Program-made: the position numbers and the translations under genes
DNA from: a virus
Lineage: Duplodnaviria > Heunggongvirae > Uroviricota > Caudoviricetes
DNA length: 64,000 bases
Direction: 5' to 3' (one strand)
IMG/VR virus record: IMGVR_UViG_3300027852_000034
Span: 33,461 to 97,460 of that record
Shown here: positions 1 to 64,000 of the stretch, in pieces
Numbering within the stretch: position 1 is the first letter of the stretch
How the letters are laid out: the number at the start of each line of letters is the position of its first letter
The notes under the pieces: model-generated
Seen by the model: the letters and a program-made list of their open reading frames with translations, nothing else
Told to the model about the DNA's origin: nothing
The model's database searches: none

Positions 1-266
1 CCGCCAGTCGGGACACGACCCAAGAGGATGACAACAGTAGCAGCAGGATTTGGAATACGTCCGAAAGCTTTCTGCATACGATCATTCAGACTCTCAGGGG
101 TACTGACCTTGTTATGTACCAACAGATCAACCACCTTCTCAGCAAATTCACCGGAACCGCCATTCAGACGAGAACGAAGAAACTGGATACCTGCTTTGCT
201 GTAGTCATCAGCATGCTTTCCCAGCTTTTTTGACACCTGCTCATTTGTGTAACGCATTTTAGCCAT
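1..266 (-). CDS. hypothetical protein (5'-partial in window; start codon at 264-266)
   Basis: Reverse-complement reading gives MAKMRYTNEQVSKKLGKHADDYSKAG... with GGAGAAAG RBS 8 nt upstream; runs off window start. Confidence 0.4.
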   Translation of the reverse strand, partial: MAKMRYTNEQVSKKLGKHADDYSKAGIQFLRSRLNGGSGEFAEKVVDLLVHNKVSTPESLNDRMQKAFGRIPNPAATVVILLGRVPTG

Positions 267-446
267 AATACTTTCTCCAGTTATTTCTAAGATTTTATGC
301 TACAGCAACGATTATGTATTGCTGTTATATAAAGCATAGTTTTATCTAAAGGAGTTTGCAATACAGGCAAGGTACAATCTATTACACTAATACCTTAGGT
401 AGGAAGAGCATAGATCTTTATCAGAAACTATGCTCTTTGTTGAGAT

Positions 447-800
447 TTAAGCAATACGTTGAACTAAGAGCTTATCTCCTTCAATATCATATTCAATGCC
501 GCACTTAGAACAGACATTACCATAAGAATCTAAGACTACAAGTTCTCCGCAATCACACTGACCTATAGCTGCGGCAGTGTAATCCATACGCATCTCTTCC
601 ACATAAGGATTGGAAACTTCCAGATCACCTGAAAGACACCTTTCATAGGTAGCAAAGGCAGTATCACTCAACTGATCTACGAAAACGTTTCCCTCGATAT
701 CGCAAAGATACCTGTAATAGGAATCTGGCTGGTCAATGAGATCGAAGATCAAGAAATACTCTACTTTCGATACCTTTTGTGACCTATTTAAGATTTTCAT
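447..800 (-). CDS. hypothetical Zn-ribbon protein
   Basis: ORF track 447..845 (-); start trimmed to MKILNRSQ with AGGAGACAGCC RBS; CxC...CxxC motifs. Confidence 0.5.
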   Translation of the reverse strand: MKILNRSQKVSKVEYFLIFDLIDQPDSYYRYLCDIEGNVFVDQLSDTAFATYERCLSGDLEVSNPYVEEMRMDYTAAAIGQCDCGELVVLDSYGNVCSKCGIEYDIEGDKLLVQRIA

Positions 801-1012
801 TTGGCTGTCTCCTCTTACGGACAACTTTATATATAACACAAGCATACTACAAATCTTAAGAATAGCAAACTTAAGATCACGGGATTCCTGTCCTTATTGC
901 TATGGATCAAGCAAAAAGTATAATCGTAGAAAATGTTGCGGTTTTCTTTTAAGTTTTATATAATATAAGTATATCGTTATTATCCAATAACTTAGCTGAA
1001 GGAGTTAATGTA

Positions 1013-1327
1013 GTGACTACAAAAAACGAAGAATCCGTAGCCCAATTAGTCAATGAAGAAATTACTAGAATACGAAAAAATCCTGAAGAATCTATCAAAA
1101 GTCTATTCTTTCAATCCACAGATATGATTATGGAAGAAATACAAAAAGACAATAATCTTTTAGTCGCAGTAGGTAGTGCCGTAAATCTGATCGTCAAAAT
1201 TAATGGTCTGTTAATGATGAACACACCGAAAGAATCATACCTTCCAATCAGTGAAGAGATCATCAAATACTTACTAGGTTTACAAGAACTTAATAAGAGA
1301 GACAATTCCGATACACCTCAGCATTAA
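1013..1327 (+). CDS. hypothetical protein
   Basis: ORF 104 aa, GTG start, GAAGGAG RBS at ~1000. Confidence 0.5.
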   Translation: MTTKNEESVAQLVNEEITRIRKNPEESIKSLFFQSTDMIMEEIQKDNNLLVAVGSAVNLIVKINGLLMMNTPKESYLPISEEIIKYLLGLQELNKRDNSDTPQH

Positions 1328-1354
1328 TACCTTAATTTTGTTGTATACAGCTTA

Positions 1355-1378
1355 GGTATACTTTATATTATATATATG
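1355..1378 (+). promoter_or_regulatory. class-A phage promoter-like motif GGTATACTTTATATTATATATA
   Basis: One of >=11 near-identical copies of this motif located 25-45 nt upstream of RBS-ATG of + strand genes. Confidence 0.55.
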
Positions 1379-1404
1379 ACAACACACAACAAAAGGAGAT
1401 AAAC

Positions 1405-1626
1405 ATGCCTGCGCCTTTCGTAGTAACTTTTGATGGCCCTGTATCTGAAGGAGTTCTAGTTCTTTCAGATGTCAATGAAACAGTCGCTAAACAAAGAGCG
1501 GAAGCTAAGATTACAGACTACTTTAAAAACTATAAATATCAAGTCGTAGTCAACGTCCTGAACAGCATTAAAATCAGACATATGAAACCCGGAGAAATAG
1601 TCTTTGTATTTGTAGGGGATCTATAG
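1405..1626 (+). CDS. hypothetical protein
   Basis: ORF 73 aa; AAAAGGAGATAAACATG RBS; downstream of class-A motif. Confidence 0.55.
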   Translation: MPAPFVVTFDGPVSEGVLVLSDVNETVAKQRAEAKITDYFKNYKYQVVVNVLNSIKIRHMKPGEIVFVFVGDL

Positions 1627-1991
1627 TGGAGAAGTTTCCCACACTCCCTACAAGCGGTGAAGGTATTTGGTCTGATAGAATCACTGAAATACCGGTAATA
1701 GGTATAGAAATTGATTGGATCAACGATGAGAACACATACGGTGATCTATGTGTGTACTTCAATAAGAAAGATTGGGATGTTACACAAGACGGACTTATCT
1801 ACACTGACCCACTATTCCTCGAATGTCTGAAGGCCTATCTACAAGAAAATGGAATTACCACAGCCGACATGGACTACAGTGAACAAGGTATGCAAGGTAG
1901 AAACTTTGTTCATTTTGATATTGATGAACTTTTCCTAGCTACAGCACCAGAACTTGTAGCTGACTATGAATTTAAAAAACAAGGAGATTGA
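1626..1991 (+). CDS. hypothetical protein
   Basis: ORF 121 aa, start overlaps previous stop (operon packing). Confidence 0.55.
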   Translation: MEKFPTLPTSGEGIWSDRITEIPVIGIEIDWINDENTYGDLCVYFNKKDWDVTQDGLIYTDPLFLECLKAYLQENGITTADMDYSEQGMQGRNFVHFDIDELFLATAPELVADYEFKKQGD

Positions 1992-1992
1992 C

Positions 1993-2175
1993 ATGGATCT
2001 GGTAATTGATACCTTAATAGTACTTGCTACTATTTGGGCAGTATGGATTATACCTTTCGCTGTTGGTGCATCTGACACCAGTCCTTTAGCAACTAAAAGT
2101 GCTGTATTTGTAGGATCAGTAGTAATCGGTATTATCTGGCCTTTCTTTGTCGCTAAACGTATAATGGATGCCTAA
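1993..2175 (+). CDS. small hydrophobic membrane protein
   Basis: ORF track 1966..2175 trimmed to MDLVIDTLIVLATIWAVW with AAGGAGATTGACATG RBS; single TM helix. Confidence 0.5.
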   Translation: MDLVIDTLIVLATIWAVWIIPFAVGASDTSPLATKSAVFVGSVVIGIIWPFFVAKRIMDA

Positions 2176-2502
2176 ATGGACACTAGAACCTTAAAAGCTT
2201 TAAGAGGTGCAATAGCCAAATGGCATCGCATCGTATACTACGGTGGTATAGATAACGGATCAGAAAATTGTCCTTTATGCAGAGAGTTTCCAACTACTGA
2301 TTGTTTTGGATGTCCTGTAGCCATAAAAACTGGAATTGATTCTTGTAGTAACACTCCTTATCAAGATTTTATACAATACCGACACACAAACAAAAGACAG
2401 GCAATAGCAAAAAACTTCCTAAAATGGTTAGTCTTGTTACTACCAGAAGGTGAAACAGCTAAAATGTCAGATGGATGGATTTGGTATTGGGAATGGCTAT
2501 AG
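2176..2502 (+). CDS. Cys-rich hypothetical protein
   Basis: ORF 108 aa, CPLC...CFGC motif. Confidence 0.55.
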   Translation: MDTRTLKALRGAIAKWHRIVYYGGIDNGSENCPLCREFPTTDCFGCPVAIKTGIDSCSNTPYQDFIQYRHTNKRQAIAKNFLKWLVLLLPEGETAKMSDGWIWYWEWL

Positions 2503-2511
2503 GAGAACGAC

Positions 2512-3024
2512 ATGTTTGATAGATCCCCTAGCGTTTGTGTCGGAATTCAGTTTGAACACGTTGAAGGATTGGCCAGTATTGAATGGTTAAATTTGGATGA
2601 CTACTCTGATTCCGATGAATTCAATCAAGCTTGTTTAAACCTTTACGAAAAGCTTGATGAAAAAGATGAAGATCCAGAATTTTTGTTTCAAAGCTGGGAC
2701 GGTATACCAGATAGATACATCAGTGAAGAACATATAGACGAAGAGTACTGGGATTACCAAAATTTTGTAATGATCTCTAATTTAAGTTCTGATGTATTTG
2801 AAGCTGGTGCTGACTTGGACATAGATTACTATAATGTTGAAGAACGCTATGTAGGTAAGTTTCCATCAGATTTAATGTTCGCTATGAATCATGCAGAAAG
2901 TACAGGTGCGTTGGATAATCTAGCAGAATGGCCTCATAGTTGCATTGATTGGGATCATGCCGCTACAGAACTTATGCAAAGAGGTTTTATAGACAGCAAT
3001 GATTACTACTTTACAGAGTGCTAA
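2512..3024 (+). CDS. acidic hypothetical protein
   Basis: ORF 170 aa, D/E-rich. Confidence 0.6.
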   Translation: MFDRSPSVCVGIQFEHVEGLASIEWLNLDDYSDSDEFNQACLNLYEKLDEKDEDPEFLFQSWDGIPDRYISEEHIDEEYWDYQNFVMISNLSSDVFEAGADLDIDYYNVEERYVGKFPSDLMFAMNHAESTGALDNLAEWPHSCIDWDHAATELMQRGFIDSNDYYFTEC

Positions 3025-3034
3025 AAAGGTTTGA

Positions 3035-3256
3035 ATGAAAATTAAAATTGGAGATAAGGTACAATTAACAGGACGTACAGCTAAAGGGAAACAAAGAATC
3101 AAGCAGTGGGGAGGAGAAGGTGAAATAATAAAGGTATCAAATAGTGTACAATTCTCCCAACAACGAGGACTTTGGTTACTGATTAGTGCTGCTGATCCTT
3201 GTAGTAGATGGATACTATTCCAAATTGACAAAGATTTTGAAATAACCATTCTCTAA
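3035..3256 (+). CDS. hypothetical protein
   Basis: ORF 73 aa. Confidence 0.45.
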   Translation: MKIKIGDKVQLTGRTAKGKQRIKQWGGEGEIIKVSNSVQFSQQRGLWLLISAADPCSRWILFQIDKDFEITIL

Positions 3257-3278
3257 AGAATACCAACAATGGAGATCA

Positions 3279-3539
3279 TTGATGAGCAAAGAATGGGTTG
3301 TGACACACGGCAACAAAACCTACACATTCCAATTCACTTACACCACGCCTGGAGTTCCTGACAAGTGGGCAGTTCTTATTACAGAAGGAGATAAGACAGT
3401 ACAAGGTACTATGGACGACTTCTATCAATTAGCTAGATTTTACGGCCCTGAAGATTTAGTTGTATTTTACAACAAGCGCAATGATTACGCCTCTGCTAAG
3501 GTAAGAGGTTACAACAAAAAGTCTTTATTTGATGACTAA
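3279..3539 (+). CDS. hypothetical protein
   Basis: ORF 86 aa. Confidence 0.55.
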   Translation: MMSKEWVVTHGNKTYTFQFTYTTPGVPDKWAVLITEGDKTVQGTMDDFYQLARFYGPEDLVVFYNKRNDYASAKVRGYNKKSLFDD

Positions 3540-3747
3540 AAAAGACGATATTGCAATCTGTTATTGTTGTGGACAAAAAAGACCATACCCAACAAAACAA
3601 GGTCGTTGGAAATATAAAGAAACTACAGCAAAGAACTGGACTTATGTAACAGTTAGAGAGGTTGAAGAAGGGCTTGAAATGACTATAGATGGTGATAGTG
3701 AACCTTCTTGGTGGCCTAATAACGCACAATGGAAAAAAGTCACATAA
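3529..3747 (+). CDS. hypothetical protein
   Basis: ORF 72 aa, CYCCG motif. Confidence 0.5.
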   Translation: MMTKKDDIAICYCCGQKRPYPTKQGRWKYKETTAKNWTYVTVREVEEGLEMTIDGDSEPSWWPNNAQWKKVT

Positions 3748-4025
3748 TGACTAACCTTGCTAACTTAATCTGTACAGCCGAAAATATCAAACCCTCAATG
3801 GGGGACCCCTGTAATCACTGTGGCTGGTGTTGCATGACAGAAGTCTGCATTATAGGTAAAAAATTACTCAAATCAGAGAGTATCCCTTGTGAACTATTAA
3901 TCAAAGTAGATGGAAGATACTACTGCTCAATAGCTTCCATTGATTCCAACAAAAAACAATTAGGTATTGGCACCGGATGTTGTGCCCAAACACAAAAAGA
4001 AATGATTGCTTTATTCTCATCCTAA
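3729..4025 (+). CDS. Cys-rich hypothetical protein
   Basis: ORF 98 aa, CNHCGWCC motif. Confidence 0.5.
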   Translation: MEKSHIMTNLANLICTAENIKPSMGDPCNHCGWCCMTEVCIIGKKLLKSESIPCELLIKVDGRYYCSIASIDSNKKQLGIGTGCCAQTQKEMIALFSS

Positions 4026-4058
4026 ATATTAATACCTCAATTTTATTGTTTGCTAATA

Positions 4059-4086
4059 AGGTATACTTTATAATATACATAATAGA
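4059..4086 (+). promoter_or_regulatory. class-A promoter-like motif
   Basis: GGTATACTTTATAATATACATAATAG upstream of gene 4117. Confidence 0.55.
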
Positions 4087-4116
4087 AAACAAAATCCAAC
4101 AATGTGAGGTAGTAAC

Positions 4117-4386
4117 ATGTCGGGTACAATGCATTGGAGTAAAAAACGCAGAACCAGCTATAAGGAGTACCCTTTTACTACTATCTCCGTGTTTGAGGTC
4201 CCTTACAGTGGAGAAGCTACTGTCGTTAAGGTACAAGCTGCACTAGATGCTAAAAACATAACAAAGAGCACTACAGGGAACAGCTTTGGAGATACCATAT
4301 ATAGTCTTCTAGAGATAGATACCGTCCGTAAAATTCTTACAATAGAAACCCAATACTTCATAGGAGATAAACATGGAGCTGTCTGA
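4117..4386 (+). CDS. hypothetical protein
   Basis: ORF 89 aa, GAGGTAGTAACATG RBS. Confidence 0.55.
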   Translation: MSGTMHWSKKRRTSYKEYPFTTISVFEVPYSGEATVVKVQAALDAKNITKSTTGNSFGDTIYSLLEIDTVRKILTIETQYFIGDKHGAV

Positions 4387-4651
4387 CAACCTACGGTACG
4401 CAATGGATGCCCAATGGGACATGATTGGAATGGATTGCTTGCAAGGAATAAAGGATATGACAGGGACTGTCAATCCAACAATGTCAAAAGAAGAAGTAAT
4501 CGAAATGGTATTGGACGCTTCACGCCTAGAAATGGCTGCTGAATTTAATCCTGAACTTCTGTCAGAGATCAAAGAATTTCGGGAACTTGGTTATGAAGAG
4601 CAAAAGAAATTGGCGGGTGAAGTATTCACCTTTGAACTTTATGGTTATTAA
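4373..4651 (+). CDS. hypothetical protein
   Basis: ORF 92 aa. Confidence 0.55.
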   Translation: MELSDNLRYAMDAQWDMIGMDCLQGIKDMTGTVNPTMSKEEVIEMVLDASRLEMAAEFNPELLSEIKEFRELGYEEQKKLAGEVFTFELYGY

Positions 4652-4665
4652 TAAGGAGAAGTGAC

Positions 4666-5055
4666 ATGGCAAAAGCTCCACTTAATGTTAAAACTGGTAT
4701 GGCTCTTTCAATCAAAAACGCACTATTGGAAATTAAAGCCAAAACTGCCAAACAACTTGCTGAAGAACTAGGGGAAAAATCACCAAGTGTATCCTCTATT
4801 CTTTCTGCACTGTACTACGCTGGATATGCCAACCGTACAAAAAAAGGCATGGAATTCTTTTACACCCTTTCAAAAAGACGGACACCTAGACAACACCCCA
4901 TCAGACGTAACAGTTGCAATCAAGAAGCTGCTGATGAAACTCTAATCGATATCAATTCGTTGACTGCCGCATTAGAACAGCACGAAACCTACAGAGCCAC
5001 CCTAGACCTCATCGTAGATATGCTTGAGGAAATAGGGATGTGCAAAAGGATTTAA
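4666..5055 (+). CDS. hypothetical protein, possible winged-helix DNA-binding
   Basis: ORF 129 aa, AAGGAGAAGTGACATG RBS; ILSALYYAGYANRTKKGMEFFYTL resembles wHTH recognition region (weak). Confidence 0.5.
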   Translation: MAKAPLNVKTGMALSIKNALLEIKAKTAKQLAEELGEKSPSVSSILSALYYAGYANRTKKGMEFFYTLSKRRTPRQHPIRRNSCNQEAADETLIDINSLTAALEQHETYRATLDLIVDMLEEIGMCKRI

Positions 5056-5056
5056 T

Positions 5057-5323
5057 ATGCAAGCAGATCTAAAAAACAAACTAGATCAAGCATTCAGAAA
5101 TAACGACTATGCTGAGATCACTCTACTAATCTCTAACTACTTAGATCAAGTGCTACCATTTCGACCTGGGTTCTCTGATTTTAGTGAAATTGTGATCGAC
5201 TATCTTGTTAGTGGAATGTTTTCAACTCCTTTAGATCACCTACAGCACCGTTACGAGATCACTGAAAAACAAGCGGTCTCACTGTATGACACCTTAAAAC
5301 TATTCGCAGCTTATAGGGAGTAA
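5057..5323 (+). CDS. hypothetical protein
   Basis: ORF 88 aa. Confidence 0.5.
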   Translation: MQADLKNKLDQAFRNNDYAEITLLISNYLDQVLPFRPGFSDFSEIVIDYLVSGMFSTPLDHLQHRYEITEKQAVSLYDTLKLFAAYRE

Positions 5324-5326
5324 GCC

Positions 5327-5740
5327 ATGTTAAAACTCAACTCCGCAAATGTAGAAAAGATTTTCAGAGAATGCCTTTCTAACACCGAAAACTATGATGC
5401 CGTAGGCAACACTGTCATATCAGGAATCACCTTTGATTTCGCTGTAGATAATGGTAAAATCAAAAAGGCAACCTCTGAAATTAACGAATTACTAAGTCAA
5501 TTGCCTGATCCTTTCTATGAGAGTAACGGTGGAGGCTGGAGTTTCTTAAAAGCCTGTGACAATAACGAAGGACAACTATGGACTGGTGAGCATCGTATTA
5601 TGGAGATGTTAATGATTTTAGGTATTGCTGTCGGATCCCTTAAAATATTAATGCCAAAAGACACATGGAAGATGTTACCTGGAGGGATGCCATACTTTGT
5701 AATCTCTGATGATGTGTTGAACACTGAAAATATCACCTAG
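5327..5740 (+). CDS. hypothetical protein
   Basis: ORF 137 aa. Confidence 0.55.
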   Translation: MLKLNSANVEKIFRECLSNTENYDAVGNTVISGITFDFAVDNGKIKKATSEINELLSQLPDPFYESNGGGWSFLKACDNNEGQLWTGEHRIMEMLMILGIAVGSLKILMPKDTWKMLPGGMPYFVISDDVLNTENIT

Positions 5741-5760
5741 TAACACTTGTTTGGTGCAAA

Positions 5761-5784
5761 GGTATACTATACATTATATATAGC
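5761..5784 (+). promoter_or_regulatory. class-A promoter-like motif
   Basis: GGTATACTATACATTATATATAGC upstream of gene 5811. Confidence 0.5.
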
Positions 5785-5810
5785 GACACACGACACAAGA
5801 GGATAACACT

Positions 5811-6131
5811 ATGATAATGGTATATCACAGCAAAGATTTTAGTAAAACCTGCAACTATGGTTATCCACCGCACCTAACTATAGATTCACTTCTACAAGGA
5901 CTAGATGATAGTTCACTATATGAACATGTAGCGGACATTGATTCTGATGATCTAGAAACAGCTTACCATCTTACAAATCATATAACTTCTAACTGGACTG
6001 AAAACGCAGGTGTTGATGCGGCACATTCTGAAGTGCGCAGTTCCTCAATAGGTGATCTCTTTATAGCACCTGACGGAATCTATGTAGTTGCACGTTGTGG
6101 TTTTGATAAAATTCGTAACCTCGATAACTAA
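5811..6131 (+). CDS. hypothetical protein
   Basis: ORF 106 aa. Confidence 0.55.
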   Translation: MIMVYHSKDFSKTCNYGYPPHLTIDSLLQGLDDSSLYEHVADIDSDDLETAYHLTNHITSNWTENAGVDAAHSEVRSSSIGDLFIAPDGIYVVARCGFDKIRNLDN

Positions 6132-6154
6132 AAGATCTTTGCTGAGGAATTGAA

Positions 6155-6343
6155 ATGAGAATCACTCTATACATAGGTAGTAAAGAAAAACGAATATACT
6201 CTGATCCTAGCCAAGCATGGTTAGAGGCTAATGACTTATCACTTGAATTCCCTGACACTCCGATACGAGGAGTTATGACAGGAGCACCTAAAAGGAATCA
6301 CGCTCCTTATACCTTTTTAAATGGTGCAGTGGAAATAGGATGA
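6155..6343 (+). CDS. hypothetical protein
   Basis: ORF 62 aa. Confidence 0.45.
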   Translation: MRITLYIGSKEKRIYSDPSQAWLEANDLSLEFPDTPIRGVMTGAPKRNHAPYTFLNGAVEIG

Positions 6344-6347
6344 TGAA

Positions 6348-6668
6348 ATGAGCCGCTTGCCAAAATGGACAATGAGTAAAGACGGTGTTAAAAGATGCAC
6401 CGTTAAATTTGAAAGGCGTGTAGGTCTTGATGAATGCACCATAGGTTTAGCTTACATAATCTACTGGGACAATGAATGCAATTTTGGAAATGATTTTGAC
6501 GCTGATAGATACAAAGATCGCTACAGCAAAAAGACTATCATTGATGTGGTTAAACAAGAACTTAAAGAGCAAGGTGAACATTTCTACTATCAAGAGGATA
6601 TTACTCAAGAAATCTTAGAATTCGCAGGAGAAGAAGCTATCCGAATCTTTATAAAGGAGTACAGATAA
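6348..6668 (+). CDS. hypothetical protein
   Basis: ORF 106 aa. Confidence 0.55.
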   Translation: MSRLPKWTMSKDGVKRCTVKFERRVGLDECTIGLAYIIYWDNECNFGNDFDADRYKDRYSKKTIIDVVKQELKEQGEHFYYQEDITQEILEFAGEEAIRIFIKEYR

Positions 6669-6892
6669 TGGGGGAAGCTAAACGTAAAGGTACTTTCGAA
6701 GAACGTAAGGCTAAGGCTATTCTCCGCGATGAGAAAGAACATAAAAAAATCCTAGCTTTGCATAAAGCCTCAACCGGTGTTCCTTTAAAAAGGAAATCAA
6801 GTAGTTTATTAACCCTTGCATTAGGCATGGCTGCTGCATCTTCACACCACGTAATTGCGTATAAAAGGAAACAACCGAAGGAACCAGAATAA
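6668..6892 (+). CDS. small basic protein
   Basis: ORF 74 aa, K/R-rich. Confidence 0.45.
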   Translation: MGEAKRKGTFEERKAKAILRDEKEHKKILALHKASTGVPLKRKSSSLLTLALGMAAASSHHVIAYKRKQPKEPE

Positions 6893-7054
6893 TGAGTAAA
6901 GTACCTGCTAAACATTTTGTTCAGATGCTCGCTGGTAACGTTGATAACAACAAACTCAGCCATGAGAGTTTTCGCGCCTTTGTTAGAAATACTCTGCCTA
7001 TAGTAGAAGGTGGAGAAAACTATAAAACTCCAAAAACTAAAAAGGATAAGGAAG

Positions 7055-7471
7055 ATGGGGACTAATTTTTACATAGAAGGTACTGGTGAACACATTGGTA
7101 AAAGATCCGCAGCAGGTCTGTACTGTTGGGATTGCAATGTCACCTTATGTGTAACAGGTGAAGCTGGTGTACACACAGGCGAGTCTAGTTGGTTTTATCA
7201 TTGCCCTAAATGCGGTAAAGCTAAAGTAGAAGAGGATATGGAAAACTCTGCAAGTGGTAGAGAACTTGGCTTCAATAACAATAGACCTAAACGAAAAACT
7301 GGTGTGCGCTCTTGTAGTTCTTTTACTTGGGCACTGATGCCGTGTCATATAAATCTAGATGCAGGCGTTACGGATGAGTATGACAGATACCTAACCAAAA
7401 AAGAATTTGAATCAGTACTAGAAGAATGCCCTGTCCAATTCTTTAACCTTATAGGTGAGGAGTTTTGCTGA
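7055..7471 (+). CDS. Zn-finger hypothetical protein
   Basis: ORF track 7010..7471 trimmed to MGTNFYIEG (GGATAAGGAAGATG RBS); CWDC...CPKCG. Confidence 0.5.
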   Translation: MGTNFYIEGTGEHIGKRSAAGLYCWDCNVTLCVTGEAGVHTGESSWFYHCPKCGKAKVEEDMENSASGRELGFNNNRPKRKTGVRSCSSFTWALMPCHINLDAGVTDEYDRYLTKKEFESVLEECPVQFFNLIGEEFC

Positions 7472-7722
7472 TGAAAGGTGAAATCGCAGATAAAATAGTG
7501 TACACGCTAACCTCTGCTCCTGGTGGAGTAGATGGCAGGGATCCTAAAGATAAAGGTGGTAGGATACTTTTTGCCTCTTTTGACAAAGTAAAAGCTGAAA
7601 AGAAAAAAGGTAGTGATACTCGCTACATCCTGAAAGCAGTGGTAGTAGATACAACTGAACGAAGGAAGTTGGCTTTAAAAAAGTTAGATCCGATAGATAA
7701 ATTAATTATGGGATGGAACTAA
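7465..7722 (+). CDS. hypothetical protein
   Basis: ORF 85 aa. Confidence 0.5.
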   Translation: MLMKGEIADKIVYTLTSAPGGVDGRDPKDKGGRILFASFDKVKAEKKKGSDTRYILKAVVVDTTERRKLALKKLDPIDKLIMGWN

Positions 7723-7943
7723 TGTCTGGATTATACATATATGACGAAGAATCAGAAGATCTATTCTTCCTTAAAGATGAAACAAAAGAATCTTTCCTCT
7801 CTAAAATTAAAAAAGATTACGTACATACTTACGGAGATGGAGAAGAAATAGACATGGACCAATGGGCTGAAGAAAACCGTATGCAATTTATTGAATTTGA
7901 TAAGGTAATACCTGCAGATTACGCAGAATTTACACAATGGTAA
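7713..7943 (+). CDS. hypothetical protein
   Basis: ORF 76 aa. Confidence 0.5.
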   Translation: MELMSGLYIYDEESEDLFFLKDETKESFLSKIKKDYVHTYGDGEEIDMDQWAEENRMQFIEFDKVIPADYAEFTQW

Positions 7944-7975
7944 TCTGACATAGGTTACTTGTTTTTAACGTATGA

Positions 7976-8000
7976 TTATTATACTTTATATATAACTAAA
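7976..8000 (+). promoter_or_regulatory. class-A promoter-like motif
   Basis: TTATTATACTTTATATATAACTAA upstream of gene 8023. Confidence 0.55.
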
Positions 8001-8022
8001 CACACAACAAAAGGAAAAGAAT

Positions 8023-8379
8023 ATGGGTGACAGAGCACAGGTAGTTTTTGTAGATAGGGACAGTATTTCACCTGCTGTATATCTACATTGGAATGGTAGT
8101 GAAGTAAAAGGTTGGCTTAAAGAAGCTGGACCTACACTACGCGGAGGGGATTCATTTTATGCCTGTGCAAGATTCATAGGATTTTGCCATACTCAAATAT
8201 CAGGTAGTCTGAGTTTAGGGGTTATGAACATTAATCCCGATGATGTTGACTTTAAAGATATGGCAGACGGAATGGATTCAGGTGCATTTGTTGTCAATGT
8301 CGATACAGGTAACGTGGTACACTATACAGGTTATGGTGAAAAGATCCCTGATTTCAAAATTGAGTTGTTCAGTGGCTAA
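8023..8379 (+). CDS. hypothetical protein
   Basis: ORF 118 aa, AAAAGGAAAAGAATATG RBS. Confidence 0.55.
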   Translation: MGDRAQVVFVDRDSISPAVYLHWNGSEVKGWLKEAGPTLRGGDSFYACARFIGFCHTQISGSLSLGVMNINPDDVDFKDMADGMDSGAFVVNVDTGNVVHYTGYGEKIPDFKIELFSG

Positions 8380-8526
8380 CCCTACAGAATTTGTGTTAAG
8401 GCAGGAATGTCGAGTCCTTCAGAAAATGAATGATTCTAAAACTGAAGAGGCTAGACGCTATGCTGCCTTACTCAAACAATATCAGGAAGATCTACGCAGC
8501 ATGTATCAACTATGGAGAGATCAAAA

Positions 8527-8858
8527 TGGATAAGGTTATAGCAGAAACAGACCTAATTCCTTTTTCGTACTATCTAGGTGAAGGACGTGTAGGTCATGTA
8601 GCTTACTGGGACGGTGAAAAATTTATAGCAATCAGTCCAAGCTGCGGTTACTGGGGTGCAGATTTTATGGCATACGGTTCCGCAGGTTTTGATCCTTTCA
8701 AATCTCTTATAGACAAATGCAAAAGGTGTCCGTTAATAACAATGAAAAAAGCATCAGGTAGAAAAAAGTTTTCACCATACTGTTCTAAAGCTGAAAAATA
8801 CCTAAATTCCGATAACAGGATGCCTGCTTGGTGTCCTATTGTTAAAGAAGGAAAATAA
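8527..8858 (+). CDS. hypothetical protein
   Basis: ORF track 8430..8858 trimmed to MDKVIAETD with GGAGAGATCAAAATG RBS. Confidence 0.5.
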
Positions 8859-8859
8859 A

Positions 8860-9156
8860 ATGAAGATGGAAATATGGAAGTACTCAATAAGCAACGGAAT
8901 TGGTTATCAAACTATTAGTATGCCTAAAGGTTCGAAAATCATATCCGCAGCAACACAACGCAACCGCATTTGTGTATGGGCTGAAGTAGATCCTGATAAC
9001 CAAAGTCTAGAAGCACATAACATCGAACTTGTACAAACTGGTCCTCCAGGTACACCCTCTGATACAAACCGACGCTTTATAGATACCGTAATGCTGTACG
9101 ATGGAGATTTAGTACTGCACGTTTATGAACATATACCACAGGAGAATAACACATGA
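8860..9156 (+). CDS. hypothetical protein
   Basis: ORF track 8839..9156 trimmed to MKMEIWKY (AAGGAAAATAAAATG). Confidence 0.5.
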   Translation: MKMEIWKYSISNGIGYQTISMPKGSKIISAATQRNRICVWAEVDPDNQSLEAHNIELVQTGPPGTPSDTNRRFIDTVMLYDGDLVLHVYEHIPQENNT

Positions 9157-10157
9157 GTCATTTCACAGTACTGGTGATAGGAGATACTCCAGAAGAGCAG
9201 TTAATGCCTTACCAAGAGAACAACATGGGAGACTGTCCTGGAGAGTTTTTAGAATTCAACGAAACGGAAACAGAAAATAAAGAAGAATATGAAAACGATT
9301 TTACTGAAAAGGTCATAATGCCTGATGGTAGAAAGCTTAACAAATGGGATAATGAATTCCGTGTACAAGGTGCAATGGGCATCGGTTCTGGCACACATGA
9401 AGTACCTGAAAACCTGGAAATTCAAAAAATACCATTCACAGAACTCTACGCTACTTTTGAAGAATACATGGAGAAATGGTGTAGTTACGATGAACGTGAT
9501 GAAAAAATGGGATTATACGGATATTGGGAAAATCCTAATGCAAAATGGGATTGGTTTCAATTAGGCGGACGTTGGACAGGTTTCTTTGAATTGAAGCCAG
9601 GTAGTACTTGGAGCAGCAACAAAAGTTTAGGTGAACCTGGTCTTATGACTGCACCAGCAAAATGCGGACAAGCTGATCAAGCACGGAAAGGTGAAATTGA
9701 TTGGGAATCAATGATGAAAAAGGCTGGTGAAGAAGCAGATAAAACCTACACCAAGTTTATAGAAGTCACAAAAGATATTGAATTGCCTAAACGTTGGGAA
9801 GAAATAAGAGAATCAATGTTTCCTGGAGATATCCAAGCAGCCAGAGAATACTATAATGCACACCCTTTTGTGCAAGCTGTAAGAAAAGCTGATCTAGATC
9901 CTTTTATGGATGAGACTTTAGATTACTACTGTGTAAACAACGGCGGAAGAGAAACCTTTGTTGCTAACCAAATGGCAAATTCCATAAGTACCTTTGCTGT
10001 ACTTAAAGATGGTAAATGGTACGAAAAAGGATCAATGGGTTGGTGGGGACTTGTTTCAGATGAAAAAGAACAAAATAAATGGAATGAAGAGTACCTGAAA
10101 CTGATACAAAATCTACCTGATGATACTCTAGTCTCTGTATACGATTGTCACATATAA
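9153..10157 (+). CDS. hypothetical protein (334 aa)
   Basis: Long ORF, Trp-rich (WDWFQLGGRWTGFF); no family recognised by eye. Confidence 0.6.
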   Translation: MSHFTVLVIGDTPEEQLMPYQENNMGDCPGEFLEFNETETENKEEYENDFTEKVIMPDGRKLNKWDNEFRVQGAMGIGSGTHEVPENLEIQKIPFTELYATFEEYMEKWCSYDERDEKMGLYGYWENPNAKWDWFQLGGRWTGFFELKPGSTWSSNKSLGEPGLMTAPAKCGQADQARKGEIDWESMMKKAGEEADKTYTKFIEVTKDIELPKRWEEIRESMFPGDIQAAREYYNAHPFVQAVRKADLDPFMDETLDYYCVNNGGRETFVANQMANSISTFAVLKDGKWYEKGSMGWWGLVSDEKEQNKWNEEYLKLIQNLPDDTLVSVYDCHI

Positions 10158-10166
10158 GGAACTGAA

Positions 10167-10370
10167 ATGTTTAAACCTTCTAATGTAAATCTATTTATGG
10201 GAGGGCAATTCAGATTAGATCCACATATAGAAACTGCTGAAGATTTAGCCGACTTATTTGATGCTTGGTCTAAGGAAGTTAAAACGTGGAACAAGGAAGA
10301 ATTGTCAGAAGTTGAAATTGTAAAAGGAGAAATAGTGGTCACATTAAAAGAAGGCATACCATTGTGCTAG
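10167..10370 (+). CDS. hypothetical protein
   Basis: ORF 67 aa. Confidence 0.45.
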   Translation: MFKPSNVNLFMGGQFRLDPHIETAEDLADLFDAWSKEVKTWNKEELSEVEIVKGEIVVTLKEGIPLC

Positions 10371-10564
10371 GAAAAGACAAGGAAACTGTTGAAAATCTTA
10401 AACTTGAACTACAGCACCTACGTCAAATTATTGAAAAGATTCAATTGACTGTAACACTAGCAGAAGATTGGTCAGACCGACAACTGATGCCAGAATCTAG
10501 TATTACAATGTCGGCTCTAAAAGACATCAGGCGCATTGTACGAACATCGAAACTTGATTCCTAG
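10364..10564 (+). CDS. hypothetical protein
   Basis: ORF 66 aa. Confidence 0.45.
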   Translation: MLGKDKETVENLKLELQHLRQIIEKIQLTVTLAEDWSDRQLMPESSITMSALKDIRRIVRTSKLDS

Positions 10565-10571
10565 TTACATA

Positions 10572-10608
10572 GGGCAGCCGCTCCCCAGTTTAGGCTGTCC
10601 TTTTTTTT
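10572..10608 (+). terminator. rho-independent terminator
   Basis: GGGCAGCC...GGCTGTCC hairpin followed by T8. Confidence 0.7.
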
Positions 10609-10644
10609 GGTTAAAATACAAGGAGTTACTTGTAAGATCAAATA

Positions 10645-10668
10645 GGTTATTATATACTTTATATAGTA
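10645..10668 (+). promoter_or_regulatory. class-A promoter-like motif
   Basis: GGTTATTATATACTTTATATAGTA upstream of gene 10709. Confidence 0.55.
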
Positions 10669-10708
10669 GCAAAATAACTACCAGTTACAACGTCACAGGA
10701 GACGATGA

Positions 10709-10912
10709 ATGACTACTATAATCGACACACCTGAAAAAATTGATGCTTTTCGTATCTTAACCTTGAAGTCCGCATTAAAGCTAGAGATCAAAGGAATGAA
10801 ACGCAGAGGACGATCTGTGTATTCCATAGTTAAAGAGGAGTTTGGATTTACAGGCAGCAAACAAAAAGTCTATGACCAACTCTGTGAATACGTGGACAAC
10901 AACTTACTATAA
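10709..10912 (+). CDS. hypothetical protein
   Basis: ORF 67 aa, CAGGAGACGATGAATG RBS. Confidence 0.5.
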   Translation: MTTIIDTPEKIDAFRILTLKSALKLEIKGMKRRGRSVYSIVKEEFGFTGSKQKVYDQLCEYVDNNLL

Positions 10913-10924
10913 CAAGGAAAGATA

Positions 10925-11146
10925 ATGAGTGTACTAGCATGTAATAGAGGTAATTGTGACCATGTCATGTGTGATAGACATTCTAACGAATATGGTTACA
11001 TTTGTTCCGACTGCTTCAATGACCTCATAAAACTAGGAATACATACGGATATAGCCGCATTTATGCGTACTAACCCTCCTAAACCTGGGGACCTAAAAGA
11101 AGAGTATCCGTATGAACTGTTTCACTCTCTTTTCCCCTTTGCATAA
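10925..11146 (+). CDS. Zn-finger hypothetical protein
   Basis: ORF 73 aa, CNRGNCDHVMCDRH...CSDC. Confidence 0.5.
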   Translation: MSVLACNRGNCDHVMCDRHSNEYGYICSDCFNDLIKLGIHTDIAAFMRTNPPKPGDLKEEYPYELFHSLFPFA

Positions 11147-11156
11147 AGGTAACAAT

Positions 11157-11618
11157 ATGAAAACCTTACACAGTTGGAATGATTTAAAACCTTTCGGTAT
11201 CAACATACTCACTGGAGAAGCATGTTCTTACAGCATGAGACTTCTATGTGATCTTAACGAAGATGGTGTAGAAATCTTCGAACACTTTCTTTCCGTAAGA
11301 CGTGAAGGATTTGCAGATAACTGGAACACTTATGTAGGTGAAAAAGCTGCAATAGCCAGCATAATGATACCTTACACCATTTTCAGAGATCTTACAACCT
11401 TCATACTACTGTACAAAGGACATGATTATGTAATGTCCACTGAAACCACTGTCATAGGTATGACTACAGAAGAATACAAAAAACATTCTGATGATCTAAA
11501 AGATTCCTTTCTATCAGAAACAGGTCAGGTACAAACCTCAATAAACCCTGCAACATTCAGCAAGGCTCCGAATGTTGGTGGCCGTAACGTTCATTCATTC
11601 ACAGGAAGGATAGAGTAA
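11157..11618 (+). CDS. hypothetical protein
   Basis: ORF track 11112..11618 trimmed to MKTLHSW (AAGGTAACAATATG). Confidence 0.5.
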   Translation: MKTLHSWNDLKPFGINILTGEACSYSMRLLCDLNEDGVEIFEHFLSVRREGFADNWNTYVGEKAAIASIMIPYTIFRDLTTFILLYKGHDYVMSTETTVIGMTTEEYKKHSDDLKDSFLSETGQVQTSINPATFSKAPNVGGRNVHSFTGRIE

Positions 11619-12055
11619 TGAAAAAGATTACCAAGTATGTAGCCGATGATGGAGCAGAATTCAATACCCTCGAAGGATGTTTACTCTATGAAAAGCACAC
11701 CCTCGAAGTTGAAGCCGTTGTTATGCGACTACCAGAAGTACCAGATATACCTGCATGCGGCTTTGCAAACGGAGCAGGTTATATCCAACATGATAAAAAT
11801 ACCTTTCTGTCTGTTCGTAAAGAACTACTAGAACTAACAAAACAGCATACCAGCCATAGATGGATACAAGAAAGTATTGATGATAATTCCGTACACCCCA
11901 GCTATGCAGGACGCATTATTGATGAATTGAGATTAAAAGCACTACGAAATGCTTGGTTTAGAATCTCTTGTACAGATGAATCTTTTAGAGAGTGGGGACA
12001 ACCTTTCTATGCTGCCAATCCAGACAAAGCAAAACAGATACAACTAAACCCATAA
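11618..12055 (+). CDS. hypothetical protein
   Basis: ORF 145 aa. Confidence 0.55.
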   Translation: MKKITKYVADDGAEFNTLEGCLLYEKHTLEVEAVVMRLPEVPDIPACGFANGAGYIQHDKNTFLSVRKELLELTKQHTSHRWIQESIDDNSVHPSYAGRIIDELRLKALRNAWFRISCTDESFREWGQPFYAANPDKAKQIQLNP

Positions 12056-12108
12056 ATGTCCTCAATGCTAATAATAACTAGCACACATCACACACGATTA
12101 CTTAGATT

Positions 12109-12151
12109 TGACGCTATATAACGCTGTTTAAGCTGCGTTCTTAACAAAGTA
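12109..12151. repeat. 43-bp inverted-repeat copy A (partner at 32856..32898)
   Basis: TGACGCTATATAACGCTGTTTAAGCTGCGTTCTTAACAAAGTA is the reverse complement of 32856..32898 with one mismatch; both copies intergenic. Confidence 0.8.
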
Positions 12152-12241
12152 ATAGCAGTGTACAACTTGCACATTACCTCAGCGTACACAGCATGTAAAC
12201 AGCAAGGTACTAATTACAAATTCCTGTTGTGAGATCATATA

Positions 12242-12267
12242 GGTTGCTATATACTTTATATAGTACA
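12242..12267 (+). promoter_or_regulatory. class-A promoter-like motif
   Basis: GGTTGCTATATACTTTATATAGTACAAAA; ~45-bp block near-identical to 17915..17960. Confidence 0.55.
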
Positions 12268-12303
12268 AAACGCACTACCAAGCAACTATCACAGGATATA
12301 ATC

Positions 12304-12522
12304 ATGCTAATTACACGTAGATCTATATTAACCCAAATAGAAAGAACTTTGGAGATACCTGTAACTCGTACACAATTGACTGCTTGGATAAATGGTACCT
12401 TTATTCAAATCGCTATGCCTAATCTAACAGCTAACGAAAGAGAATTCCTAATGACAGGGGTTGTCCAGGAAGAATGGGATGAATTTTTCATAGAAGAAGA
12501 TGGAATAGATGCACTGTCATGA
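12304..12522 (+). CDS. hypothetical protein
   Basis: ORF track 12229..12522 trimmed to MLITRRS, the first ATG downstream of the promoter motif. Confidence 0.45.
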   Translation: MLITRRSILTQIERTLEIPVTRTQLTAWINGTFIQIAMPNLTANEREFLMTGVVQEEWDEFFIEEDGIDALS

Positions 12523-12553
12523 CAGATTTTACCATAGTAGTAAGGGTAGCAGT

Positions 12554-12718
12554 ATGAAATGTACTGGTTGTCAACAAAAGAAAAAGGAACTAGATCTACT
12601 CAAAAAACGTATAGAGGAGTTAGAGATAGCCCTCACAGCTATGAATCATCCAGTACAAAATTATATACCAAAATTAGATAAAACTGTGGATGAAATTTTA
12701 CAAAAAGGTGAAAAATGA
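12554..12718 (+). CDS. small coiled-coil protein
   Basis: ORF track 12509..12718 trimmed to MKCTGCQQKKKELD (AGTAAGGGTAGCAGTATG). Confidence 0.4.
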   Translation: MKCTGCQQKKKELDLLKKRIEELEIALTAMNHPVQNYIPKLDKTVDEILQKGEK

Positions 12719-12945
12719 ATCTACAAATGAAAAAAATTGAAGAATGGGAAATAGTAGGTAACGCCCATCATGATCGTAAATTGTTTGATCTTGTACATGA
12801 AGTTCTGATGTCAGAAGACTTTGACATGCTTGACAAAATCAAAGCTCTTAGAAAGCTAGATGCAGCTATGGGAGAAAGCGGCGTAGTTACTGCAAAGGAT
12901 ATTGAAAATTATATCAGAGTTGAATCAGGAGAAGTACCAGTATGA
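12715..12945 (+). CDS. hypothetical protein
   Basis: ORF 76 aa. Confidence 0.5.
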   Translation: MNLQMKKIEEWEIVGNAHHDRKLFDLVHEVLMSEDFDMLDKIKALRKLDAAMGESGVVTAKDIENYIRVESGEVPV

Positions 12946-13163
12946 AAAATGTCGGCGTAAGAATACACTTATGGGAAAAAGGAGACAGAGTACATACGTA
13001 TGAAGGAATAGGAACGGTTATGGAAGATGAAGAAATTCCAAACCTACCTAGCGATGTCTATTACCGAATCGTAAAAGTTAAATTGGATGAAGGCACATCT
13101 AGCCATCCTAACGGAATCATTGACATTGAAAGCCCTGAATCAATATTTTTAATAAATGAATGA
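12942..13163 (+). CDS. hypothetical protein
   Basis: ORF 73 aa. Confidence 0.5.
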   Translation: MKNVGVRIHLWEKGDRVHTYEGIGTVMEDEEIPNLPSDVYYRIVKVKLDEGTSSHPNGIIDIESPESIFLINE

Positions 13164-13470
13164 GAAGGATCCAAAATGTGTAAGGTGCGGGTACTGTTGT
13201 AGCAAAATACCATGCCCCTATGGAAAAAAAGGCACAAACTCTGATGCCTGCATCTACTTAAAAGAAAGTTACACAAATGGAGAGGTTACTATCTATGAGT
13301 GCGAAAGATATGACTACATCAAGCAACAGCCAGGAAGTGACTGGTGCCCTGCGTTCGGAGCTGGATGCAGTTCGTCCCTATTCAACGACAGAAGAGCCAA
13401 TGTCCTGTCTGCTGTCAGAAGAGGAACAGATTCAGTTATTGTTTCTCTTGTTGAAAGCACTGGCTCATAA
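13156..13470 (+). CDS. Cys-rich hypothetical protein (overlaps next ORF in another frame)
   Basis: ORF 104 aa, CVRCGYCCSKIPC; ~190-nt out-of-frame overlap with 13277..13630. Confidence 0.4.
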   Translation: MNEKDPKCVRCGYCCSKIPCPYGKKGTNSDACIYLKESYTNGEVTIYECERYDYIKQQPGSDWCPAFGAGCSSSLFNDRRANVLSAVRRGTDSVIVSLVESTGS

Positions 13471-13630
13471 TGTCCTGTCACGAGATCAATGGATGCTGTC
13501 TATGTACAACATGATCGACACAGCAAAAGCAAAAGGATTTTCTGAAGAACATATAGTCCAATTCGCAAATGATACATTGGAAAAGGTGTTCTCAGAACAA
13601 AAGAAAAACCCTATGAGTACCATGTTCTAA
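13277..13630 (+). CDS. hypothetical protein (start uncertain; possible frameshift partner of 13156..13470)
   Basis: ORF 117 aa; internal starts at ~13295 or ~13400 possible. Confidence 0.4.
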   Translation: MERLLSMSAKDMTTSSNSQEVTGALRSELDAVRPYSTTEEPMSCLLSEEEQIQLLFLLLKALAHNVLSRDQWMLSMYNMIDTAKAKGFSEEHIVQFANDTLEKVFSEQKKNPMSTMF

Positions 13631-13641
13631 AGGAGAATGAA

Positions 13642-14055
13642 ATGGCTGCTGATCTACATATACATGCAATGAAAGATGTTACTGAACATGATTTAAAAGT
13701 GTTCTTTTCACATACTTTAGGTTCTAAATGGTTCGATCTAACCATAGATTCTAAGTATGATGGACCTGGAGAAAAGGCTGTTGCAAAGAGTCCTTCTGTA
13801 TGGATATGTGAAGTATCCTGGTTAAAAGCTGCTCTGTTTGAAGATGCTGAAGAGTTCATTCCTGATCTAGCCTCTGAAATTAGTGATCTTATAGGAGAAG
13901 AATTACCTATAATCGATGACAGTATGATTAAAGCTGTAGAACTAATTTTCAAAAACATGAAAGAACATGAATTTTACAATCAAGCCGATGAAGCCCCTGT
14001 ACTTGATTTCTTGAAAGCGCATAAAGGGCTACGTGCATTTACGGTTAGTTGGTAA
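13642..14055 (+). CDS. hypothetical protein
   Basis: ORF 137 aa, AAGGAGAATGAAATG RBS. Confidence 0.55.
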   Translation: MAADLHIHAMKDVTEHDLKVFFSHTLGSKWFDLTIDSKYDGPGEKAVAKSPSVWICEVSWLKAALFEDAEEFIPDLASEISDLIGEELPIIDDSMIKAVELIFKNMKEHEFYNQADEAPVLDFLKAHKGLRAFTVSW

Positions 14056-14066
14056 AGGAGAATTAA

Positions 14067-14300
14067 ATGTTACCTAAAAAAGGACGTAAAGAAATAACTG
14101 TAGATGGTGTTCTTTACCATTATATGGTTAAAGACCACACTAGAGTAACAATCAGAAACAATGAAACAGGTGAAATTATTAAATGGTATGAAGATCATAA
14201 ACCAAAATGGAATGTTCAAATAAAACCTAGTGATATAGCACAGATTATTAGGATAGAAAATCCTGGCCTTATGCCTAAATTACAAAGGAAACAAAAATGA
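14067..14300 (+). CDS. hypothetical protein
   Basis: ORF 77 aa, AAGGAGAATTAAATG RBS. Confidence 0.5.
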   Translation: MLPKKGRKEITVDGVLYHYMVKDHTRVTIRNNETGEIIKWYEDHKPKWNVQIKPSDIAQIIRIENPGLMPKLQRKQK

Positions 14301-14713
14301 CCCGTGATACTAAAGGCTGGATTATATCAATTACCCTCAGTATACTGGCTGCAGGTTTTGTACTGGCTATTGTAAAAATCATTTCAGACCATATGATCAA
14401 AACCGATAAAACCCTAGCATATTACGAGAATCATAAAGTTCGCAACTTGATTGTTCCAGCTAAATCAAAAGACGGAGTACCATTAGAAGTAACAATTGCA
14501 CACCCTGGTAAATTTAGTGAACAACGCACTTTACTGGTTAGGCGTATAGCTCGTCAAATAGCATCAGAGTTTGTATATAAGGATACAGTTTACGCAGAAA
14601 TTAAGCTTGAAAGGAAGCTAGAAAAGAAAAACATTCCAATTAACATAACCACCATCAAAAAACCACGTAAAGTTTATTTGTGTGACGAGCGTGGCTGTGA
14701 TTTCGTCAACTAA
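14297..14713 (+). CDS. membrane-anchored hypothetical protein
   Basis: ORF 138 aa, N-terminal TM helix. Confidence 0.55.
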   Translation: MTRDTKGWIISITLSILAAGFVLAIVKIISDHMIKTDKTLAYYENHKVRNLIVPAKSKDGVPLEVTIAHPGKFSEQRTLLVRRIARQIASEFVYKDTVYAEIKLERKLEKKNIPINITTIKKPRKVYLCDERGCDFVN

Positions 14714-14724
14714 GGAGAATTCAA

Positions 14725-15033
14725 ATGGGAATCTATATTAATCCTAGCGATACCTTAAAAGAAGATTGGTTACATGAGAATGCTACTAAAGAGCATGATT
14801 TTTTAACCCGTATTGTATGGAACAAAATTCCTAAAAATCATCTACCTGTCTGTCTAGTAGATAACGGAGCATTCACTGCTGCTGGTGTAGCTTTCAATGA
14901 AAAAGAATTTGATCATTTTGATGATCCTTCAGACAGACGTTTAAAACTTTGGTTCATAGTTGAAATTAAGAAACTTCTGGAAGTGCTAGATTCTAATGAT
15001 TGCGAATGTCTTTTGAAAAGACTAAAGGAGTAA
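14725..15033 (+). CDS. hypothetical protein
   Basis: ORF 102 aa, AAGGAGAATTCAAATG RBS. Confidence 0.55.
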   Translation: MGIYINPSDTLKEDWLHENATKEHDFLTRIVWNKIPKNHLPVCLVDNGAFTAAGVAFNEKEFDHFDDPSDRRLKLWFIVEIKKLLEVLDSNDCECLLKRLKE

Positions 15034-15036
15034 TCA

Positions 15037-15477
15037 ATGGTTATAGAAGAATGGGAAACAGAACCTAACTTTTTAGAAGGTGATTTCTACGGTCTACATT
15101 GTCGAATAGTGCGAAATGATCTGGGAACCTTATGTGGATATGTAGCTGTACCTAAAAAACATCCATATTTTAAATACACTGATTACTATGAACCGCCCGT
15201 ATGTGATCTGAAAGTACATGGAGGAATCACGTATTTAGAAATACATAAAGGTCCTGTAAAAGTGTACGGATTTGATTGCGGCCATTTTGGTGACATCTGT
15301 CCTAAATTTCCAAGAAACTTTCCACAACATGGCACATACAAAAATATAGAGTATGTTAAGCAACAGGTCGAAAATTTAGCAAAACAACTTGCAGGGAACG
15401 CCAAAGAAAAAGAGAAAAAGAAAAAAGATATCTGGTTACCTAAACTTTCCTTACAGGAGAACCTTCAGACTAACTAA
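15037..15477 (+). CDS. hypothetical protein
   Basis: ORF 146 aa. Confidence 0.55.
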   Translation: MVIEEWETEPNFLEGDFYGLHCRIVRNDLGTLCGYVAVPKKHPYFKYTDYYEPPVCDLKVHGGITYLEIHKGPVKVYGFDCGHFGDICPKFPRNFPQHGTYKNIEYVKQQVENLAKQLAGNAKEKEKKKKDIWLPKLSLQENLQTN

Positions 15478-15496
15478 ACATGTTGCATTTTTATAA

Positions 15497-15518
15497 GGTA
15501 TAAATTATATATAATGTA
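15497..15518 (+). promoter_or_regulatory. class-A promoter-like motif
   Basis: GGTATAAATTATATATAATGTA upstream of gene 15546. Confidence 0.5.
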
Positions 15519-15545
15519 AGCATGTAACAACACAAGAGGTGCAAC

Positions 15546-15995
15546 ATGATTACTTCAGCAAGTGATCTATTTGAAGAATGGTTGGGAAGTATAAAATATT
15601 CTGCTGATTCTACTGCAGGTAAAAGCTATCCATTCTTTGTACGTGTAGGCTGTGTAAAAATGGCTGCACCACGACATGGAAGATTTCAATACATATTGAA
15701 CTTAGGATATACAGATATAGATAGGATTTTTTCTGGTGCTCCTTTTAAAAAATCTGAGCTTACTTTTGTTTTTCCTGAACGCTATATGGGTGTGCATGAA
15801 CAACGAGGGTTTATGGATACTCTAACCAAACATCCTGACGTTGTATCAATCAAAACAGTGGATATAATTACCTCATCTCCTTTAATACTAGGTGACTTTT
15901 ATAAAGAACAAATCCGTATAATAACTTGGGATGATGATGCAAAGCACAACGGTAATCCTAATTTTGGTAAGGTAAAGATAGAGAAGGCTGTATGA
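15546..15995 (+). CDS. hypothetical protein
   Basis: ORF 149 aa, AAGAGGTGCAACATG RBS. Confidence 0.55.
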   Translation: MITSASDLFEEWLGSIKYSADSTAGKSYPFFVRVGCVKMAAPRHGRFQYILNLGYTDIDRIFSGAPFKKSELTFVFPERYMGVHEQRGFMDTLTKHPDVVSIKTVDIITSSPLILGDFYKEQIRIITWDDDAKHNGNPNFGKVKIEKAV

Positions 15996-16684
15996 TTGCA
16001 TGGCGACATAAGAAAACAGGTAGATGGTTAGTAATTGATGATCGACATACCCATACAAAATTGAGTACCACGTATTCATTTACGGACAACATAAATGCGG
16101 CTTCTACAGGTCTACCTTCTTTCGAAATTAGAAAAGAAGTGGAACCAATAGAAGTAAAGATCACTAGAACAGTAGAAATTATTGAGGAGAAACATATGGC
16201 TACAAGTGATGTACCAGGAGCAAAGAGTGTCCATAACGATGTATTAGCTATGGGGTGTTGGGCAGAACATGAAGATGGCAGTCTTATCCTTGTAGAGTCT
16301 ACAGAAAACGGACGTATTATTTTCTCCGTGTTTGATGTAGCAACAGACCCCATTACTGAATACAGAGATTCGATGCCTGATTCTGGATTCAAACAAAACT
16401 TTTCATGGGATCCTAAAAAGAAAGATTCACTACACTGGACTTGGCACGATAAAACACCTTTCCCCTGGAGCCGTGTTATCAAAGACGGTGCTAAAGATGG
16501 TCTACGCCATGTCCATGCAGATGATCTCCTTAACGCTGCACAAAAAGTAGCAAGATCACGCAAAATGAGATCACAAGATTTTGATCCTGAAAGTATTGAT
16601 CATATGCAGGATATTCAACGCAATAAACCTGCACGTTCTATCATTACTAGAATCCAAAATGCTATTGATCAATTAAGAGGATAA
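15992..16684 (+). CDS. hypothetical protein (230 aa)
   Basis: Long ORF in + operon; preferred over antisense 201-aa shadow ORF 15958..16563. Confidence 0.6.
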   Translation: MIAWRHKKTGRWLVIDDRHTHTKLSTTYSFTDNINAASTGLPSFEIRKEVEPIEVKITRTVEIIEEKHMATSDVPGAKSVHNDVLAMGCWAEHEDGSLILVESTENGRIIFSVFDVATDPITEYRDSMPDSGFKQNFSWDPKKKDSLHWTWHDKTPFPWSRVIKDGAKDGLRHVHADDLLNAAQKVARSRKMRSQDFDPESIDHMQDIQRNKPARSIITRIQNAIDQLRG

Positions 16685-16686
16685 AT

Positions 16687-17010
16687 ATGACTGACGTACC
16701 TATTGCCTCTGAGCATAAAAATACAGGCAAAGTTAAAACAGATCTGCACTGTACCGATTGCAGTAAAAACTTTATTGCCACTATAGATTATGACATAGAT
16801 GGCGACCATGTAATTGTATGCCCTTACTGTGGACATGAACATTGTAGAGTAATAGAAAACGGCATCGTTACCGGACAAAGATGGTCATCCAGAAACAGTA
16901 ATCCTACAGAAGCTAGAACACAAAAACTATGGACAGATGATAGTAGAAAAATACAAACCTCTAGTGCCTCTCATTTCCTACGGGAAAGATGGTTGAATAT
17001 GGGAGTATGA
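16687..17010 (+). CDS. Zn-ribbon hypothetical protein
   Basis: ORF 107 aa, CTDC...CPYCGHEHC. Confidence 0.55.
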   Translation: MTDVPIASEHKNTGKVKTDLHCTDCSKNFIATIDYDIDGDHVIVCPYCGHEHCRVIENGIVTGQRWSSRNSNPTEARTQKLWTDDSRKIQTSSASHFLRERWLNMGV

Positions 17011-17011
17011 T

Positions 17012-17770
17012 ATGGCAGTCATTAGAAGTGATCAAAATCTTACAACCAAACCTATAAAAACTAAACAACATAATAACTGGGTTACTTCTACCAGAAATGC
17101 TACCACTACCTCCAGCACTACTGGAACCTATATTACAACAAGTTCTGCTTCAGGAAGTTATACCACTGCTATAGATGTTTGGTATGATTCTGGTGATATG
17201 AACGATGATGTATATGAATACATCTTAAACGACCACAGACATCAAATAAGTCGAGAAGAATTCCGTCAACAAATCGAAAGGATGTCTCCTGATGAATTAA
17301 CCAAAATACTTGCAAAATTAACTACTCTCAAATTAACCTCAGCAATTAAAATCCACTTAAAAGATGGTTCAGTAATTGATGTAGATGCAACAGGTAATTA
17401 TAAAATCTTAGATAATGACGCTAAGGTTACGTACAAAGCTAATAGACAAAGGGAATTTAATAAATACGTCAATGCCTCTGATCTATTAGAGGACTTTATA
17501 AAAGATTTAGGTAAGTTAGGTGCAAGACAAAAAGATGTGTTAGATACACCTATAGAATTGTTTATCACCTGGTTAATCTTAAGAGCAGCAGAACAAGACG
17601 GTGATGTATCACCAGACTTACCTAAACTAGAATCGCAGATAAACAAACAACCACACTGCAAATTCTGTGGACGCTTCATTAAGAATGCCCTTGTACATCA
17701 AGGATTTAATTTCTGCAATCCGTTCCATGCAGAACGCCATTTCAACAAACTAATACCGCAAATATCATGA
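17012..17770 (+). CDS. hypothetical protein with S/T-rich N-terminus
   Basis: ORF 252 aa. Confidence 0.6.
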   Translation: MAVIRSDQNLTTKPIKTKQHNNWVTSTRNATTTSSTTGTYITTSSASGSYTTAIDVWYDSGDMNDDVYEYILNDHRHQISREEFRQQIERMSPDELTKILAKLTTLKLTSAIKIHLKDGSVIDVDATGNYKILDNDAKVTYKANRQREFNKYVNASDLLEDFIKDLGKLGARQKDVLDTPIELFITWLILRAAEQDGDVSPDLPKLESQINKQPHCKFCGRFIKNALVHQGFNFCNPFHAERHFNKLIPQIS

Positions 17771-17925
17771 TTCCTTTAAATCTAACTGACGAAGATTTTG
17801 AATACCTATTAGAGAAGTTAGGAGAAGTAGAAGATGAAGGACCGCCTGGTTACGGATGGAAAAGTCTAAAACTTATAGATTTCATTAGGTACTTGGAAGA
17901 AATGAAACGAGAAAACTTGTGAGAT
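17767..17925 (+). CDS. small acidic hypothetical protein (52 aa)
   Basis: ATG overlaps previous stop; below ORF-track cutoff; read manually. Confidence 0.3.
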
Positions 17926-17931
17926 CATTAA

Positions 17932-17957
17932 GGTCACTATATACTATATATAGTACA
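17932..17957 (+). promoter_or_regulatory. class-A promoter-like motif
   Basis: GGTCACTATATACTATATATAGTACAAAA; near-duplicate of 12242 copy. Confidence 0.55.
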
Positions 17958-17988
17958 AAAGCATAACTCTACACAGGAGAACATAGGT

Positions 17989-18297
17989 ATGAAAATGTTG
18001 ACACAAGCCCTGATCAAGAAGATCCCGCCCCTATACACGCATGAAAAAAGCCATCCTGAAGATGTCCCTGTTGTTGTGAAATTCTTCACACCCTGGTCTA
18101 ACTGGACTTGGTACGTAACTGAAGGTGAAAAACAAGAAAATGGGGATTGGTACTTTTTCGGTTATGTAAAAGGCTTTGCAAACGAACTAGGTTATTTCCT
18201 GCTTTCTGAACTTACAGGAGTAACTGGTCCTGCTGGTCTCAAGATAGAACGAGACATTCACTTTGAGGGCAAAACTCTCGCTGATATAATGGATTAA
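17989..18297 (+). CDS. hypothetical protein
   Basis: ORF 102 aa, CAGGAGAACATAGGTATG RBS. Confidence 0.55.
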   Translation: MKMLTQALIKKIPPLYTHEKSHPEDVPVVVKFFTPWSNWTWYVTEGEKQENGDWYFFGYVKGFANELGYFLLSELTGVTGPAGLKIERDIHFEGKTLADIMD

Positions 18298-18312
18298 TAC
18301 GGAGAAGTAGCT

Positions 18313-18522
18313 ATGTTATTTGGAGAGTATATTCATCTGCTGAGAAAATTTGTTGAAGATAATCCTGAGTCTATTCATAAAGAGGTTGTCACAAGTGGAG
18401 ATGATGAAGGGAACTTCTTTAATCGAGTGCATTACGCACCTTCACTTGGCATCTTAGATGAAGATGATGAATTTACCACTGCTTCAGATTCATCCAAAGC
18501 TAATTGTGTTTGCTTAAATTAG
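18313..18522 (+). CDS. hypothetical protein
   Basis: ORF 69 aa. Confidence 0.45.
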   Translation: MLFGEYIHLLRKFVEDNPESIHKEVVTSGDDEGNFFNRVHYAPSLGILDEDDEFTTASDSSKANCVCLN

Positions 18523-18531
18523 AAGCACAAT

Positions 18532-18738
18532 ATGGTTAAATTGATATATGGTTACACAGGTATAGGTTTGCCTGTACCTAAAATCTCTTTCATAACCTGT
18601 AAGCGTTGTGGAAATAATTTAACCAATGCCCCGCACTATCTTAAATACTATGGTTGCAATATATGTGATGCTTGGGTAACTGAAGTGGATATCAAATCCA
18701 AACTTTTAACAGCCCTAAACACGGAAGATGTTAATTAA
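18532..18738 (+). CDS. Zn-ribbon hypothetical protein
   Basis: ORF 68 aa, CKRCG...CNIC. Confidence 0.45.
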   Translation: MVKLIYGYTGIGLPVPKISFITCKRCGNNLTNAPHYLKYYGCNICDAWVTEVDIKSKLLTALNTEDVN

Positions 18739-18921
18739 ATGAGTATATCGAAAGTAATCAGTATTATATGCGATCAATGTTCAAATCATTTTACTGGTGT
18801 TTCATACGAACAGTTGTCAGTAAAAGAGGCACGAAGAGCAGCTACTAAAGCTGGATGGAAATGTACTAGACCAGGAACAAAAACCTATGATCTTTGTCCT
18901 TCTTGTATAAAGGGCAATTAA
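18739..18921 (+). CDS. Zn-ribbon hypothetical protein
   Basis: ORF 60 aa, CDQC...CPSC. Confidence 0.45.
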   Translation: MSISKVISIICDQCSNHFTGVSYEQLSVKEARRAATKAGWKCTRPGTKTYDLCPSCIKGN

Positions 18922-19215
18922 ATGTACCGTGAAGATTTAATGAAAATGGCTGCTGAAAAAGCCATAAATGAATTAGATTGGAAAAGTATTGAATGGCTTT
19001 TTAAACCTGTTGATCAATTTACATTACTTTTAAGATTAGATTTCAAAGGAATGAAAAGTAAAATATATGATTGGATTCTTGATGATTCACCTAGTGCTAT
19101 GCCACACAGATTCAGACCACCATATACAAAAATTATGTTAAGAGCAATTGAAGCAGAAGAATTTTACAGGGTACTTAAAAAATTACATGACAACGAGGAG
19201 CAACGAAATGCCTAA
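18922..19215 (+). CDS. hypothetical protein
   Basis: ORF 97 aa. Confidence 0.5.
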   Translation: MYREDLMKMAAEKAINELDWKSIEWLFKPVDQFTLLLRLDFKGMKSKIYDWILDDSPSAMPHRFRPPYTKIMLRAIEAEEFYRVLKKLHDNEEQRNA

Positions 19216-19411
19216 ATGTAAATATCCAGATATAGAAGTACAGTTAGTCGGCAATGATGGAAATGCTTTTTCTATTATAGGTGCAGTGTCAAAAGCCTTA
19301 AAAAGGGCAAATGTACCTATAGAAGAAGTTAAGTTATTCCAAGAAGAGGCTATGTCAGGAGACTACGACAACGTCCTTAGGACCTGTATGAATTGGGTGG
19401 ATGTGACGTAA
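19208..19411 (+). CDS. hypothetical protein
   Basis: ORF track 19148..19411 trimmed to MPKCKYPD (GGAGCAACGAAATG). Confidence 0.45.
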   Translation: MPKCKYPDIEVQLVGNDGNAFSIIGAVSKALKRANVPIEEVKLFQEEAMSGDYDNVLRTCMNWVDVT

Positions 19412-19662
19412 TGGGTGATATAGCAGACATGATGTTGGATGGTACACTTTGTCAATTTTGTGGAGACTTTATGGGCGGAGAAGGTGACGGATTTCCTGTA
19501 ACGTGTTCTGCTTGTCAAGTAGAGAATAATTGTAACGAATTTGGACTACCTAAAAAACCTCCAGCTAAAAAAGTTAAATGTCCTCAATGTGGGAAAAAGG
19601 TGAAAGAAGCTGGATTAGAAATGCATCAAAAAGACGTACACGGGACTATTAAAAATGACTGA
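19393..19662 (+). CDS. Zn-finger hypothetical protein
   Basis: ORF 89 aa, CQFCG...CSAC...CPQCGKK. Confidence 0.5.
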   Translation: MGGCDVMGDIADMMLDGTLCQFCGDFMGGEGDGFPVTCSACQVENNCNEFGLPKKPPAKKVKCPQCGKKVKEAGLEMHQKDVHGTIKND

Positions 19663-20011
19663 AGAAAGATGGCAATACACATGCCCTAAATGCGGACAAG
19701 GTGGTGCTGGTCCACCTAACATGACATATAAATGTCATAGACCAAAGTGTGATGGTATTATGAAACATTCTCATAACGGTACAATCTTAAAAACAAGATT
19801 ATGTGATGAGGACTGTAATCATTGTCCTATAATAATGCATCCTAATTACCGTCTAGTGACCTTAATATTAAATGAGGCATTAGAAACCTTTGGTAACGAC
19901 TTTTATGGTATAGTTCAAAAGCATTGTCCTAATATGACTGTTTGTGCAGAATGTCGCATTGATGATTTTTGTCACGTAGAAGATTGTACAATTATGAAGG
20001 AACTGAAATGA
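19655..20011 (+). CDS. Zn-finger hypothetical protein
   Basis: ORF 118 aa, CPKCG...CHRPKCDG...CAEC. Confidence 0.5.
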   Translation: MTEERWQYTCPKCGQGGAGPPNMTYKCHRPKCDGIMKHSHNGTILKTRLCDEDCNHCPIIMHPNYRLVTLILNEALETFGNDFYGIVQKHCPNMTVCAECRIDDFCHVEDCTIMKELK

Positions 20012-20292
20012 AAAGATTAGAAAATTGGGCATTGGTAACAACCAACTCAGATCCATATAAAGCTCCTGAATTATGTTCTTATAAATTATCAGGAGAAGTC
20101 TATGGACACCCCAAATTTGAAGATGGTACAAAAGTAACTACATCTATCATTATTAGAACAATCTGCAACACTGAAGAACAAGTGGTACGGACCATATCTG
20201 GTTCTATCTACGAATTAGGTGATCCTGATCCTGAATATGAGGCAATGTTTCCTGATGCTAAGGCAAGATTTTTTAAAGCCAATTATTTATAG
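20008..20292 (+). CDS. hypothetical protein
   Basis: ORF track 19969..20292 trimmed to MKRLENW (AAGGAACTGAAATG). Confidence 0.5.
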   Translation: MKRLENWALVTTNSDPYKAPELCSYKLSGEVYGHPKFEDGTKVTTSIIIRTICNTEEQVVRTISGSIYELGDPDPEYEAMFPDAKARFFKANYL

Positions 20293-20300
20293 GAAATCAA

Positions 20301-20789
20301 ATGAGAGAATGTGGTGATTGTGGTTTATGTTGCAAGTTACTCAGTGTTAATGAGATTGAAAAACCTGCAGGTGTGTGGTGCCAACATTGGAAAAAAGGTG
20401 AAGGGTGCACCATACATGAGGAACGTCCTGAAGCCTGCAAATCTTTTCAATGTGGATGGATTCAACTTGACAGTGTGCCTGATAACCTACAACCTAATAA
20501 AACCAAATGTTTTATCGGTAGTACACAAAATGAAGGACTCGTAATCTATGTTGATCCTCCTTATCCTTATGCATATCGTGAAGGCAAGTTTGGTAATTTC
20601 CTAGCAAGTACTGTAAGTCAACCCGCTATGGATGGTAAAGCTGTATATGTTGTTATAGGAGATAAACGGAAAAAATTAGTTGATACTACACCAGAAGCAT
20701 CCCCCAACTATCAGCCCAATATACATGGCACCATAACTCTAAATCCCAACAATCATATTTTAAAATGTTGTGAAAAAGATCAGCCATAA
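20301..20789 (+). CDS. Cys-rich hypothetical protein
   Basis: ORF 162 aa, CGDCGLCC...CQHW...C..H...C..FQC. Confidence 0.55.
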   Translation: MRECGDCGLCCKLLSVNEIEKPAGVWCQHWKKGEGCTIHEERPEACKSFQCGWIQLDSVPDNLQPNKTKCFIGSTQNEGLVIYVDPPYPYAYREGKFGNFLASTVSQPAMDGKAVYVVIGDKRKKLVDTTPEASPNYQPNIHGTITLNPNNHILKCCEKDQP

Positions 20790-20796
20790 CAGTACA

Positions 20797-21132
20797 CTAC
20801 TTTTGGATAAATTTAACTGTTAAATCGGGAGGAGAGATATAAGGAAGGTTGTATGCTTTGGAAAAACTTTTATTCGCTTTCAGTCGCCAAGTACACATCG
20901 GTTGTACTGTTATTGATTCTACTATACCTGTCTGTTTATTAATCTTGGTTATTGTAATATTTGATCGTGCTATGAAAGTGTCAATGTAATTTTTAATCTG
21001 ATCGAAATACCATCCTGTGAATCCTAACTCATCTCTTAAATATGGTAAAGTAAGATGAACATAAATATCATCTATATAAGTTTGATATTTAATTGAGTCT
21101 AAAAAGCAGTCCCTCAAAGCATCCATATCCAT
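20797..21132 (-). CDS. hypothetical protein (downstream of rep, same strand)
   Basis: ORF 111 aa on - strand. Confidence 0.5.
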   Translation of the reverse strand: MDMDALRDCFLDSIKYQTYIDDIYVHLTLPYLRDELGFTGWYFDQIKNYIDTFIARSNITITKINKQTGIVESITVQPMCTWRLKANKSFSKAYNLPYISPPDLTVKFIQK

Positions 21133-21207
21133 GCCCTTCTTATTTGTTAATTTGACTACCCGAGTATAAGCAGTGTAATAAAAGGGGCCATAAAAAGCTA
21201 GTCCAAC

Positions 21208-22176
21208 TTAACGACTTTTTCTATCAAGTTCCTTAGCAGTCATGGATAATATATCCCTATAAGTAATACCTTGGTTATGTGACATAAGGATATGTAAAAG
21301 TTTATCGGGACCACCTTCATGACCTACAATTTCAGGTACCTTTTCAGATAGATAGGTTTCCACTTTATCCTTTAAATTTTTATCCTGTACAGAAGAGTGT
21401 TCTATAACACCTGAAAGGATGTCCTCTTCTTTTTTTGCATCGTAGTCAAACAAAAAAGTTATACCTATAACCTTCCTACCTGATTTCTTCAACTCCATGG
21501 AGATATTATAAATAGGTAAAGAAACAGCTTGAATCTCTTTTATAGATTTTTCTAGTACCTTAGACTTAAAATTTCTAAAATCTTTATAACTAACATTATC
21601 TTGAACATCCATCAATCTATGCAACTCTATCAATTCAAAATATCTAGATTTATGATTACTGTTTTTATATTGATATAAAAGCTGGTATAATCTTATCGCA
21701 TGTTTAGATCGAAGTGGTGCCAACATATACATCTGCCATTTGGTATATTGGGAAAGATCTTTCGCTTTCTCCCACAGATCATAATTCATACGCATATTAA
21801 ATTCTTTAGTAACAGGATCATAACCTATTCTAGTAAATACAGGATATTGATCCCATCTTCCATGTTCGTTAAGTTCCTCAAAATAAACATCCCGAAGCTT
21901 TCCAACTAATACAGAATTGCGCACAGTCAAAGCCTTAGTACTAGAAATATGGAATTGTTCTACTAACTCATGGATAGGGAAACATATCAAAGACTTTTCT
22001 ATATAAGAATCTTGTTTTTGTAATTTAGAGATATACACAGCAAAGAACTTTAAAGCTATTGGTGAATACCTGCGTAACATCATCTCATTTAGAGAATTAG
22101 GCATACAAACACAAGAAGATTTTGTACCTACCCTCAGATTATTTTTTTGCATAAAAACACCCCAAATTAAGGACAC
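21208..22176 (-). CDS. rep: Rep_3-family replication initiator (iteron-binding Rep)
   Basis: LRSKHAIRLYQLLYQYK...YKDFRNFKSKVLEKSIKEIQ...KKSGRKVIGITFLFD matches the Rep_3 signature (LRSKYSIRLYELL / kkGRkv.gieF); iterons immediately upstream of its start. Confidence 0.7.
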   Translation of the reverse strand: MSLIWGVFMQKNNLRVGTKSSCVCMPNSLNEMMLRRYSPIALKFFAVYISKLQKQDSYIEKSLICFPIHELVEQFHISSTKALTVRNSVLVGKLRDVYFEELNEHGRWDQYPVFTRIGYDPVTKEFNMRMNYDLWEKAKDLSQYTKWQMYMLAPLRSKHAIRLYQLLYQYKNSNHKSRYFELIELHRLMDVQDNVSYKDFRNFKSKVLEKSIKEIQAVSLPIYNISMELKKSGRKVIGITFLFDYDAKKEEDILSGVIEHSSVQDKNLKDKVETYLSEKVPEIVGHEGGPDKLLHILMSHNQGITYRDILSMTAKELDRKSR

Positions 22177-22329
22177 TTTTTGTATATGTTTAGGAGACTA
22201 TACACTAATTTAACTATCGTATAAACTCCTATATTAACGAAACGTATTGTAACCTTCTTTACACATTACACATAACACTTCAGTATACCTTAGTACACTA
22301 TGACAACCCTAAAATGCCCTGATCTAGAA

Positions 22330-22407
22330 CCTCCTTTACACATTACCGTAACCTCCTTTACACATTACCGTAACCTCCTTTACACATTACCGTAACCTCC
22401 TTTACAC
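22330..22407. repeat. iterons: 3.5 tandem copies of 22-bp CCTCCTTTACACATTACCGTAA (plus a degenerate copy at ~22252-22270)
   Basis: Perfect direct repeats, unit length about two helical turns, located 150 bp upstream of rep start. Confidence 0.85.
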
Positions 22408-22439
22408 GTATGGAGCTAAAACTTCTTTAAATTCAACAA

Positions 22440-22660
22440 CTTCCTAGGTCTAAAATATTAAAACTTTAAAGTTTTAAAAGAGTATTTCAGAACATACATA
22501 TATTCTTCATACAAAATCTACAGCAGATCTAAACGAAAGAATCTACTTTATTCTTTTAGTTTATAGTCTTATAAGAATACAATAGGCTTCGCCTATTTGA
22601 TCCATCATGATCTACTGCGTAGATCTATTCTGTATCAATTTTAATTTTTCTTTGAGAGTA
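22440..22660. other. AT-rich putative DNA unwinding region of an iteron origin
   Basis: ORF-free very AT-rich stretch with palindromes (AAACTTTAAAGTTTTAAAAG; GATCTACTGCGTAGATC) adjacent to iterons. Confidence 0.5.
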
Positions 22661-22678
22661 CAGGTATAACTATTGACA
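22661..22678 (+). promoter_or_regulatory. class-B promoter-like motif CAGGTATAACTATTGACA
   Basis: Same AGGTATAACTATTG core as the promoters of the Y-RNA arrays; upstream of gene 22717. Confidence 0.5.
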
Positions 22679-22716
22679 CAGAAAACTGAAATTAGAAAAC
22701 TGAGATTTGAGATTGA

Positions 22717-23181
22717 ATGCCTAAAGGAACTAAATTTTCTTTCGTTGATAAGAACGTATTACTGGCTCTAAGAAATGCCGACTTCATTACCTTCAACAAC
22801 ATAGAAAGAAAAAAATCTAAAATAATCTGTACTAAGGAAGTAGATGGTAGAAAACTGAACTACGAATTTGATGTGAACAGTGATCTTGAAATACCGAATC
22901 TGATACCTGAATTTTTGAAACTTACGAAAATCGTATATGCAAAGTACATAGCTCTATATGTACCTTATGACTGGGAAATACAATCTGTTTTTGGACTCTT
23001 GCAACTGAATGACGAATTAGAACTTATTTGGCAACCTGATGTACTCAGTGATCCTAAAAATGATTCACACTTAGATGCTCTGAAGTTAATCATTTATAGA
23101 AAGGAACAACGGTTCCATTTTAAATTAGGATTTTTTCTAAGCAACTCTAAGGATAGAATGATAAAGATAAATAATGAATAG
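22717..23181 (+). CDS. hypothetical protein
   Basis: ORF 154 aa. Confidence 0.5.
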   Translation: MPKGTKFSFVDKNVLLALRNADFITFNNIERKKSKIICTKEVDGRKLNYEFDVNSDLEIPNLIPEFLKLTKIVYAKYIALYVPYDWEIQSVFGLLQLNDELELIWQPDVLSDPKNDSHLDALKLIIYRKEQRFHFKLGFFLSNSKDRMIKINNE

Positions 23182-23785
23182 GAGAATAATTATGGGAACT
23201 AGACACCTTATTGCAGTTGTAAGCAATAATGAATATAAAATTGCTCAATATGGACAATGGGATGGTTATCCAGAAGGACAAGGAATTCAAGTGTTAGACT
23301 TTTTACGTTCAAATGATCTCAATGAATTTAAAAAGACCTTAGAAAATGTAAGATTTATCACACAAGAAGAATGGGATGAGATCATAAGAAATCATACAGA
23401 TGATGGTAGTGTAATCTATGATAGTGAACATGCTAAGTATTGGGACACTCATCTTAGACATTTCAGTAGAGATGCAAGTTCTGAAATACTACACCTAGTA
23501 AATAATATAGGAATAACTGTAGTACGAAGTTCTTTACCATTTGCAGGAGATTCTTTATTCTGTGAATGGGCATATGTTATAGATTTAGATACAGATACCC
23601 TAGAAGTGTATAGAGGTTTCAATAAAGAACCTATAACAACAGGTAGATTTAAATCAGATGATCCAGAACTTGATACTTCTAAAGATTATGAACCTGTAAA
23701 ACTCATAAAAGAATACAAGTTAAATGATCTTCCTACAGAAGAGCAGTTCCTAGAGGATCTTACAGAAGAGGAAGAAGCAGCTTGA
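23174..23785 (+). CDS. hypothetical protein
   Basis: ORF 203 aa. Confidence 0.55.
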   Translation: MNRRIIMGTRHLIAVVSNNEYKIAQYGQWDGYPEGQGIQVLDFLRSNDLNEFKKTLENVRFITQEEWDEIIRNHTDDGSVIYDSEHAKYWDTHLRHFSRDASSEILHLVNNIGITVVRSSLPFAGDSLFCEWAYVIDLDTDTLEVYRGFNKEPITTGRFKSDDPELDTSKDYEPVKLIKEYKLNDLPTEEQFLEDLTEEEEAA

Positions 23786-24270
23786 TGATTAAAGTCATTT
23801 CTGGAGGACAGACAGGTGCAGATCAAGGAGGTCTGCTTGCAGCGACAATTTTAGGAATACCTACAGGTGGTACTGCACCTCATGGATTTAAAACTGAAAC
23901 TGGAAACGACCCTGAATTACTTCGTGGTGTGTATAAATTAAAACAGAACAAGTCTACGGATTATAGAGCTAGAACATATGCCAATTGTAAAGATTCAGAG
24001 ATTACGCTTTGGTTTGGACATGTTCAAACACCTGGATATTATTGCACTGAACAAGGATGTGTTTTAGGTAATTCTATTTTCAGAATAATTTTAAAACCTC
24101 AAGAAATATACGGAGTTGAATATCAAAGATTAATAACTGATCTTAAAGCTTTATTAGAGGTGCAAGACAATCTTGTGATTAATATAGCGGGTAATAGAGA
24201 AAGTGGAAATCCAGGACTTTCGACAACTGTTACGGCTTACATGCTTGAGGTATTGCAGGAGTTTTTGTAG
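23782..24270 (+). CDS. SLOG-superfamily protein (MoCo-carrier/LOG-like, GGQTGAD motif)
   Basis: ISGGQTGADQGGLLAA resembles the SGGQTGADRAAL motif of MoCo-carrier/SLOG proteins; family assignment by eye only. Confidence 0.45.
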   Translation: MMIKVISGGQTGADQGGLLAATILGIPTGGTAPHGFKTETGNDPELLRGVYKLKQNKSTDYRARTYANCKDSEITLWFGHVQTPGYYCTEQGCVLGNSIFRIILKPQEIYGVEYQRLITDLKALLEVQDNLVINIAGNRESGNPGLSTTVTAYMLEVLQEFL

Positions 24271-24320
24271 GTACTTGTTACAATAAACCACATTAATATA
24301 TTGTAAATCCTTTTCATTTT

Positions 24321-24338
24321 CTATATTATATATAGTGT
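24321..24338 (+). promoter_or_regulatory. class-A promoter-like motif
   Basis: CTATATTATATATAGTGT upstream of gene 24371. Confidence 0.45.
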
Positions 24339-24370
24339 AAAACTAATAACATTTGAAAAGGAGAAGTGAT

Positions 24371-25288
24371 GTGACTACACTTGCAAAAGAAGAATTGTTA
24401 CACCTTAAAGTTAATGAGGTTGCTATAGTAGAAGGTCGTAACAAAAGGTTTGATGAAGGTGATCTAAATGAACTAGCTGATAGCATCGAACATAACGGTG
24501 TTTCAAATCCTATAAAGGTTCAGAAAGTAGCTGGTAAATATCAGCTAGTAGATGGTCATCGCAGACGTGCATCCTGTGAAATTCTACGCAAACGATATGT
24601 TGGTAAAAAAGTACCTGTAGTAAATAACTACCCTATCACCTCACTCCCCGCAAGAATTATAAACTCTGATGCATCCGAAACAGATATCGTTATCAGCATG
24701 TTGGTATCGAATGACGGCAAACCTTTTCTTCCTCTTGAAGAGGCTCAGATGTTTCAAGATCTACATAACAGCGGAATGAAGAATGATGAGATTGCAAAAA
24801 AGATAGGCAAGTCCGTAGCTCATGTATCTGACAGGTTATCATTGTTAAACGCCTCAGATGCGGTTAAGAACGCCGTAGAAGATGGATCTATTTCTACAAG
24901 GGATGCAGTAGCTATATCTCGCCGCATCAAAGATGAGGGCGCACAAGGGGATATGGTGAAACGTATTCAAACAGAAGGCAATAGCGTTATCAATACAGAG
25001 TTATTGAAAGGACGCTTGAAAAAAGAACAGTGGGAGACAGCAGAAGTCTTATATGAAGACTTTATGGCAAGCAAAATGCATCCTGAAGTAACAGCGCAGC
25101 TCAAAAAACCTGGCAATGATATTGATAAAGTGCTCTTACAGATTATAAAGCGTCCTGATTTCGAGTACATTTATAACTTGGGACGTATGGCAGGAGCCGG
25201 TGCTATGGCGCATCTAAACATTACCGAAATACTGAACAAACTGCACACTCGCAACGGTGGTATTGAAGGTATTTATAAGGAGAAGTAA
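24371..25288 (+). CDS. ParB-like nuclease-domain protein
   Basis: ORF track 24353..25288, GTG start after AAAAGGAGAAGTGAT; NPIKVQKVAGKYQLVDGHRRRAS is a ParB/Srx N-terminal domain motif. Confidence 0.65.
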   Translation: MTTLAKEELLHLKVNEVAIVEGRNKRFDEGDLNELADSIEHNGVSNPIKVQKVAGKYQLVDGHRRRASCEILRKRYVGKKVPVVNNYPITSLPARIINSDASETDIVISMLVSNDGKPFLPLEEAQMFQDLHNSGMKNDEIAKKIGKSVAHVSDRLSLLNASDAVKNAVEDGSISTRDAVAISRRIKDEGAQGDMVKRIQTEGNSVINTELLKGRLKKEQWETAEVLYEDFMASKMHPEVTAQLKKPGNDIDKVLLQIIKRPDFEYIYNLGRMAGAGAMAHLNITEILNKLHTRNGGIEGIYKEK

Positions 25289-25289
25289 C

Positions 25290-25700
25290 ATGGCTAAAAA
25301 CAGACTGCCGGGATATAAAACACTCATAGATCGTTATGCTCAAATTGCTGTCCAAGTAAAGGAGTTAAATAATCAAAAGGACGCATTAAAAGCAGATATT
25401 CTAATAAAAATGGAAGATGTAGATCCAGAGTCTTTTATTGCACTTCAAAATGAGCCTGACATACTTATAGATTTATATGGTAAGACACATATGATTACTA
25501 TTAGCAGTCAAGCTAAGAATACAGTAATTCCTGATATGCATAAGGTACGTAAAAAACTTAGTGCTAAGGATTTTTGGGATAACACCACTATTCCTATAGG
25601 TACCTTAAAAGAAATTATGTCTCCTAAACAAGTAAAAAGTGTTACAGGCATTGAAAGAGGTTCCAGAAAATGGAACGCAAAAATCTTACCTGAAAATTAA
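25290..25700 (+). CDS. hypothetical protein
   Basis: ORF track 25257..25700 trimmed to MAKNRLPGYK (AAGGAGAAGTAACATG). Confidence 0.5.
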   Translation: MAKNRLPGYKTLIDRYAQIAVQVKELNNQKDALKADILIKMEDVDPESFIALQNEPDILIDLYGKTHMITISSQAKNTVIPDMHKVRKKLSAKDFWDNTTIPIGTLKEIMSPKQVKSVTGIERGSRKWNAKILPEN

Positions 25701-25781
25701 AGTCTACACAAGTTTTAAGAAGTAGAGGTATTGTGTATGCTAATAACAATTAATAAAATAGCAATAAAGTTGAGGTGAGGT

Positions 25782-26330
25782 ATGTTTGATACTCCTTACG
25801 GGGATAGCACAACAAAAAAGGTGTTAGGTAGAGGAATCACATCTTTTTCTGTAAATGGTGAAGATCATGTGCATTTGATGAAGTCTATGAATAACAAAGT
25901 ACCGAAACCTTTCAGAAGTAAGAATGGTTGGTACACTCCTGTAGGATCTGCAATTTTAGCCTTACTTTTTCCTAACTCTTTTACTGCTAAAGAACATGTT
26001 CAAAGTGACAAATATTTTAGAGAAAATTTCCCTGATGTATTAGAAGAAATTAAAGGTATAGTATATTTACCCACACTATTCACATCCAAAGCAAAACATA
26101 AAAACAGATTCTTCCATCAAAATAAAAACAACTATATAGAGTTAGAAACTTGGACTGATGAGGACGAAAATGTCCCACTCGGTACTGTCTTAATCAAAGC
26201 AGCTTTAGGAGGCGATCCTGAAAATCACATCACATACTTTCAAGTAAATGAGGTTGAATATATTACAAAAACTACGATGTATGGATTCGTGTGTATTTTA
26301 GGATTGCATGAGGAAAGAGAGTTATCGTGA
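25782..26330 (+). CDS. hypothetical protein
   Basis: ORF 182 aa, GAGGTGAGGTATG RBS. Confidence 0.5.
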   Translation: MFDTPYGDSTTKKVLGRGITSFSVNGEDHVHLMKSMNNKVPKPFRSKNGWYTPVGSAILALLFPNSFTAKEHVQSDKYFRENFPDVLEEIKGIVYLPTLFTSKAKHKNRFFHQNKNNYIELETWTDEDENVPLGTVLIKAALGGDPENHITYFQVNEVEYITKTTMYGFVCILGLHEERELS

Positions 26331-26352
26331 AATAAGCGTTGTTTCAAAATAA

Positions 26353-26378
26353 GGTATACTTTATAATATATATAAGTA
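26353..26378 (+). promoter_or_regulatory. class-A promoter-like motif
   Basis: GGTATACTTTATAATATATATAAGTA upstream of helicase gene. Confidence 0.55.
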
Positions 26379-26434
26379 CAAAAGCAAAATCGTACCTACA
26401 TAATTTACTTTAATCTGAGAATCAGGAGTCTAGC

Positions 26435-28978
26435 ATGGCGACTTTCGTAAAAATCTCAAAAGACCAGTTTTCAGAATGGGCTGATGGTCAATTTGGGTTT
26501 AACAATTGGGAATATAAGAAACCAGATTTCGGCATAGAACTAGTACTTGTAGCTGCTGCCAATATCCCTCAATTTGAATATCACATATACACCACTTTAA
26601 CTGAAGAAGCTGGTGAAACCAGAGACAGTGGCACAGATGCCATCCGTTGTGTACTACTTGATACTGAATGTAATAAACCTGCTGGACATACAAAGAAGGT
26701 CCTTCGTGTAATAGGTAAAACAACTGTATGGGAACGTCTTGAACAAAGATTGCAATCTTTAAATGAAATTATGGAGGACTTGGAGTTTTGTAACAAATGC
26801 GGTTCTCATATGGTAGAACGTGAAAACAGAAAAACTGGTCATAAGTTTATGGGATGCAGTGCATACCCTAATTGTGGAAAAGAAAAAAGAGAATATCCTC
26901 TTATCACTAAAAAAGAAGAAGAGGATATAATCCTACAGGATAAAAACCTATCTGAATATGAGGAGCCCTGTGATTCGGAAAATTTTGCAGGGACCAAAAA
27001 CCCCAATTGCAATTTAGTCTCTGAGGCAGAACTTGTTTCTACTTCAGACTATCCTCATGTACAGTTTCCGTTTCCTAGTTTCAATCGTATGCAAAGTACG
27101 ATCATGAAACACGGTTACTGGAACCAGGATATAAATCTTGTGCTTGGTACTACAACATCATCAGGTAAAACTGTTGCTGCTGAAATGTTTATGGCAGAGA
27201 CATTAAAACAAGGAGACACAGTAGTATACGTTTCGCCTCTTAAATCATTGACACAGGAAAAGTATGATGAATGGAGCGAAAGATACTCAGACTACAGCAT
27301 TTGCATATTAACAGGTGACTATACCCTGACAGATAAAAGAACAAAAGAACTAAACGATGCCGATATAGTCTGCTTAACATCTGAAATGATTGATAGCAGA
27401 ACCCGTAATCATCAATCAGAAAAGTCAGACTGGATGTTTGATGTTAAGTTGGTGATTGTTGATGAAACCCACATCATTAGCACAAACAGAGGACATGCTG
27501 TTGAAGCTGGTCTTATGCGATTTGCTAAATTGGTACCAGCAGCTAGATTACTGTGTTTATCTGCTACGATGCCTAATGTTACAGATTTCAAACAATGGCT
27601 AACAGCACTGAACAACAAAGAGACTGCTGTAATTAACAGTGATTGGCGTCCTGTTCATCTTGAATGGCATTATGTAAAACATCAGACACAAGGTTCCTAC
27701 TACGAGTGTCAGGCTAGTAAACAAAATCTAGCAATGCAGCTAATTGAATCAAAACCTAATGAAAAATTCCTAGTCTTTGTACACGACAAAAATACTGGTC
27801 GTCAACTTACCAGCAAGATTCAAAGTTCTGGTATAGAGACTTACTTTCATAATGCTGACCTTGCATTAAATGATAGATTGGAAATAGAAACCCAATTTGC
27901 TGACAAAAAGACAGGTATCAGAGTAATGGTATCTACTTCGACACTTGCTTGGGGACGAAACTTACCTGCAAAAAACGTTATCATAACTGGTGTACACAGA
28001 GGTCTAAATGATGTAGACGAATTGGATATCATCCAGATGGCTGGTCGTGCAGGTCGTGCCGGAGTTGATAAAGAAGGTGATGTATTCCTAATTTGTGACA
28101 ATCCTCACTTTTGGGAACACACAGTCAACAATCCTCGTAGAGTGACTAGTACATTATTAGATGAAGGCATACTAGGATTCCATATACTTGCAGAAGTAAA
28201 GAACAACCAAATTTGGAATCACAGTACTTTGATGAAATGGTTTGAAAGAACCTTAGCTACTCTGCAAATGGAAGTACAAAGTGATCTTATAAATAAGGTT
28301 ATAGCATCCTTACAGCAGATGGGTATGCTAGTAATAGATAATGATAAATATAAGATTACACGTTTAGGTCGTGTGTCAGCTACGCTATACTATCTGCCTG
28401 ATGATATTTATCATTGGTCTATGAACTTCAGTAAGATAAGCGAAAATAACCTGTGGGATAGTGATCTAGCAGTGTCATATGTATTAGGTACAACACCGTC
28501 ATTAGATTTAGGTTATGTACCCCGCGCAATGGATGACGATGTTGCAGAGTACACAGCTCATGTAAACAGGATATGGCCTGGTGATGCACACTATGTAAAA
28601 CGTTCCGTAATAGCCACACAACTGTATGATCTACTTACACAAGGAAAATCTTCAGCTTATGTCAGGACTGCTCAGTACGATGTAGAAAGAATATCGCAAG
28701 CACTTACTTGGATTGATGGTATCAGACATTGGAATAACAGAAATTTCTGGAAAGCTTTACCGATACGTATTAAATACGGTGTAGGTAAAGAACTTGTAGA
28801 TCTTTGTATGCTGCCAGGTGTAGGTTCTGTCAGAGCGAAAAAACTCTATGCTGAGAACATTCGATCTCTTAATGATGTAATGAAAGCAGAACATGTTAGA
28901 CTAAAGCGTGTATTAGGTGAAGCGGGAGCAGCAAAAGTTAAGACTGCTGCAAAGAAAATGCTAGGTGAGGTTGCATGA
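26435..28978 (+). CDS. SF2 DEAD/DEAH-box helicase with N-terminal topoisomerase-type Zn ribbon
   Basis: 847 aa; CNKCGSHMVER...GCSAYPNCG Zn ribbon; Walker A TTSSGKT; motif II VIVDETH; motif III SATMPN; motif VI QMAGRAGRAG. Confidence 0.8.
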   Translation: MATFVKISKDQFSEWADGQFGFNNWEYKKPDFGIELVLVAAANIPQFEYHIYTTLTEEAGETRDSGTDAIRCVLLDTECNKPAGHTKKVLRVIGKTTVWERLEQRLQSLNEIMEDLEFCNKCGSHMVERENRKTGHKFMGCSAYPNCGKEKREYPLITKKEEEDIILQDKNLSEYEEPCDSENFAGTKNPNCNLVSEAELVSTSDYPHVQFPFPSFNRMQSTIMKHGYWNQDINLVLGTTTSSGKTVAAEMFMAETLKQGDTVVYVSPLKSLTQEKYDEWSERYSDYSICILTGDYTLTDKRTKELNDADIVCLTSEMIDSRTRNHQSEKSDWMFDVKLVIVDETHIISTNRGHAVEAGLMRFAKLVPAARLLCLSATMPNVTDFKQWLTALNNKETAVINSDWRPVHLEWHYVKHQTQGSYYECQASKQNLAMQLIESKPNEKFLVFVHDKNTGRQLTSKIQSSGIETYFHNADLALNDRLEIETQFADKKTGIRVMVSTSTLAWGRNLPAKNVIITGVHRGLNDVDELDIIQMAGRAGRAGVDKEGDVFLICDNPHFWEHTVNNPRRVTSTLLDEGILGFHILAEVKNNQIWNHSTLMKWFERTLATLQMEVQSDLINKVIASLQQMGMLVIDNDKYKITRLGRVSATLYYLPDDIYHWSMNFSKISENNLWDSDLAVSYVLGTTPSLDLGYVPRAMDDDVAEYTAHVNRIWPGDAHYVKRSVIATQLYDLLTQGKSSAYVRTAQYDVERISQALTWIDGIRHWNNRNFWKALPIRIKYGVGKELVDLCMLPGVGSVRAKKLYAENIRSLNDVMKAEHVRLKRVLGEAGAAKVKTAAKKMLGEVA

Positions 28979-29139
28979 TATTAGTACGGGCAATAATATT
29001 CGGAATTCTTTTCGTAACAATTATGGATTTACAAGGTTTGTCGATCCCTCAATTATTTGTATTGGCTGTAATATTGTCAGGATCGACAGACGTTGTTTAC
29101 ATCATTATCCTATTGATAACAAAACAAAAAGAGGATTGA
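28975..29139 (+). CDS. small hydrophobic membrane protein (54 aa)
   Basis: ATG overlaps helicase TGA (ATGA); MILVRAIIFGILFVTIMDLQGLSIPQLFVLAVILSG; preferred over ORF-track 28965..29174. Confidence 0.4.
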   Translation: MILVRAIIFGILFVTIMDLQGLSIPQLFVLAVILSGSTDVVYIIILLITKQKED

Positions 29140-29221
29140 AATTACCAGTATTTTGTATTATAATAAACCTATAAATTGCTTGAGGATTTAACCGCTACAT
29201 CACAATAAGGGGACATTCAAA

Positions 29222-29812
29222 ATGGATTATCTTTCCATTTATTCCTTCGAGGGTCCAATCGAAGGATACGTAATCAATTTCCTACAAAAAAATTACTGGA
29301 GGGTAAAAAATTATTTTGATTATGAAGATGCGGTACAAGAAGCACGGTATACTTTCACGCTTCTTTTAAGGAGAATGGAGAGAAACAATTCATTGATTGA
29401 AAATGCAAAGCATCTTATGTCCTTATTTAAAAGTGCTTGGACACGTCATTTTCACACTCTATCTAATCGTGATACCAAACGTATAGATTTTGCAATTTCT
29501 AATTACACAACTGAAGATCATGATGATTGGATATTAGACTCAATTAATCTAGATGCAAGTTCCCATAACTTAGGATATTTAGAAGTAGTAATTGATCAAG
29601 CACCTAAAGAAGTACGACAAGTTTTAAATCTTTTACTTACAGCACCTAAAGAGATGTTAGGAATGGCTGTAGAAAGTTGGGGTAACAACAACAAAAGAAA
29701 CTCTACTATAACCAATGAATTTCTGTGTCGCATGTTAGGTTACAATCATAAAGAAATAGATTTAATAAAGAACGTACGGAACTACTTACTGACAGATCAA
29801 ACACAGGTATAA
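29222..29812 (+). CDS. hypothetical protein (possible regulatory/sigma-like, unverified)
   Basis: ORF 196 aa, AAGGGGACATTCAAAATG RBS. Confidence 0.5.
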   Translation: MDYLSIYSFEGPIEGYVINFLQKNYWRVKNYFDYEDAVQEARYTFTLLLRRMERNNSLIENAKHLMSLFKSAWTRHFHTLSNRDTKRIDFAISNYTTEDHDDWILDSINLDASSHNLGYLEVVIDQAPKEVRQVLNLLLTAPKEMLGMAVESWGNNNKRNSTITNEFLCRMLGYNHKEIDLIKNVRNYLLTDQTQV

Positions 29813-29820
29813 TTTACACG
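29803..29820 (+). promoter_or_regulatory. class-B promoter-like motif ACAGGTATAATTTACACG
   Basis: AGGTATAAT core upstream of gene 29848. Confidence 0.45.
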
Positions 29821-29847
29821 TAATACAAACCTATAGGAGTAATACAC

Positions 29848-30444
29848 ATGAGTACTGTTTTAAAGCAGCTAGAAGATTTAACAGGTGTCACGTACACTGG
29901 CACTGAAGCCCAGGACTTCCTGAATAGCATGATTCGGGCAGTAAATGATTTATCTGAAGAGGATTGGAACAAACTTCCTGCTGAAGGTCAGCAATGGTTC
30001 AATGACGCAGCCAAGGTAATCAGTGAAGATGATGATGCTGAGATTCCCAGCATTAAAGGCATGGAAGAAGTAAAGGAGCCTAAGAAGGAAGAAAAGAAAG
30101 ATGATAAACCAGAAAAAAAGAAGGAAAAGGAGAAAGTTAAAAAAGATCCTGAACCAGCTAAGAAAGGGGAATCTGAAGAATCAGAGGATGAACCAGAAAA
30201 GAAAGAACCCAAGAAACGGCGTGTAGGTCCGTCTGCTGGTTCAATCGTGCGTTCTATCTTACTGGATAACAAAGACCTCTCACTTGACGAAGTGATGGAA
30301 GAACTTAAAACCCGTGATGTAGATATGAAACGATCATCTGCTCAAGTTATCTATCAAGGCACTACCAGGACTATCGAAGCCATTATCGAACATGGTGATG
30401 TGAAAGGAAAAGATGGTAAGGTGGTTGTTAGTAAAGCTGGTTAA
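29848..30444 (+). CDS. lysine/glutamate-rich histone-H1-like protein
   Basis: ORF 198 aa, KKEEKKDDKPEKKKEKEKVKKD low-complexity basic/acidic tract. Confidence 0.5.
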   Translation: MSTVLKQLEDLTGVTYTGTEAQDFLNSMIRAVNDLSEEDWNKLPAEGQQWFNDAAKVISEDDDAEIPSIKGMEEVKEPKKEEKKDDKPEKKKEKEKVKKDPEPAKKGESEESEDEPEKKEPKKRRVGPSAGSIVRSILLDNKDLSLDEVMEELKTRDVDMKRSSAQVIYQGTTRTIEAIIEHGDVKGKDGKVVVSKAG

Positions 30445-30449
30445 ACTAT

Positions 30450-30560
30450 AGGCATCTAGTGTACGCTTCCGGAAATACCCAATACCGGGCCTCGCAAGGG
30501 CAGGAGTATCACGCAGCCGCAAGCTGAAAGTCAGGGTTCGACTCCCTGAGATGCCTACCA
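30450..30560 (+). ncRNA. tRNA-like small RNA (~110 nt) with 7-bp acceptor-like stem, T-arm and 3' CCA
   Basis: 5' AGGCATC pairs with 3' GATGCCT; CAGGGTTCGACTCCCTG T-arm; ends A-CCA; two CGCAAG hairpins internally; too long for a canonical tRNA; followed by terminator. Confidence 0.4.
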
Positions 30561-30562
30561 TA

Positions 30563-30598
30563 AGGCCAGTAGAGTACTATTTTTACTGGCCTTTTTAA
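30563..30598 (+). terminator. rho-independent terminator
   Basis: AGGCCAGT...ACTGGCCT hairpin + T5. Confidence 0.7.
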
Positions 30599-30822
30599 TG
30601 GAGAACATAATGTCATATCCAAAACCTAAAAGTACTGAATCAATTACAATTCTTCCTACTAATAACGGCTTCAGTGTACAACCAGAAATGAAGGCACATG
30701 AATGTTCACCAATTTCAGATATTAATGTATTCAATAGATTTGAGGATCTAGTACTCTTTTTAGAGGAGTTGTATTTTCCCAAGGATTCTAATAAAAAATC
30801 TAAAGGCCCTGGAATAGGTTGA
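30598..30822 (+). CDS. hypothetical protein
   Basis: ORF 74 aa. Confidence 0.4.
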   Translation: MENIMSYPKPKSTESITILPTNNGFSVQPEMKAHECSPISDINVFNRFEDLVLFLEELYFPKDSNKKSKGPGIG

Positions 30823-30847
30823 AAGTGCTGGTAATGCATAAAGCAAA

Positions 30848-30893
30848 TGCTTTACAAACCGTATTTTGTAAGTAAACTTACAGTTGTAAAGCA
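30848..30893. promoter_or_regulatory. palindromic operator/parS-like candidate upstream of parB
   Basis: TGCTTTACAA ... TTGTAAAGCA inverted repeat enclosing the GTAAGTAAACTTAC palindrome, 40 bp upstream of ParB start. Confidence 0.4.
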
Positions 30894-30929
30894 ATTGTTT
30901 TATATCACACAAAATTACTGGAGAAGGGC

Positions 30930-31766
30930 ATGAACGACAATACACAAAATGAAAACTTAGATTATGTAGCTATGCAAAGGATACAACCTAACAGATTTCA
31001 ACCTCGTACAGACTTCCAACAAAAAGAACTTGAAGAACTTGCAGATAGTATTGAACAGCAAGGTCTTATTCAACCAATTATTTTGCGTCCTATTGATGAC
31101 GGTGCTGAAGATATTGATTTTGAATTAGTAGCTGGTGAAAGACGCTGGCGCGCTATGCAGCTATTAGGTAAACGGCGTATACGAGCCATTATAAAAGAAG
31201 ATTATAATGATGAGGATTCAATGCAGGCAGCACTTATCGAGAACCTGCAACGTGAAGATCTAAACCCGATGGAAGAAGCTGAATCCATTAAAAGTTTTAT
31301 GACCAAAATGAATCTGACTCAGGAACAGGCTTCCCAACGTTTAGGTAAGTCTCGTTCTTACATTTCAAATATCACTCGTATAGTCAAACTTCCTGATGAA
31401 GTTAAAGCCTCAATTAGGTCAGGTGAACTTGAAAAATGGCATGCAATGGTATTAGTAGGAGCACCAAAAGAAGAGATTACAACACTGGCTACGAAAGTTA
31501 TTAAGGGTAGTTGGTCTGTGGATACTCTGAAGAAAAAGGTTGCTTCGCTTGATCCAAAGAAAGCAGCAAAGAAGGCTAAGAAAGAGAAAATATCTCCACG
31601 CCAGCCCAGTACTAGAAATCTACTTTTGATTGAGGCTCCTTCGGCAGCAGCATTGAAAGCATTGGAAGAACAGTTGAAAGCTGAAGATGGTTACCATATC
31701 TGGCACGGTGTAACTGCATTAAAACATGCAAAAGGTCTGCTGGATATTAAGAAAGAAGATAAGTAA
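30930..31766 (+). CDS. parB: ParB/Spo0J-like partition protein
   Basis: LIQPIILRP...ELVAGERRWRA ParB box; HTH RLGKSRSYISNITR. Confidence 0.75.
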   Translation: MNDNTQNENLDYVAMQRIQPNRFQPRTDFQQKELEELADSIEQQGLIQPIILRPIDDGAEDIDFELVAGERRWRAMQLLGKRRIRAIIKEDYNDEDSMQAALIENLQREDLNPMEEAESIKSFMTKMNLTQEQASQRLGKSRSYISNITRIVKLPDEVKASIRSGELEKWHAMVLVGAPKEEITTLATKVIKGSWSVDTLKKKVASLDPKKAAKKAKKEKISPRQPSTRNLLLIEAPSAAALKALEEQLKAEDGYHIWHGVTALKHAKGLLDIKKEDK

Positions 31767-31786
31767 CCGTTACTACGAGGTAACTA

Positions 31787-31980
31787 GTGTGACTATACAA
31801 ACTACAGACTTGATTGGTATGCTTAGAGATAAAGCAGAAGAGTTTGAACTTGCAGGAGATTTAGAACTGTTCGCACTTCTTGATATAGCATCCGATAGAT
31901 TGCAGGGTGCTATGACTTTGTTAGCACAACTCCAGTATGATATAGAAACAGGTACGGATTCAATAGAAAGAGGGTGTTAA
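31787..31980 (+). CDS. hypothetical protein (start uncertain)
   Basis: ORF track 31726..31980 overlaps parB; trimmed to a GTG/ATG after the parB stop. Confidence 0.35.
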
Positions 31981-32181
31981 TACTTTTTAGAATCTCAAGT
32001 CCTTATTTTGTTGCAGGTGTAGTTGTACAGTATAGAAGAGTTGTACGTGCTGCACCTATTCTGCATTACATGAAGGGTTGGAGTGTGCGACAAGTTAAAG
32101 ATTACTGCTTGTATAAGCACTGGAAAATAGAACGTTACTAGCACTTGGTACAGACGTTACACAAGAAACAGGAATTTGATA

Positions 32182-32811
32182 ATGGCTAGATTAAATGGTG
32201 CCCCTCCAGGATTTGTATTTGAACCTCCACCGTTACCAAAAACAAAGACTAAACGTAAAGCAAAAGCAGATAGAATATGTGCAGGTTGTGGTTACATAAG
32301 CAAAACAAAAAATCATTTCAAATCTTTAAATTCAAAAGAATTCAATGAAAAGGAAATGTGGTGTAAAGGTTGTAGACTATATTTTAATATAGATCAACCA
32401 TTTGGTTCAGCTCCTATGTACCCTGATAAAGCTTTAAGAAAGCTTGAAGTATTGAAAGAAAAAGGATATTTATTAGCAACAAAATCAGGAAAGTTCGGAA
32501 CTCCTGAAGGTCTATCTGTACAAATAGATGCATGGGATATTTTCAAACCTATACGAATAGGTTCAACTAAGAAAGGTGATAATACTACAAAAGGAAGTAT
32601 GGCTTTTTTTACTGTGGATATATTAATTGGCAATGTACCACTAACACTTCATCCCTGGGAGTTTGGAACAATAACTTGGATAGACCTTATGCAATTTAGA
32701 AAAGAAGGAGCTTACATAGAACAATATGTTTCAACTGATGATGTTGGAGGATACTGGGCACCTACAAAAAAATTTAGAAAAAAACTGAATGAATTGTTTG
32801 GAGAAAGGTAA
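32182..32811 (+). CDS. hypothetical protein
   Basis: ORF track 32176..32811, ACAGGAATTTGATAATG. Confidence 0.55.
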   Translation: MARLNGAPPGFVFEPPPLPKTKTKRKAKADRICAGCGYISKTKNHFKSLNSKEFNEKEMWCKGCRLYFNIDQPFGSAPMYPDKALRKLEVLKEKGYLLATKSGKFGTPEGLSVQIDAWDIFKPIRIGSTKKGDNTTKGSMAFFTVDILIGNVPLTLHPWEFGTITWIDLMQFRKEGAYIEQYVSTDDVGGYWAPTKKFRKKLNELFGER

Positions 32812-32855
32812 AGTACGTTTCACACTAGGAAAACAACAAAGCTATAACTATATAC

Positions 32856-32898
32856 TACTTTGCTAAGAACGCAGCTTAAACAGCGTTATATAGCGTCA
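32856..32898. repeat. 43-bp inverted-repeat copy B (partner at 12109..12151)
   Basis: See copy A. Confidence 0.8.
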
Positions 32899-33002
32899 CA
32901 GACAATAAACCTCATGTGCTGTTACATAAAATAAACGTATTGCAAAAGGTATGTTTACATTGCAAACCCTTAGGCGTACAATAACAGTCAATTCTTATTT
33001 AA

Positions 33003-33671
33003 ATGACAACGGGGAATAACATGAGTAGTGATTGTAAAAAAGAACCAGAAGATGAATCTATTGCAGACTCTAAAGATAGAAAAACTCTTGCTACTGACTC
33101 TATTACAAATTTGTTAAAATTCGTAGGTGAAGATGTAACAAGAAACGGTCTTATTGAAACCCCTAAAAGAGTAGTTAAAGCCTACGAAGAATTGACCTGG
33201 GGTTTAAGGGTATCAGAAGATGAATTTTTCGACTCCATTGCGAAAGAGTTTGAACTTGCCTACGACCAAATGGTGGCAGTACGTTCTATTAGGTTTACCT
33301 CTATGTGTGAGCACCATTTGCTTCCTTTTATTGGTACTGCTACTGTCGCTTACATACCAGACGCGAAAAAGAATGGCATGGTAATAGGTATTAGCAAACT
33401 TGCTAGACTAGTAGAATATTATGCAGCTAGACCTCAAATTCAAGAACGTATGACCACTCAAATTGCAAAAGCATTAGAGACTTTAATGTCTCCGTTAGGT
33501 ACAGGTGTATGGATTGATGCTGTCCACACATGCATGTCTATCAGAGGTGTTAAAGCCGTGGGCGCCTCTACTGTAACCTCTGATTTACGTGGTGTGATAA
33601 GAGAAAATCCTGAAACTCGTAGTGAATTTTTATCCCTTGCAAGAAGTAACATGTTCCAAGGTATACAATGA
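33003..33671 (+). CDS. folE: GTP cyclohydrolase I
   Basis: [10 protein letters not shown] signature, LIETPKRV, length 222 aa. Confidence 0.8.
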
Positions 33672-33950
33672 ATGACGTACCCTTACCGATGCACTACAAG
33701 AAGTTGTCGGAAATATGTCACCTTAAAAAAGAAAAAAGAAGAATACATAAGAACACCCCATTGTAAAGATTGTGGAGGCAATTTAAGTTACTCACCACAA
33801 ATGAGAAAAAAGGATAAGAAAAGAACGTGTACTTGTGATGCTTACCCTTTTCCTCATAAAAAAACTACGTCTGTTTGGTGTAAGTATCATCCTACAGGGC
33901 CTACTGAAGAAGATTGGGAAGAACGTTATAGCAGTGTTCCTAAATTTTAA
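33672..33950 (+). CDS. Zn-ribbon hypothetical protein
   Basis: ORF 92 aa, CTTRSC...CKDCGG...CTCD. Confidence 0.5.
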   Translation: MTYPYRCTTRSCRKYVTLKKKKEEYIRTPHCKDCGGNLSYSPQMRKKDKKRTCTCDAYPFPHKKTTSVWCKYHPTGPTEEDWEERYSSVPKF

Positions 33951-33954
33951 AACC

Positions 33955-34377
33955 ATGGCAAAAAGACATAAATTTAGATTGTGTGTTTCATATCCTGATG
34001 ATAGGGACAAAACAAAACGTCCTCCATTGCCCGTATGGTTAGCTCCTGATAAAGATTTAACTAATGCTACTATAGGTCAACTAAGGAGTTATGAATACTG
34101 GACTCAAATTTATTGGGCTACACCTCCCTGGATAACAAAAGAAATGATATTAGAAATGAAAGGTATATATGAAACAGCTACAGCATCAGAGCACGTTGAT
34201 CATACGGTACCTTTGAAAGGGAAAACAGTTTGTGGATTACATGTACCCTGGAATTTACAAAAACTACCTGAAAAGACTAACCTTGTTAAGTCTAATGATA
34301 TGTGGCCTGATAGTTGGTTAGAACCTATGGCATTAGAACTAGAACATAATCCTCATCAACTTAGTTTAGGAATTTAG
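33955..34377 (+). CDS. HNH endonuclease
   Basis: ORF track 33835..34377 trimmed to MAKRHKF; SEHVDHTVPLKGKTVCGLHVPWNLQ is an HNH motif. Confidence 0.6.
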   Translation: MAKRHKFRLCVSYPDDRDKTKRPPLPVWLAPDKDLTNATIGQLRSYEYWTQIYWATPPWITKEMILEMKGIYETATASEHVDHTVPLKGKTVCGLHVPWNLQKLPEKTNLVKSNDMWPDSWLEPMALELEHNPHQLSLGI

Positions 34378-34378
34378 A

Positions 34379-35548
34379 ATGAGACGGATAATTTATTTAC
34401 CTCTTGAATCATACGAAGCACGATACACTAAACAACTATTGGATTGGAATGTAGATAGATTCAAAGAAAAAGAAATTCCATATATCTTGGTAGAAGGAAC
34501 TAGATTAACAGATGATGAGGATATAAATGTAGGCAAAGTTTTAGATGCACATGGACGTACATACTATTCGCTTACCCAAATAGCTAAATTAGTCAAACTT
34601 TTACAATCTGGAATAATCACTTACACAGATGTAATTTTTACTGAGGACATGTTCGCACCTGGTTACGAAGCACTTCCCTATATTTTTGAGCAACTTCCTG
34701 TTACACATAGACCCAGTTACTTTACCAGATGTCTAGCCCAATCTATCGACCCTGATGATTTCGTATTCCCCTGGCGAAATTGGATGCGCCATTATGAAAA
34801 ACTTGTAAGTACTACTGCTACAGGTATCATGATGGCTAATGATGCTATGGGATTACATATGGAAATTGCAATGGTAGATGATTGCCCTCTTTACGTTACA
34901 GGATTACCATTTGATAAAATTGAGGTTAGAAAACGCGCAGGGTACGTAACCTCTTTAAGAGCTAGAAAAAATCAAGTTATATTCAGTTCACGTTGGGATA
35001 CAGAAAAACAACCTGATTTCTACATGGATTTAATTGAGGCTTGTGCAGAAGAATGCCCTAAAATAGAGTTTTGCATATGCACAGGTAATAAAGAATTACG
35101 AAGCAATGACCGTACATATGTTCAACGTGCAAAGAAGTTGGAACAAGAAGGGAAGCTTAAAATTTATACAGGTCTTAAAAAGAATGAATACTACATGGTC
35201 CTTGCAGATTCAAAGGTACAGTTTAATTGTGCATTACAAGATTGGCAAAGCAACACACTGAATGAGGCTTCTGCTTTAGGTACTCAAAGTTTATGTCCAG
35301 CTTATAGATCTTTTCCACAAGCATTGAACAACAACAGTAAATATTTATATGTGCCCTGGTCTATTGCTGATGCAAAACAGAAACTCTTAGCGTTACTTGA
35401 TAATATTGAAGCAGATGATGATGTTTCATATCCTGCTGATGATCAGCATGAAACAATTAATCGTACTATAGATATTTTGATGGGTAACGGTTCTAAGTAT
35501 TTGTATAAACCTTACCATTATGAAACACCTGTTAAAGGTGCCGTATGA
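34379..35548 (+). CDS. hypothetical protein (389 aa) in 7-deazaguanine locus
   Basis: Long ORF; no PP-loop (not QueC); possible nucleotide/base-modifying enzyme; family not recognised. Confidence 0.55.
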   Translation: MRRIIYLPLESYEARYTKQLLDWNVDRFKEKEIPYILVEGTRLTDDEDINVGKVLDAHGRTYYSLTQIAKLVKLLQSGIITYTDVIFTEDMFAPGYEALPYIFEQLPVTHRPSYFTRCLAQSIDPDDFVFPWRNWMRHYEKLVSTTATGIMMANDAMGLHMEIAMVDDCPLYVTGLPFDKIEVRKRAGYVTSLRARKNQVIFSSRWDTEKQPDFYMDLIEACAEECPKIEFCICTGNKELRSNDRTYVQRAKKLEQEGKLKIYTGLKKNEYYMVLADSKVQFNCALQDWQSNTLNEASALGTQSLCPAYRSFPQALNNNSKYLYVPWSIADAKQKLLALLDNIEADDDVSYPADDQHETINRTIDILMGNGSKYLYKPYHYETPVKGAV

Positions 35549-35604
35549 TAATCTTAGGGCTTTCAATCCCGGCGATGTAGGTTCGATTCCTACCGGCACC
35601 TCCA
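35537..35604 (+). ncRNA. tRNA-like 3' fragment (acceptor stem + T-arm + CCA, no proper D/anticodon arms)
   Basis: GGTGCCG...GTAGGTTCGATTCCTAC-CGGCACC-T-CCA; overlaps last 12 nt of upstream CDS; 64-nt body too short for cloverleaf. Confidence 0.35.
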
Positions 35605-35630
35605 CATAGTATTAACAAGAGTGTATATAT

Positions 35631-36017
35631 ATGAACTTTCAAGGCATAGAAATAACGGAAGATCGTCCAGAAATCATTACACTCGTTGGTTCATCCAGAT
35701 TTTGCGGACATATGGCAGTAATGGCCTGGGAGTTTGAAAAAGCTGGTAAGATTGCACTAGGGCTACATCTCCTGCCACAGGAGTACTGTGAAGAAAAAGG
35801 TATGGTGCCTGATGAAAATGGTCATATACACCATATCGGTGAGCAGGAAGGAGTTGAACATCAAATGGATACCCTTCATTTTAAAAAAATAGAGATGGCT
35901 GATTCTATTTATGTGATGAATGTTACTGGCTATATAGGTGAGTCTACTGCAAGAGAAATTGCATATGCCAAGTATCTTAAAAAACCAATTTCATATTACG
36001 AAGATGCGAACACTTAA
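35631..36017 (+). CDS. hypothetical protein, possibly nucleoside 2-deoxyribosyltransferase-like fold
   Basis: ORF 128 aa; C-terminal ESTAREIAYAKYLKKPI resembles NDT-family C-termini (weak). Confidence 0.35.
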   Translation: MNFQGIEITEDRPEIITLVGSSRFCGHMAVMAWEFEKAGKIALGLHLLPQEYCEEKGMVPDENGHIHHIGEQEGVEHQMDTLHFKKIEMADSIYVMNVTGYIGESTAREIAYAKYLKKPISYYEDANT

Positions 36018-36110
36018 GGAGGTAAGCATGAATAACTGAATGCAATAAAGACCCACCGTAATTCTTTGGAGTTTATTTAACCCTAAATTAATTTCCAAGA
36101 GGATTACATT

Positions 36111-36446
36111 ATGAGCATTTATTTGAAAATCAAACTGAAGTCATTGGCCGCTGAAGCCTGTATCATTCGTCAACAGGAACAGAAGATGCGAGGTCCTATA
36201 TGGGGGCCAAAGAGTTCGGGACTTACTTTACATCGTAAAGGAGTAGTAAGATCAGAAGCTAGACACACCCATCTTGCCTATGGATATATTCGAGGTAAGA
36301 AGTTATCAGAGATAGAGGCATTTAGCCACACTGTTCCTGACTGGTCTAAAGTCTATCGTATGATTTGCAAATACGATACTACTACTGAAAAGGATTTTAA
36401 AGAGTGGAAAAGTGAAGATAGAGTTCCGAGGAAAAAAGTAGCATAA
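36111..36446 (+). CDS. hypothetical protein
   Basis: ORF 111 aa. Confidence 0.5.
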   Translation: MSIYLKIKLKSLAAEACIIRQQEQKMRGPIWGPKSSGLTLHRKGVVRSEARHTHLAYGYIRGKKLSEIEAFSHTVPDWSKVYRMICKYDTTTEKDFKEWKSEDRVPRKKVA

Positions 36447-36460
36447 TTTGACTTGAAGTA

Positions 36461-36506
36461 TTGCCCCAGGTAAGATTAACAACTGGGGCAATATAGTTAC
36501 TTTATT
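36461..36506 (+). terminator. possible terminator hairpin
   Basis: TTGCCCCAG...CTGGGGCAA 9-bp stem, weak U-tract. Confidence 0.4.
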
Positions 36507-36529
36507 GTTACAACTAAAGGTATATTTAA

Positions 36530-36892
36530 ATGGAAACTAACATCATTATCAACACCGTATTTTCTGCGCTTCATCATTGGGGAACTATTCCTGAAGATCA
36601 TTCACAGATTTACTTAAAATCTCCACACAGGCATACATTTCACATCCAATTGAAAATACCTGTAAGACATGATGATCGTGATATTGAATTCATCGAACTT
36701 AAAAGGAAAGTGGATAAATACTTAAATACTAGATTTGTTAAGGAAGGATGGATCACTCCTGATTTAGGTGCTATGTCCTGTGAAATGTTTTGTAAAATAT
36801 TGTTGGTAGAATTCGATGCTGTTTATTGCAAAGTTATGGAAGATGGCGAAAATGGCGCAGAAGTAATTTCAGACATAAGAGGACTAAGATGA
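36530..36892 (+). CDS. QueD-like (6-carboxytetrahydropterin synthase / T-fold) protein
   Basis: IEFIELKRKVDKYLNTRF and SCEMFCKILLVEF align with the QueD blocks IDFAELKAAFKP and SEVLAKWIWDQV; the C-x3-HGH catalytic motif is replaced by SPHRHTFH, so activity is uncertain. Confidence 0.45.
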   Translation: METNIIINTVFSALHHWGTIPEDHSQIYLKSPHRHTFHIQLKIPVRHDDRDIEFIELKRKVDKYLNTRFVKEGWITPDLGAMSCEMFCKILLVEFDAVYCKVMEDGENGAEVISDIRGLR

Positions 36893-37404
36893 AGCAAGAA
36901 ATGCCAGCAATGAATTCAGTTCTTTATTCAGCTAGTACAGTTGATCCTTCTTCACTTACAAATATTATAACCACTACTAGTGCAGGTACTGTTTTAGACC
37001 CTGAACAACCCCTTGATAATATGATGTATCAAACACCAGATCCGTCTGTAAGAACTTTTACTTCACCTAAAATGCCCAGTAACCCCTCACTTGAAAAATT
37101 AGCTAAATCATTAGCAAAGGAGATAGACATGTCAAACCGTCGTTATGTACAAGTATTCTTAGTTGATCCAGATGAAAAGATGCCTTTAAACAAAGCTGTA
37201 TTATACAAAGGTGAACCTGAACTTACGGACATGTCAGATGATGAATTGTTCTTTTCTATCCCTGTCATGGAGTTATTAAAAACTCACAATGCAGAAAGAG
37301 GAACAACGAAAGACGAAGCTACCTCAGGTTCAAAAGCCAAGTGTTTAAAACCTATAAGAATCAAAGACCTGTCAATGACAGTGGTTACTATAGCGTCTTT
37401 CTAA
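36889..37404 (+). CDS. hypothetical protein
   Basis: ORF track 36826..37404 trimmed to MKQEMPAMN (AAGAGGACTAAGATG). Confidence 0.5.
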   Translation: MKQEMPAMNSVLYSASTVDPSSLTNIITTTSAGTVLDPEQPLDNMMYQTPDPSVRTFTSPKMPSNPSLEKLAKSLAKEIDMSNRRYVQVFLVDPDEKMPLNKAVLYKGEPELTDMSDDELFFSIPVMELLKTHNAERGTTKDEATSGSKAKCLKPIRIKDLSMTVVTIASF

Positions 37405-37421
37405 ATACTTTAAGTACTTTT

Positions 37422-37445
37422 AGGTATATATTATATTATATATAA
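37422..37445 (+). promoter_or_regulatory. class-A promoter-like motif
   Basis: AGGTATATATTATATTATATATAA upstream of gene 37473. Confidence 0.5.
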
Positions 37446-37472
37446 CGTTTGAAGTAAGAGACTGGCTAACTT

Positions 37473-37691
37473 ATGAGAAATAAACTAGCAATAGGATTGG
37501 TAATAATCGTCGGGGGGTTCATAGGTAGCATGGCTTATAAAGTATGGACTCTTGGTGGAGACCCTGACGATTACAACATCATGTGTCTAGGCGGACACTC
37601 ATACTGGCGCGCCAATTTTGCGACTAAAGGTTTTCTTGCTGTGAAGCTAAACGATGATGGTACACCTGTTAGCTGCATTAACGGTAATTAA
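37473..37691 (+). CDS. small membrane protein
   Basis: ORF 72 aa, N-terminal TM. Confidence 0.45.
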   Translation: MRNKLAIGLVIIVGGFIGSMAYKVWTLGGDPDDYNIMCLGGHSYWRANFATKGFLAVKLNDDGTPVSCINGN

Positions 37692-37692
37692 T

Positions 37693-37950
37693 ATGGATGA
37701 AAAAACAACACCACAAACGAAATTAATTTTAACAGCAGACGATGGTGTAGAACATACAGTTCTTTCTCCTCGACTGGCTGAGTTAATGAATCGAGACTGT
37801 AGTACTGCTGAATTACAAGCCGCACTGGTACACCTTATAGAACTATACAATGAACAAGGAAAAAGAATGCAGACAGCCATTCATGAGCTGCAAGATTACA
37901 AAGAAAATAAGAGTCTCCAGGATCTGCTAGGTGAGCCGTTTACAATTTAA
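37693..37950 (+). CDS. hypothetical protein
   Basis: ORF track 37654..37950 trimmed to MDEKTTPQ. Confidence 0.45.
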   Translation: MDEKTTPQTKLILTADDGVEHTVLSPRLAELMNRDCSTAELQAALVHLIELYNEQGKRMQTAIHELQDYKENKSLQDLLGEPFTI

Positions 37951-37961
37951 CAGGAGTATAA

Positions 37962-39113
37962 ATGTCTACATTTGTCCAATCCCATGCTTTACCAATACTA
38001 TACGGTTATTCTTCTGATAAAAAAATAAAACATTGGAAAATAAAAGCTACCTGTGAAGATGGTGCAGCTTTATTACACACTGCACACGGTTTTATGAATG
38101 GTGCAGTACAAGAAACCAGCAAAGAGATTAAAGGTAAAAACATAGGTAAAGCTAATGAGACTTCTCCTTTTAGTCAAGCCTGTAAAGAAGCTAAATCAGC
38201 TTGGAAGAAAAAGTTAGATTCCAATTACAGAGAATCTATAGAAGAATTAGAAGACCTACCTCTATTACCTATGCTTGCACATCCTTATGAAAAGCGTAAG
38301 CATGATATCCGATGGCCTTGTTTCGTACAACCTAAACTAAACGGTGTACGATGCCTAGCTACTAAAAAATCTAATGATGTAATTATCTATATTTCTCGTA
38401 CAGGAAAGGTATGGGAAACATTAGATTACATGACACCTTACCTTCTACCCTTAATGGAGATAGGCGAAACACTTGATGGCGAGATATTCAATCCTGATTT
38501 GACCTTTCAAGAGATCACTAAACGTGTAAAAAGGGTTAAAACCTCACGCTTCAATATCAGCCATGACCCTCTTGAATACCATATCTTCGACATTGTTAAC
38601 GAACATAGAACCTTTGAAGATAGATTCGGTTCTTTTGTTTTACGTTACACCGTGTACTGTAAAGATTCAATGGTAGCTACTGATAAAGTAAATCCTATTG
38701 TCATAGTACCTACAGTTGAGGTAGGTGATGAAGATCAAATGCTCAAACTTCATAAAAACTGGACAAGAGATGGCTATGAAGGTACAATTCTTCGTAATCA
38801 TAAGGGTATGTATGTAACTGATAACAGGTCTAAAAATTTACAGAAGCATAAGGATTTCATGGATGAAGAATTTAAAGTTGTAGGTGGACATGAAGGTATA
38901 GGGCATGATAAAGGTACTGTTATCTTTACGTGTGTAACTAAAGATGGTCAAAACTTTAATGTCCGTCCTAAAGGTACCCGTGCTGATAGAGCTAATTGGT
39001 GGAACAATCTAGATAGATTTGTAGGTTCACTGCTTACTGTCAAATTCCAAAATTACAGTGACGATGGAATACCTATCTTTCCTGTAGGTTTAGGACTACG
39101 TAATTATGAGTAG
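37962..39113 (+). CDS. ATP-dependent DNA ligase (nucleotidyltransferase, atypical KLNGVR motif I)
   Basis: Motif I KLNGVR, motif III DGEIF, motif IV EGTILRN, motif V KHKDF...K; 383 aa. Confidence 0.65.
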   Translation: MSTFVQSHALPILYGYSSDKKIKHWKIKATCEDGAALLHTAHGFMNGAVQETSKEIKGKNIGKANETSPFSQACKEAKSAWKKKLDSNYRESIEELEDLPLLPMLAHPYEKRKHDIRWPCFVQPKLNGVRCLATKKSNDVIIYISRTGKVWETLDYMTPYLLPLMEIGETLDGEIFNPDLTFQEITKRVKRVKTSRFNISHDPLEYHIFDIVNEHRTFEDRFGSFVLRYTVYCKDSMVATDKVNPIVIVPTVEVGDEDQMLKLHKNWTRDGYEGTILRNHKGMYVTDNRSKNLQKHKDFMDEEFKVVGGHEGIGHDKGTVIFTCVTKDGQNFNVRPKGTRADRANWWNNLDRFVGSLLTVKFQNYSDDGIPIFPVGLGLRNYE

Positions 39114-39438
39114 GCCCTGTAAAAGGCCACCTAAACAGACTCTAATTAAACAACTATTAGAAAAGGAATATACACAAGTAGCCGCTATTTACGGTGTACG
39201 TGTAGATACTCTGTTTAAATGGAAAAGGTATTACCACATACCTGGGTTCTTTAAAAATTCAGGTTCTAGACACCATTCTGCAAAACTTACCGAACATGAT
39301 GTGAGACTTATCCGTAAATTGCATAAAGAAGGTGTAACAAGTGAAGAACTAGCTAAAAAATTTAAAGTAGCAAGTTGTACAATTTCAGGTATAACTTTAT
39401 ATTACACTTGGAAAAACGTAAGAGGAATCACTACATGA
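39106..39438 (+). CDS. HTH DNA-binding protein
   Basis: ORF 110 aa; VAAIYGVRVDTLFKWKRYY helix-turn-helix-like. Confidence 0.45.
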   Translation: MSRPCKRPPKQTLIKQLLEKEYTQVAAIYGVRVDTLFKWKRYYHIPGFFKNSGSRHHSAKLTEHDVRLIRKLHKEGVTSEELAKKFKVASCTISGITLYYTWKNVRGITT

Positions 39439-39746
39439 ATCTTTCATTTCAACCCATGCAATTAATTGTACTGGTGGCACTTTTGTTCCTGATCATAGGA
39501 ACGTGGAAATCCAAAAACATATATATTAGAGTGTTCTTTATAGCAGTCTTTTTGATTGCTTTTCTAGTCAACCCTTTTCGTATGAAACAAGAAGGAGGTG
39601 CAAGTTTAGAAACTACTGTAGATAGATTTTCGGAAGTACCTGAAAAAGTGATAGTAACAGAAACACCATTTGAAGAGCATCAACAACAAAAGATGCGTAA
39701 TCTTAAACAAGACTCCTTGAGGATGAAAGATGATATACATGATTAG
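39435..39746 (+). CDS. membrane protein
   Basis: ORF track 39375..39746 trimmed to MNLSFQPMQ; two TM helices. Confidence 0.45.
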   Translation: MNLSFQPMQLIVLVALLFLIIGTWKSKNIYIRVFFIAVFLIAFLVNPFRMKQEGGASLETTVDRFSEVPEKVIVTETPFEEHQQQKMRNLKQDSLRMKDDIHD

Positions 39747-40608
39747 AAATTTAATAGTATTGGGACTGATACTTATGGTAACAGGCTGTGGATTTTACAC
39801 AGTCCCGCCTACAACCAAAGGAAAAATTCTTACAACAGCAGGCTATGGAAAAGAAGTGTTAGAACCGGGGAAGTACACTTTATGGGGCCGGGACGACATG
39901 ATCTTGCTTCAGACAAACACCAAAACTTATAAAGAAGCAGTGCAAATTATACTGGCTGATAAGTTAACCTTAGGTGCTGAAATTAGATTTAGAGGTCGTA
40001 TTGCAGGTAACGAAAAGGTTATCAATTCTATGTTCAACGACATCAGCGCAGGTGAAGATAAAGTTGTTTCCTTTAATGAGGTCTATGCAGTTTATGGACG
40101 AATGGCTGTAAGAAACAAAACCAGAGAAATTATCAGCCAGTATAATGTTGAAGATGTTCATAAAAACTATGGTCGATTATCTAAAGAAATTGCAAAGGTA
40201 CTGGAAGAATCCTTGAAAGGAACACCTCTAGAAATATCAGATATAGCCCTAGGCAATATTGCATATCCTCCTGTAGTAACCAAAGCTATTGATGATGCTA
40301 AGAAAAGGAGAATGCAGATAGACAAGGAAAAAGCTACTGCTAAGATTGATCTGCTGAAGAAAGAAAATGAACGCTTATTGGAAGAGGCTAACTATCAGAT
40401 CAGGATAACCAAAGCTAAGGCTATTAGGGACTCTAACAAGATCATAGGTGAAGGTATCACTCCTGCATTACTGAAATTAAGAGCCTTAGAAGTACAAGAG
40501 GCTATGGCTAGTAATAAATCAGCAGTGTTTATGCCGTATGAAGCCTTGACCAGTACTGGAGCACAGATACGTATGTTCCAGGCAAATCAATCAAGTCAAG
40601 TCAAGTAG
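39730..40608 (+). CDS. SPFH/band-7 domain lipoprotein
   Basis: Lipobox LMVTGC; prohibitin-like core and coiled-coil tail. Confidence 0.6.
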   Translation: MIYMIRNLIVLGLILMVTGCGFYTVPPTTKGKILTTAGYGKEVLEPGKYTLWGRDDMILLQTNTKTYKEAVQIILADKLTLGAEIRFRGRIAGNEKVINSMFNDISAGEDKVVSFNEVYAVYGRMAVRNKTREIISQYNVEDVHKNYGRLSKEIAKVLEESLKGTPLEISDIALGNIAYPPVVTKAIDDAKKRRMQIDKEKATAKIDLLKKENERLLEEANYQIRITKAKAIRDSNKIIGEGITPALLKLRALEVQEAMASNKSAVFMPYEALTSTGAQIRMFQANQSSQVK

Positions 40609-40624
40609 ACTACAATTAAGTAAA

Positions 40625-40651
40625 GGGGTGCGTTTTCGCACCCTTTTATTT
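40625..40651 (+). terminator. rho-independent terminator
   Basis: GGGGTGCG-TTTT-CGCACCC + TTTTATTT. Confidence 0.7.
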
Positions 40652-40662
40652 AGGAGATTCTC

Positions 40663-40959
40663 ATGAACAAAAAACTTACTATTATGATTACCATTACATT
40701 TCTTGTCCTTGCATTTGCTATAACCGGACACGCAGGTATGTGGGAAAAATATACAACTTTAGGTAAGAAAAAAATAAAACCTAATGCTCAATATAAGTTA
40801 GCTACATCAGGATGGTCTGTTCGTGTGTACGAATGGACACCTGCTTATAATCCTAATTGGAGGTGTCTATTTGTAGGAGGTACACAAAAAGGCGGAGGAG
40901 GTTGTTACCCCGTACAACAGAAATTAAAAATAAAATATTCAAAGGATACTGAAGAGTAA
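40663..40959 (+). CDS. secreted small protein
   Basis: ORF 98 aa; signal peptide MNKKLTIMITITFLVLAFAITGHA. Confidence 0.5.
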   Translation: MNKKLTIMITITFLVLAFAITGHAGMWEKYTTLGKKKIKPNAQYKLATSGWSVRVYEWTPAYNPNWRCLFVGGTQKGGGGCYPVQQKLKIKYSKDTEE

Positions 40960-40973
40960 TGGTATAAGTACAC

Positions 40974-41231
40974 ATGACAGAGAACGAATGGCAAGCAATT
41001 ATTAAAAGGGTACAGATCAGCTGGCGTAAGCGTTGGTTACCAGGCTGGAAAAAAAGATCTACTGTTTTCAATCTCGGGTGTATCTCAACCAAATGCTTAC
41101 AATGGAAAAACAAATCTTGTATACATGCTTTATTGATATCCCCTTCTGATATAGAATCAGTCTCCCAAGTTGAGATCGTTTCAATTTGCAAAGACTTTAA
41201 ATCTATATCAGAAGGAGAGAACGTTGTTTGA
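40974..41231 (+). CDS. hypothetical protein
   Basis: ORF 85 aa. Confidence 0.4.
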   Translation: MTENEWQAIIKRVQISWRKRWLPGWKKRSTVFNLGCISTKCLQWKNKSCIHALLISPSDIESVSQVEIVSICKDFKSISEGENVV

Positions 41232-41409
41232 TTCACCCAGTTTCCATGCTTTATACGATGAAGAACAAAGAAAGTATGTATGCCATATTTATGGTGATTT
41301 TTGTATTACAAAAGGAGAACGTCCGTTGATGCACACTACAGCCGGACCTTCTATTAAATTGGCTTTACACAATGCAAAGTCATGGGCAGCTAAAAGAGTA
41401 CGTAAATAA
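41170..41409 (+). CDS. hypothetical protein (start uncertain)
   Basis: ORF 79 aa overlapping previous. Confidence 0.3.
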   Translation: MRSFQFAKTLNLYQKERTLFDSPSFHALYDEEQRKYVCHIYGDFCITKGERPLMHTTAGPSIKLALHNAKSWAAKRVRK

Positions 41410-42981
41410 ATGTATGAACAGTTAAAACCCAAAAATCATAATGTAAAAGAGCCTGTACATTTCAAAGATTTTAGAATTGCTTTAGATAGTGGAGCGCACA
41501 CTCTCTATACCCAAATCTTTGTAGGTGTAGATAACGCCAAGGGTAAGCAAATGAAAAAGCTTTCCCAAGCAGACTACTCTTATATGGAAAGCGATGGATT
41601 CAAATCTTATTTAGAGGATTACATCCAATTCTTACTTGAACATGGTGATAAATATGATTTCTATGTAACACTGGATATTATCGGTGATGCAGAAAAATCC
41701 TGGGAAGTAACCGAATACATAGAGTCCTTTGGTCTTAAACCTCTTCCTGTGTATCACTGGGGAGAGACAACCTATTGGCTAGAAAAAATGGTCGAAAAAT
41801 ATGACTACGTAGGGATAGGTGGTCTAGGTCAAGAAGTCTCGAAAGAAAAATTCATCCCGTTCGCTGATAACGCTTTCAAGGTTGTGTGTGATAAATACGG
41901 ACATCCGAAAGTAAAGACCCACGGATTTGCTGTAGCCAGTCCTGAACTAATTGCCAAGTACCCCTGGCATACGTGTGATGCCAGCACATGGACTGCGCTA
42001 TCACGTAATGGTACTGTGTACATACCCAAGCCTATTATGAAAGGAAAGGAAGTAATTGATTTTAATTACCTTACTCCTCCTATGTCACTCCCTGTAACAG
42101 TTAGACGCTCCAATCATACCAATCACATGGATCATAAATCTCCTTTGTACTCTGATCTATTAGAAAAATACTTTGGTCAATACGGCTATACTTTTGAGGA
42201 TGTCAAACGTAGATATGACGCTAGGGATGTACTGAACATTAAATTCTTTAAACAGATGGAAGCTGCTGCAAAAGAAGTCCTTGAAAAAAATAACGGATAC
42301 GGAGAAGGTGCAAACATTATTCTTGCCGGAACTCCTAGTGGTGCTTCTACTAATCTATCACGTTTCGTAGATCTCTTAGGTGAAATAAATGAACCTGAAA
42401 CCTATTGGTTCGGAAGTTATTACTACAAACGACACAACCAGAATCTAATGGATTTACAAGAGAAGCATCTTGCAGGTGAAGATGCACGATTACTACAACT
42501 GCTTCCTAGACGCAGACGAAATGTTACGGTGATTGAGCCTACAGAACTTGTACATGATGAATTCCCTTTTACTAGGAAGGTTCCTGAGCAAAGTAAAGTT
42601 GCAGTTACAGGATCACCTACTTCTAAAATAACAGACAGGGAAGTACCTACCGATAAACCGATACAACGGAGAAAGTTATCTGTAAAACCAAGATCCCTTA
42701 CAAATCATGACTCTGACACATCAGCATGGCCGGATGCTTTAGAAGAACCAAAAAAGAACAAGCACATAACTGAGGCTGCTAAGACTGTAAACACTTTGAG
42801 GGAAGCCTTAAGTATCTCAAGTTTCGGTGCTGCGCATTTAACAGATGAGCAAATTGAAATAGAGGTACAACGTAGTATGATTAAGATTATTAATTCAATT
42901 AAATATATGGTATGCAAAAATACTAAAGCTTTTGCTACTACTGAAGTATCCATCAACGTAAATGGGAAGATCTATGAATAA
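41410..42981 (+). CDS. dpdA: DpdA-like DNA-guanine transglycosylase (TGT family)
   Basis: 523 aa; N-terminal region with TGT/DpdA-like pattern (DSGAHTLYTQIF..., FYVTLDIIGD, YVGIGGLGQ); co-located with folE/queD-like/queE. Confidence 0.6.
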   Translation: MYEQLKPKNHNVKEPVHFKDFRIALDSGAHTLYTQIFVGVDNAKGKQMKKLSQADYSYMESDGFKSYLEDYIQFLLEHGDKYDFYVTLDIIGDAEKSWEVTEYIESFGLKPLPVYHWGETTYWLEKMVEKYDYVGIGGLGQEVSKEKFIPFADNAFKVVCDKYGHPKVKTHGFAVASPELIAKYPWHTCDASTWTALSRNGTVYIPKPIMKGKEVIDFNYLTPPMSLPVTVRRSNHTNHMDHKSPLYSDLLEKYFGQYGYTFEDVKRRYDARDVLNIKFFKQMEAAAKEVLEKNNGYGEGANIILAGTPSGASTNLSRFVDLLGEINEPETYWFGSYYYKRHNQNLMDLQEKHLAGEDARLLQLLPRRRRNVTVIEPTELVHDEFPFTRKVPEQSKVAVTGSPTSKITDREVPTDKPIQRRKLSVKPRSLTNHDSDTSAWPDALEEPKKNKHITEAAKTVNTLREALSISSFGAAHLTDEQIEIEVQRSMIKIINSIKYMVCKNTKAFATTEVSINVNGKIYE

Positions 42982-44056
42982 AAAAGACCTAAGTGTTAAG
43001 CTGAATCATGCAAAGCCTTTCTTAATAAGTCAGGACTTTATTCCTATTCTGACCCATTTCTGTTTTGACAATGATAGTGTTGTGGCTTACAACGATATTG
43101 CAGGCATCTCTATATCTATGGAGAGTGAATTGAATTGCGCCGTACCTGGTAGCTTGCTATTAAAAATGCTAGGTACAATGACAGCAGAAACCGTAAGAGT
43201 CGAAATGCCTAATGATAGAAACATCAATCTATTATCAGGTAAAACAAAATTACGATTACCTATATTGTCACCTGAAGAATTTGTTTTCGACATACCGAAT
43301 ACTGATGATCTTAAGTCTATTCAGATACCAAAAGAATTTCTTGTAGGTTTGAAAAAATGCTTGACATCAGTAGGCATTGATCCATCTCATCCTGAACAAA
43401 CTGGTATTACTTGGTCATTAGAAAAAGATAGAATGACCATATTCTCTACTGATAATAAATCTATCTCTATGTTCTTTTCTGAAGTAGAGGTTGATGTAGA
43501 AGAAACAACCAAAATAATTACACCTGCATTTTTCTGTAATCAAGTAATTGAACTTTCAGAATACTATGCAGAAAATATGGATAGCATCACACTCCATTTT
43601 GATGAATCTGTAGTAGTTGCTGAATTAGGCGAAAACAGTTCCTGTAAAATCTTTTCTAGATTAATCAATGCTTCAAATCTAATGGATTACAATGTAATTA
43701 TAGGTAATATGATTGAAGGTATTGAAGATACCGATTTTGTAGAAGCTCCAGAAGATTTAGACTCTACATTAGAACGTGCTTCGGTGCTGTTAACTACAGG
43801 TGATATCACTACTTCTGAAGTTACCATCAATAATACAGAAGCAGTATTCAATACAGAAAGTCCTTTTGGTAAAGCTATAGATACCGTAGGATTTTCTAAT
43901 GACTTAGGTTCTTTTAGATTCGAAGTTGATCCTGCTTTGATTCAGCGCGGTTTTAAAGTAGCTGACAGTATTGCTATTGTATCGAAGTTGATTGTCATGA
44001 AAGATGCTGACAGTACATTTATCCAATTAATCAGTCACTCAAACACCGGAGTTTAG
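42962..44056 (+). CDS. DNA polymerase sliding clamp (DnaN-like beta clamp)
   Basis: 364 aa; N-terminus aligns with E. coli DnaN (LLKPLQQVSGPLGGRPTLPILGN... vs LNHAKPFLISQDFIPILTHF...); directly upstream of the polymerase. Confidence 0.55.
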   Translation: MGRSMNKKDLSVKLNHAKPFLISQDFIPILTHFCFDNDSVVAYNDIAGISISMESELNCAVPGSLLLKMLGTMTAETVRVEMPNDRNINLLSGKTKLRLPILSPEEFVFDIPNTDDLKSIQIPKEFLVGLKKCLTSVGIDPSHPEQTGITWSLEKDRMTIFSTDNKSISMFFSEVEVDVEETTKIITPAFFCNQVIELSEYYAENMDSITLHFDESVVVAELGENSSCKIFSRLINASNLMDYNVIIGNMIEGIEDTDFVEAPEDLDSTLERASVLLTTGDITTSEVTINNTEAVFNTESPFGKAIDTVGFSNDLGSFRFEVDPALIQRGFKVADSIAIVSKLIVMKDADSTFIQLISHSNTGV

Positions 44057-44057
44057 T

Positions 44058-46634
44058 ATGGGGTTCTTCTTCCCTGATTCAGGTGGAACAAACAAAAGAT
44101 CCAACAAAAAAATTCCACTGCACACTGCAAAGGAACTTGGATGTAAAGTTTGTCCTAGAGCTAAACTTAAAGGATTTACTCCAAAGATGGAACCACAAGG
44201 AAGTGACAAACCTGTAATCTATATACTTAGAGGTGCTCTAAGTAAAGAGGAAGATAAATTTGGAGATCATTTAAGTGATCCTGGGGGAGAATTCTTATTA
44301 CAACAGTACGGACCTAATTGGGATGAACTAATCCGCTACAACAACACAGTGCGTTGCCACTCTTCAAAACCCCCTGATGAAATAGAAATAGAGTGTTGTA
44401 AAGGATATTTGGAAAAGGACATTGAAGATACTAAACCTGAAGTAATAATAGGTGCAGGACAACTTCCTCTTTCATGGCAATTCCAAACTGGTAATGTAGC
44501 AAAATGGAGGCGTAGATTAGTCCCTGTAAAAATAGGGACACATGTATGTTGGTACTACCCAATATATGATCCTGAATTTGTGTTGGAAAAAAGGCGCTTC
44601 AATAAAAAAACAAATAAGAAAGATATCAAAACAGAGTATGACCATATCTTCGAAAAGGATATGGAACACATTCTACATCTAATTGAAAATGATCTATTAC
44701 CTGAACCTAAAATCTATGACAACTACATGGAAGGTATTGTATGGACTGAGGGTAATAAATCTGATAAAGAATTAAATAAAGTACTAGATTGGTTAAAAGA
44801 ATTTACTAATTTAGAAGAACCTCATGCAGTTGATATTGAAACAAATGGATTACGTCCTTACATTGAGGACGCTAAAATCATAACAATATCTATAGGTACC
44901 TATGATCGAACAGTTGCATTTCCAGTTCACTATCCAGGTGCTTGGACACCGCAACAACTAAAAATAATTGATGCAGCAATAAAAGAATACTTAGTTAAAT
45001 CTGCTACCAAAATAGCGCACAACACCAAGTTCGAATTAGAGTGGCTAGCCTTTGAAAATTTTTATGGTGAAGATGTACTAACACAAACTAATTGGGGGGA
45101 TACCCAAGGACAAGCCTATGTTCTTGATGAACGTAGAGGCATGATGAGTCTGGATATACTTGTAAGACTATACTTCGGTTTTAACTTAAAAGAACTTTCT
45201 AATATAGATACTTCAAGAATAATAGACTATCCGTTATCCAAGGTATTACCTTATAACGGTCTTGATACTAAATGGACACACAAGCTGTACTTAGAACAAC
45301 ACAAAAAATTAAAGAAAGTACCTTCATTATTACAAGTGTACTATGAACTATGCAAAGCTATACCGACATTAACAAAATGTCAGCAAATAGGTATACCTAT
45401 AGATTATGAATTACGTGATGAGGTTGAAAAAGAACTTACAAAAGAAATAAAGGGTATTGAAAAAGAATTAAAAGAATCTTCTGAAGTAATAGATTATGAA
45501 TCTCGGTATGGTCCATACAACCCTGAATCACCTCACAACCTCATGCGTCTACTGAAAGAAGTTTGTGGATTAGACGATGAATTACGCACAAAAGAGGGCG
45601 GTTATACTACAGGAGAAGATGTACTATCAAAACTAAAAGATGTTCCTATAGCCCCCCTTACACTGCGTTACAGAGCACTTCAAAAGAAAATGGGGACCTA
45701 CATCACACCTCTTATAAAGCATTGTTATCATTCAGATGGAAGATTACATACTAACTTTAATCTATATGAAACTGCAACTGGTCGTCTTTCTTCTAATAAC
45801 CCCAACATGCAAAACTGGCCTAATAGAAAAGGCAAAGAAATTAGAAGGCTAATCGTACCACCAAAAAATCATTGGATTGTATCTGCTGACTACGGACAGA
45901 TCGAAGCACGTATCATTGGTGTAGCTTCTCAGGATAATAATTTCTGTGATGCCTTATGGCATGACCTAGATGTGCATATGGATTGGGCTATTAAAATTGC
46001 AGAAGAGTATCCGCAAGTAGTTGGTGGAGTACGCAACATTGATAATCTAGACAAAATGAAGAAGTTCAGAAAGGATGTAAAGAATCAATGGACCTTCCCT
46101 GCATTTTATGGAGCTTCACCTTATTCGATTGCTAGAGCACTAGGTGTACCTACTGACATTGTCCTAGACCTATTTAAAGAATTTTGGAACACTTTTAGAG
46201 GTGTGAAGAAATGGCAAGACTGGGTTCAGAATTTTTATCAAAAACATGGATACGTAGAAACATTAACAGGTCGAAGAAGATATGGACCTCTTGCAATGAA
46301 CAAAATTATCAATACACCTATTCAAGGAACGGCCTCTGATATATGTGTAAATGCTATGAATAGACTTACAAATGAAGGGATTCAAGTTGTGATGAATATT
46401 CACGATGATGTAACCAGTTTCGTACCTGATGATGAATTAGAAGATCAGATAGAATTTATTGCTCAAGAAATGTGTTGTGTACCTTATAAATGGATTAACG
46501 TACCTATTGCTATTGAAGTGGCAGTTGGTGAAAATTGGTGTGACCAAGAAGAGGTTGGTACTTTTACTTCTACAGAATTTATGAAGGTAGAAAAAGGATT
46601 ACGACCTATTGAAGCTTATACGGAGTTACAGTAA
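44058..46634 (+). CDS. DNA polymerase I (family A) with 3'-5' exonuclease
   Basis: Exo I DIETNGL; pol motif A DYGQIEARI; motif B K...FPAFYG; motif C IHDDV; 858 aa. Confidence 0.9.
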   Translation: MGFFFPDSGGTNKRSNKKIPLHTAKELGCKVCPRAKLKGFTPKMEPQGSDKPVIYILRGALSKEEDKFGDHLSDPGGEFLLQQYGPNWDELIRYNNTVRCHSSKPPDEIEIECCKGYLEKDIEDTKPEVIIGAGQLPLSWQFQTGNVAKWRRRLVPVKIGTHVCWYYPIYDPEFVLEKRRFNKKTNKKDIKTEYDHIFEKDMEHILHLIENDLLPEPKIYDNYMEGIVWTEGNKSDKELNKVLDWLKEFTNLEEPHAVDIETNGLRPYIEDAKIITISIGTYDRTVAFPVHYPGAWTPQQLKIIDAAIKEYLVKSATKIAHNTKFELEWLAFENFYGEDVLTQTNWGDTQGQAYVLDERRGMMSLDILVRLYFGFNLKELSNIDTSRIIDYPLSKVLPYNGLDTKWTHKLYLEQHKKLKKVPSLLQVYYELCKAIPTLTKCQQIGIPIDYELRDEVEKELTKEIKGIEKELKESSEVIDYESRYGPYNPESPHNLMRLLKEVCGLDDELRTKEGGYTTGEDVLSKLKDVPIAPLTLRYRALQKKMGTYITPLIKHCYHSDGRLHTNFNLYETATGRLSSNNPNMQNWPNRKGKEIRRLIVPPKNHWIVSADYGQIEARIIGVASQDNNFCDALWHDLDVHMDWAIKIAEEYPQVVGGVRNIDNLDKMKKFRKDVKNQWTFPAFYGASPYSIARALGVPTDIVLDLFKEFWNTFRGVKKWQDWVQNFYQKHGYVETLTGRRRYGPLAMNKIINTPIQGTASDICVNAMNRLTNEGIQVVMNIHDDVTSFVPDDELEDQIEFIAQEMCCVPYKWINVPIAIEVAVGENWCDQEEVGTFTSTEFMKVEKGLRPIEAYTELQ

Positions 46635-46933
46635 TGCCTTTATGTGAATGGCGAAGCAACCCTCCAGCTTTTCCAAAAAGCAGTTCTAAAATCTGTGAAA
46701 TTTTACCTGATCTATGTAAAGCAACAGATAAAAAATGGTTTGTAGATGAACATATGATAGAACCTGCTAAATTAGGATTCTTTAGAAAAAAAGAACCTGT
46801 GTATGTTTATGATTTATTACTTGAAATATATGAAGGATTTGAATACCAAATTATAAATGGAGTAAGTACAGAACGTGAAGTACTTGCTTTCGCGTACGGT
46901 GCTATAGGTACTAAATTAAACAAGGTTACGTAG
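46634..46933 (+). CDS. hypothetical protein
   Basis: ORF 99 aa. Confidence 0.5.
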   Translation: MPLCEWRSNPPAFPKSSSKICEILPDLCKATDKKWFVDEHMIEPAKLGFFRKKEPVYVYDLLLEIYEGFEYQIINGVSTEREVLAFAYGAIGTKLNKVT

Positions 46934-46934
46934 A

Positions 46935-47363
46935 ATGAAAAAATTAATTTTGTTAGTGTTTTTATTTTTTATTGCAATCCAAGCCCATGGATATGAAGCT
47001 AATGTTATAAGAGTTATAGACGGTGACACCATTGAAGTGTCCGTGCTTGTGTGGCCTGATCTTCATGTTACCACAAGATTGAGATTAAATGGTGTAAACA
47101 CACCTGAAACTCGTACTAGATCAAAATGTGAAAAAGAAGCTGGTTTACGTGCTAAAGAACTTACCACTAAATTTGTGTATCAAAATGAAGGTGAAATAGA
47201 AGTTGCAGAAGTCACTCCTGGTAAATATGCTAGGCGTATTTTAGGACTCCTTTATGTAGATGGTATAAGTCTTTCCCATGTCCTGCTACGTGCAAATTTA
47301 GCAAAACCATATTCTGGTGGTAAACGAGAACCATGGTGTGTTGATTCTGTAGAACCGCAATAA
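46935..47363 (+). CDS. secreted thermonuclease (SNase-like)
   Basis: Signal peptide; VIRVIDGDTIEV...LRLNGVNTPE SNase motifs. Confidence 0.7.
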   Translation: MKKLILLVFLFFIAIQAHGYEANVIRVIDGDTIEVSVLVWPDLHVTTRLRLNGVNTPETRTRSKCEKEAGLRAKELTTKFVYQNEGEIEVAEVTPGKYARRILGLLYVDGISLSHVLLRANLAKPYSGGKREPWCVDSVEPQ

Positions 47364-47382
47364 TTTTAAACATTTAATAAAA

Positions 47383-47405
47383 ATATAGGTATATATAGTT
47401 ACAAG
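47383..47405 (+). promoter_or_regulatory. class-B promoter-like motif
   Basis: ATATAGGTATATATAGTTACAAG upstream of clamp-loader gene. Confidence 0.4.
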
Positions 47406-47438
47406 CTATATTCTCAATCTCCCTTAAGGAAATCAATA

Positions 47439-48383
47439 ATGAATGAAGATCTACATGTTGCCTATAGACCTGAAATATTTGATGAGGTAATTGGACAAGA
47501 CCATATTATTGATTCTTTAAAACACATCCAAGAAAAAAATGTTTGGCCTCATGCTTACCTGTTAGTAGGTCCAAGTGGTTGTGGTAAGACTACTGTAGGT
47601 AGAATCATTGCTAATGAATTAGGATGTGAACCTTCTAGTCTTGTAGAAATTGATGCAGCCTCACATTCTAGTGTAGATGGTGTACGCCAACTTTCTGCTT
47701 CTTTACAATACACAGGCTTTGGTGAAACACCTACAAGAGTAATTATAATTGATGAATGTCATTCACTCTCTAAACAAGCATGGCAAGCATTATTAAAACC
47801 TATTGAAGAACCACCTGCTCATATTTATTTTATCCTGTGTACTACTGAAGAGGATAAAGTACCTGAAACAATCAAAACAAGATGTAGTCAATATAACTTT
47901 AGATCAGTACCTTCCGATATTTTAGCTGAATTAGTGGATGTAATAGCTGAGTTAGAAGAAATCCCTATCACCGAAAAGATGGCTACTCTAATTGCTCAAG
48001 AAGCTGACGGGAGTCCTAGAAAAGCTTTGACTCTGCTTTCCAAGGCTAGAGGTGTAGAAAATATAGAAGATCTTAAAGATATTCTTGAAAGTGCTAGTGA
48101 CAATAAATCTATTATTGAACTGTGTAGGCTGTTGTTAAAAACACCTAATTGGAAACGTGCAATTAGATTGATTAATGATATGGAAGAGTTACCACCAGAA
48201 ACAATAAGGCTTACTATTGTAAGTTACATGTCCAAGGTACTATTAAACACAACTGATGAACGTAAGGCAATTAAAGTTCTTACTGTTTTAGAATCTTTTT
48301 CTGAACCGTTCAATTCTTCAGAGAAAAAAGCACCCTTATTGTTAGCAGTAGGTAATTTATGTTTTGGAGCAGATGATGAATAG
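47439..48383 (+). CDS. clamp loader AAA+ ATPase (DnaX/gp44-like)
   Basis: Walker A GPSGCGKTT; Walker B IIIDECH; SRC-like TRC; 314 aa. Confidence 0.75.
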   Translation: MNEDLHVAYRPEIFDEVIGQDHIIDSLKHIQEKNVWPHAYLLVGPSGCGKTTVGRIIANELGCEPSSLVEIDAASHSSVDGVRQLSASLQYTGFGETPTRVIIIDECHSLSKQAWQALLKPIEEPPAHIYFILCTTEEDKVPETIKTRCSQYNFRSVPSDILAELVDVIAELEEIPITEKMATLIAQEADGSPRKALTLLSKARGVENIEDLKDILESASDNKSIIELCRLLLKTPNWKRAIRLINDMEELPPETIRLTIVSYMSKVLLNTTDERKAIKVLTVLESFSEPFNSSEKKAPLLLAVGNLCFGADDE

Positions 48384-48888
48384 CATTACAGATTTAAAAG
48401 AATATTTACAGATTGATAAGTTTAGTCTTGATACAGATATTGAACGTCAAGCACACTTTTTTCACCGAGTAGCTGAAATTACAACCGCAGCTATAGATGC
48501 AAGAGATCATGCAAAGAATGACCTGGCTACAATAGAAGCAGAAATTAATACTGATTATAGAACAGGCCATCTTGAGGATAAAGTAAAGTTCACTGAAAAA
48601 TCCTTGGACAGTGAAGTTCACTTAACAGAGGACTATCAAAATGCCTATAAGCACTTCTTACATTGTAAGATGAAAGCCGATGAAGCTTTGGCTTTGAAAG
48701 AAGCCTTCATACAACGAGGTTTCATGTTGCGTGAACTGGCTAGCTTATATGTATCAGGATATTTTGCTGAATTTTCTACTAAGAGTACTGATGATAAAGA
48801 TGAATTAGATTCAGCTAACAGAAGGCAAAAGGTATCAGAAAAACGTAGACCTTTAAGAACCCGTGAAAGGAAAACGGCTAAAGATTGA
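48364..48888 (+). CDS. hypothetical protein (possibly clamp-loader accessory subunit)
   Basis: ORF 174 aa overlapping clamp-loader stop. Confidence 0.45.
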   Translation: MEQMMNSITDLKEYLQIDKFSLDTDIERQAHFFHRVAEITTAAIDARDHAKNDLATIEAEINTDYRTGHLEDKVKFTEKSLDSEVHLTEDYQNAYKHFLHCKMKADEALALKEAFIQRGFMLRELASLYVSGYFAEFSTKSTDDKDELDSANRRQKVSEKRRPLRTRERKTAKD

Positions 48889-48889
48889 C

Positions 48890-49039
48890 AATGTTCAAAT
48901 TATTCGATTACTTAGGACAAGCCTTACTTATAGTGCTTGCCATAGCCGCAACAGCCTTCATTATTTATATAATTTTTAAGGTAGCTACCACGGCTATTCT
49001 GCAGGCAAAAAAAGACTTTGAAACTCGAAATAAACCCTA
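48890..49039 (+). CDS. small membrane protein (49 aa)
   Basis: MFKLFDYLGQALLIVLAIAATAFIIYIIF; below ORF-track cutoff. Confidence 0.3.
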
Positions 49040-49057
49040 ACCCTTTGAGGATTTTTA

Positions 49058-49078
49058 AGGTATAATATAACTGCAACT
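49058..49078 (+). promoter_or_regulatory. class-B promoter-like motif AAGGTATAATATAACTGCAAC
   Basis: AGGTATAAT core upstream of SSB gene. Confidence 0.45.
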
Positions 49079-49124
49079 TGTACACTTTTGTACGTCATGC
49101 ATAAACAAATCGGAGATTAGAAAA

Positions 49125-50213
49125 ATGGGAAAAAGAAAATTTTCTTATACAAAACGTTCTTATGACAATGCTCGTAAAAGAGCAGAACAATCAGCAGGTT
49201 CCCGTGATGTTTACATCAATGAGGATATCAAATTATATAAACCTTCTGAAGGACAGAACTTACTACGTATTTTACCACCTTCTTGGGACGATGCAGAACA
49301 TTACGGTCATGATCTGTATGTTCATTACAATATCGGTCCTGATAATGCTGCCTACACATGCTTAAACAAGATGAAAGGGGAAGCATGCCCGATATGTGAA
49401 GAACGTATGAGGGCAGAACACGAAGGTGATAAAGATTACGCTAGAAAGTTAAAGCCTACCAAGCGTGTTCTTTTCTATCTGATAGATCGTGATAGAGAAG
49501 GTGAGGGTGTAAAAGCTTGGGCTGCTCCATGGACTGTAGATAAAGAGATCATGATCCAAGCTACTGATTCACGTTCAAGGGAATTTTTTCCTGTAGACGA
49601 TCCAGAAGAAGGCTTTGACGTTAAGGTTACACGCACAGGTTCAGGTGAACGTACTGAATACTCTGTATCCATTGCTCGTAGACCTAGTGAACTGGAGTTG
49701 GATGATGATATGGTTGATCTCTTAGAAGATTTACCACTCCCTGAGATAGTCAAATACTACGAATATGATCGCATTAAGCAAGTATTCGAAGGTACTGCAC
49801 CTGCTACTACTACGCCCGATGATGATAAGGATGATAAGGATGATAAGGATGATGATAGTCGTTCTTCACGTAGAGGTTCTGAACGTGCTGAAAAAGAGGA
49901 TCAACCACAGTTTGATATGTCCTATGAAGAAGTCCAAGGTCTACAAGGTGATGATCTAGATACAGTTGTAGAGGAAACAGGTTTAGATATTGATCCTAGT
50001 AACTATGATAGTGATGGTGAATTAGCTGATGATATCTGTGATGCACTAGGTTTGAAACCTGCTCGTTCTCGTAGGAAACTGAAAGAGAAAGAGCCTGAAA
50101 AGGAAGATGATCCAGAACCTAAGAAAGAAGAGGACGATGATGGAGGAACTTCTACCCGGCGTTCTAAAGTGACCGATAAGTTATCAGGGTTACGTAAACG
50201 TAGAGGTAAGTAA
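49125..50213 (+). CDS. gp32-like single-stranded DNA-binding protein
   Basis: RILPPSWDD...CLNKMKGEACPIC resembles the T4 gp32 RFLPS...C..C Zn region; acidic C-terminal tail with DDKDDKDDK repeats. Confidence 0.6.
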   Translation: MGKRKFSYTKRSYDNARKRAEQSAGSRDVYINEDIKLYKPSEGQNLLRILPPSWDDAEHYGHDLYVHYNIGPDNAAYTCLNKMKGEACPICEERMRAEHEGDKDYARKLKPTKRVLFYLIDRDREGEGVKAWAAPWTVDKEIMIQATDSRSREFFPVDDPEEGFDVKVTRTGSGERTEYSVSIARRPSELELDDDMVDLLEDLPLPEIVKYYEYDRIKQVFEGTAPATTTPDDDKDDKDDKDDDSRSSRRGSERAEKEDQPQFDMSYEEVQGLQGDDLDTVVEETGLDIDPSNYDSDGELADDICDALGLKPARSRRKLKEKEPEKEDDPEPKKEEDDDGGTSTRRSKVTDKLSGLRKRRGK

Positions 50214-50225
50214 TACCTATAGGTA

Positions 50226-50254
50226 GGGGTGCTTAACGCGCCCCTATTCATTTG
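50226..50254 (+). terminator. terminator hairpin
   Basis: GGGGTGC-TTAAC-GCGCCCC 7-bp stem then TATTCATTT. Confidence 0.45.
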
Positions 50255-50265
50255 AAGGAGTTTAA

Positions 50266-51321
50266 ATGTCAGAACGCGCAGCACTAAAACCAGCAGACAA
50301 ACCAGCTACTGGTAGTTACTTCACTAAAGTACATAAAGGCAAATTAAAATTTATTCCTAGTGGTTGCAAACTACTTGATTGTGTATTAGGTGGCGGTTGG
50401 CCACTTGGTCGTATTTCAAATGTAGTAGGTGACAAAAGTAGTGGTAAAACATTACTCGCAATAGAATCCTGTACCAATTTTAATATGGAATATCCTGATG
50501 GATTAATTTACTACATGGAAGCTGAAGCTGCATTTGATCAAGATTACGCTGCTGCACTAGGTATGCCTATTGATGCTATAGATTTTCTTGAAGATCGAAA
50601 TGAAAACACCATTGAAGAACTTTTTGAATTGTTGGATACTATTATTGAGGTACATGAAAAGAATAAACTACCAGGACTATTCATTGTAGATAGCTTAGAT
50701 GCCTTATCTGATAGAGCAGAGCTGGGTCGAAAAATAGATGAAGGTTCTTACGGTGGGTCTAAACCAAAAAAGATGTCTGAAATGTTTCGTAGACTTGCCG
50801 CAAGGTTGGAAGAAACGAATATTCATTTAAAGATTATTTCTCAGGTAAGAGACAACATAGGTGCTATGGTAGGTGCCAAACACACCCGTTCTGGTGGTAG
50901 AGCTTTAGATTTTTATGCTTCTCAAGTTCTATGGTTGAGAGAGGTTAAAAAACATAAGAAAACCTCTAAAGGTATTCAACGCATAATAGGTGTTCAAGTA
51001 AGAGCACAATGTAAGAAAAATAAAGTAGGATTACCATTTAGAGAGTGTGAGTTCCCCATTTATTTCGGATATGGTGTAGATGATCTAGCTGCACATATAG
51101 AGTTTTTAAATATAGTAAGTGAACTTAAACTCGCCTCAGATGTGTTAGGAACTGACATTGCTGACACACTTGACAGTAAGAAGCAAGGAGCCCTTATACG
51201 CAAGATGAGGGGCTTACGAGGGAAGGAAATGCGTGATGCTAGAAAAGTTTTGGATGTAGCTGTTGTTGAGGCATGGGAAAAAATAGAAAAAGCCTTTATG
51301 CCGGTAAACAGCAAATATTAA
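50266..51321 (+). CDS. RecA-family recombinase (UvsX/RadA-like)
   Basis: Walker A GDKSSGKT; RecA-like core; 351 aa; AAGGAGTTTAAATG RBS. Confidence 0.7.
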   Translation: MSERAALKPADKPATGSYFTKVHKGKLKFIPSGCKLLDCVLGGGWPLGRISNVVGDKSSGKTLLAIESCTNFNMEYPDGLIYYMEAEAAFDQDYAAALGMPIDAIDFLEDRNENTIEELFELLDTIIEVHEKNKLPGLFIVDSLDALSDRAELGRKIDEGSYGGSKPKKMSEMFRRLAARLEETNIHLKIISQVRDNIGAMVGAKHTRSGGRALDFYASQVLWLREVKKHKKTSKGIQRIIGVQVRAQCKKNKVGLPFRECEFPIYFGYGVDDLAAHIEFLNIVSELKLASDVLGTDIADTLDSKKQGALIRKMRGLRGKEMRDARKVLDVAVVEAWEKIEKAFMPVNSKY

Positions 51322-51454
51322 CGCTTGCATAACCTTTGTAATTTTATACAATATGTATAACAATTTAATAAGCAGTTGCCAATTGTCAGTTAGAGTTTAT
51401 CACTCCTGTGATACTGTGATGTTGTCATTCGATAGACACTAATTGACACGTCCG

Positions 51455-51478
51455 GCCCACGTTACGGGCTTTTTTTAT
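51455..51478 (+). terminator. rho-independent terminator
   Basis: GGCCC-ACGTTAC-GGGCT hairpin + T7. Confidence 0.5.
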
Positions 51479-51490
51479 GGGAACTGAAAA

Positions 51491-51988
51491 ATGAAAAAAT
51501 TACGGTTATTACTTTTTGAAAAGTGTGATAGGAGTTGTACAGGCTGTTGTAACAATGATTGGGATTTACAATCACTACCAGTAGAAAAAGATTTTAGTCA
51601 ATACGATATAATCATGCTTACAGGTGGTGAACCTATGCTAGAACCACAGATTGTAATAAACACCATAAGAACAATTAAAAAAACCTCTAATGCTGTAATT
51701 TATATGTACACCGCTAAATGCACACACCTCATAGACTTATACAATGTGCTTTCTTATCTTGATGGACTTACTCTTACTTTACATCACCAAGACGATGTAG
51801 CACCTTTTGAAATTTTCAATTCTAAACTTTCAAAATTTTGCCTATCACCGCTATTTAGTTTTAGATTAAATGTCTTTAAAGGTATTGATATTTCACACAT
51901 TGATATCTCTGCATGGAAAGTAAAGGACAATATAAAATGGATAAAAAATCTACATTTACCTACAAATGAAACTTTTAAAAGGTTATAA
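51491..51988 (+). CDS. queE: 7-carboxy-7-deazaguanine synthase QueE (radical SAM)
   Basis: CDRSCTGC CxxxCxxC cluster motif; LTGGEPMLEP; 165 aa compact QueE. Confidence 0.7.
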   Translation: MKKLRLLLFEKCDRSCTGCCNNDWDLQSLPVEKDFSQYDIIMLTGGEPMLEPQIVINTIRTIKKTSNAVIYMYTAKCTHLIDLYNVLSYLDGLTLTLHHQDDVAPFEIFNSKLSKFCLSPLFSFRLNVFKGIDISHIDISAWKVKDNIKWIKNLHLPTNETFKRL

Positions 51989-51990
51989 AA

Positions 51991-52539
51991 ATGCGAAGAG
52001 GTGGTCAAAAGCACAAAGGTAATAATTTTGAGAACGCCGTAGCTAAGAAACTCTCAATGTGGATTACATATGATCAACGAAAGGAGGTGTTTGATCGCTC
52101 TCCTGCATCAGGTGCAAAAGCTACTGCTCATGCCAAAAAAGGTGTGCTTTTTAAAAATCAAGCAGGTGACATTATTGCTCTTGAAGATATAGGGTACACT
52201 GTCACTAATAGATTCATAATCGAATGTAAGCACTACAAAGATTTAAATCTTAATGGTCTTGTCTATGACAGTAAAACAGGTGTTCTAGAATTTTGGTTAA
52301 AACTATTAAGAGAATGTGAAGAATTTAAAAAACAACCTATGTTAATAGCTCGACAAAATAACAGGCCTATCTTACTAGGCTTTAATAAATTTGGGATAGA
52401 CTTTTTCGATTGTTTTGATTTAGTTAGAGCTGTATATCCAAGGTACGGATTACATTTAATCAAATTAGATGAATTCATTGCTGTTAAAGATCCTGCAGAA
52501 TATTTAGAAATAAAAAGACAGCGCAGGACTATAACCTGA
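51991..52539 (+). CDS. PD-(D/E)xK-fold nuclease-like protein
   Basis: GDIIALEDIG...FIIECKHYKD fits a D...E.K nuclease core (weak). Confidence 0.4.
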   Translation: MRRGGQKHKGNNFENAVAKKLSMWITYDQRKEVFDRSPASGAKATAHAKKGVLFKNQAGDIIALEDIGYTVTNRFIIECKHYKDLNLNGLVYDSKTGVLEFWLKLLRECEEFKKQPMLIARQNNRPILLGFNKFGIDFFDCFDLVRAVYPRYGLHLIKLDEFIAVKDPAEYLEIKRQRRTIT

Positions 52540-52544
52540 GAAAC

Positions 52545-52562
52545 ATAGGTATAATTTAGTGC
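52545..52562 (+). promoter_or_regulatory. class-B promoter-like motif CATAGGTATAATTTAGTG
   Basis: Upstream of gene 52595. Confidence 0.45.
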
Positions 52563-52594
52563 ATACACAGCATTAATCATCTTTGGAGATTCTC

Positions 52595-53425
52595 ATGCAA
52601 CTGACAGCAAATGATCCTATTTGGACACAACCGATACAAACAATTCCTCTTATACAGGCTTTCCCTGAATTGGGACAGGTCGAAGAGTTCAATGAAAAGC
52701 AGGTAGTTCTTACTGAAGACCATAAAAGGCTGTTCAGTGTAATTTCTGCTAAGTCTGTAGTAAAACACCATAAAGAAGCAGTTGAACTTGTTGCAAATGC
52801 TCTTGAATCAGCATACGGTTCAGAACCTAGAGTAGATGTAAAAACTTTTAAACAAGGTGCTCAAATGAAGGCTAAGTTCACTATGCCTGATGAACCTGTA
52901 ATCGACTTAGGTGGTAACGATACAAGTAGCCTTCATGTAATACTCTATAATTCTTATGACAAAGCACTACCTTTCAAAGTACGTGTAGGAGCATATCGGT
53001 ATGTATGTGATAACGGTATGGTAATCGGTGATGATATTGCACAGATACAAGGTAGAGAGTTATTAGAAAACTGGTCACCTGAAGGTGTAGCAACAAACAT
53101 TCAAAACATGATGGAACAAGCTAAAACCGTTACTGATGTATGGAAAGCTTGGCGTAGAATTGAGGTACCTTTCCATATAGCTGTAGATGCTTGTGCCCGC
53201 CGTTTTCCTAACTTCATGCTGAACAAGTTAGATGCATTAGAAGATAGTTTTCCTATGTCCATGTGGGATTTATATAACCATTTCACTGCTATGGTTACAC
53301 ATGAATCAAAGAGCGAAAGAGCCCAACACACTTTCGACAGTGTGGTTTCTACTGTTTTTTACAAGGCTAGAAGTCCGATGTACCAGCACTATGCTAAAGA
53401 AGCAGGTTTAATAGAAGCCGCTTAA
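52595..53425 (+). CDS. DUF932-like phage/plasmid protein
   Basis: ORF track 52583..53425 (ATG at 52595, GGAGAT RBS); YRYVCDNGMV resembles the DUF932 vCsNG motif. Confidence 0.45.
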   Translation: MQLTANDPIWTQPIQTIPLIQAFPELGQVEEFNEKQVVLTEDHKRLFSVISAKSVVKHHKEAVELVANALESAYGSEPRVDVKTFKQGAQMKAKFTMPDEPVIDLGGNDTSSLHVILYNSYDKALPFKVRVGAYRYVCDNGMVIGDDIAQIQGRELLENWSPEGVATNIQNMMEQAKTVTDVWKAWRRIEVPFHIAVDACARRFPNFMLNKLDALEDSFPMSMWDLYNHFTAMVTHESKSERAQHTFDSVVSTVFYKARSPMYQHYAKEAGLIEAA

Positions 53426-53437
53426 TCAATAATCAAG

Positions 53438-53462
53438 TAGCGGGTGTAGTGCCCGCTATTCT
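53438..53462 (+). terminator. possible terminator hairpin
   Basis: TAGCGGG-TGTAGTG-CCCGCTA, weak U-tract. Confidence 0.35.
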
Positions 53463-53473
53463 ATAGGTGCATC

Positions 53474-54496
53474 ATGCCAACAGCATTCCTTATCAGTGAT
53501 TTACATTTAACCGAAAGTAAACGTGACCGTTATAAATGGAGTGTTTGGGAATGGACTAGAAATGTAATTGAAAAACATAAAGTAGATGTTCTATATATAC
53601 TAGGTGATGTCCTCGACAAAAAAGATAGACATCCTTCTGAATTGGTAAATGATATTGCTTTAGAAATAAAAAAATGCGCAGCACTTGTACCTGTGATTAT
53701 ACTGAAAGGAAATCACGATTACTTAAAACCTGACCATCCATTTTTTAAATTTGTTACATGGTATGCAAATGTTACTTTCATAGACACTCCTAGTAGATTA
53801 GGAAATTCTTATTGGTTACCACATAGCAGAAACCCTGAAGAAGAATGGGCAGATATAGATTTTACTGATGATTCTATAGACTACTTTTTTCTGCACCAAA
53901 GTGTAATTGGTAGTGTTGTATCTAATTACCATGAAATGAAAACAGGTCTAAGTACGGCTATATTTAAAGGTTGTACAGCAAAAATATTTTCAGGTGATAT
54001 CCATGTACCGCAAGATATAAACATAAGAGGTGTAACTAAACCTTTAACCTACGTAGGAACACCTTACCCTGTAGCATTCGGTGATGATTATCTAGGTAGA
54101 GGGTTACTATTAGATCAAGAAACTGGTGAAACAACTGAATTAAATATGGACACAATTCAAAAATTACATGTCCGAATAAATTCTCTTGATGAACTAGAAA
54201 AGATCAGTGTAAAAGAAAATGACCAGTTAAAAATAACACTTACCTTAGCAAATGCAGAGTTACATGATTGGCCTGTACACAAACAAGAAATAAAGAACAT
54301 GTGCGAAGATGCAGGTGTGGAGTTATGTGACCTTAAATTACAGAAAGAACCAAATACACGTTTAGAAAAGGCGCAACATAAAACAGGGAAGGATGCTTAC
54401 AAATCTATAAGCAAAACTGAGGTGTTGCATAAATTTGCCGAGCAAGAAAAGCTTAGTGAAGACTTTCTTAAAATAGGGTTGGAGCTTATAGAATGA
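53474..54496 (+). CDS. Mre11/SbcD-like nuclease (calcineurin-like phosphoesterase)
   Basis: ISDLHL, ILGDVLD, LKGNHD, FFLHQSV phosphoesterase motifs; 340 aa. Confidence 0.75.
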   Translation: MPTAFLISDLHLTESKRDRYKWSVWEWTRNVIEKHKVDVLYILGDVLDKKDRHPSELVNDIALEIKKCAALVPVIILKGNHDYLKPDHPFFKFVTWYANVTFIDTPSRLGNSYWLPHSRNPEEEWADIDFTDDSIDYFFLHQSVIGSVVSNYHEMKTGLSTAIFKGCTAKIFSGDIHVPQDINIRGVTKPLTYVGTPYPVAFGDDYLGRGLLLDQETGETTELNMDTIQKLHVRINSLDELEKISVKENDQLKITLTLANAELHDWPVHKQEIKNMCEDAGVELCDLKLQKEPNTRLEKAQHKTGKDAYKSISKTEVLHKFAEQEKLSEDFLKIGLELIE

Positions 54497-55335
54497 AAAT
54501 TTTAGTAATAATAGATTTTCTAAACACACTCATGAGGTCTCTAGCTGTTAACCAAGAACTTGAATACGGAGGAGTTCCTACAGGTGGTATCTATGGATTT
54601 TTCAATCAGTTAGTGAAATTGATTCATATCCATCAACCTACACACTACCTAATTTGTAAGGATAAAAAACCTTATCTTAGAGAAGAACTATTCCCTAATT
54701 ATAAAGGTGATAGAAAAAAGAAAAAAAGAAACGATGACTTTGATTTTGGTAATGCTTTAACAGTTAATACAGATCTTACTAACACATTATTAAAAGAACT
54801 AGGGTTACCTACGTGGGCAGTCCAAGGTCTTGAAGCTGACGACTTAATAGCCTTTGCAGTTGATATGCACCAAGATGAATTTGATAAGATTATAGTGCTT
54901 TCAAATGATACTGATCTAAATCAATTACTGATATACGATAACGTTAGACTTTATAAAAAATCTAAATTCAGTGACAGTGATGGTACATACGGTATAGAAG
55001 GATTTAACGAAGAATTTGGGGTCCCTATAGAAACATGGACTGAATACACAGCCCTTGTTGGTACCCATAATGGAGTACCAGGGTTTCGTGGAATAGGTCC
55101 AAAAACTGCCGCTAAAATATTACTTGATACAAATAAGCACGAGGCTTTCAAGGACGAGAATAAAGAAGAGTTACAAAAGAAAGTAGATTTAATTACACTA
55201 CCTTTCCCATTTTATGAGAGAAAAGTTAGAATGCCTAAAGTAGTTCCCATGGATGCTAACTACAGGAACGTTATTTATTTACTGGAAAACTTAGGTATAA
55301 CTTTTACTAATAAAATGAGAGAGGCGATTGAATGA
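54493..55335 (+). CDS. 5'-3' exonuclease / flap endonuclease (RNase H-like)
   Basis: PIN-like N-terminus, LEADDLIAF, H3TH GIGPKTAAKIL. Confidence 0.8.
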   Translation: MKILVIIDFLNTLMRSLAVNQELEYGGVPTGGIYGFFNQLVKLIHIHQPTHYLICKDKKPYLREELFPNYKGDRKKKKRNDDFDFGNALTVNTDLTNTLLKELGLPTWAVQGLEADDLIAFAVDMHQDEFDKIIVLSNDTDLNQLLIYDNVRLYKKSKFSDSDGTYGIEGFNEEFGVPIETWTEYTALVGTHNGVPGFRGIGPKTAAKILLDTNKHEAFKDENKEELQKKVDLITLPFPFYERKVRMPKVVPMDANYRNVIYLLENLGITFTNKMREAIE

Positions 55336-56921
55336 GTACAGCCGATAATAATATTCATGGCGCCTTAGCTGAAAATATTCTAACGTTACTCTGCTTTGAT
55401 GATGATGCAGCAGGCATCATAGTAAACACTGTAGATGTAGGATTATTTGAATCTGATATCTATAAGGATATTGCTCAACAAGTAGTTGCCTATTATACCA
55501 AGTTCAAAGAAACTCCGAAAGAACACCTTGCTGACCTTTTAGAAGAAAAACTAGAGGATAAAAAGGATAAACGGAAAGCTGATTTATATCAAAAAATCTT
55601 ATTAAATCTATATGAGTTCCGTGACTCTATTAATCAAAAATATGTACTGGATCAAGTACGTACCTTCGTTAGACAACAAAAATTAAAATCAGCTATTGTT
55701 GATGCTACTACTTATGTACGTGATGGTGATTTAGACAAAGCGGAAACCGTATTAACCAGTAGTTTAAATAGTCAGATAGAATTATTTGAACCTGGTATTT
55801 TCTTTGCTGATTCCGAACAAAGTCTACGCTTCTTCGATGCTATCATACCTACGTATTCTACAGGTATACCTCCCTTAGATAAAATGGGGTTTGGACCTGC
55901 TCAAGGTGAGTTGCTTGTTATATTGGCACCTGCTAACAGAGGTAAAACCTGGATGATGATACATTTAGGTAAGTTCTGTGCTATGCAGCGTTTAAAGGTA
56001 CTTCACATATCCTTGGAAATGTCAGAATTAAAAATGTCACAACGGTATATGCAGACCTTTTTCTCATTCAGTAAACGTGCAGGTGAAAACCCTTACCGAA
56101 GTATTAAACGTGATGAAATGGGGCGTTTTATAGATACACAAGGTGAACTTATAGAGCGTCCATCTTTAGATAATTTAGATGCAGAAGTTTCACTTGGTAA
56201 AAAAATAAAAAGACTTGAAAATAGATTAAAATTATGGGTAAAACGTTTCCCTACAGGCGCTTTAACAATGCAAGGATTGGAAGCGTATTTAGATGCCTTG
56301 GATAGATTCGAACACTTCCATCCTGATGTCATTATTGTTGACTATGCTGATCTGATGAAACTAGATTCAGCAAATCTTAGAGTTGATACAGGCAACATAT
56401 ATAAGAATTTACGTAGAATTGCTGTAGAAAGAAATTGTGCCGTGGTTACAGCATCACAAAGTAATAGACTAGCTGAGGATGCAAAAGTTATCACTCTGAA
56501 ACATTTAGCTGAAGATTATTCAAAAGCTGCTACCGCTGATAACATAATTGCCTATTGTCAGACTAGTCAGGAGCAACGCTACGGGCTTGCAAGATTATTC
56601 ATAGCTAAAGCCCGTGATGAAGAAAGAGAACAGTCAGTGGTCATTACACAGAACTATAGAATAGGTCAATTCTGTATGGATGCTGCAAAATTGGATAATA
56701 GGTATTGGGATACTTTAGAAATGCTACCTACGGATGGTAGTAATACAGGCACTAGTCAATCTAGTTCACGCACTAGAATGATTACAAATCAAACATCTGA
56801 AAAAGAGGAAGAACAAGAAGAAAAACCTGAGAAGGAAAAAACTACACGTAGAAAGGTTACAAAGTTTGACCGTTCTAAAATACGTAGAAAGAACAAGAAA
56901 AAAGAAGAACCTGAAGAATGA
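55332..56921 (+). CDS. DnaB-like replicative helicase
   Basis: DnaB N-terminal domain; Walker A ILAPANRGKTWMM; 529 aa. Confidence 0.8.
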   Translation: MSTADNNIHGALAENILTLLCFDDDAAGIIVNTVDVGLFESDIYKDIAQQVVAYYTKFKETPKEHLADLLEEKLEDKKDKRKADLYQKILLNLYEFRDSINQKYVLDQVRTFVRQQKLKSAIVDATTYVRDGDLDKAETVLTSSLNSQIELFEPGIFFADSEQSLRFFDAIIPTYSTGIPPLDKMGFGPAQGELLVILAPANRGKTWMMIHLGKFCAMQRLKVLHISLEMSELKMSQRYMQTFFSFSKRAGENPYRSIKRDEMGRFIDTQGELIERPSLDNLDAEVSLGKKIKRLENRLKLWVKRFPTGALTMQGLEAYLDALDRFEHFHPDVIIVDYADLMKLDSANLRVDTGNIYKNLRRIAVERNCAVVTASQSNRLAEDAKVITLKHLAEDYSKAATADNIIAYCQTSQEQRYGLARLFIAKARDEEREQSVVITQNYRIGQFCMDAAKLDNRYWDTLEMLPTDGSNTGTSQSSSRTRMITNQTSEKEEEQEEKPEKEKTTRRKVTKFDRSKIRRKNKKKEEPEE

Positions 56922-58507
56922 TCTCTAAAAGAGCAATAGATGATTACCTTGCAAGAGATTTAGAAAGTTTTAACTGGATCAAAGAAGCTTCACATAAAGA
57001 AATGGATGAAGCTATTGCCCAGTTACCTGTTGAAGTAACTCTTAAACACCCGCCTTTTCGCCATCAAAAAGCTTCTTACTACATAGGTGCTTCCTTATCT
57101 AATTTTATGTATTTTTTAGATATGGGTTTGGGTAAAACTTTTATATCCTTAATGCTGATGTCTTATTATTTGCAGTTGAAAAAAATAGAAAAGATTTTAG
57201 TTGTAGTACCTAACGTAATCAATATAGAAGGTTGGGAAGAACAAATTCTAGAACATACTAACTTCGATTATGTATTATTGCATGGAAATAAAAATGAAAG
57301 AATGGAACTGCTAGATCAACATGCTCATATCTACGTAATTAATTATGACGGTCTTCAAACCATGATGACTGAATTACAACCAGCTAAGAAAAAAAAGAAA
57401 GGTAAAAAGGTAAAAGAAAGAACCCCTGTACCTGCATTAGTAAAAAATTTCACCTCAAAATTTCAAATGGTTGTATTTGATGAAATTCACAAAGCGAAAA
57501 ACACTACCTCTTTAACCTACTCACTTTGCCATTCCATTTCTAAAAAATGTGAATATAGATACGGATTAACAGGAACACCGTTTGGAAGAGACCCTATAGA
57601 TTTATGGGCACAGTTTCAATTAATAGATCACGGTGAAACATTAGGTCTTAAAGGTATGTACCAATCTGCATTTTTCACAACAAAGAAAAATTTTTGGGGA
57701 GGGTGGGAGCACAAATTTAAAAAGGCTATGGAAGAAGAGTTACATACCACTCTACAAAATAGATCTCTTAGATACGAGGATATTGAATGTGAGGATCTTC
57801 CTAAGCGTGTACATAAAGTAGTTCCTGTGTCCCTATCCTTAGATGCAATTACATATTATCGAGATATGTTGCAACAGGCTGCGGATACTAAGGACAATGA
57901 TGTACGGAGACAAGAAAATTTCTACATCAAAATGAGGGAGATAGCATCAGGTTTCGTATATGAAAAAGATGAGGACGGTAAAAAATTTACAATAACATTC
58001 TCCAATAATGAAAAACTTGATGCCTTAGATAATCTAATAGAGGATATGCCTAAAACCTCTAAGATGGTTATTTTTCATGTGTTCAATAGCAGTGGTGAGG
58101 TAATCTGTAATCATCTGAAGAAAAAGAAAATATCTTATGCAGCATTAAATTCTACAGAGAAGGATACAGCAGGGCAGTTACGTAAATTTAAAAATCAGAA
58201 AACCTGCAAGTTTCTTGTGCTAAATATAGCTACAGGTTCTACAGGATTAAATTTACAGATTGCAAATTATTGCGTATTCTATGAACCTACTGATAGACCT
58301 ATATGGCAACGTCAAGCCGAGAAACGAGTACATAGACAAGGACAAACAAAACGAGTTTACTATTACCACTTCGTAACAAAAGGTACTGTAGAAGAACGCA
58401 TCAGAACATTTTTAAAAGAAGGCAAAGATTTATTCGGTGCATTGATTGAAGGTAAGCAAGGGTATAAACAATTGATGGGTTTATGTGACAGTAAAACAAA
58501 ACCATAA
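56918..58507 (+). CDS. SNF2-family helicase
   Basis: Motif I DMGLGKT; motif II VFDEIHKAKN; C-terminal helicase domain; 529 aa. Confidence 0.8.
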   Translation: MISKRAIDDYLARDLESFNWIKEASHKEMDEAIAQLPVEVTLKHPPFRHQKASYYIGASLSNFMYFLDMGLGKTFISLMLMSYYLQLKKIEKILVVVPNVINIEGWEEQILEHTNFDYVLLHGNKNERMELLDQHAHIYVINYDGLQTMMTELQPAKKKKKGKKVKERTPVPALVKNFTSKFQMVVFDEIHKAKNTTSLTYSLCHSISKKCEYRYGLTGTPFGRDPIDLWAQFQLIDHGETLGLKGMYQSAFFTTKKNFWGGWEHKFKKAMEEELHTTLQNRSLRYEDIECEDLPKRVHKVVPVSLSLDAITYYRDMLQQAADTKDNDVRRQENFYIKMREIASGFVYEKDEDGKKFTITFSNNEKLDALDNLIEDMPKTSKMVIFHVFNSSGEVICNHLKKKKISYAALNSTEKDTAGQLRKFKNQKTCKFLVLNIATGSTGLNLQIANYCVFYEPTDRPIWQRQAEKRVHRQGQTKRVYYYHFVTKGTVEERIRTFLKEGKDLFGALIEGKQGYKQLMGLCDSKTKP

Positions 58508-58510
58508 AAA

Positions 58511-58556
58511 CATAGGTATAACTATTGCAAGTAAGCAAATATTATATATAATGTAA
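58511..58556 (+). promoter_or_regulatory. bipartite class-B promoter of Y-RNA array 1 (AGGTATAACTATTGCAAGT + ATATTATATATAATGTAA)
   Basis: Almost identical to the 61425 promoter; precedes first Y-RNA unit by ~20 nt. Confidence 0.6.
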
Positions 58557-58574
58557 TACAACAATTTTAGAAAA

Positions 58575-58684
58575 GCAGAACCGAAGAGACTGGATTATCT
58601 ACTGACAAGAAGTACGGGCAATAGTAACAGTCCTTTATTGTTGAAAGACAATATAAATTAAACCAGTATCATAACTTGTTCTGT
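58575..58684 (+). ncRNA. Y RNA-like unit 0
   Basis: Closing stem CAGAAC/GTTCTG; CCGAA-GAGACTGG-ATTATC; 3' AACTTG; followed by T-run. Confidence 0.7.
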
Positions 58685-58699
58685 TTACTTTTTTGAATG

Positions 58700-58825
58700 T
58701 AGGGCCGAAGTAATTAGGTTATCACACACTGTGGTACGTAGGTTCGAATCCTGCCTCTTCTAACGAAGAGTGGTCGAGTGGTTAGACAATAGTCCAAAAT
58801 GCCTACTTACAACAACTTGCCTTAC
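58700..58825 (+). ncRNA. Y RNA-like unit 1 with embedded tRNA-half-like module
   Basis: Stem AGGGC/GCCTT (G-U); CCGAA-GTAATTAG-GTTATC; internal GTAGGTTCGAATCCTGC T-arm, CTCTTC-TAAC-GAAGAG hairpin, D-loop-like GTCGAGTGGTTAGAC; 3' AACTTG. Confidence 0.7.
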
Positions 58826-58841
58826 TACTAGTTTTAGAATA

Positions 58842-58974
58842 TAGGACCGAAGTAATTAGATTATCGCGGAGCTGTTATACATAGGTTCGAATCCTGTCTC
58901 CCCGACACTAACGGGGAGTAGCCGAGCGGAGCAGGCGGCAGCAATATAACTCTATTTGCAATCAACTTGTCCTA
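58842..58974 (+). ncRNA. Y RNA-like unit 2 with embedded tRNA-half-like module
   Basis: Stem TAGGAC/GTCCTA; CCGAA-GTAATTAG-ATTATC; T-arm ATAGGTTCGAATCCTGT; CTCCCCG-ACACTAA-CGGGGAG hairpin; 3' AACTTG. Confidence 0.7.
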
Positions 58975-59099
58975 TTTTATTTTATGAGATTTTTAAATGA
59001 AGTCGTATAAACTTTTACAAAATTATTTAGGATATCTCAGAACCTTTGCAATGAAAACTGGGACTCCTATAATCACTGCTACACAAAAAGAGGCTAGAA

Positions 59100-59408
59100 A
59101 TGACTGTTTCAAAAAAAGAAGAACTTCAAAAGAAAGCACTTGAGGTTTTTAATAAACTCTCTGCAAAAAAGAAGTTTAAACGTTTGGCTAAAAGAGATTT
59201 TAAAATCTCTCTGTGTGAAACACATGATAACTATACCACAGTTATATTGTCCACAGGAAAAATCAGTTACGTAGGGACTGCAAAATGTAATCCTAATTTT
59301 GATGAAGTCGATCAAGATAGAGGTACATCTATTGCAATGTCCAGAGCCTTGTCACGTATGTTAGATACGAAAGACTCAGGTGTTCCAAAGTTATCTGTCT
59401 CACCGTAA
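59100..59408 (+). CDS. hypothetical protein
   Basis: ORF 102 aa between Y-RNA array 1 and tRNA-Leu. Confidence 0.5.
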   Translation: MTVSKKEELQKKALEVFNKLSAKKKFKRLAKRDFKISLCETHDNYTTVILSTGKISYVGTAKCNPNFDEVDQDRGTSIAMSRALSRMLDTKDSGVPKLSVSP

Positions 59409-59413
59409 TATTT

Positions 59414-59499
59414 GCGGAGATGGCGGAATTGGTAGACGCAAGGGATTTAAAATCCCTCGATCTTAGATCGTGAGGGTTCAAGTCCCTCTCTCCGCACCA
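59414..59499 (+). tRNA. tRNA-Leu(TAA), CCA encoded
   Basis: Acceptor GCGGAGA/TCTCCGC; D-arm GCGGAATTGGTAGACGC; anticodon arm AGGGA-TTTAAAA-TCCCT; long variable arm; T-arm GAGGGTTCAAGTCCCTC; ACCA. Confidence 0.85.
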
Positions 59500-59521
59500 T
59501 TTACTTTTACAGGGGATTCAC

Positions 59522-59788
59522 ATGTTAAAACATAAGTTTAAGCATAAGTTAGGTGCTGAGGCAAAAGATATAATCACAGGTTTTGAAGGTGTCATATATA
59601 GCCGTACTCAATGGTTACACAACTGTAACACCTACGGTTTGCAGCCTAAAGAATTGAAAGATGGTGTACCTCAAAAGTTAACCTACTTTGATGAGCCTCA
59701 ATTAAAGGTTATAAAAGCTAAGGTTATAAAACCTAAAAGGGATACAGGTGGACCTGTACGAGAAGTACCTGCTACTAATAGAGAGTAG
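59522..59788 (+). CDS. hypothetical protein
   Basis: ORF 88 aa, CAGGGGATTCACATG RBS. Confidence 0.45.
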   Translation: MLKHKFKHKLGAEAKDIITGFEGVIYSRTQWLHNCNTYGLQPKELKDGVPQKLTYFDEPQLKVIKAKVIKPKRDTGGPVREVPATNRE

Positions 59789-59794
59789 AAAAAA

Positions 59795-59869
59795 GCTCCA
59801 TTAGATCAGCGGTTAGATCCCAACCCTTTCAAGGTTGTAACTCCAGTTCGATTCTGGGATGGAGCACCA
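59795..59869 (+). tRNA. tRNA-Glu(TTC), CCA encoded
   Basis: Acceptor GCTCCAT/ATGGAGC; D-arm GATCAGCGGTTAGATC; anticodon arm CAACC-CTTTCAA-GGTTG; T-arm CCAGTTCGATTCTGG; ACCA. Confidence 0.85.
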
Positions 59870-59886
59870 ATTAAAGAAGATGGAAC

Positions 59887-60054
59887 ATGTACTACTATGT
59901 GATTCATTTAACAGAAACAGATGGTGACTGTATGGCACACTGTTGCCAATCTCCTAATGAAGTTAAGAAATATGTAAAAAAGCATCGCTTTGATAAAGAC
60001 GATTATATTCTTATTAAAGGAATGAGAACTAAATTAAACGAATGTGAAAACTAA
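59887..60054 (+). CDS. small Cys-containing protein (55 aa)
   Basis: Manually read ORF MYYYVIHLTETDGDCMAHCCQSPNEVKKYVKKH...; below track cutoff. Confidence 0.3.
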   Translation: MYYYVIHLTETDGDCMAHCCQSPNEVKKYVKKHRFDKDDYILIKGMRTKLNECEN

Positions 60055-60191
60055 GAACATGTGGCAATGGTTTCGTAAATTATTAGGTGGTACTTGGTAT
60101 TTAGTAGACAATGAAGGATGCCATTGTTCTTATTGGACACGTAAGAAACCGACTAGTAGTTGGTACTATATACGAAAGACAGAGAAATACT

Positions 60192-60270
60192 AGGGGCATG
60201 GCGAAGCTGGCCTAACGCACAAGGTTTTGATCCTTGCATTTCGATGGTTCGACTCCATCTGCCCCTTCCA
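60192..60270 (+). tRNA. tRNA-Gln(TTG), CCA encoded
   Basis: Acceptor AGGGGCA/TGCCCCT; D-arm GGCGAAGCTGGCCTAACGCA (like E. coli tRNA-Gln); anticodon arm CAAGG-TTTTGAT-CCTTG; T-arm GATGGTTCGACTCCATC; TCCA. Confidence 0.8.
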
Positions 60271-60275
60271 ATTTA

Positions 60276-60346
60276 GGTGTTAGTAGCTTAATGGCAAAGC
60301 TGCTCCGAGCGGAGTGAAAAGGAAGTTCGATTCTTTCTCTAACACA
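60276..60346 (+). ncRNA. aberrant tRNA-like element (good acceptor, D- and T-arms; anticodon arm with 4-nt loop)
   Basis: GTGTTAG/CTAACAC acceptor; D-arm GCTTAATGGCAAAGC; GCTCC-GAGC-GGAGT hairpin in place of anticodon arm; T-arm GGAAGTTCGATTCTTTC; no CCA. Confidence 0.4.
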
Positions 60347-60349
60347 AGG

Positions 60350-60815
60350 TTTAACAAGGTGGGAATACTGGAACATTGGAGATGAAAGTATTCTTTAAGA
60401 CGGGTGCCGGAGCTGACCAGGTCGTTAAATATTGTTTCTCAGCTTACGCTCCTTCTCGTAATCGGTGTGAATCCGATCATCTTGACCCAGACAGCGGTGA
60501 ACCGGACATGGATTGAGGGATAACTTAGTGACACCTACAATTCACGGTTATGCACTAATGGCCAATCCTGCTTCAAGGTTTGAATCCTTGCACCGCTTAT
60601 TAAATGAGGATATATGCCCGAATCCCTGTATGGTTAAGACATATATTCAATAGTCCAGAGGACCACAGAACGGTGTATGTGGAGCTAAAGCCCTGTCGCT
60701 ATGAAACATACACTTGCCGTAAGGATTGGGATGTTCGAAGCCGGAACTGATCGAGGCTCAAACCTGGCAAGTAGGTGGAAAGCCTACACTTATTTAACAA
60801 TCCTTTAATTTTTTA
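60350..60815 (+). ncRNA. ~460-nt ORF-poor structured non-coding segment within the tRNA cluster
   Basis: Multiple stable hairpins (GAATACT...AGTATTC; ATCGGTGTGAATCCGAT; CAAGGTTTGAATCCTTG T-arm-like); AGCGGTG ... CACCGCT long-range acceptor-like pairing spanning ~115 nt; no ORF >=60 aa. Confidence 0.35.
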
Positions 60816-60825
60816 GAGGTGGAGA

Positions 60826-60968
60826 TGACTGCTTTTCAAGAAGGTGTAGAAGCATACCATCGCGGAGATGATTTCAATAATGACAATCCGTTTGATGAAG
60901 AAGATTACCAACATGCAGAATGGCGGGCTGGCTGGGAAGCTGGCGCAGAATGTGAAGAGGAACTTTAA
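60826..60968 (+). CDS. small acidic protein (47 aa)
   Basis: Manually read ORF MTAFQEGVEAYHRGDDFNNDNPFDEEDYQHAEW...; AGAGGTGGAGATG RBS. Confidence 0.3.
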
Positions 60969-60970
60969 AA

Positions 60971-61282
60971 ATGCTTACTAGAAGAGATGTTCTAAAAGGT
61001 TTGATAGCACTGGCAGCAGCGCCTGCTATTGTAAAAGCTGAAAGTATTATGAAGATCAAACCTCTAATCATACCAGCAGGTTTTACCTGGGATGAACACA
61101 CCGTTGCAACCGTATCATTAGAGATCACTGACGGTATACATGCAGGAGATTATCTGCGTATCTATAATGCAGACACTGGAGAAATACTAGTAAACCAGAT
61201 TTTTAAATGTGATGAGGACATTATAACCTTGTCACCTCAGAGAAACCCTATAATCGTAACATCAGTTAGAACAATATGGTAA
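60971..61282 (+). CDS. small secreted protein with twin-arginine (Tat) signal
   Basis: MLTRRDVLKGLIALAAAPAIVKA: RRxVLK Tat motif + hydrophobic region + AxA cleavage site. Confidence 0.55.
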   Translation: MLTRRDVLKGLIALAAAPAIVKAESIMKIKPLIIPAGFTWDEHTVATVSLEITDGIHAGDYLRIYNADTGEILVNQIFKCDEDIITLSPQRNPIIVTSVRTIW

Positions 61283-61294
61283 ATTATCGCCTCC

Positions 61295-61369
61295 GCCAGC
61301 TTAGTTTAAGTGGTATAACAGTAGATTTGTAATCTTCCATCATCAGTTCGATTCTGATAGCTGGCTCCA
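61295..61369 (+). tRNA. tRNA-Thr(TGT), CCA encoded
   Basis: Acceptor GCCAGCT/AGCTGGC; anticodon loop TTTGTAA; T-arm ATCAGTTCGATTCTGAT; TCCA; one mismatch in anticodon stem. Confidence 0.65.
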
Positions 61370-61424
61370 ATTAACAACAGGAAAACCAATGGTTAATTAA
61401 AACAATTAATTAAAACACAAAAAC

Positions 61425-61480
61425 CACAGGTATAACTATTGCAAGTTTAGAAATATTATATATAATATAAGTTATATAGT
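61425..61480 (+). promoter_or_regulatory. bipartite class-B promoter of Y-RNA array 2
   Basis: CACAGGTATAACTATTGCAAGT...ATATTATATATAATATAA, near-duplicate of 58511..58556. Confidence 0.6.
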
Positions 61481-61489
61481 GTTTTGAAA

Positions 61490-61583
61490 GATGAACCGAA
61501 TATTAAGGGTTATCGCCGATGAAAGTGGCTACATGCCATTTGTAGGTTCAACTCCTACACTCCTTAATGAATACTTGTTCATC
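61490..61583 (+). ncRNA. Y RNA-like unit 3
   Basis: Stem ATGAAC/GTTCAT; CCGAA-TATTAAGG-GTTATC; internal T-arm-like GTAGGTTCAACTCCTAC; 3' TACTTG. Confidence 0.7.
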
Positions 61584-61595
61584 CACAGATTTAAA

Positions 61596-61664
61596 TGATG
61601 AGCCGAATGCTGGTAGGTTATCTTTTTGGGAGCTAATCCCTACAAGCGCGTTACTTGCTCATTT
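61596..61664 (+). ncRNA. Y RNA-like unit 4 (minimal)
   Basis: Stem ATGAGC/GCTCAT; CCGAA-TGCTGGTA-GGTTATC; TTACTTG 3' block. Confidence 0.7.
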
Positions 61665-61678
61665 AATGTTTTAAAATT

Positions 61679-61805
61679 ACGGACCGAATTGGATTGGGTT
61701 ATCCATGCAAGGAGGATGTCAGGGGTTCGATTCCCTTCTTATCTGAAAAGATAAGTAGCTCAGTTGGCAGAGCGCCTAAACCCCAATCCTAAATAACTTG
61801 TCCGT
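61679..61805 (+). ncRNA. Y RNA-like unit 5 with permuted-order tRNA-like insert
   Basis: Stem ACGGAC/GTCCGT; CCGAA-TTGGATTG-GGTTATC; insert order T-arm (AGGGGTTCGATTCCCTT) - CTTATCT-GAAA-AGATAAG acceptor-like hairpin - TA - D-arm GCTCAGTTGGCAGAGC; 3' AACTTG. Confidence 0.7.
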
Positions 61806-61840
61806 ATATCATTTAAGAGGAGTTTAAAATTAAGGGCCGA

Positions 61841-61938
61841 ATTGTTATGGGTTCTCTGACTGTTTATCAGGCAATATGGGTTCGACACCCATCTAGTGTG
61901 TGGACATAGCTTCCCCCAAAACTAATAACTTGCCCTTA
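61841..61938 (+). ncRNA. Y RNA-like unit 6 with anticodon-arm(GTT)+T-arm module
   Basis: Stem TAAGGGC/GCCCTTA; CCGAA-TTGTTATG-GGTTCTC; TCTGA-CTGTTTA-TCAGG and ATGGGTTCGACACCCAT hairpins; TTCCCCC tract; 3' AACTTG. Confidence 0.7.
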
Positions 61939-61952
61939 TACCGTTTAAATAT

Positions 61953-62056
61953 ATGGACCGAATTTAATTAGGTTATCATTAGTTCGACTCTAATCTACTG
62001 CTTAGGTAGTAGAGCCCTATAGGTAGGGCACCCCTAGTTATATGCAACTTGTCCAT
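61953..62056 (+). ncRNA. Y RNA-like unit 7
   Basis: Stem ATGGAC/GTCCAT; CCGAA-TTTAATTA-GGTTATC; T-arm-like ATTAGTTCGACTCTAAT; CACCCCTAG tract; 3' AACTTG. Confidence 0.7.
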
Positions 62057-62065
62057 ATTGTTTTA

Positions 62066-62138
62066 TATGAGCCGAATGTGTTGGGTTATCTCTCGGACTT
62101 ACACTCTGATCACCCCCGATACAGATCACTCGCTCATT
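62066..62138 (+). ncRNA. Y RNA-like unit 8 (minimal)
   Basis: Stem ATGAGC/GCTCAT; CCGAA-TGTGTTGG-GTTATC; N8-GG pairs with CCCGATACA; CACCCCC tract. Confidence 0.7.
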
Positions 62139-62150
62139 TTAATTTGTAAT

Positions 62151-62215
62151 TATGAGCCGAATAGGTTTAGGTTATCCTTCTAAGATACCCCCTAGACCTG
62201 ATTAACTTGCTCATT
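62151..62215 (+). ncRNA. Y RNA-like unit 9 (minimal)
   Basis: Stem ATGAGC/GCTCAT; CCGAA-TAGGTTTA-GGTTATC; AGGTTTAGG pairs with CCTAGACCT; TACCCCC tract; CTGATT-AACTTG. Confidence 0.75.
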
Positions 62216-62228
62216 TTAAGTTGAAATT

Positions 62229-62295
62229 GTGAGCCGAAAAGTGCAGGGTTATCTAACCTTCCAATGAACCCCTGTCTCTGATTAACTTGCTCACA
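62229..62295 (+). ncRNA. Y RNA-like unit 10 (minimal)
   Basis: Stem GTGAGC/GCTCAC; CCGAA-AAGTGCAG-GGTTATC; AACCCCTG tract; CTGATT-AACTTG. Confidence 0.75.
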
Positions 62296-62308
62296 CATAT
62301 TTAAAATG

Positions 62309-62336
62309 AGCCTTGCAATTTTGCAGGGCTTTTTTG
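62309..62336 (+). terminator. rho-independent terminator ending Y-RNA array 2
   Basis: GAGCCTTGCAA-TT-TTGCAGGGCT hairpin + T5. Confidence 0.7.
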
Positions 62337-62357
62337 TGAAAGAAAGGAGAATCAAAA

Positions 62358-64000
62358 ATGGCTGCACCATATGGCGACATTACTTCTAAAAAGAAGACCG
62401 CACAATCTCAAGCTATCCCAGGTAGAGAAGCAGAGATGGAAAAAAACAACGCAGGTGGATACACCTTTTTATCTAATGATTGGGATCAATTACTGCGATT
62501 CCTTATCATCGGTTCCATAGGTGGGACATACTATGTGACTCAGAATAAACTGACTTTGGATAACACAAGCCATATCAAAGGACTTGTCAAAGAAGATGGA
62601 ATTCGGGTTGTCAATGAAGTTGTCCGTGTATCTGATGAAGGTTTAGCCCTGCGTAATGACCCTGCACTGTTTGTACTGGCAATATGTGCTGCTGATGGAA
62701 ATATAGATGTACGCCAGCATGCTTTAGAGAACTTACCTAAAGTAGCTAGAACTGCTACCCATCTGTTTACTTTTATCTCATATGTAAAAGAAATGAGAGG
62801 TTGGGGACGTGCGTTAAAGAACGCTGTAGCAAACTGGTATCAAAAACGTAAGGCTCCTAGCTTGGCATATCAGATTGTCAAGTATCGTAACAGAGAAGGT
62901 TTCACTCACCGTGACGTACTTCGGTTAACAAAGCCTAAGCCAAAGGATGATGAGCATGACTTCCTGTACGGCTATGCTGCTAACAAAGTAGTCTTTGATG
63001 ATGGTAAGTTTATCAAATCTGAAAAAGATGCTAAGGATACTGTAATTCAATTACCTGCAGGATTAGATATCATCAAAGGTGTCGAATTAATAAAGCAGGA
63101 AGGTTTGTCTCGTACTCAAGTAGTTAATCTGATTTCAGATTATAATCTGACACATGAGATGATTCCTAACGAGTACAAAGGTGAGCCTGTTGTTTGGGAA
63201 GCACTGTTAGAGCGTATGCCACTTACTGCTATGATTCGTAACTTAGGTAAAATGACATCTATAGGTCTTTTAAAGCCTATGTCTAATGCATCTAAGCTGG
63301 TTGTAAACAAGTTGCGTGACCAGGAATACTTGCAGAAAAGCAGAGTACATCCAATTGCTGTACTTATTGCATTAAAAGTATATGCAAACGGTGCTGGTAT
63401 TAAAGGTAGCTTGGCTTGGAATCCAGTCCAAACTATTAATGATGCTCTTGAAGGTGGATTTTATAAAGCTTTTAAGAATGTAGAGCCTACTGGTAAAAAT
63501 ACATTACTTGCATTGGATGTATCAGGTTCTATGGGTTGGAATGATGTGATGGGCATTAACTTTATGAAATGCTCTGAACTGACAGCAGCTATGGCTTTGG
63601 TAACCGCAAATGTGGAGCCTAACTATATGATCTTTGGGTTCTCTGATCGGTTTAAAGCGTTGGATATTTCTGCTTCTGACTCTTTGATAGACGCTACTAG
63701 AAAAGTAGCCAATCGTACATTCGGACGTACAGATTGTGCATTACCTATGGAGTACGCTAAGCAGCAAAAATTGGATGTAGATTCTTTCTTTATTTATACA
63801 GACAATGAAACTTGGGCTGGTCGTATTCAACCATCACAAGCTTTGATTGCATACCGCAAAAAGTCTGGTAATGATGCTAAGCTGGCAGTAATTGCAGCAG
63901 CAGCAACCCGCTTTACAATTGCAGATCCAAAAGATCCTGGTATGTTAGATGTCTGCGGATTCAGTTCAGATACACCCAAAGTGTTAAGCGGGTTGCTGCT
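62358..64000 (+). CDS. rsr: Ro60/Rsr ortholog: TROVE domain + C-terminal vWA (MIDAS DVSGSM); 3'-partial at window end
   Basis: GAAAGGAGAATCAAAAATG RBS; N-terminus QLLRFLIIGSIGGTYYVTQNKLTLDN...LRNDPALFVLAICAAD aligns with human Ro60 [26 protein letters not shown]...KQEPMLFALAIGCAAD; HRDVLRLTKPKP vs HKDLLRLSHLKP; MIDAS LALDVSGSM. Confidence 0.85.
   Translation, partial: MAAPYGDITSKKKTAQSQAIPGREAEMEKNNAGGYTFLSNDWDQLLRFLIIGSIGGTYYVTQNKLTLDNTSHIKGLVKEDGIRVVNEVVRVSDEGLALRNDPALFVLAICAADGNIDVRQHALENLPKVARTATHLFTFISYVKEMRGWGRALKNAVANWYQKRKAPSLAYQIVKYRNREGFTHRDVLRLTKPKPKDDEHDFLYGYAANKVVFDDGKFIKSEKDAKDTVIQLPAGLDIIKGVELIKQEGLSRTQVVNLISDYNLTHEMIPNEYKGEPVVWEALLERMPLTAMIRNLGKMTSIGLLKPMSNASKLVVNKLRDQEYLQKSRVHPIAVLIALKVYANGAGIKGSLAWNPVQTINDALEGGFYKAFKNVEPTGKNTLLALDVSGSMGWNDVMGINFMKCSELTAAMALVTANVEPNYMIFGFSDRFKALDISASDSLIDATRKVANRTFGRTDCALPMEYAKQQKLDVDSFFIYTDNETWAGRIQPSQALIAYRKKSGNDAKLAVIAAAATRFTIADPKDPGMLDVCGFSSDTPKVLSGLL

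What the first reader, a model, noticed from the sequence alone, without database searches (positions are those of the whole stretch)
12109..32898. 43-bp near-perfect inverted repeats bracketing a 20.7-kb segment that contains the Rep/iteron and ParB genes
TGACGCTATATAACGCTGTTTAAGCTGCGTTCTTAACAAAGTA at 12109-12151 recurs as its reverse complement at 32856-32898 with 1 mismatch in 43. Both copies lie in ORF-free gaps of ~180 bp.

A long IR pair flanking a replication/partition module could mark an invertible segment, the termini of an inserted plasmid or transposon-like cassette, paired binding sites of a regulator, or convergent bidirectional terminators.
Basis: seen in the sequence. Interest (0 to 1): 0.5.

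Follow-up and report, generated by a model that had tools for sequence, protein, structure and literature searches.

The report
Origin-centred inverted repeat in a phage
Two almost identical 46-base sequences lie in opposite orientation 20.7 kb apart, equally far on either side of a plasmid-type replication origin in a large uncultured phage; they look like an old duplicated spacer kept identical by recombination, not like the ends of a mobile or switchable cassette.

Summary
The repeat is real: 12109-12151 matches the reverse complement of 32856-32898 at 42/43, and at 44/46 over 12109-12154 / 32853-32898. None is expected by chance. Three independent assemblies of the same roughly 158-kb phage carry it. 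At least 147 kb of that genome holds only these two copies.

It is not a pair of transposon or plasmid ends. There is no transposase or recombinase domain in 8.8-61.3 kb and no target duplication. Relatives lacking the right copy keep gene order across that boundary, and a relative that carries the orthologous left copy is collinear across the left one.

It is not a terminator, promoter, parS site or Rfam RNA either. No inverted isomer was seen, but reads could not be examined.

A relative about 75% identical carries the orthologous left copy, changed at 8 of 46 positions. Within this genome the two cores are 44/46 identical, while the homologous flanks are only 40-54% identical. The duplication therefore seems old and its core homogenised.

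My best reading is a recombining inverted-repeat pair maintained by gene conversion; the phage encodes RecA-like and gp32-like proteins. A crossover would flip the block without cutting an operon. The pair's midpoint falls in the Rep3/iteron origin spacer (about 2% by chance, noticed post hoc). Function is unproven and interest is moderate.

The parts
12109..12154 (+). Left copy of the repeat core (TGACGCTATATAACGCTGTTTAAGCTGCGTTCTTAACAAAGTAATA). It starts 53 nt after the stop codon of gene 11618-12055 and ends 72 nt before a promoter-like TTGTGA-17-TATACT.
   Evidence: An orthologous copy in relative L018 (6286-6331) matches at 38/46.
32853..32898 (-). Right copy of the repeat core, in inverted orientation. 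It starts 41 nt after the stop codon of orphan gene 32182-32811 (the 43-nt match itself starts 44 nt after it) and ends 55 nt before a promoter-like TTTACA-17-TACAAT that precedes the GTP cyclohydrolase I gene.
12085..12108 (+). Decayed outer flank of the duplicated unit on the left. In register it matches the right flank at 13/24 and L018 at 21/24.
   Evidence: background P(>=13/24) = 0.004.
32899..32922 (-). Decayed outer flank of the duplicated unit on the right. It matches the L018 left spacer at 15/24. The inner flank 32838-32852 matches L018 at 11/15.
21208..22176 (-). Rep3-family replication initiator (WH1 and WH2 domains).
22251..22407 (+). Iteron array: four perfect 22-bp units at 22328-22407 plus one degenerate unit at 22251.
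22458..22477 (.). A 20-bp perfect AT-rich palindrome in the origin spacer (22177-22716). The midpoint of the repeat pair (22503.5) lies 36 bp from its centre.
31767..33002 (+). Stretch present here but absent from relatives L007, L009 and L015, where ParB2 is followed directly by FolE. It holds two orphan ORFs and the right repeat copy.
12227..12255 (+). Promoter-like site just inside the left copy. It is the first promoter of the bracketed block and belongs to a repeated promoter cassette also found at 10630 and 17917.
32954..32982 (+). Promoter-like site just outside the right copy, upstream of FolE.

Best explanation
The two sequences are the surviving core of an older inverted duplication of an intergenic spacer at least 85 nt long. 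The genome is a roughly 158-kb uncultured phage whose genes are nearly all co-directional. The two cores are kept almost identical because they recombine with each other. Most simply this is gene conversion by the phage's own homologous-recombination machinery (RecA/UvsX-like, gp32-like, Mre11-like and endonuclease VII-like proteins), not a dedicated invertase. Each copy sits between the end of one transcription unit and the next promoter. A crossover would therefore invert the 20.7-kb Rep/iteron-ParB-helicase block without cutting any operon. Because the origin lies at the midpoint, such an inversion would not move the origin either, which is the one geometry in which an inverted repeat is harmless. 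What is shown: the repeat, its copy number, its non-coding position, its symmetry about the origin spacer, an identical core beside decayed flanks, the orthologue in a relative, and the absence of transposase, recombinase, terminator, promoter and parS features. What is inferred: that the identity is maintained by gene conversion, that inversion isomers arise, and that the symmetry matters.
For: Within this genome the cores match at 44/46, but the flanks in the same register match at only 13/24 (outer) and 6/15 (inner). The orthologous left copy in L018, which is about 75% identical genome-wide, differs at 8/46. That is no better conserved than its surrounding spacer at 83%. The right copy's flanks resemble L018 (15/24 and 11/15) more than they resemble the window's own left flanks. 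Only two copies exist in at least 147 of 158 kb: the window itself, an unbroken 88-kb Logan contig upstream, and L099. No further copy appears in 1.74 Mb of related loci. Recombination genes are present: RecA, gp32, Metallophos/Mre11-like and PDDEXK, plus an endonuclease VII-like protein. The copies bracket whole transcription units. The midpoint 22503.5 lies inside the 540-nt origin spacer, and only 2% of the window's non-coding nucleotides would give that result. In bacteria, origin-symmetric inversions mediated by repeats are the tolerated and dominant class (PMC9584773).
Against: No inverted isomer was observed. Three assemblies and every relative are collinear, and the inverted-junction pattern is absent from JGI contigs. 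That collection did not return the JGI contigs known to carry this phage, so the negative is weak. The flank homology rests on short anchored stretches. Free local alignment of the flanks alone is not significant (p = 0.06 and 0.4), so a recent precise 46-nt copy is not excluded. The right-hand spacer of the L018 lineage could not be retrieved, so co-evolution of both copies is inferred from one genome. A 35-nt exact run is short for RecA-type recombination. The symmetry was noticed post hoc.
Confidence: 0.4

Rival explanations
1. A recent, neutral copy-paste with no maintained function. A roughly 46-nt patch was copied once, for example by a template switch between the two forks of a bidirectional bubble, or it arrived with the 1.2-kb orphan-gene insertion. 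It simply has not had time to diverge.
For: The right copy lies in a lineage-specific insertion. The left copy lies in an orphan-rich variable region. The element is no more conserved between phages than neutral spacer. Flank-only alignments are not significant when unanchored. Comparable long-range intergenic inverted repeats occur sporadically in distant relatives: L019 and L043, 2 of about 85 loci.
Against: Anchored flank similarity to the orthologous spacer (15/24 and 11/15) argues that the copied unit was longer and is old. A sharp 44/46 core beside flanks at 40-54% is not what a single recent event leaves.
Confidence: 0.2
2. RNA-level device. Both spacers are transcribed rightwards, so the two transcripts carry perfectly complementary 43-46-nt stretches that pair in trans. 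This could create a double-strand RNase target or an antisense block that couples expression of the two operon boundaries. Selection for complementarity would keep the copies identical.
For: All genes around both copies are on the + strand, and no terminator lies between the stop codon and the element. The predicted inter-spacer duplex is -88 kcal/mol, against -30 for shuffles. Identity with sharp edges fits a duplex boundary.
Against: There is no expression data. There is no local structure or Rfam match. There is no promoter that would make a discrete small RNA. Complementarity is automatic for any inverted repeat in a co-directional genome.
Confidence: 0.15
3. Protein-binding sites read in the same polarity by the two forks leaving the origin, or by anything spreading from it. 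Examples are Ter-like fork barriers, boundaries for ParB/KorB-type sliding clamps, or roadblock or insulator sites at operon ends.
For: The copies are inverted and equidistant from the iterons (10.2 and 10.4 kb), so each fork meets the same sequence in the same orientation. The element has composite internal symmetry: CGCTATATAACG is a 10/12 palindrome, and there are AACGC-N10-GCGTT and TTAAG-N7-CTTAA motifs. Two CTPase-type ParB homologues are encoded in the block. Both sites lie at operon boundaries.
Against: No Tus or RTP domain was found. There is no parS-like palindrome, and no sub-motif recurs elsewhere. The single mismatch breaks the TTAAG/CTTAA symmetry in the right copy. Binding sites do not normally need 44/46 identity. 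GC skew shows no fork signature. The relative L018 has changed 8 of 46 positions.
Confidence: 0.15
4. A programmed invertible segment driven by a site-specific recombinase encoded elsewhere in the 158-kb genome.
For: The inverted sites have a possible core (5-bp arms around an asymmetric 7-bp spacer, CTGCGTT). About 94 kb of the genome was not domain-scanned.
Against: No resolvase, invertase or integrase domain occurs in 8.8-61.3 kb, whereas known invertases sit next to their segment. The segment holds about 50 ORFs forming complete operons, not alternative gene ends. All assemblies show one orientation. The right-copy mismatch weakens the arms.
Confidence: 0.07
5. Terminal inverted repeats of a 20.7-kb transposon or integrated plasmid carrying Rep and ParB.
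For: There are inverted ends beginning TG...CA, and a replication/partition gene set lies inside.
Against: There is no transposase. There is no target duplication...TTAGATT on the left versus CAGACAA... on the right. Base composition is uniform. The same promoter cassettes occur inside and outside the block. Rep, ParB1, helicase, ParB2, FolE and ligase are syntenic in relatives without the repeat, so the right end cuts through conserved gene order. L018 is collinear across the left end.
Confidence: 0.03

Closest known systems
Origin-symmetric inversions mediated by inverted repeats in bacterial chromosomes (replication-associated structural rearrangements; PMC9584773; Eisen et al. 2000 as cited there)
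   Same: An inverted repeat pair lies on opposite sides of a bidirectional-type origin at equal distance. Homologous recombination is the presumed mechanism. A symmetric inversion leaves the origin position unchanged.
   Different: Here the replicon is a phage, the arms are only 46 nt (rRNA operons or IS elements serve in bacteria), the interval is 20.7 kb, and no inversion has been observed between relatives.
PeSL promoter/stem-loop cassettes of T4-type phages (PMC2839356, PMC4122927)
   Same: Short repeated intergenic sequences in orphan-rich variable regions of large lytic phages, serving as substrates for homologous recombination.
   Different: PeSLs are many direct copies containing an early promoter plus a stem-loop, and they produce indels and swaps. 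This element has two inverted copies and contains neither a promoter nor a stem-loop.
Site-specific invertible segments of phages (Mu G/gix-Gin, P1 C/cix-Cin) - from general knowledge
   Same: Short inverted sites flank a segment in a phage genome.
   Different: Those segments are 3-4 kb, hold alternative tail-fibre gene ends, and have the serine invertase gene adjacent. None of that applies here.
Yeast 2-micron plasmid inverted repeats (FLP/FRT; Futcher double-rolling-circle model) - from general knowledge
   Same: An inverted repeat pair on a circular replicon whose recombination interacts with bidirectional replication from a single origin.
   Different: The 2-micron repeats are 599 bp with a dedicated recombinase, and the origin lies asymmetrically next to one repeat, which the model requires. 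Here the origin is central.
Polar replication terminators (Tus-Ter; B. subtilis RTP with its 47-48-bp imperfect inverted repeats IRI/IRII) - from general knowledge
   Same: Composite sites of about 45 bp used in inverted orientation, so that forks meet them with defined polarity.
   Different: Those sites lie opposite the origin and next to the terminator-protein gene. No Ter-like sequence and no Tus or RTP homologue was found here.

Membership tests
Transposon / inserted element with terminal inverted repeats | Terminal inverted repeats at both ends | tested here: met
   42/43 inverted repeat.
Transposon / inserted element with terminal inverted repeats | Transposase or integrase encoded by or next to the element | tested here: not met
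   Pfam scan of all ORFs in 8.8-61.3 kb found none. The region 0-8.8 kb has only ORFs of 170 aa or less and was not scanned.
Transposon / inserted element with terminal inverted repeats | Target-site duplication flanking the ends | tested here: not met
   Outer flanks are ATTACTTAGATT and CAGACAATAAAC, with no direct repeat.
Transposon / inserted element with terminal inverted repeats | Presence or absence as a unit among relatives | tested here: not met
   Synteny runs across the right end in L007, L009 and L015, and across the left end in L018.
Site-specific invertible segment (Gin/Cin/Hin-type or tyrosine-recombinase type) | Inverted crossover sites | tested here: met
   Inverted 46-nt cores.
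Site-specific invertible segment (Gin/Cin/Hin-type or tyrosine-recombinase type) | Dedicated recombinase adjacent to or within the segment | tested here: not met
   No Resolvase, Recombinase or Phage_integrase domain in 8.8-61.3 kb. The rest of the genome was not available.
Site-specific invertible segment (Gin/Cin/Hin-type or tyrosine-recombinase type) | Both orientations present in populations | tested here: inconclusive
   Three assemblies show one orientation.
Intrinsic (bidirectional) terminator | G+C-rich hairpin followed by a T/U run | tested here: not met
   No terminator call at either site. Fold z-scores range from -0.8 to +0.5.
parS / ParB centromere site | A 14-16-bp palindrome, usually several copies near parB | tested here: not met
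   The best matches to TGTTTCACGTGAAACA have 3 mismatches and lie elsewhere, at chance level. The element is not palindromic, and no palindrome of 14 bp or more recurs.
Polar replication terminator (Tus-Ter / RTP-Ter) | Inverted polar sites plus a cognate contrahelicase protein | tested here: inconclusive
   The geometry fits: inverted and equidistant from the origin. No Tus or RTP domain was found. Fork arrest is not testable with these tools.
PeSL-type recombinogenic regulatory cassette | Composite early promoter plus stem-loop, many direct copies in variable regions | tested here: not met
   The location in variable regions is met. However, the core has no promoter or stem-loop, and there are only two copies, inverted.
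Origin-symmetric recombining inverted repeats | Inverted repeats on opposite sides of, and equidistant from, the origin | tested here: met
   The distances from the repeat copies to the iterons are 10,177 nt (left) and 10,449 nt (right). The midpoint lies in the origin spacer.
Origin-symmetric recombining inverted repeats | Evidence that the copies exchange sequence (concerted evolution) or invert | tested here: inconclusive
   The contrast between core and flanks, and the orthologue comparison, indicate homogenisation. No inversion was seen, and the second genome's right copy is missing.
Known RNA family | Match to an Rfam covariance model | tested here: not met
   No hit above chance at either spacer.

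The most novel reading that the evidence does not exclude
The repeat pair is a functional device tied to the origin it straddles. The two forks of a Rep3-initiated bubble reach the two copies at the same moment and in the same polarity. The copies would then act either as polar pause or barrier sites that delimit an origin-proximal domain, or as a fork-synchronised recombination switch. Such a switch could flip the origin block or convert theta replication into concatemer-producing replication. This would be a phage analogue of Ter traps or of the 2-micron flip, but with a symmetric geometry not described before.
Probability: 0.1. Interest if true: 0.75.

Novelty: new member of a known kind. 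Interest (0 to 1): 0.35.

Why it matters
If the copies do recombine, this phage carries a built-in substrate for inverting its whole Rep/ParB/helicase block around the origin. It would be a compact, testable case of origin-symmetric rearrangement outside bacterial chromosomes. It would also show how short intergenic repeats are kept identical in large lytic-type phages. If the symmetry about the origin is functional, it would point to an undescribed way of coupling replication forks to fixed sites in a phage genome. If neither holds, the finding is an ordinary dispersed repeat, and the useful result is negative: the Rep/ParB block is core phage sequence, not an inserted plasmid or transposon.

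Tried and rejected
**Rejected features**
- Terminator: no hairpin or T-run. Terminator-like hits across 5-45 kb are at chance level.
- Sigma-70 promoter inside the element: none on either strand.
- Known RNA: nothing in Rfam.
- parS: rejected.
- Recurring sub-motifs, as expected for a regulon: none.
- Small protein gene across the element (shared LLRTQLKQRYIAS): rejected. There is no ribosome-binding site, the starts differ, the left copy has a premature stop, and there are 3 synonymous against 7 non-synonymous changes versus L018.
- Transposon: rejected on the absence of a transposase, the absence of a target duplication, and synteny.
- Replication signature in GC skew: none; the skew follows transcription.

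**Link to L009**
- L009 has hairpin elements that share GTTTAAGCTGYGTTCT with this element at 15/16, reached by 2 of 500 shuffles.
- This is not significant when all related loci are searched (E = 2.8), so I dropped it.

**Searches that led nowhere**
- GenBank phages, near mode.
- IMG/VR exact and degenerate element patterns.
- GTDB genomes.
- JGI metagenome contigs for the inverted junction.
- JGI metagenome contigs for the 20-mer core: one chance hit inside an unrelated gene.
- Homologues of the 211-aa right-flank protein: none.
- Two look-ups lost to wrong start codons.
- IMG/VR relatives found through a helicase profile are too distant, at 49% identity or less.
- Neighbouring proteins have no informative PHROG or Pfam annotation.

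Full report
**Observation**

The 43-mer at 12109-12151 recurs as its reverse complement at 32856-32898 with one mismatch. There is no other match with up to 3 mismatches in the window, and none in 100 dinucleotide-preserving shuffles. In register, the near-identity runs for 46 nt (44/46; 12109-12154 against 32853-32898) and then stops sharply.

Both copies lie in non-coding spacers.
- The left core starts 53 nt after the stop codon of gene 11618-12055 and ends 72 nt before a promoter-like TTGTGA-17-TATACT.
- The right 43-nt match starts 44 nt after the stop codon of gene 32182-32811 and ends 55 nt before a promoter-like TTTACA-17-TACAAT, which precedes a GTP cyclohydrolase I gene.

There is a Rep3 initiator on the minus strand (21208-22176), four perfect 22-bp iterons (22328-22407) and two ParB homologues. 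It also holds a Ski2-like helicase.

**What the sequence comes from**

Exact-protein look-ups place the window on a 158,116-bp ENA contig. The window runs without a break across the point where that contig begins and ends, so the genome is circular or terminally redundant, at about 158 kb. The same phage appears in a Logan assembly and in a JGI sample.

Nearly all genes are on the + strand. The window encodes ligase, a sliding clamp, PolA, a clamp loader, a gp32-like protein, a RecA-like protein, Mre11-like and PDDEXK nucleases, a FEN, DnaB and an SNF2 helicase. No GenBank phage is close: PolA is 36% identical at best.

All three assemblies have identical sequence at both repeat copies. The Logan k=31 contigs end at 12138 and 32893 and start at 32869. 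That is exactly what a 35-nt exact repeat produces, so the repeat is not an assembly artefact.

**Copy number**

- Neither the element nor any of its sub-motifs recurs in the window.
- The Logan contig that ends in the left copy is 87,982 bp long and unbroken. The 88 kb upstream therefore holds no further copy of the exact run.
- The 7 kb beyond the window end has none.
- That covers at least 147 of 158 kb with exactly two copies.
- A profile of the known copies finds nothing else in 1.74 Mb of related loci.

**Not a mobile cassette**

Pfam scans of every ORF from 8.8 to 61.3 kb found no transposase, integrase or invertase. The outer flanks show no target duplication. Composition is uniform, and the same promoter cassettes occur inside and outside the block.

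The comparative evidence is the most telling. Relatives were found through helicase homologues at 50-58% identity. Loci L007, L009 and L015 keep the order ParB1, DUF7007, helicase, ParB2, FolE, ligase. In them ParB2 is followed directly by FolE, across a spacer of about 50-240 nt that carries a canonical terminator in L007 and L009.

The right copy therefore sits in a 1.2-kb lineage-specific stretch (31767-33002) holding two orphan ORFs, one of which has no homologue at all. The "boundary" of the 20.7-kb block cuts through conserved gene order. The left copy lies in an orphan-rich variable region. A closer relative, L018 (about 75% nucleotide identity), is collinear across it.

**Not a terminator, promoter, RNA family, parS site or small gene**

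- The element has no significant fold in either orientation (z from -0.8 to +0.5).
- It has no terminator or sigma-70 promoter call.
- It has no Rfam match.
- It has no resemblance to parS, and no recurring palindrome exists.
- A short ORF crosses the element in all three known copies. It lacks a ribosome-binding site, uses different starts, is truncated in the left copy, and shows no excess of synonymous change.

**The informative comparison**

L018 carries the orthologous left element (L018 6286-6331) within a spacer that aligns at 83%. It differs from the window's left copy at 8 of 46 positions, so the element is no better conserved between phages than the spacer around it. An adjacent promoter-proximal block (12176-12260) is in fact far better conserved.

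The three-way comparison, in register, is (WL = window left copy, WR = window right copy, LL = L018 left copy):

| Region | WL-WR | WL-LL | WR-LL |
|---|---|---|---|
| Core (46 nt) | 44/46 | 38/46 | 37/46 |
| Outer flank (24 nt) | 13/24 | 21/24 | 15/24 |
| Inner flank (15 nt) | 6/15 | 5/15 | 11/15 |

The background identity is 26.5%, and P(>=13/24) = 0.004.

The copied unit was therefore longer than the core, at least 85 nt. The right copy's flanks preserve states seen in L018 rather than in the window's own left spacer. Only the core is identical within the genome. An old duplication with a homogenised core is the simplest reading. That means either sequence exchange between the two copies (gene conversion) or selection for their identity or complementarity.

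Two caveats apply. Unanchored alignment of the flanks alone is not significant. The right-hand spacer of the L018 lineage could not be retrieved.

**Geometry**

The left copy lies 10,177 nt from the iterons and the right copy 10,449 nt from them. The pair's midpoint (22503.5) falls inside the 540-nt origin spacer, 36 bp from the centre of a 20-bp perfect palindrome.

If the right copy could have landed in any non-coding gap of the window, only 2% of those positions would give this result. I noticed this post hoc, so I treat it as suggestive.

Two consequences follow by inference. Both forks of a bidirectional bubble would meet the same sequence in the same polarity at the same time. And an inversion between the copies would leave the origin where it is and would cut no operon, because the first promoter of the block lies just inside the left copy and the last stop codon lies just inside the right copy.

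In bacteria, origin-symmetric, repeat-mediated inversions are the prevalent tolerated rearrangement (PMC9584773).

**Inversion itself was not seen**

All assemblies and all relatives are collinear. A pattern specific to the inverted junction found nothing in JGI contigs. That collection did not return the JGI contigs known to carry this phage, so the negative is weak. k=31 graphs cannot link across a 35-nt repeat.

**How unusual it is**

In 1.6 Mb of related phage loci, only two others have long-range inverted repeats with exact arms of 24 nt or more.
- L019 has 52 nt at 85%, 6.9 kb apart. Both arms are intergenic and bracket the genes DUF932, helicase, primase and HTH_36.
- L043 has about 550 nt, 13 kb apart.

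Such pairs are therefore rare but not unique. Their sequences are unrelated to this one. An apparent 15/16 match to hairpin elements in L009 does not survive a search at that scale.

**Verdict**

The idea that the repeats mark a mobile, plasmid-derived or programmed invertible Rep/ParB cassette is not supported.

The best-supported account is a recombining inverted-repeat pair (confidence 0.4). It is an old duplicated spacer whose core is homogenised, probably by the phage's own homologous recombination system, in the one geometry where it does no harm.

The rivals are:
- a recent neutral copy (0.2);
- trans RNA pairing between the two rightward transcripts (0.15; duplex -88 kcal/mol);
- polar protein-binding or fork-barrier sites (0.15);
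- a recombinase-driven switch (0.07);
- transposon ends (0.03).

Read-level junction counts and the right spacer of the L018 lineage would decide among most of these.

Noticed in passing
window 58488-64000 (L099 11388-13043 = window 62358-64013): A TROVE/Ro60-vWA protein gene starts at about 62358. It follows a mostly ORF-free stretch holding 4-5 tRNAs, tRNA-like fragments and paired repeats (D7, D9, D10, D12, D14), which could be Y-RNA-like partners. ARAGORN also reports a 'tRNA-???' with a 2-nt anticodon at 60277-60346.
   Followed up: no
L015 21469-22459 and L015 1436-3055: A relative also encodes Ro60/TROVE. It carries an array of seven repeats of about 78 nt (AAAGAGTTGATTAAGTAATCAGCGGATTCAT...), which are possibly structured RNAs.
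   Followed up: no
L009 5434-5511 and 20386-20462: Two direct copies of a strongly folding hairpin element. The stems are 15 bp (ACAGGAGGTTTAAGC/GCTTAAACCTCCTGT) and the loops about 47 nt, with fold z of -4.6 and -4.1. They sit in spacers of a related phage.
   Followed up: partly
L018 13274-13463: A perfect 24-nt inverted repeat encloses 142 nt in an intergenic gap of the closest relative. It looks like a miniature inverted-repeat or inverton-like element.
   Followed up: no
L019 5260-5311 / 12176-12227; L043 188-750 / 13904-14466: Other long-range inverted repeats occur in distant relatives. L019's two arms are both intergenic and bracket the genes DUF932, helicase, primase and HTH_36.
   Followed up: partly
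window 12176-12260: The spacer block just inside the left repeat is nearly identical to L018, including a 28-nt exact run, ACCTCAGCGTACACAGCATGTAAACAGC. It is far better conserved than the repeat itself, and it includes the promoter-like site.
   Followed up: partly
window 1341, 4046, 5747, 7959, 26339, 37420; and 10630, 12227, 17917: There are two families of repeated promoter-like cassettes: TTGT...AGGTATACTTTATA... and TTGTGAGATCATATAGGTT.CTATATACTTTATATAGTAC. They sit upstream of operons.
   Followed up: no
window 22458-22477: A 20-bp perfect AT-rich palindrome, TTAAAACTTTAAAGTTTTAA, lies next to the iterons.
   Followed up: no
window 24353-25288 and 30930-31766: Two ParB homologues carry arginine-rich motifs resembling the ParB CTP-binding motif (GHRRRAS and GERRWRA), but no ParA-type ATPase occurs in 8.8-61.3 kb. 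The pair is conserved in relatives.
   Followed up: no
window 44058-46634: The family A DNA polymerase has an N-terminal uracil-DNA-glycosylase-like domain. A FolE gene, a DpdA-like 523-aa protein and (in relatives) a radical-SAM gene nearby hint at 7-deazaguanine DNA modification.
   Followed up: no

What the first reader, a model, noticed from the sequence alone, without database searches (positions are those of the whole stretch)
20797..22700. Plasmid-type theta origin (Rep_3 initiator + 22-bp iterons + AT-rich DUE) embedded in the phage genome on the opposite strand
The only minus-strand block in the window encodes a Rep_3-family initiator whose start is preceded by 3.5 perfect 22-bp direct repeats (CCTCCTTTACACATTACCGTAA) and an AT-rich palindromic region. 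This is the canonical arrangement of iteron plasmids.

Together with the two parB genes (24371, 30930), it suggests either the phage's own origin of replication or a phage-plasmid lifestyle or plasmid-derived module.
Basis: partly seen in the sequence, partly recalled or inferred. Interest (0 to 1): 0.6.

Follow-up and report, generated by a model that had tools for sequence, protein, structure and literature searches.

The report
Plasmid-type replication origin in large phage
A roughly 158-kb uncultured phage carries a real, conserved plasmid-style replication start site, made of a Rep_3 initiator gene, four tandem binding repeats and an easily melted AT-rich patch; this is a well-known kind of module that is uncommon in large phages that carry their own DNA-copying machinery.

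Summary
On the minus strand, rep (22152..21208, 314 aa) passes both Pfam Rep_3 domain models. Its predicted fold matches monomeric RepE bound to iteron DNA.

- **Repeats:** 175 bp upstream of rep lie 3.6 perfect 22-bp repeats (22328-22407). A fifth, degenerate copy sits next to the rep promoter.
- **AT-rich patch:** on the far side of the repeats lies the most AT-rich stretch of the window.

Corrections:
- The block holds two genes. The in-frame TAA is the true rep stop, followed by a conserved 109-aa ORF.
- It is not the only minus-strand gene; 447-845 is another.
- The genome is a circular 158-kb assembly.

The only relative found is a sister phage whose Rep is 47% identical. It has the same layout but a different 21-bp repeat, and its promoter-proximal copy has changed in step. 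The AT-rich flank and the Rep C-terminal domain stay conserved. This co-variation argues for a working initiator/iteron pair.

Lytic origin versus plasmid-state maintenance is unresolved. No ParA, integrase or repressor was found in the 84 kb examined, and no relatives were found in bacterial genomes.

Verdict: a deep-branching new member of a known kind, of moderate interest.

The parts
21208..22152 (-). rep: Rep_3-family initiator of 314 aa. WH1 spans residues 15-159 and WH2 spans 175-235. A clade-specific helical C-terminal domain covers about residues 240-314. The stop is the TAA at 21210-21208.
   Evidence: - Pfam Rep3_N 58.7 bits and Rep3_C 52.9 bits.
- AlphaFold2 model with pLDDT 88.6.
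- Foldseek against RepE54-iteron complexes gives target TM-score 0.88-0.90 and rmsd 2.2-2.5 A.
- The gene is called as 314 aa on public contigs.
- The C-terminus is conserved in the 317-aa homolog.
20797..21126 (-). orf109: a small gene of unknown function, apparently co-transcribed downstream of rep and conserved as a pair with rep.
   Evidence: - The same rep + 109-aa ORF pair is in L001 at 60% identity.
- No Pfam or PHROG hit.
- Only two clusters exist among 5.8 billion proteins.
- AlphaFold2 pLDDT is 74.7 and there is no PDB fold match.
- No similarity to the Acinetobacter ORF downstream of RepM.
22197..22225 (-). Promoter-like site for rep: TTTATA, 17-nt spacer, TATAGT.
   Evidence: Consensus scan only, 9 of 12 positions matched. 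This is an inferred feature.
22251..22272 (+). Isolated degenerate iteron (AACCTTCTTTACACATTACACA) just upstream of the rep promoter. It is a candidate autoregulatory site.
   Evidence: It has 4 of 22 mismatches to the iteron, and 0 of 5000 shuffles did as well. The equivalent position in L001 carries a copy of that phage's own, different iteron (5 of 21 mismatches, P = 0.0014).
22328..22407 (+). Iteron array: three perfect 22-bp units (AACCTCCTTTACACATTACCGT) plus a 14-nt fourth core copy.
   Evidence: - Tandem Repeats Finder: period 22, 3.6 copies, 100% matches.
- Unique in the window.
- L001 has 4.0 perfect 21-bp units of a different sequence at the same place.
- Two Logan contigs break inside the array, and the ENA assembly shows 1.6 copies.
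22408..22520 (.). AT-rich candidate DNA-unwinding element. It includes a conserved post-iteron box and the palindrome TTAAAACTTTAAAGTTTTAA (22458-22477).
   Evidence: - GC is 24%, and the lowest 60-mer is in the bottom 0.06% of the window.
- The palindrome is reported.
- The stretch is 77-80% identical to L001, whereas the rep-proximal spacer is 37-42% identical.
- The 16-bp palindrome core differs from L001 by a symmetric pair of substitutions (read from alignment A2).
22581..22625 (.). Two conserved 7-3-7 palindromes or hairpins: AATAGGCTTCGCCTATT and GATCTACTGCGTAGATC. Their role is unknown; they could be terminators or insulators, or sites for a dimeric protein.
   Evidence: - Terminator-like hits on opposite strands.
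- Unique in the window.
- The first keeps its symmetry in L001 through two paired substitutions, and the second has an invariant stem.
22659..22678 (+). Conserved motif TACAGGTATAACTATTGACA upstream of the first rightward gene (22717). It is a candidate phage promoter element.
   Evidence: It is identical in L001 except at one position. The core ACAGGTATAA recurs exactly at 29803 and 61426, both ahead of plus-strand genes, and 19 near-matches were found against 7 expected.

Best explanation
The locus is a working iteron-type replicon that belongs to the phage and most likely serves as the phage genome's origin of theta-type replication.

Proposed mechanism:
1. Rep is made from its own leftward promoter.
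2. Rep monomers bind the four tandem iteron cores through WH1 and WH2. The cores are 22 bp apart, so they lie on one face of the helix.
3. The Rep-iteron complex opens the adjacent AT-rich element.
4. A replicative helicase is brought in. The likely candidate is the phage's own DnaB-like protein (55332-56921), possibly recruited through the conserved clade-specific Rep C-terminal domain or orf109.
5. The phage replisome then takes over: PolA, clamp, clamp loader, SSB.
6. Rep bound at the isolated fifth iteron next to its promoter limits its own synthesis.

Shown here: family membership, fold, layout, conservation, and Rep/iteron co-variation.

Inferred: DNA binding, melting, helicase recruitment, autoregulation, and the stage of the life cycle at which the origin fires.
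For: - **Domains and fold:** Rep_3 WH1 and WH2 score far above the Pfam cut-offs. The model matches the iteron-bound monomeric RepE54 (target TM-score 0.88-0.90) better than dimeric RepE (0.45).
- **Layout:** the order is AT-rich element, then 4 iterons, then spacer with isolated iteron, then promoter, then rep. This is the order of classical iteron plasmids. Acinetobacter Rep_3 plasmids likewise have four 22-bp iterons upstream of repA and a small ORF downstream (PMC13141974).
- **Comparative test:** the sister phage L001 has the same layout, but with a 21-bp iteron of different sequence. Its promoter-proximal copy has changed in step.
- **Pattern of divergence:** nucleotide similarity between the two phages is lost exactly over iterons + rep promoter + the first ~92 Rep codons (21877-22406). 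It resumes at the end of the array. The Rep DNA-binding domains are about 41% identical and the C-terminal domain is 68% identical. The AT-rich flank is 78% identical.
- **Repeat homogeneity:** the repeats are perfectly homogenised within each lineage.
- **Phage context:** the genome encodes a complete replisome that needs an origin-recognition step.
- **Mechanistic precedent:** Rep proteins of this fold are shown to hold iteron dsDNA and DUE ssDNA together (PMC10602881; PDB 8aan/8ac8 are among the fold hits).
Against: - No experiment or read-coverage data were available.
- Cumulative GC skew shows only the local dip expected from the minus-strand genes. There is no polarity switch at the locus.
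- The strand-switch point of the genome lies elsewhere, at about 850-1010.
- No DnaA box was found with 1 mismatch or fewer.
- Only two lineages exist for comparison.
- By precedent (my own knowledge), characterised Rep_3-like iteron replicons in phages such as P1 oriR/RepA serve plasmid-prophage maintenance, not lytic replication. KS14, a weak hit, is also reported to be kept as a plasmid (my own knowledge).
- One assembly shows only 1.6 iteron copies.
Confidence: 0.5

Rival explanations
1. Phage-plasmid maintenance replicon. The Rep/iteron module is functional, but it serves low-copy replication of the circular genome in a plasmid-prophage or carrier state, as P1 oriR/RepA does. Lytic replication would start elsewhere. 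The ParB-like proteins and the conserved palindromes would then act in segregation or silencing.
For: - The genome assembles as a circle (exact 141-nt terminal overlap).
- The rep cassette is antisense to all neighbouring genes and has its own promoter and operator-like iteron. It could therefore be expressed while the lytic genes are silent.
- Two full-length ParB proteins lie within 9 kb.
- The only cultured-phage matches to Rep are in small temperate phages, including Burkholderia KS14, which is reported to be kept as a plasmid (my own knowledge).
- Precedent of P1 (my own knowledge).
Against: - No ParA-type Walker A protein in the window plus 20 kb of flanks.
- No integrase, CI-type repressor or toxin-antitoxin domain among 83 further ORFs or the larger ORFs scanned.
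- No relative of Rep in one genome for each of 185,579 bacterial species.
- The gene content is of the virulent type: full replisome, tRNAs, ArdA, a 7-deazaguanine module, UvsX.
- There is no second iteron cluster for copy control in the window.
- ParB without ParA is common in virulent phages.
- About 74 kb of the genome was not seen.
Confidence: 0.3
2. Non-replicative use. Rep acts mainly as a sequence-specific regulator or exclusion factor. It could repress or insulate the rightward operon that starts at 22717, or interfere with related co-infecting phages or plasmids. The repeats would then be operator sites.
For: - The iterons lie in a 564-bp divergent control region that also holds the conserved promoter-like motif for the rightward genes.
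- Rep_3 dimers are known repressors of their own genes (PDB 2z9o appears in the fold hits).
- The rapid divergence of the specificity module between sister phages resembles immunity or incompatibility swapping.
Against: - Four same-face tandem sites directly abutting the most AT-rich stretch of the window form an origin layout, not an operator layout.
- The iterons are about 250 bp from the rightward promoter-like motif.
- The model resembles the monomeric initiator form.
Confidence: 0.1
3. A hitch-hiking or decaying plasmid-derived cassette with no present role in the phage.
For: - The two 1-kb windows spanning 21001-23000 have the lowest GC of the window, 31-32%.
- The cassette is inverted relative to everything around it.
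- Rep is among the most divergent of 15 syntenic proteins.
Against: - Both genes are intact in two lineages that differ by about 25% in DNA.
- The repeats are perfect in each lineage and co-vary with Rep.
- The C-terminal domain and orf109 are conserved at 68% and 60%.
- No close plasmid donor exists.
Confidence: 0.1

Closest known systems
Iteron plasmids with Rep_3 initiators: mini-F RepE/ori2, R6K pi/gamma ori, pPS10 RepA
   Same: - Tandem WH1-WH2 fold (target TM-score 0.88-0.90 to RepE54).
- Pfam Rep3_N and Rep3_C.
- About 22-bp direct repeats upstream of rep, with the AT-rich element on the side away from rep.
- An extra iteron-like site at the rep promoter.
   Different: - Sequence identity is only about 16-18%.
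- There is an extra conserved helical C-terminal domain of about 75 aa. Almost none of the 150 best hits listed, out of 1882 relatives, extend into it.
- No DnaA box was found.
- The replicon sits inside a 158-kb phage that encodes its own helicase and polymerase.
Acinetobacter Rep_3/OrfX (RepM) plasmids
   Same: - Best NCBIfam hit (repM_Acin).
- Four perfect 22-bp iterons upstream of rep plus a small ORF downstream (PMC13141974).
- An example plasmid, L014, shows 5.2 x 22-bp repeats and a downstream ORF.
   Different: - The score of 63 bits is far below the RepM cut-off of 250.
- orf109 has no detectable similarity to the plasmid ORF.
- Identity to plasmid Reps is about 31% or less.
Phage-plasmid replicons (P1 oriR/RepA, Burkholderia KS14-type)
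   Same: A phage genome carrying an initiator plus iterons, with ParB-family genes nearby. KS14-type phages are among the few cultured-phage hits.
   Different: - The hits cover only a third of Rep at 31-34% identity.
- No ParA and no lysogeny genes were found in 84 kb.
- The genome is much larger and of the virulent type.
Lambda O protein / ori-lambda
   Same: Functional analogy: a phage-encoded initiator binds four repeats next to an AT-rich region and hands over to a helicase through its C-terminal domain (established knowledge).
   Different: In lambda the repeats lie inside the O gene. Here they are intergenic, and no Phage_rep_O hit was seen.

Membership tests
Rep_3 initiator family (Pfam PF01051 + PF21205) | N-terminal WH1 domain above the gathering score | tested here: met
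   Rep3_N 58.7 bits against a cut-off of 22.4, residues 15-159.
Rep_3 initiator family (Pfam PF01051 + PF21205) | C-terminal WH2 domain above the gathering score | tested here: met
   Rep3_C 52.9 bits against a cut-off of 21.1, residues 175-235.
Rep_3 initiator family (Pfam PF01051 + PF21205) | Tandem winged-helix fold as in RepE and pi | tested here: met
   The model has pLDDT 88.6. Foldseek to 1rep_C gives target TM-score 0.90 and rmsd 2.2 A, and 2nra (pi) gives E = 6.5e-9.
Iteron-type theta origin | Three or more tandem direct repeats of about 17-22 bp next to the rep gene | tested here: met
   3.6 x 22 bp at 100% identity, 175 bp from the rep ATG. The sister phage has 4.0 x 21 bp.
Iteron-type theta origin | AT-rich unwinding element flanking the iterons | tested here: met
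   22408-22520 has 24% GC. Its lowest 60-mer is in the bottom 0.06% of the window. This test is compositional only.
Iteron-type theta origin | The initiator binds its iterons specifically | not testable with these tools
   Indirect support only: the iteron sequence, including the isolated promoter-proximal copy, co-varies with the Rep DNA-binding domains between two lineages.
Iteron-type theta origin | Host DnaA box(es) in the origin | tested here: not met
   No TTATCCACA with 1 mismatch or fewer in 22100-22760. The host is unknown and the phage has its own helicase, so this feature may not be required.
Iteron-type theta origin | The fragment supports autonomous replication, or there is a marker-frequency peak | not testable with these tools
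   No reads and no experiments. GC skew gives no signal beyond gene orientation.
RepM of Acinetobacter (NCBIfam NF038290) | Score at or above the curated cut-off | tested here: not met
   63.3 bits against 250.
RepE equivalog (NCBIfam NF010305) | Score at or above the curated cut-off | tested here: not met
   26.9 bits against 342.
Phage-plasmid | Plasmid-type replication initiator in a phage genome | tested here: met
   Rep_3 is present. Phage context: replisome PHROGs, tRNAs and endolysin-like genes. Virion genes were not seen in the 84 kb examined.
Phage-plasmid | Complete partition system (ParA-type ATPase + ParB + centromere) | tested here: inconclusive
   Two ParB proteins, but no ParA-type Walker A and no ParA Pfam hit in the window plus flanks. 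About 74 kb of the genome was unseen.
Phage-plasmid | Found as an extrachromosomal replicon in bacterial genomes or isolates | tested here: not met
   No relative of Rep in 185,579 species-representative genomes. All occurrences are metagenomic contigs.
Lambda O-type phage origin | Iterons inside the initiator gene; Phage_rep_O domain | tested here: not met
   The repeats are intergenic. Only Rep3_N and Rep3_C were hit.

The most novel reading that the evidence does not exclude
A 158-kb phage of virulent type, with its own PolA/DnaB/clamp replisome, uses a plasmid-family Rep_3 initiator as its origin-recognition protein. Rep would be coupled to the phage machinery through a new C-terminal domain, and perhaps through orf109. 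The DNA-recognition half of the module (iterons + WH domains) is swapped or diversified quickly between sister phages, while the melting region and the coupling domain stay fixed. This would be an origin-specificity cassette that could prevent cross-initiation or interference during co-infection.
Probability: 0.35. Interest if true: 0.55.

Novelty: new member of a known kind. Interest (0 to 1): 0.4.

Why it matters
Origins of replication are unknown for most large uncultured phages. Here the origin candidate can be named to the base, and its initiator is identified.

The pair of sister phages offers a natural specificity-swap experiment: two Reps and two iterons, with a shared unwinding region and a shared C-terminal domain.

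If the module serves plasmid-state maintenance instead, it would mark a very large phage-plasmid with modified DNA. If it is the lytic origin, it would show a plasmid initiator family adopted by a phage that has its own replisome.

Either way it is an extension of known biology, not a new principle.

Tried and rejected
- **One interrupted 451-aa Rep (pseudogene, read-through or recoded TAA): rejected.** Public gene calls and the homolog both end at the same ...SR. In L001 the downstream ORF is in a different frame.
- **More relatives for comparison: none found.**
  - IMG/VR with Rep and with ParB.
  - JGI metagenome contigs with Rep and with a conserved 19-mer.
  - A palindrome pattern in IMG/VR.
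  - GTDB genomes.
  - GenBank phages by DNA.
  - A second Rep_3 query against phages.
- **Rfam on the locus:** no match at E <= 1. The conserved right half of the spacer is not unusually structured as RNA (z = -1.67).
- **orf109:** no family, no fold match, and no similarity to the Acinetobacter ORF downstream of RepM.
- **DnaA boxes:** none found.
- **GC skew as an origin signal:** uninformative.
- **Extra iteron clusters elsewhere in the window:** none.
- **Conserved palindromes as repeated parS-like sites:** no further copies above chance.
- **Source samples:** a literature search for the four sample accessions found nothing. The host remains unknown.
Full report
**What is in the sequence**

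The interval 20797-22716 holds two minus-strand genes and a 564-bp spacer. All neighbouring genes run rightward.

The larger gene (ATG at 22152, TAA at 21210-21208, 314 aa) scores 58.7 bits on Pfam Rep3_N and 52.9 bits on Rep3_C. Both are well above the curated cut-offs of 22.4 and 21.1. It also hits PHROG 4402, 'replication initiation protein'. In NCBIfam it scores far below the cut-offs for Acinetobacter RepM and for RepE.

An AlphaFold2 model built on 72 sequences has mean pLDDT 88.6. It superposes on monomeric RepE54 bound to iteron DNA with target-normalised TM-score 0.88-0.90 and rmsd 2.2-2.5 A. The fit to R6K pi is weaker, and the fit to dimeric RepE is poor. Residues 240-314 form an extra helical domain that RepE lacks.

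**The stop codon**

Translation shows an in-frame TAA followed by 136 more codons. This is the true end of Rep, for three reasons:
- Public gene calls give 314 aa.
- The only homolog is 317 aa and ends in the same ...SR.
- In that homolog's contig the next ORF, again 109 aa, lies 80 nt downstream in a different frame.

The cassette is therefore rep plus a conserved small gene, orf109 (21126..20797). orf109 is 60% identical between the two phages. It has no family, fold or literature match.

**Repeats and AT-rich region**

Tandem Repeats Finder reports 22328-22407, period 22, 3.6 copies, 100% identity. That is three full units and a 14-nt fourth core. The unit is unique in the window.

A fifth copy with 4 mismatches lies at 22251-22272. 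It sits 26 bp upstream of a promoter-like site for rep.

On the side away from rep, 22408-22520 has 24% GC. This stretch contains the most AT-rich 60-mer class of the whole window and a perfect 20-bp palindrome.

The order is therefore: AT-rich element, iterons, isolated iteron, promoter, rep. This is the order in classical iteron plasmids. It also closely parallels Acinetobacter Rep_3/OrfX plasmids, which have four 22-bp iterons upstream of repA and a small ORF downstream (PMC13141974; example).

**Comparative evidence**

Searches of 5.8 billion proteins found only one relative, at 47% identity. An exhaustive HMMER search of 1.84 billion representatives found nothing closer: after the clade itself, the best hit scores 70 bits. 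Almost none of the 150 best hits listed extend past profile position ~250.

The relative lies on a syntenic contig of a sister phage (L001). Fifteen flanking proteins are 48-88% identical, and Rep is among the two most divergent.

L001 has 4.0 perfect copies of a 21-bp repeat at the equivalent place. The sequence is different: AACCTTTTTGTAACGTTTTGC against AACCTCCTTTACACATTACCGT. Its promoter-proximal isolated copy matches its own repeat, not the window's.

DNA similarity between the two phages stops at the first ~92 codons of rep and resumes exactly at the outer end of the iteron array (21877-22406). Identity by segment:

| Segment | Identity to L001 |
|---|---|
| rep-proximal spacer | 37-42% |
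| Iterons | 56% |
| AT-rich and downstream part of spacer | 78% |
| Rep winged-helix domains | about 41% |
| Rep C-terminal domain | 68% |

Three palindromes in the conserved part keep their symmetry. Two do so through paired substitutions, and the third (22609-22625) has an invariant stem (alignment A2).

So there is a fast-changing recognition half (iterons + DNA-binding domains) joined to a conserved melting region and a conserved C-terminal domain. This is what a functioning initiator/origin pair would show, and it is hard to reconcile with a decaying remnant.

**The genome around it**

The window is part of a large phage-like genome.
- One ENA contig of 158,116 bp begins and ends inside rep with an exact 141-nt overlap (k = 141). 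The assembly is therefore circular, about 157,975 bp.
- The window encodes PolA, a sliding clamp, a clamp loader, an SSB, a UvsX-like recombinase, a DnaB-like helicase, two SF2 helicases, a ligase and a 5'-3' exonuclease. It also encodes FolE and a DpdA-like transglycosylase, ArdA, five or six tRNAs and two ParB proteins.
- Endolysin-like genes lie just beyond the right end.
- No cultured phage is close. PolA is at most 36% identical to any cultured-phage PolA.

**Lytic origin or plasmid maintenance?**

This cannot be settled here.

For a plasmid state:
- The circular map.
- The antisense, self-contained cassette.
- The ParB genes.
- The precedent of P1 (my own knowledge).
- The only cultured-phage hits are small temperate phages, including KS14, which is reported to be kept as a plasmid (my own knowledge).

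Against a plasmid state:
- No ParA-type ATPase, integrase, CI-type repressor or toxin-antitoxin domain in the window and 20 kb of flanks.
- No relatives in 185,579 bacterial species genomes.
- A gene set of the virulent type.
- A survey of 373 persistent virulent phages found ParB-only hits but no plasmid Rep hits. ParB alone therefore means little, whereas Rep is unusual.

Rep_3-fold proteins are rare among viral proteins. Only five BFVD entries match at E <= 0.001, all from uncultured phages. Only six of 50,697 phage records match by tblastn.

GC skew gives no origin signal beyond gene orientation.

I favour the reading that this is the phage's own origin, at confidence 0.5. The maintenance reading gets 0.3.

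**Verdict**

The feature is real and correctly recognised. It is a deep-branching new member of the Rep_3/iteron replicon kind, carried by a 158-kb phage. It has two local peculiarities: an extra conserved C-terminal domain, and a companion gene, orf109. The specificity swap between the two sister phages could be tested directly. Interest is moderate.

Noticed in passing
window 62358-64000 (runs off the end) and 61680-61807: A TROVE/Ro60-type gene with a vWA domain lies here; precomputed Pfam on the same ENA contig gives TROVE and vWA_Ro60. It is preceded by about 970 nt of non-coding DNA. That DNA contains a full-length but sub-threshold match to the Y RNA-like family YrlA (40 bits against a gathering score of 69, E = 1.5e-6). 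This is a likely phage Ro60-Y RNA module next to a tRNA cluster.
   Followed up: partly
ENA contig k141_2819039 (L005/L009); window 21415-21555: The 158,116-bp contig starts and ends inside rep with an exact 141-nt overlap. The genome is therefore a closed circle of about 157,975 bp.
   Followed up: yes
window 22328-22407 versus L009 914-950: The ENA assembly has 1.6 iteron copies where the window and a JGI contig have 3.6. This 44-bp gap is the only difference over 3.7 kb. Two Logan contigs end inside the array (at 22357 and 22378). The difference could be real copy-number variation or assembly collapse.
   Followed up: partly
window 447-845 (minus strand) and ~850-1010: This is a real minus-strand gene at the edge of a long leftward gene block. 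The divergent strand switch of the genome lies at about 850-1010, where GC skew also changes sign. It is an alternative place to look for an origin.
   Followed up: partly
window 22660, 29803, 61426: The exact motif ACAGGTATAA occurs ahead of rightward genes, in extended form TACAGGTATAACTATTGACA at 22659 and with 3 mismatches at 61425. L001 has two copies in its origin spacer. It is a possible phage-specific promoter element.
   Followed up: partly
window 33003-33671 and 41410-42981: GTP cyclohydrolase I and a DpdA-like (queuine tRNA-ribosyltransferase family) protein are encoded here. They suggest 7-deazaguanine modification of the phage DNA.
   Followed up: no
window 2512-3024; 52583-53425; 17989-18297: ArdA antirestriction, DUF932 and DUF2958 proteins are encoded here. 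These families are often seen in the leading regions of conjugative plasmids, yet here they sit in a phage early region.
   Followed up: no
window 22581-22597, 22609-22625, 22460-22475: Three palindromes in the conserved half of the spacer keep their symmetry between the two phages. Two do so through paired substitutions, and the 22609-22625 stem is invariant. Their binding partner or role is unknown. There are no other copies in the window.
   Followed up: partly

What the first reader, a model, noticed from the sequence alone, without database searches (positions are those of the whole stretch)
33003..51988. Dispersed 7-deazaguanine DNA-modification gene set (FolE, QueD-like, QueE, DpdA-like) without a recognisable QueC
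- FolE (CEHH signature), a T-fold QueD-like protein and a radical-SAM QueE (CxxxCxxC + TGGEP) together make 7-carboxy-7-deazaguanine from GTP.
- A 523-aa TGT-family protein (DpdA-like) is the enzyme class that swaps guanine in DNA for 7-deazaguanine derivatives in phages.
- No PP-loop QueC (SGGxDS) is seen in the window. The intervening genes (HNH endonuclease, a 389-aa unknown, an NDT-like protein, a 111-aa unknown) could supply alternative chemistry (dCDG or another derivative) or further decoration.
- The catalytic Cys-x3-HGH of QueD is replaced by HRHTFH, so that step may be non-canonical.
Basis: partly seen in the sequence, partly recalled or inferred. Interest (0 to 1): 0.6.

Follow-up and report, generated by a model that had tools for sequence, protein, structure and literature searches.

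The report
Reduced phage 7-deazaguanine DNA-modification cluster
This phage carries part of a gene set for swapping guanine in its DNA for a 7-deazaguanine base, but the supposed QueD is really DpdL, the supposed QueE is an unrelated small radical-SAM protein, and an overlooked glycosyltransferase is a core member.

Summary
Partly confirmed. FolE (33003-33671) is solid. The 523-aa protein (41410-42981) is a DpdA-type DNA transglycosylase, closest to the tested DpdA of phage 9g, and it sits before the clamp and polymerase genes as in 9g. No QueC is in the window.

Two calls are wrong. The 120-aa T-fold protein is not QueD but DpdL, the proposed CDG decarboxylase. It has the LxxxHRHxF signature and is 38.5% identical to phiST DpdL. 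The 165-aa radical-SAM protein is not demonstrably QueE. It lacks the QGEG N-terminal motif, matches only generic radical-SAM folds, and never accompanies these clusters (0 of 80).

So the window cannot make CDG from GTP by itself. QueD and QueE must come from the host or from the roughly 82 kb of the 158-kb genome that I could not see.

The "389-aa unknown" is a GT4-fold glycosyltransferase. In 80 IMG/VR loci its homologues sit beside DpdL in 77, FolE in 57 and QueE in 53. Sugar-nucleotide enzymes are common there too.

The window is therefore a reduced, insertion-split copy of a widespread QueC-less FolE-GT-DpdL-DpdA cluster whose final base is unknown. It may be dDG or a glycosylated derivative.

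The parts
33003..33671 (+). FolE, GTP cyclohydrolase I (222 aa). This is the first step from GTP to H2NTP.
   Evidence: Pfam PF01227 1e-64. TIGR00063 206.9 bits, above the cutoff of 181.6. phrog_2197 2e-65. CEHH motif present. 64% identical to FolE of the syntenic relative L011.
33672..34377 (+). Insertion between FolE and the glycosyltransferase. It holds a 92-aa Cys-rich protein (33672-33950) and an HNH/endonuclease VII-like protein (33955-34377). Probably not part of the pathway.
   Evidence: phrog_17384 2e-10; phrog_26577 7e-20 and phrog_1035 endonuclease VII 3.9e-5. No homologues in related clusters. In relatives L011 and L106 no homologue of the inserted genes lies between FolE and GT; L104 has one unrelated 71-aa ORF there.
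34379..35548 (+). GT-B fold, GT4-like glycosyltransferase (389 aa). It is a conserved partner of DpdL. The acceptor is unknown.
35537..36446 (+). Insertion of about 1 kb between GT and DpdL. It holds a weak tRNA-Glu-like element (35537-35604), a 128-aa protein (35631-36017) and a 111-aa protein (36111-36446). Not conserved in the module.
   Evidence: tRNA at 31.7 bits against a gathering score of 29. The 128-aa family has 5160 representatives, no Pfam model, and 1 of 25 members with a weak Nuc_deoxyrib_tr hit. No homologues in any related locus. GT and DpdL overlap by 4 bases in L011 and L104.
36530..36892 (+). DpdL (120 aa). A T-fold paralogue of QueD, proposed to be a 7-carboxy-7-deazaguanine decarboxylase. 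Not QueD.
   Evidence: Motif LKSPHRHTF fits LxxxHRHxF. 38.5% identity and E 1e-18 to phiST CGPG_00067. 52% identical to L011 DpdL. It aligns with 6 DpdL sequences and apart from 4 QueD sequences, which carry C-x3-H-G-Y/H. DpdL HMM 3.5e-48; QueD HMM no hit.
41410..42981 (+). DpdA-type DNA guanine transglycosylase (523 aa). The catalytic core is about residues 20-355. The poorly conserved, partly low-complexity C-terminal tail is about residues 356-523.
   Evidence: phrog_887 9.2e-36. tblastn 2e-20 and blastp 6e-27 to phage 9g DpdA. Shared motifs DSGA, LD, PxxH, GGL, HGF and YPW..D.S.W. No Pfam or NCBIfam Tgt hit. 45-61% identical to relatives in L011, L013, L104 and L106.
42962..46634 (+). Context genes: the sliding clamp (42962-44056) and a UDG-fused family A DNA polymerase (44058-46634), directly downstream of DpdA.
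   Evidence: Pfam DNA_pol3_beta domains (weak); DNA_pol_A 1.5e-73, exonuclease 2e-13, UDG 5.8e-6. The order DpdA-clamp-polymerase is the same as in phage 9g and in L011, L013, L104 and L106.
51491..51988 (+). 165-aa minimal radical-SAM protein. Listed because the finding called it QueE. By every test run here it is not part of the module.

Best explanation
The window holds a reduced, insertion-interrupted copy of a widespread phage cluster for a QueC-independent 7-deazaguanine DNA modification.

Shown:
- FolE, a GT4-fold glycosyltransferase and DpdL form one conserved unit. FolE is followed by GT, and GT is followed directly by DpdL, in L011 and L104; in L106 one short ORF lies between GT and DpdL. 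Here the unit is split by an HNH-containing insert and by a ~1-kb insert.
- A DpdA-type transglycosylase sits 4.5 kb downstream, directly before the clamp and polymerase genes.

Inferred mechanism:
- FolE raises flux from GTP.
- CPH4 and CDG are made by QueD and QueE. The window does not encode these, so they come from the host or from the unseen part of the 158-kb genome.
- DpdL converts CDG to a QueC-independent base. The published proposal is decarboxylation to 7-deazaguanine.
- DpdA exchanges guanine in replicated phage DNA for that base, protecting it from restriction.
- The glycosyltransferase acts in the same pathway, on an unknown acceptor. It may add a sugar to the base or to its precursor.

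The 165-aa radical-SAM protein, the HNH endonuclease, the 128-aa protein and the 111-aa protein are not part of the pathway.
For: Gene identities:
- FolE.
- DpdL signature and homology.
- DpdA homology to the experimentally characterised 9g enzyme, with the same order DpdA-clamp-polymerase.
- GT-B fold of the 389-aa protein.

Module conservation:
- Four relatives of the same lineage (L011, L013, L104, L106) carry the same DpdA. L011, L104 and L106 carry FolE-GT-DpdL upstream of DpdA-clamp-PolA; the L013 contig ends about 1 kb upstream of its DpdA.
- In 80 IMG/VR loci chosen only for the glycosyltransferase, DpdL is present in 77, FolE in 57, QueE in 53, QueD in 35, an X1-type-related putative transglycosylase family in 68 and an epimerase/dehydratase in 55.
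- Cultured phages X1, BUDD, BCSR5, BUCT-ZZ01 and ACP17 have GT and DpdL. The four whose regions I fetched (X1, BCSR5, BUCT-ZZ01, ACP17) also have FolE and QueE nearby and an X1-type DpdA homologue, which is weak in BCSR5 (4.7e-5).

Other support:
- phiST has DpdL, QueD, QueE and FolE, has no QueC, and contains 100% dDG.
- There is no QueC motif in the window and no QueC hit in the flanks.
Against: - No QueD or QueE is in the window, in about 12 kb of flanks, or next to DpdA in L011, L013 and L106. The supply of CDG is therefore assumed, not shown.
- DpdL activity has never been demonstrated. Co-expressing DpdL and DpdA from phiST or ACP17 in E. coli gave no dDG.
- The window's DpdA is nearest to DpdA1 enzymes, which insert preQ0.
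- 7-Deazaguanine has no obvious sugar acceptor at C7, so the glycosyltransferase's role is unexplained.
- About 82 kb of the genome was not examined.
Confidence: 0.6

Rival explanations
1. First reader's model. The window is self-sufficient: FolE, a non-canonical QueD and a short QueE make CDG from GTP, and DpdA inserts CDG (dCDG) or a derivative.
For: The T-fold protein keeps the Zn-binding His pair. The radical-SAM protein has CxxxCxxC and GGEP, and it gives a marginal E ~1e-3 to QueE profiles. A DpdA2 can insert CDG at low efficiency in a queC mutant.
Against: - DpdL coexists with a true QueD in phiST, MA9V-3, BUCT-ZZ01, ACP17 and 35 of 80 IMG/VR loci, so it is not a QueD substitute.
- It lacks the Cys without which QueD is inactive.
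- The 165-aa protein lacks the QueE N-terminal F-x-T/S-x-Q-G-E-G motif, which is seen in the lineage's real QueE in L104.
- It is 45-130 residues shorter than the phage QueEs compared here.
Confidence: 0.06
2. The two halves are separate. DpdA simply inserts host-made preQ0 (dPreQ0), with phage FolE boosting supply. GT and DpdL do something else or are relics of a fuller cluster.
For: The DpdA core is closest to DpdA1 enzymes of 9g-like phages, which insert preQ0. The window has lost the radical-SAM/SPASM, QueE and methyltransferase genes that relatives carry upstream of DpdA. DpdA lies 4.5 kb from FolE-GT-DpdL.
Against: - FolE-GT-DpdL and this DpdA type travel together in all three relatives whose fetched DNA covers both ends (L011, L104, L106).
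- GT and DpdL are intact and keep all family-invariant residues.
- In ACP17 and X1 the DpdA gene lies between or beside GT and DpdL.
Confidence: 0.15
3. FolE, the PTPS-like T-fold protein and the glycosyltransferase make a glycosylated pterin, as in cyanobacterial biopterin glucoside. This would be a small-molecule pathway, not a DNA base.
Against: - QueE, which has no role in pterin glycosides, is within 10 kb in 53 of 80 loci.
- DpdL is tied to dDG in phiST, which has no such GT.
- DpdA-type genes are interleaved with GT and DpdL.
- No reductase of the sepiapterin-reductase type was identified in the window; most ORFs were not scanned individually.
Confidence: 0.1
4. Pre-replicative route. 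The deazapurine base is turned into a nucleotide and incorporated by the phage polymerase. DpdA is accessory.
For: Related clusters carry phosphoribosyltransferase (10 of 80), MazG (13 of 80), HIT and nucleotidyltransferase genes. phiST shows 100% replacement and has a MazG next to DpdL.
Against: The window has no PRTase or MazG homologue. A transglycosylase-family gene is near-universal in these clusters. The published view is post-replicative insertion.
Confidence: 0.05

Closest known systems
Cellulophaga phage phiST dDG system (FolE, QueD, QueE, DpdL, DpdA3; Cui, Hutinet et al., NAR 2023, PMC10516641)
   Same: FolE and a DpdL with the LxxxHRHxF signature (38.5% identity). No QueC. A DpdA-family transglycosylase. 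Predicted anti-restriction role.
   Different: phiST encodes QueD and QueE next to DpdL, uses DpdA3 (no similarity to the window's DpdA), and has a MazG and a P-loop protein but no GT4-like glycosyltransferase. The window has no QueD or QueE and has the glycosyltransferase.
Acidovorax phage ACP17 / Xanthomonas phage X1 / Burkholderia phage BCSR5 / Synechococcus phage BUCT-ZZ01 clusters (product uncharacterised)
   Same: FolE, GT4-like glycosyltransferase and DpdL in one cluster without an annotated QueC. This is the same GT family: 44% identity to BUCT-ZZ01, and HMM 7e-48 to ACP17 gp124.
   Different: Those clusters include a canonical QueE, in ACP17 and BUCT-ZZ01 an annotated QueD, and a different transglycosylase family (phrog_10773 type). 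The window pairs GT and DpdL with a DpdA1-like enzyme and lacks QueD and QueE.
Enterobacteria phage 9g / Queuovirinae DpdA1 system (dG+ / dPreQ0)
   Same: The DpdA catalytic core is homologous (27-28% identity, shared motifs). The gene order DpdA-clamp-DNA polymerase is identical, and FolE is present.
   Different: 9g has QueD, QueE and Gat-QueC and makes preQ0/G+. It has no DpdL and no glycosyltransferase. The window's DpdA has an extra conserved segment (about residues 300-355) and a roughly 170-residue variable tail.
T4 DNA alpha-/beta-glucosyltransferases and eukaryotic queuosine glycosyltransferases (analogy only)
   Different: No sequence-level relationship was shown. No hydroxymethyl-pyrimidine pathway was identified in the window. 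The acceptor is unknown.

Membership tests
GTP cyclohydrolase I (FolE) | Profile score above the curated cutoffs (PF01227, TIGR00063) | tested here: met
   PF01227 217.7 bits (cutoff 27). TIGR00063 206.9 bits (cutoff 181.6).
GTP cyclohydrolase I (FolE) | Zn-binding and catalytic CEHH motif | tested here: met
   [10 protein letters not shown] at window 33306.
QueD (CPH4 synthase, PTPS family) | CxxxHGH signature with the catalytic Cys | tested here: not met
   No C-x3-H-G-H in any of the six frames. The T-fold protein has L-K-S-P-H-R-H in that position.
QueD (CPH4 synthase, PTPS family) | Profile match to PF01242, or to phage QueD profiles | tested here: not met
   No Pfam hit at E <= 0.01. TIGR03112 17 bits against a cutoff of 69. 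The QueD HMMs built here hit nothing in the window.
DpdL (proposed CDG decarboxylase) | LxxxHRHxF signature replacing CxxxHGH (PMC10516641) | tested here: met
   LKSPHRHTF.
DpdL (proposed CDG decarboxylase) | Homology to phiST CGPG_00067 and ACP17 DpdL | tested here: met
   38.5% identity, E 1e-18 to phiST. Hits ACP17 at 2e-5. DpdL HMM 3.5e-48.
DpdL (proposed CDG decarboxylase) | Genomic association with FolE, QueD, QueE and DpdA, and absence of QueC | tested here: inconclusive
   FolE and DpdA are present and QueC is absent. QueD and QueE are absent from the window and flanks, and 82 kb of the genome is unseen.
DpdL (proposed CDG decarboxylase) | CDG decarboxylase activity | not testable with these tools
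   Never shown experimentally for any member.
QueE (CDG synthase) | Radical-SAM CxxxCxxC cluster motif and GGEP SAM motif | tested here: met
   CDRSCTGC and TGGEP. These are generic to the radical-SAM superfamily.
QueE (CDG synthase) | N-terminal substrate-binding motif F-x-S/T-x-Q-G-E-G before the cluster loop | tested here: not met
   The protein starts MKKLRLLLFEKCDRSC. The lineage's true QueE (L104) has FYTMQGEG, and MA9V-3 has FFSQTIQGEG.
QueE (CDG synthase) | Significant profile match to QueE models or structures | tested here: not met
QueE (CDG synthase) | Co-occurrence with deazaguanine genes | tested here: not met
   Present in 0 of 80 GT/DpdL loci, while canonical QueE is in 53 of 80. 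Homologues P0042 and P0048 lie in unrelated contexts.
DpdA (DNA 7-deazaguanine transglycosylase) | Homology to an experimentally characterised DpdA | tested here: met
   9g DpdA: tblastn 2e-20, blastp 6e-27 over residues 22-296. phrog_887 9.2e-36.
DpdA (DNA 7-deazaguanine transglycosylase) | Conserved core motifs shared with 9g DpdA, including invariant Asp residues | tested here: met
   D26 (DSGA), D89, H116, G138, H171-G172-F173 and D190 are invariant in 16 sequences including 9g. Their catalytic roles are inferred, not tested.
   No PF01702 or NCBIfam tgt hit at E <= 0.01. The family profile finds no PDB Tgt.
DpdA (DNA 7-deazaguanine transglycosylase) | Base-exchange activity on DNA, and substrate identity | not testable with these tools
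   Needs biochemistry or mass spectrometry.
GT-B glycosyltransferase (GT4-like) | Two-Rossmann-domain GT-B fold | tested here: met
GT-B glycosyltransferase (GT4-like) | Pfam Glycos_transf_1 above the gathering score | tested here: not met
   23.2 bits against 26.4. Some homologues do carry a precomputed PF00534 hit.
Nucleoside 2-deoxyribosyltransferase (128-aa protein) | Profile match to PF05014 or to a solved NDT/DNPH1 structure | tested here: not met
   No Pfam, PHROG or NCBIfam hit. One of 25 family members has a weak hit at 7e-4. No PDB hit by sequence or by profile.

The most novel reading that the evidence does not exclude
The GT4-fold enzyme that almost always sits beside DpdL, often with an epimerase/dehydratase, a nucleotidyltransferase and a second glycosyltransferase, attaches a sugar to a 7-deazaguanine-derived base or its precursor.

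If so, this widespread cluster type would make a glycosylated deazapurine in DNA, a hypermodification not yet described. At least 584 IMG/VR loci and about 4000 protein clusters carry it, as do ACP17, X1, BCSR5, BUCT-ZZ01 and this phage.

DpdL would then not be a simple decarboxylase giving dDG. That could also explain why DpdL plus DpdA alone gave no product in E. coli.
Probability: 0.3. Interest if true: 0.85.

Novelty: new variant of a known kind. Interest (0 to 1): 0.6.

Why it matters
7-Deazaguanine bases are one of the main ways phages hide their DNA from restriction enzymes, and eight derivatives are known.

This window belongs to a very common but unstudied version of the pathway. That version lacks QueC and has DpdL tightly coupled to a glycosyltransferase and sugar-nucleotide enzymes. 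None of the papers I could search mentions that coupling.

It gives a concrete candidate for the "other unknown enzymes" invoked when DpdL plus DpdA failed to produce dDG heterologously. It also names cultured phages (ACP17, X1, BUDD, BCSR5, BUCT-ZZ01) in which the final base could be identified by mass spectrometry.

For annotation, it shows that short T-fold and radical-SAM proteins near FolE should not be called QueD or QueE from motifs alone.

Tried and rejected
- **Near-identical phage genome.** Megablast of 33003-52000 against INPHARED found nothing. An exact 34-mer from dpdA was absent from IMG/VR. The DpdA protein had no relative in GTDB genomes, so I could not infer a host.
- **QueD, QueE and QueC elsewhere in the window.** I tried six-frame motif scans, tblastn with phiST, MA9V-3, 9g, X1, BUCT-ZZ01 and L104 proteins, and HMMs built from 33 QueD and 55 QueE sequences. 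Nothing turned up apart from the marginal radical-SAM hit.
- **Remnants upstream of DpdA.** I found no trace of the radical-SAM/SPASM, QueE or methyltransferase genes that relatives carry there.
- **The rest of the genome.** The source contig is ena:ERZ27237542:k141_2819039, 158,116 bp, circularly permuted relative to the window. I could extend only about 4.5 kb downstream and 7.5 kb upstream. About 82 kb stays unseen because look-ups are limited to window proteins.
- **Sequence and profile searches against the PDB.** These gave nothing useful for DpdA, the radical-SAM protein, the 128-aa protein or the GT family.
- **Linking transglycosylase families.** hhalign did not link the window's DpdA family to the X1-type, U489 or DpdA3 families. 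The idea that all are TGT-fold enzymes rests on published or submitter annotation, not on my tests.
- **Radical-SAM/SPASM as a QueE substitute.** Rejected, because L104 has both.
- **Supplementary tables of the 2023 paper** are not held, and the 2024 MMBR review is not held.

Full report
**What the window is**

All genes in the region lie on the + strand of a phage-like sequence with about 36% G+C. It has no near relative among 50,697 deposited phage genomes.

The exact proteins occur on a 158,116-bp metagenomic contig, ena:ERZ27237542:k141_2819039. One window gene, at 56918, maps to record position 35460. Another, at 2512, maps to record position 139073. The window is therefore a circular permutation that spans the contig ends, and the circle is about 158.0 kb by arithmetic. 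The window plus the two flanks I could fetch leave about 82 kb (record 47,050-129,072) unseen.

**Checking the four named genes**

*FolE (33003-33671)* is unambiguous. Pfam gives 1e-64, TIGR00063 scores above its equivalog cutoff, and the CEHH motif is present.

*The 523-aa protein (41410-42981)* is a phage DpdA-type enzyme.
- It matches phrog_887 at 9.2e-36.
- Residues 22-296 are 27-28% identical to the DpdA of phage 9g (tblastn 2e-20, blastp 6e-27).
- It shares invariant motifs with 9g DpdA: DSGA, LD, P..H, GGL, HGF and YPW..D.S.W.
- It sits directly upstream of the sliding clamp and a family A polymerase, exactly as in 9g.
- Beyond about residue 355 it is poorly conserved and partly low-complexity.

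*The 120-aa "QueD-like" protein (36530-36892)* is not QueD.
- The paper that defined DpdL states that the QueD signature CxxxHGH is changed to LxxxHRHxF in DpdL, and that QueD is inactive without the Cys (PMC10516641).
- The window protein reads LKSPHRHTF.
- It is 38.5% identical (E 1e-18) to phiST DpdL, CGPG_00067.
- In an alignment it groups with six DpdL sequences and apart from four phage QueDs, which carry C-x3-H-G-Y/H.
- A DpdL HMM scores 3.5e-48, while QueD HMMs find nothing.
- DpdL coexists with a true QueD in phiST, MA9V-3, BUCT-ZZ01 and ACP17, so it is a distinct function.

*The 165-aa "QueE" (51491-51988)* is a real radical-SAM protein, but nothing identifies it as QueE.
- It belongs to a tight family of about 165-aa proteins, with 366 hits.
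- The family profile finds no QueE in the PDB, and NCBIfam gives no QueE model.
- HMMs from 7 and 55 phage QueEs give only E 9e-4 to 3e-3.
- It starts right at the cluster loop and lacks the F-x-T/S-x-Q-G-E-G motif seen in the phage QueEs, including the QueE of a lineage relative.
- Two homologues on long contigs lie among unrelated genes.
- It is absent from 80 of 80 related clusters.
- It is missing at the same position, between RecA and the PDDEXK nuclease, in the two relatives (L011, L106) whose fetched DNA covers that position.

*QueC* is indeed absent. There is no SGGxDS motif in the six frames. No QueC, QueD or QueE Pfam family appears in the precomputed annotation of the flanks.

**The overlooked core member**

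It has 4157 homologues. Only four deposited phages carry it (BUCT-ZZ01, X1, BUDD, BCSR5), and every one also has DpdL. In BUCT-ZZ01, X1 and BCSR5, whose regions I fetched, it lies in a FolE/QueE/DpdL cluster, and BUCT-ZZ01 also has an annotated QueD. In ACP17 a more divergent homologue, gp124, lies between DpdA (gp123) and DpdL (gp125).

HMMs built here then found the following within 10 kb:

| Gene family | Loci out of 80 |
|---|---|
| DpdL | 77 |
| ~490-aa family related to the X1/ACP17-type DpdA (hhalign 88.5%) | 68 |
| FolE | 57 |
| NAD-dependent epimerase/dehydratase | 55 |
| QueE | 53 |
| QueD | 35 |
| Cytidylyltransferase-like protein | 31 |
| Second glycosyltransferase | 22 |

Many of these loci are truncated, so the counts are lower bounds. 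The GT-DpdL pair is therefore a fixed unit of a widespread QueC-less deazaguanine cluster.

**The window's own lineage**

Four metagenomic relatives (L011, L013, L104, L106) share the DpdA at 45-61% identity. In L011, L104 and L106 the order is ParB, FolE, GT, DpdL, ligase, further genes, radical-SAM/SPASM, DpdA, clamp, PolA. L013 shows only radical-SAM/SPASM, DpdA, clamp and PolA, because its contig ends about 1 kb upstream of DpdA.
- GT and DpdL overlap by 4 bases in L011 and L104.
- L104 additionally has a true QueE (5e-44) and a methyltransferase just upstream of DpdA.

In the window the FolE-GT-DpdL unit is split by two inserts:
- a Cys-rich ORF plus an HNH endonuclease (33672-34377);
- a ~1-kb segment (35537-36446) that begins with a weak tRNA-Glu-like element and carries the 128-aa and 111-aa ORFs.

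None of the inserted genes has a homologue in any related locus. The "NDT-like" label for the 128-aa protein is unsupported.

Upstream of DpdA the window has three small ORFs. There is no trace of the radical-SAM/SPASM, QueE or methyltransferase genes.

**Interpretation**

The best reading is a reduced member of the DpdL-type, QueC-independent 7-deazaguanine DNA-modification family.
- The gene identities and the conserved module are shown.
- The chemistry is inferred. FolE feeds the pathway. CDG comes from QueD and QueE that the window does not encode, supplied by the host or by the unseen 82 kb. DpdL converts it; published work proposes decarboxylation to 7-deazaguanine, which fully replaces G in phiST. 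DpdA inserts the base into DNA after replication.
- The glycosyltransferase's role is open.

Its near-obligate linkage to DpdL, together with the sugar-nucleotide enzymes in most clusters, suggests a real glycosylation step. That would mean an undescribed glycosylated deazapurine. [quoted passage not shown]

I found no paper linking glycosyltransferases to these clusters. Two key sources were not available to me.

**Rivals**

- DpdA might simply insert host preQ0, since its nearest characterised relatives do. This cannot be excluded.
- A nucleotide-level route has no support in this window.

**Verdict**

The system is a new variant of a known kind, and it is moderately to highly interesting mainly because of the GT-DpdL coupling it exposes.

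Noticed in passing
window 35537-35604 (+): A weak tRNA-Glu(UUC)-like element (Rfam 31.7 bits against a gathering score of 29; ARAGORN 68 nt) overlaps the stop codon of the glycosyltransferase gene. It sits exactly where the ~1-kb insert begins that separates GT from DpdL. A stronger tRNA-Glu(UUC) lies at 59795. It may be a relic of the insertion event.
   Followed up: partly
window 59414-61369 (+) and 62358-64000 (+, runs off the window end): A cluster of tRNAs (Leu-UAA, Glu-UUC, Gln-UUG, Thr-UGU) plus an odd tRNA-like call with a 2-base anticodon at 60277-60346. It is followed by a Ro60/TROVE + vWA protein (TROVE 1.5e-42, vWA_Ro60 6e-55). Ro60 homologues usually work with Y-RNA-like RNAs that carry tRNA-like modules, so the odd element could be one.
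   Followed up: no
window 44058-46634 (+): The family A DNA polymerase carries an N-terminal uracil-DNA-glycosylase-superfamily domain (PF03167 5.8e-6, residues 48-184). Relatives have the same fusion. A 2025 preprint listed describes UDG-fused phage PolA enzymes.
   Followed up: partly
window 21208-22176 (-), 24353-25288 (+), 30930-31766 (+): A Rep3-type plasmid replication initiator on the opposite strand, and two ParB-like proteins. These hint at plasmid-like maintenance, or at a partition system of a large phage.
   Followed up: no
window 23782-24270 (+): A circularly permuted YpsA SLOG-family protein (PF12694 5.2e-25). This family is predicted to bind nucleotides or nucleotide-derived ligands.
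   Followed up: no
L011 8788-9678, L013 140-1099, L104 7451-8362, L106 9079-9999: In four relatives a ~300-aa radical-SAM/SPASM (twitch) protein sits immediately upstream of DpdA, and in L013 it overlaps the DpdA start. The window lacks it. It coexists with a true QueE in L104, so it is not a QueE substitute. It may further modify the inserted base.
   Followed up: partly
L017-L019 (TARA and other marine contigs) 511-3180 and 9124-13924; L015 5093-5554: Some GT/DpdL clusters also carry two large radical-SAM proteins, MazG, a HIT protein, a cytidylyltransferase-like protein and a phosphoribosyltransferase. In BUCT-ZZ01 the last is annotated xanthine-guanine PRTase. These hint at nucleotide-level handling of the deazapurine in those phages.
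   Followed up: partly
L003 11458-12339 (Chryseobacterium phage MA9V-3); L004 9122-10273 (Vibrio phage Bakedbeans); L010 14271-14948 (Vibrio phage D479): DpdL genes repeatedly sit beside homing-endonuclease genes or carry long N-terminal extensions: an HNH-type N-terminal part in MA9V-3, a 260-aa extension of unknown nature in Bakedbeans, and an adjacent homing endonuclease in D479. This parallels the HNH insert next to FolE in the window.
   Followed up: no
window 39730-40608 (+): A Band_7/SPFH-domain protein with an N-terminal lipoprotein-like signal is conserved between the ligase and DpdA in the window and L011 (57% identity).
   Followed up: no
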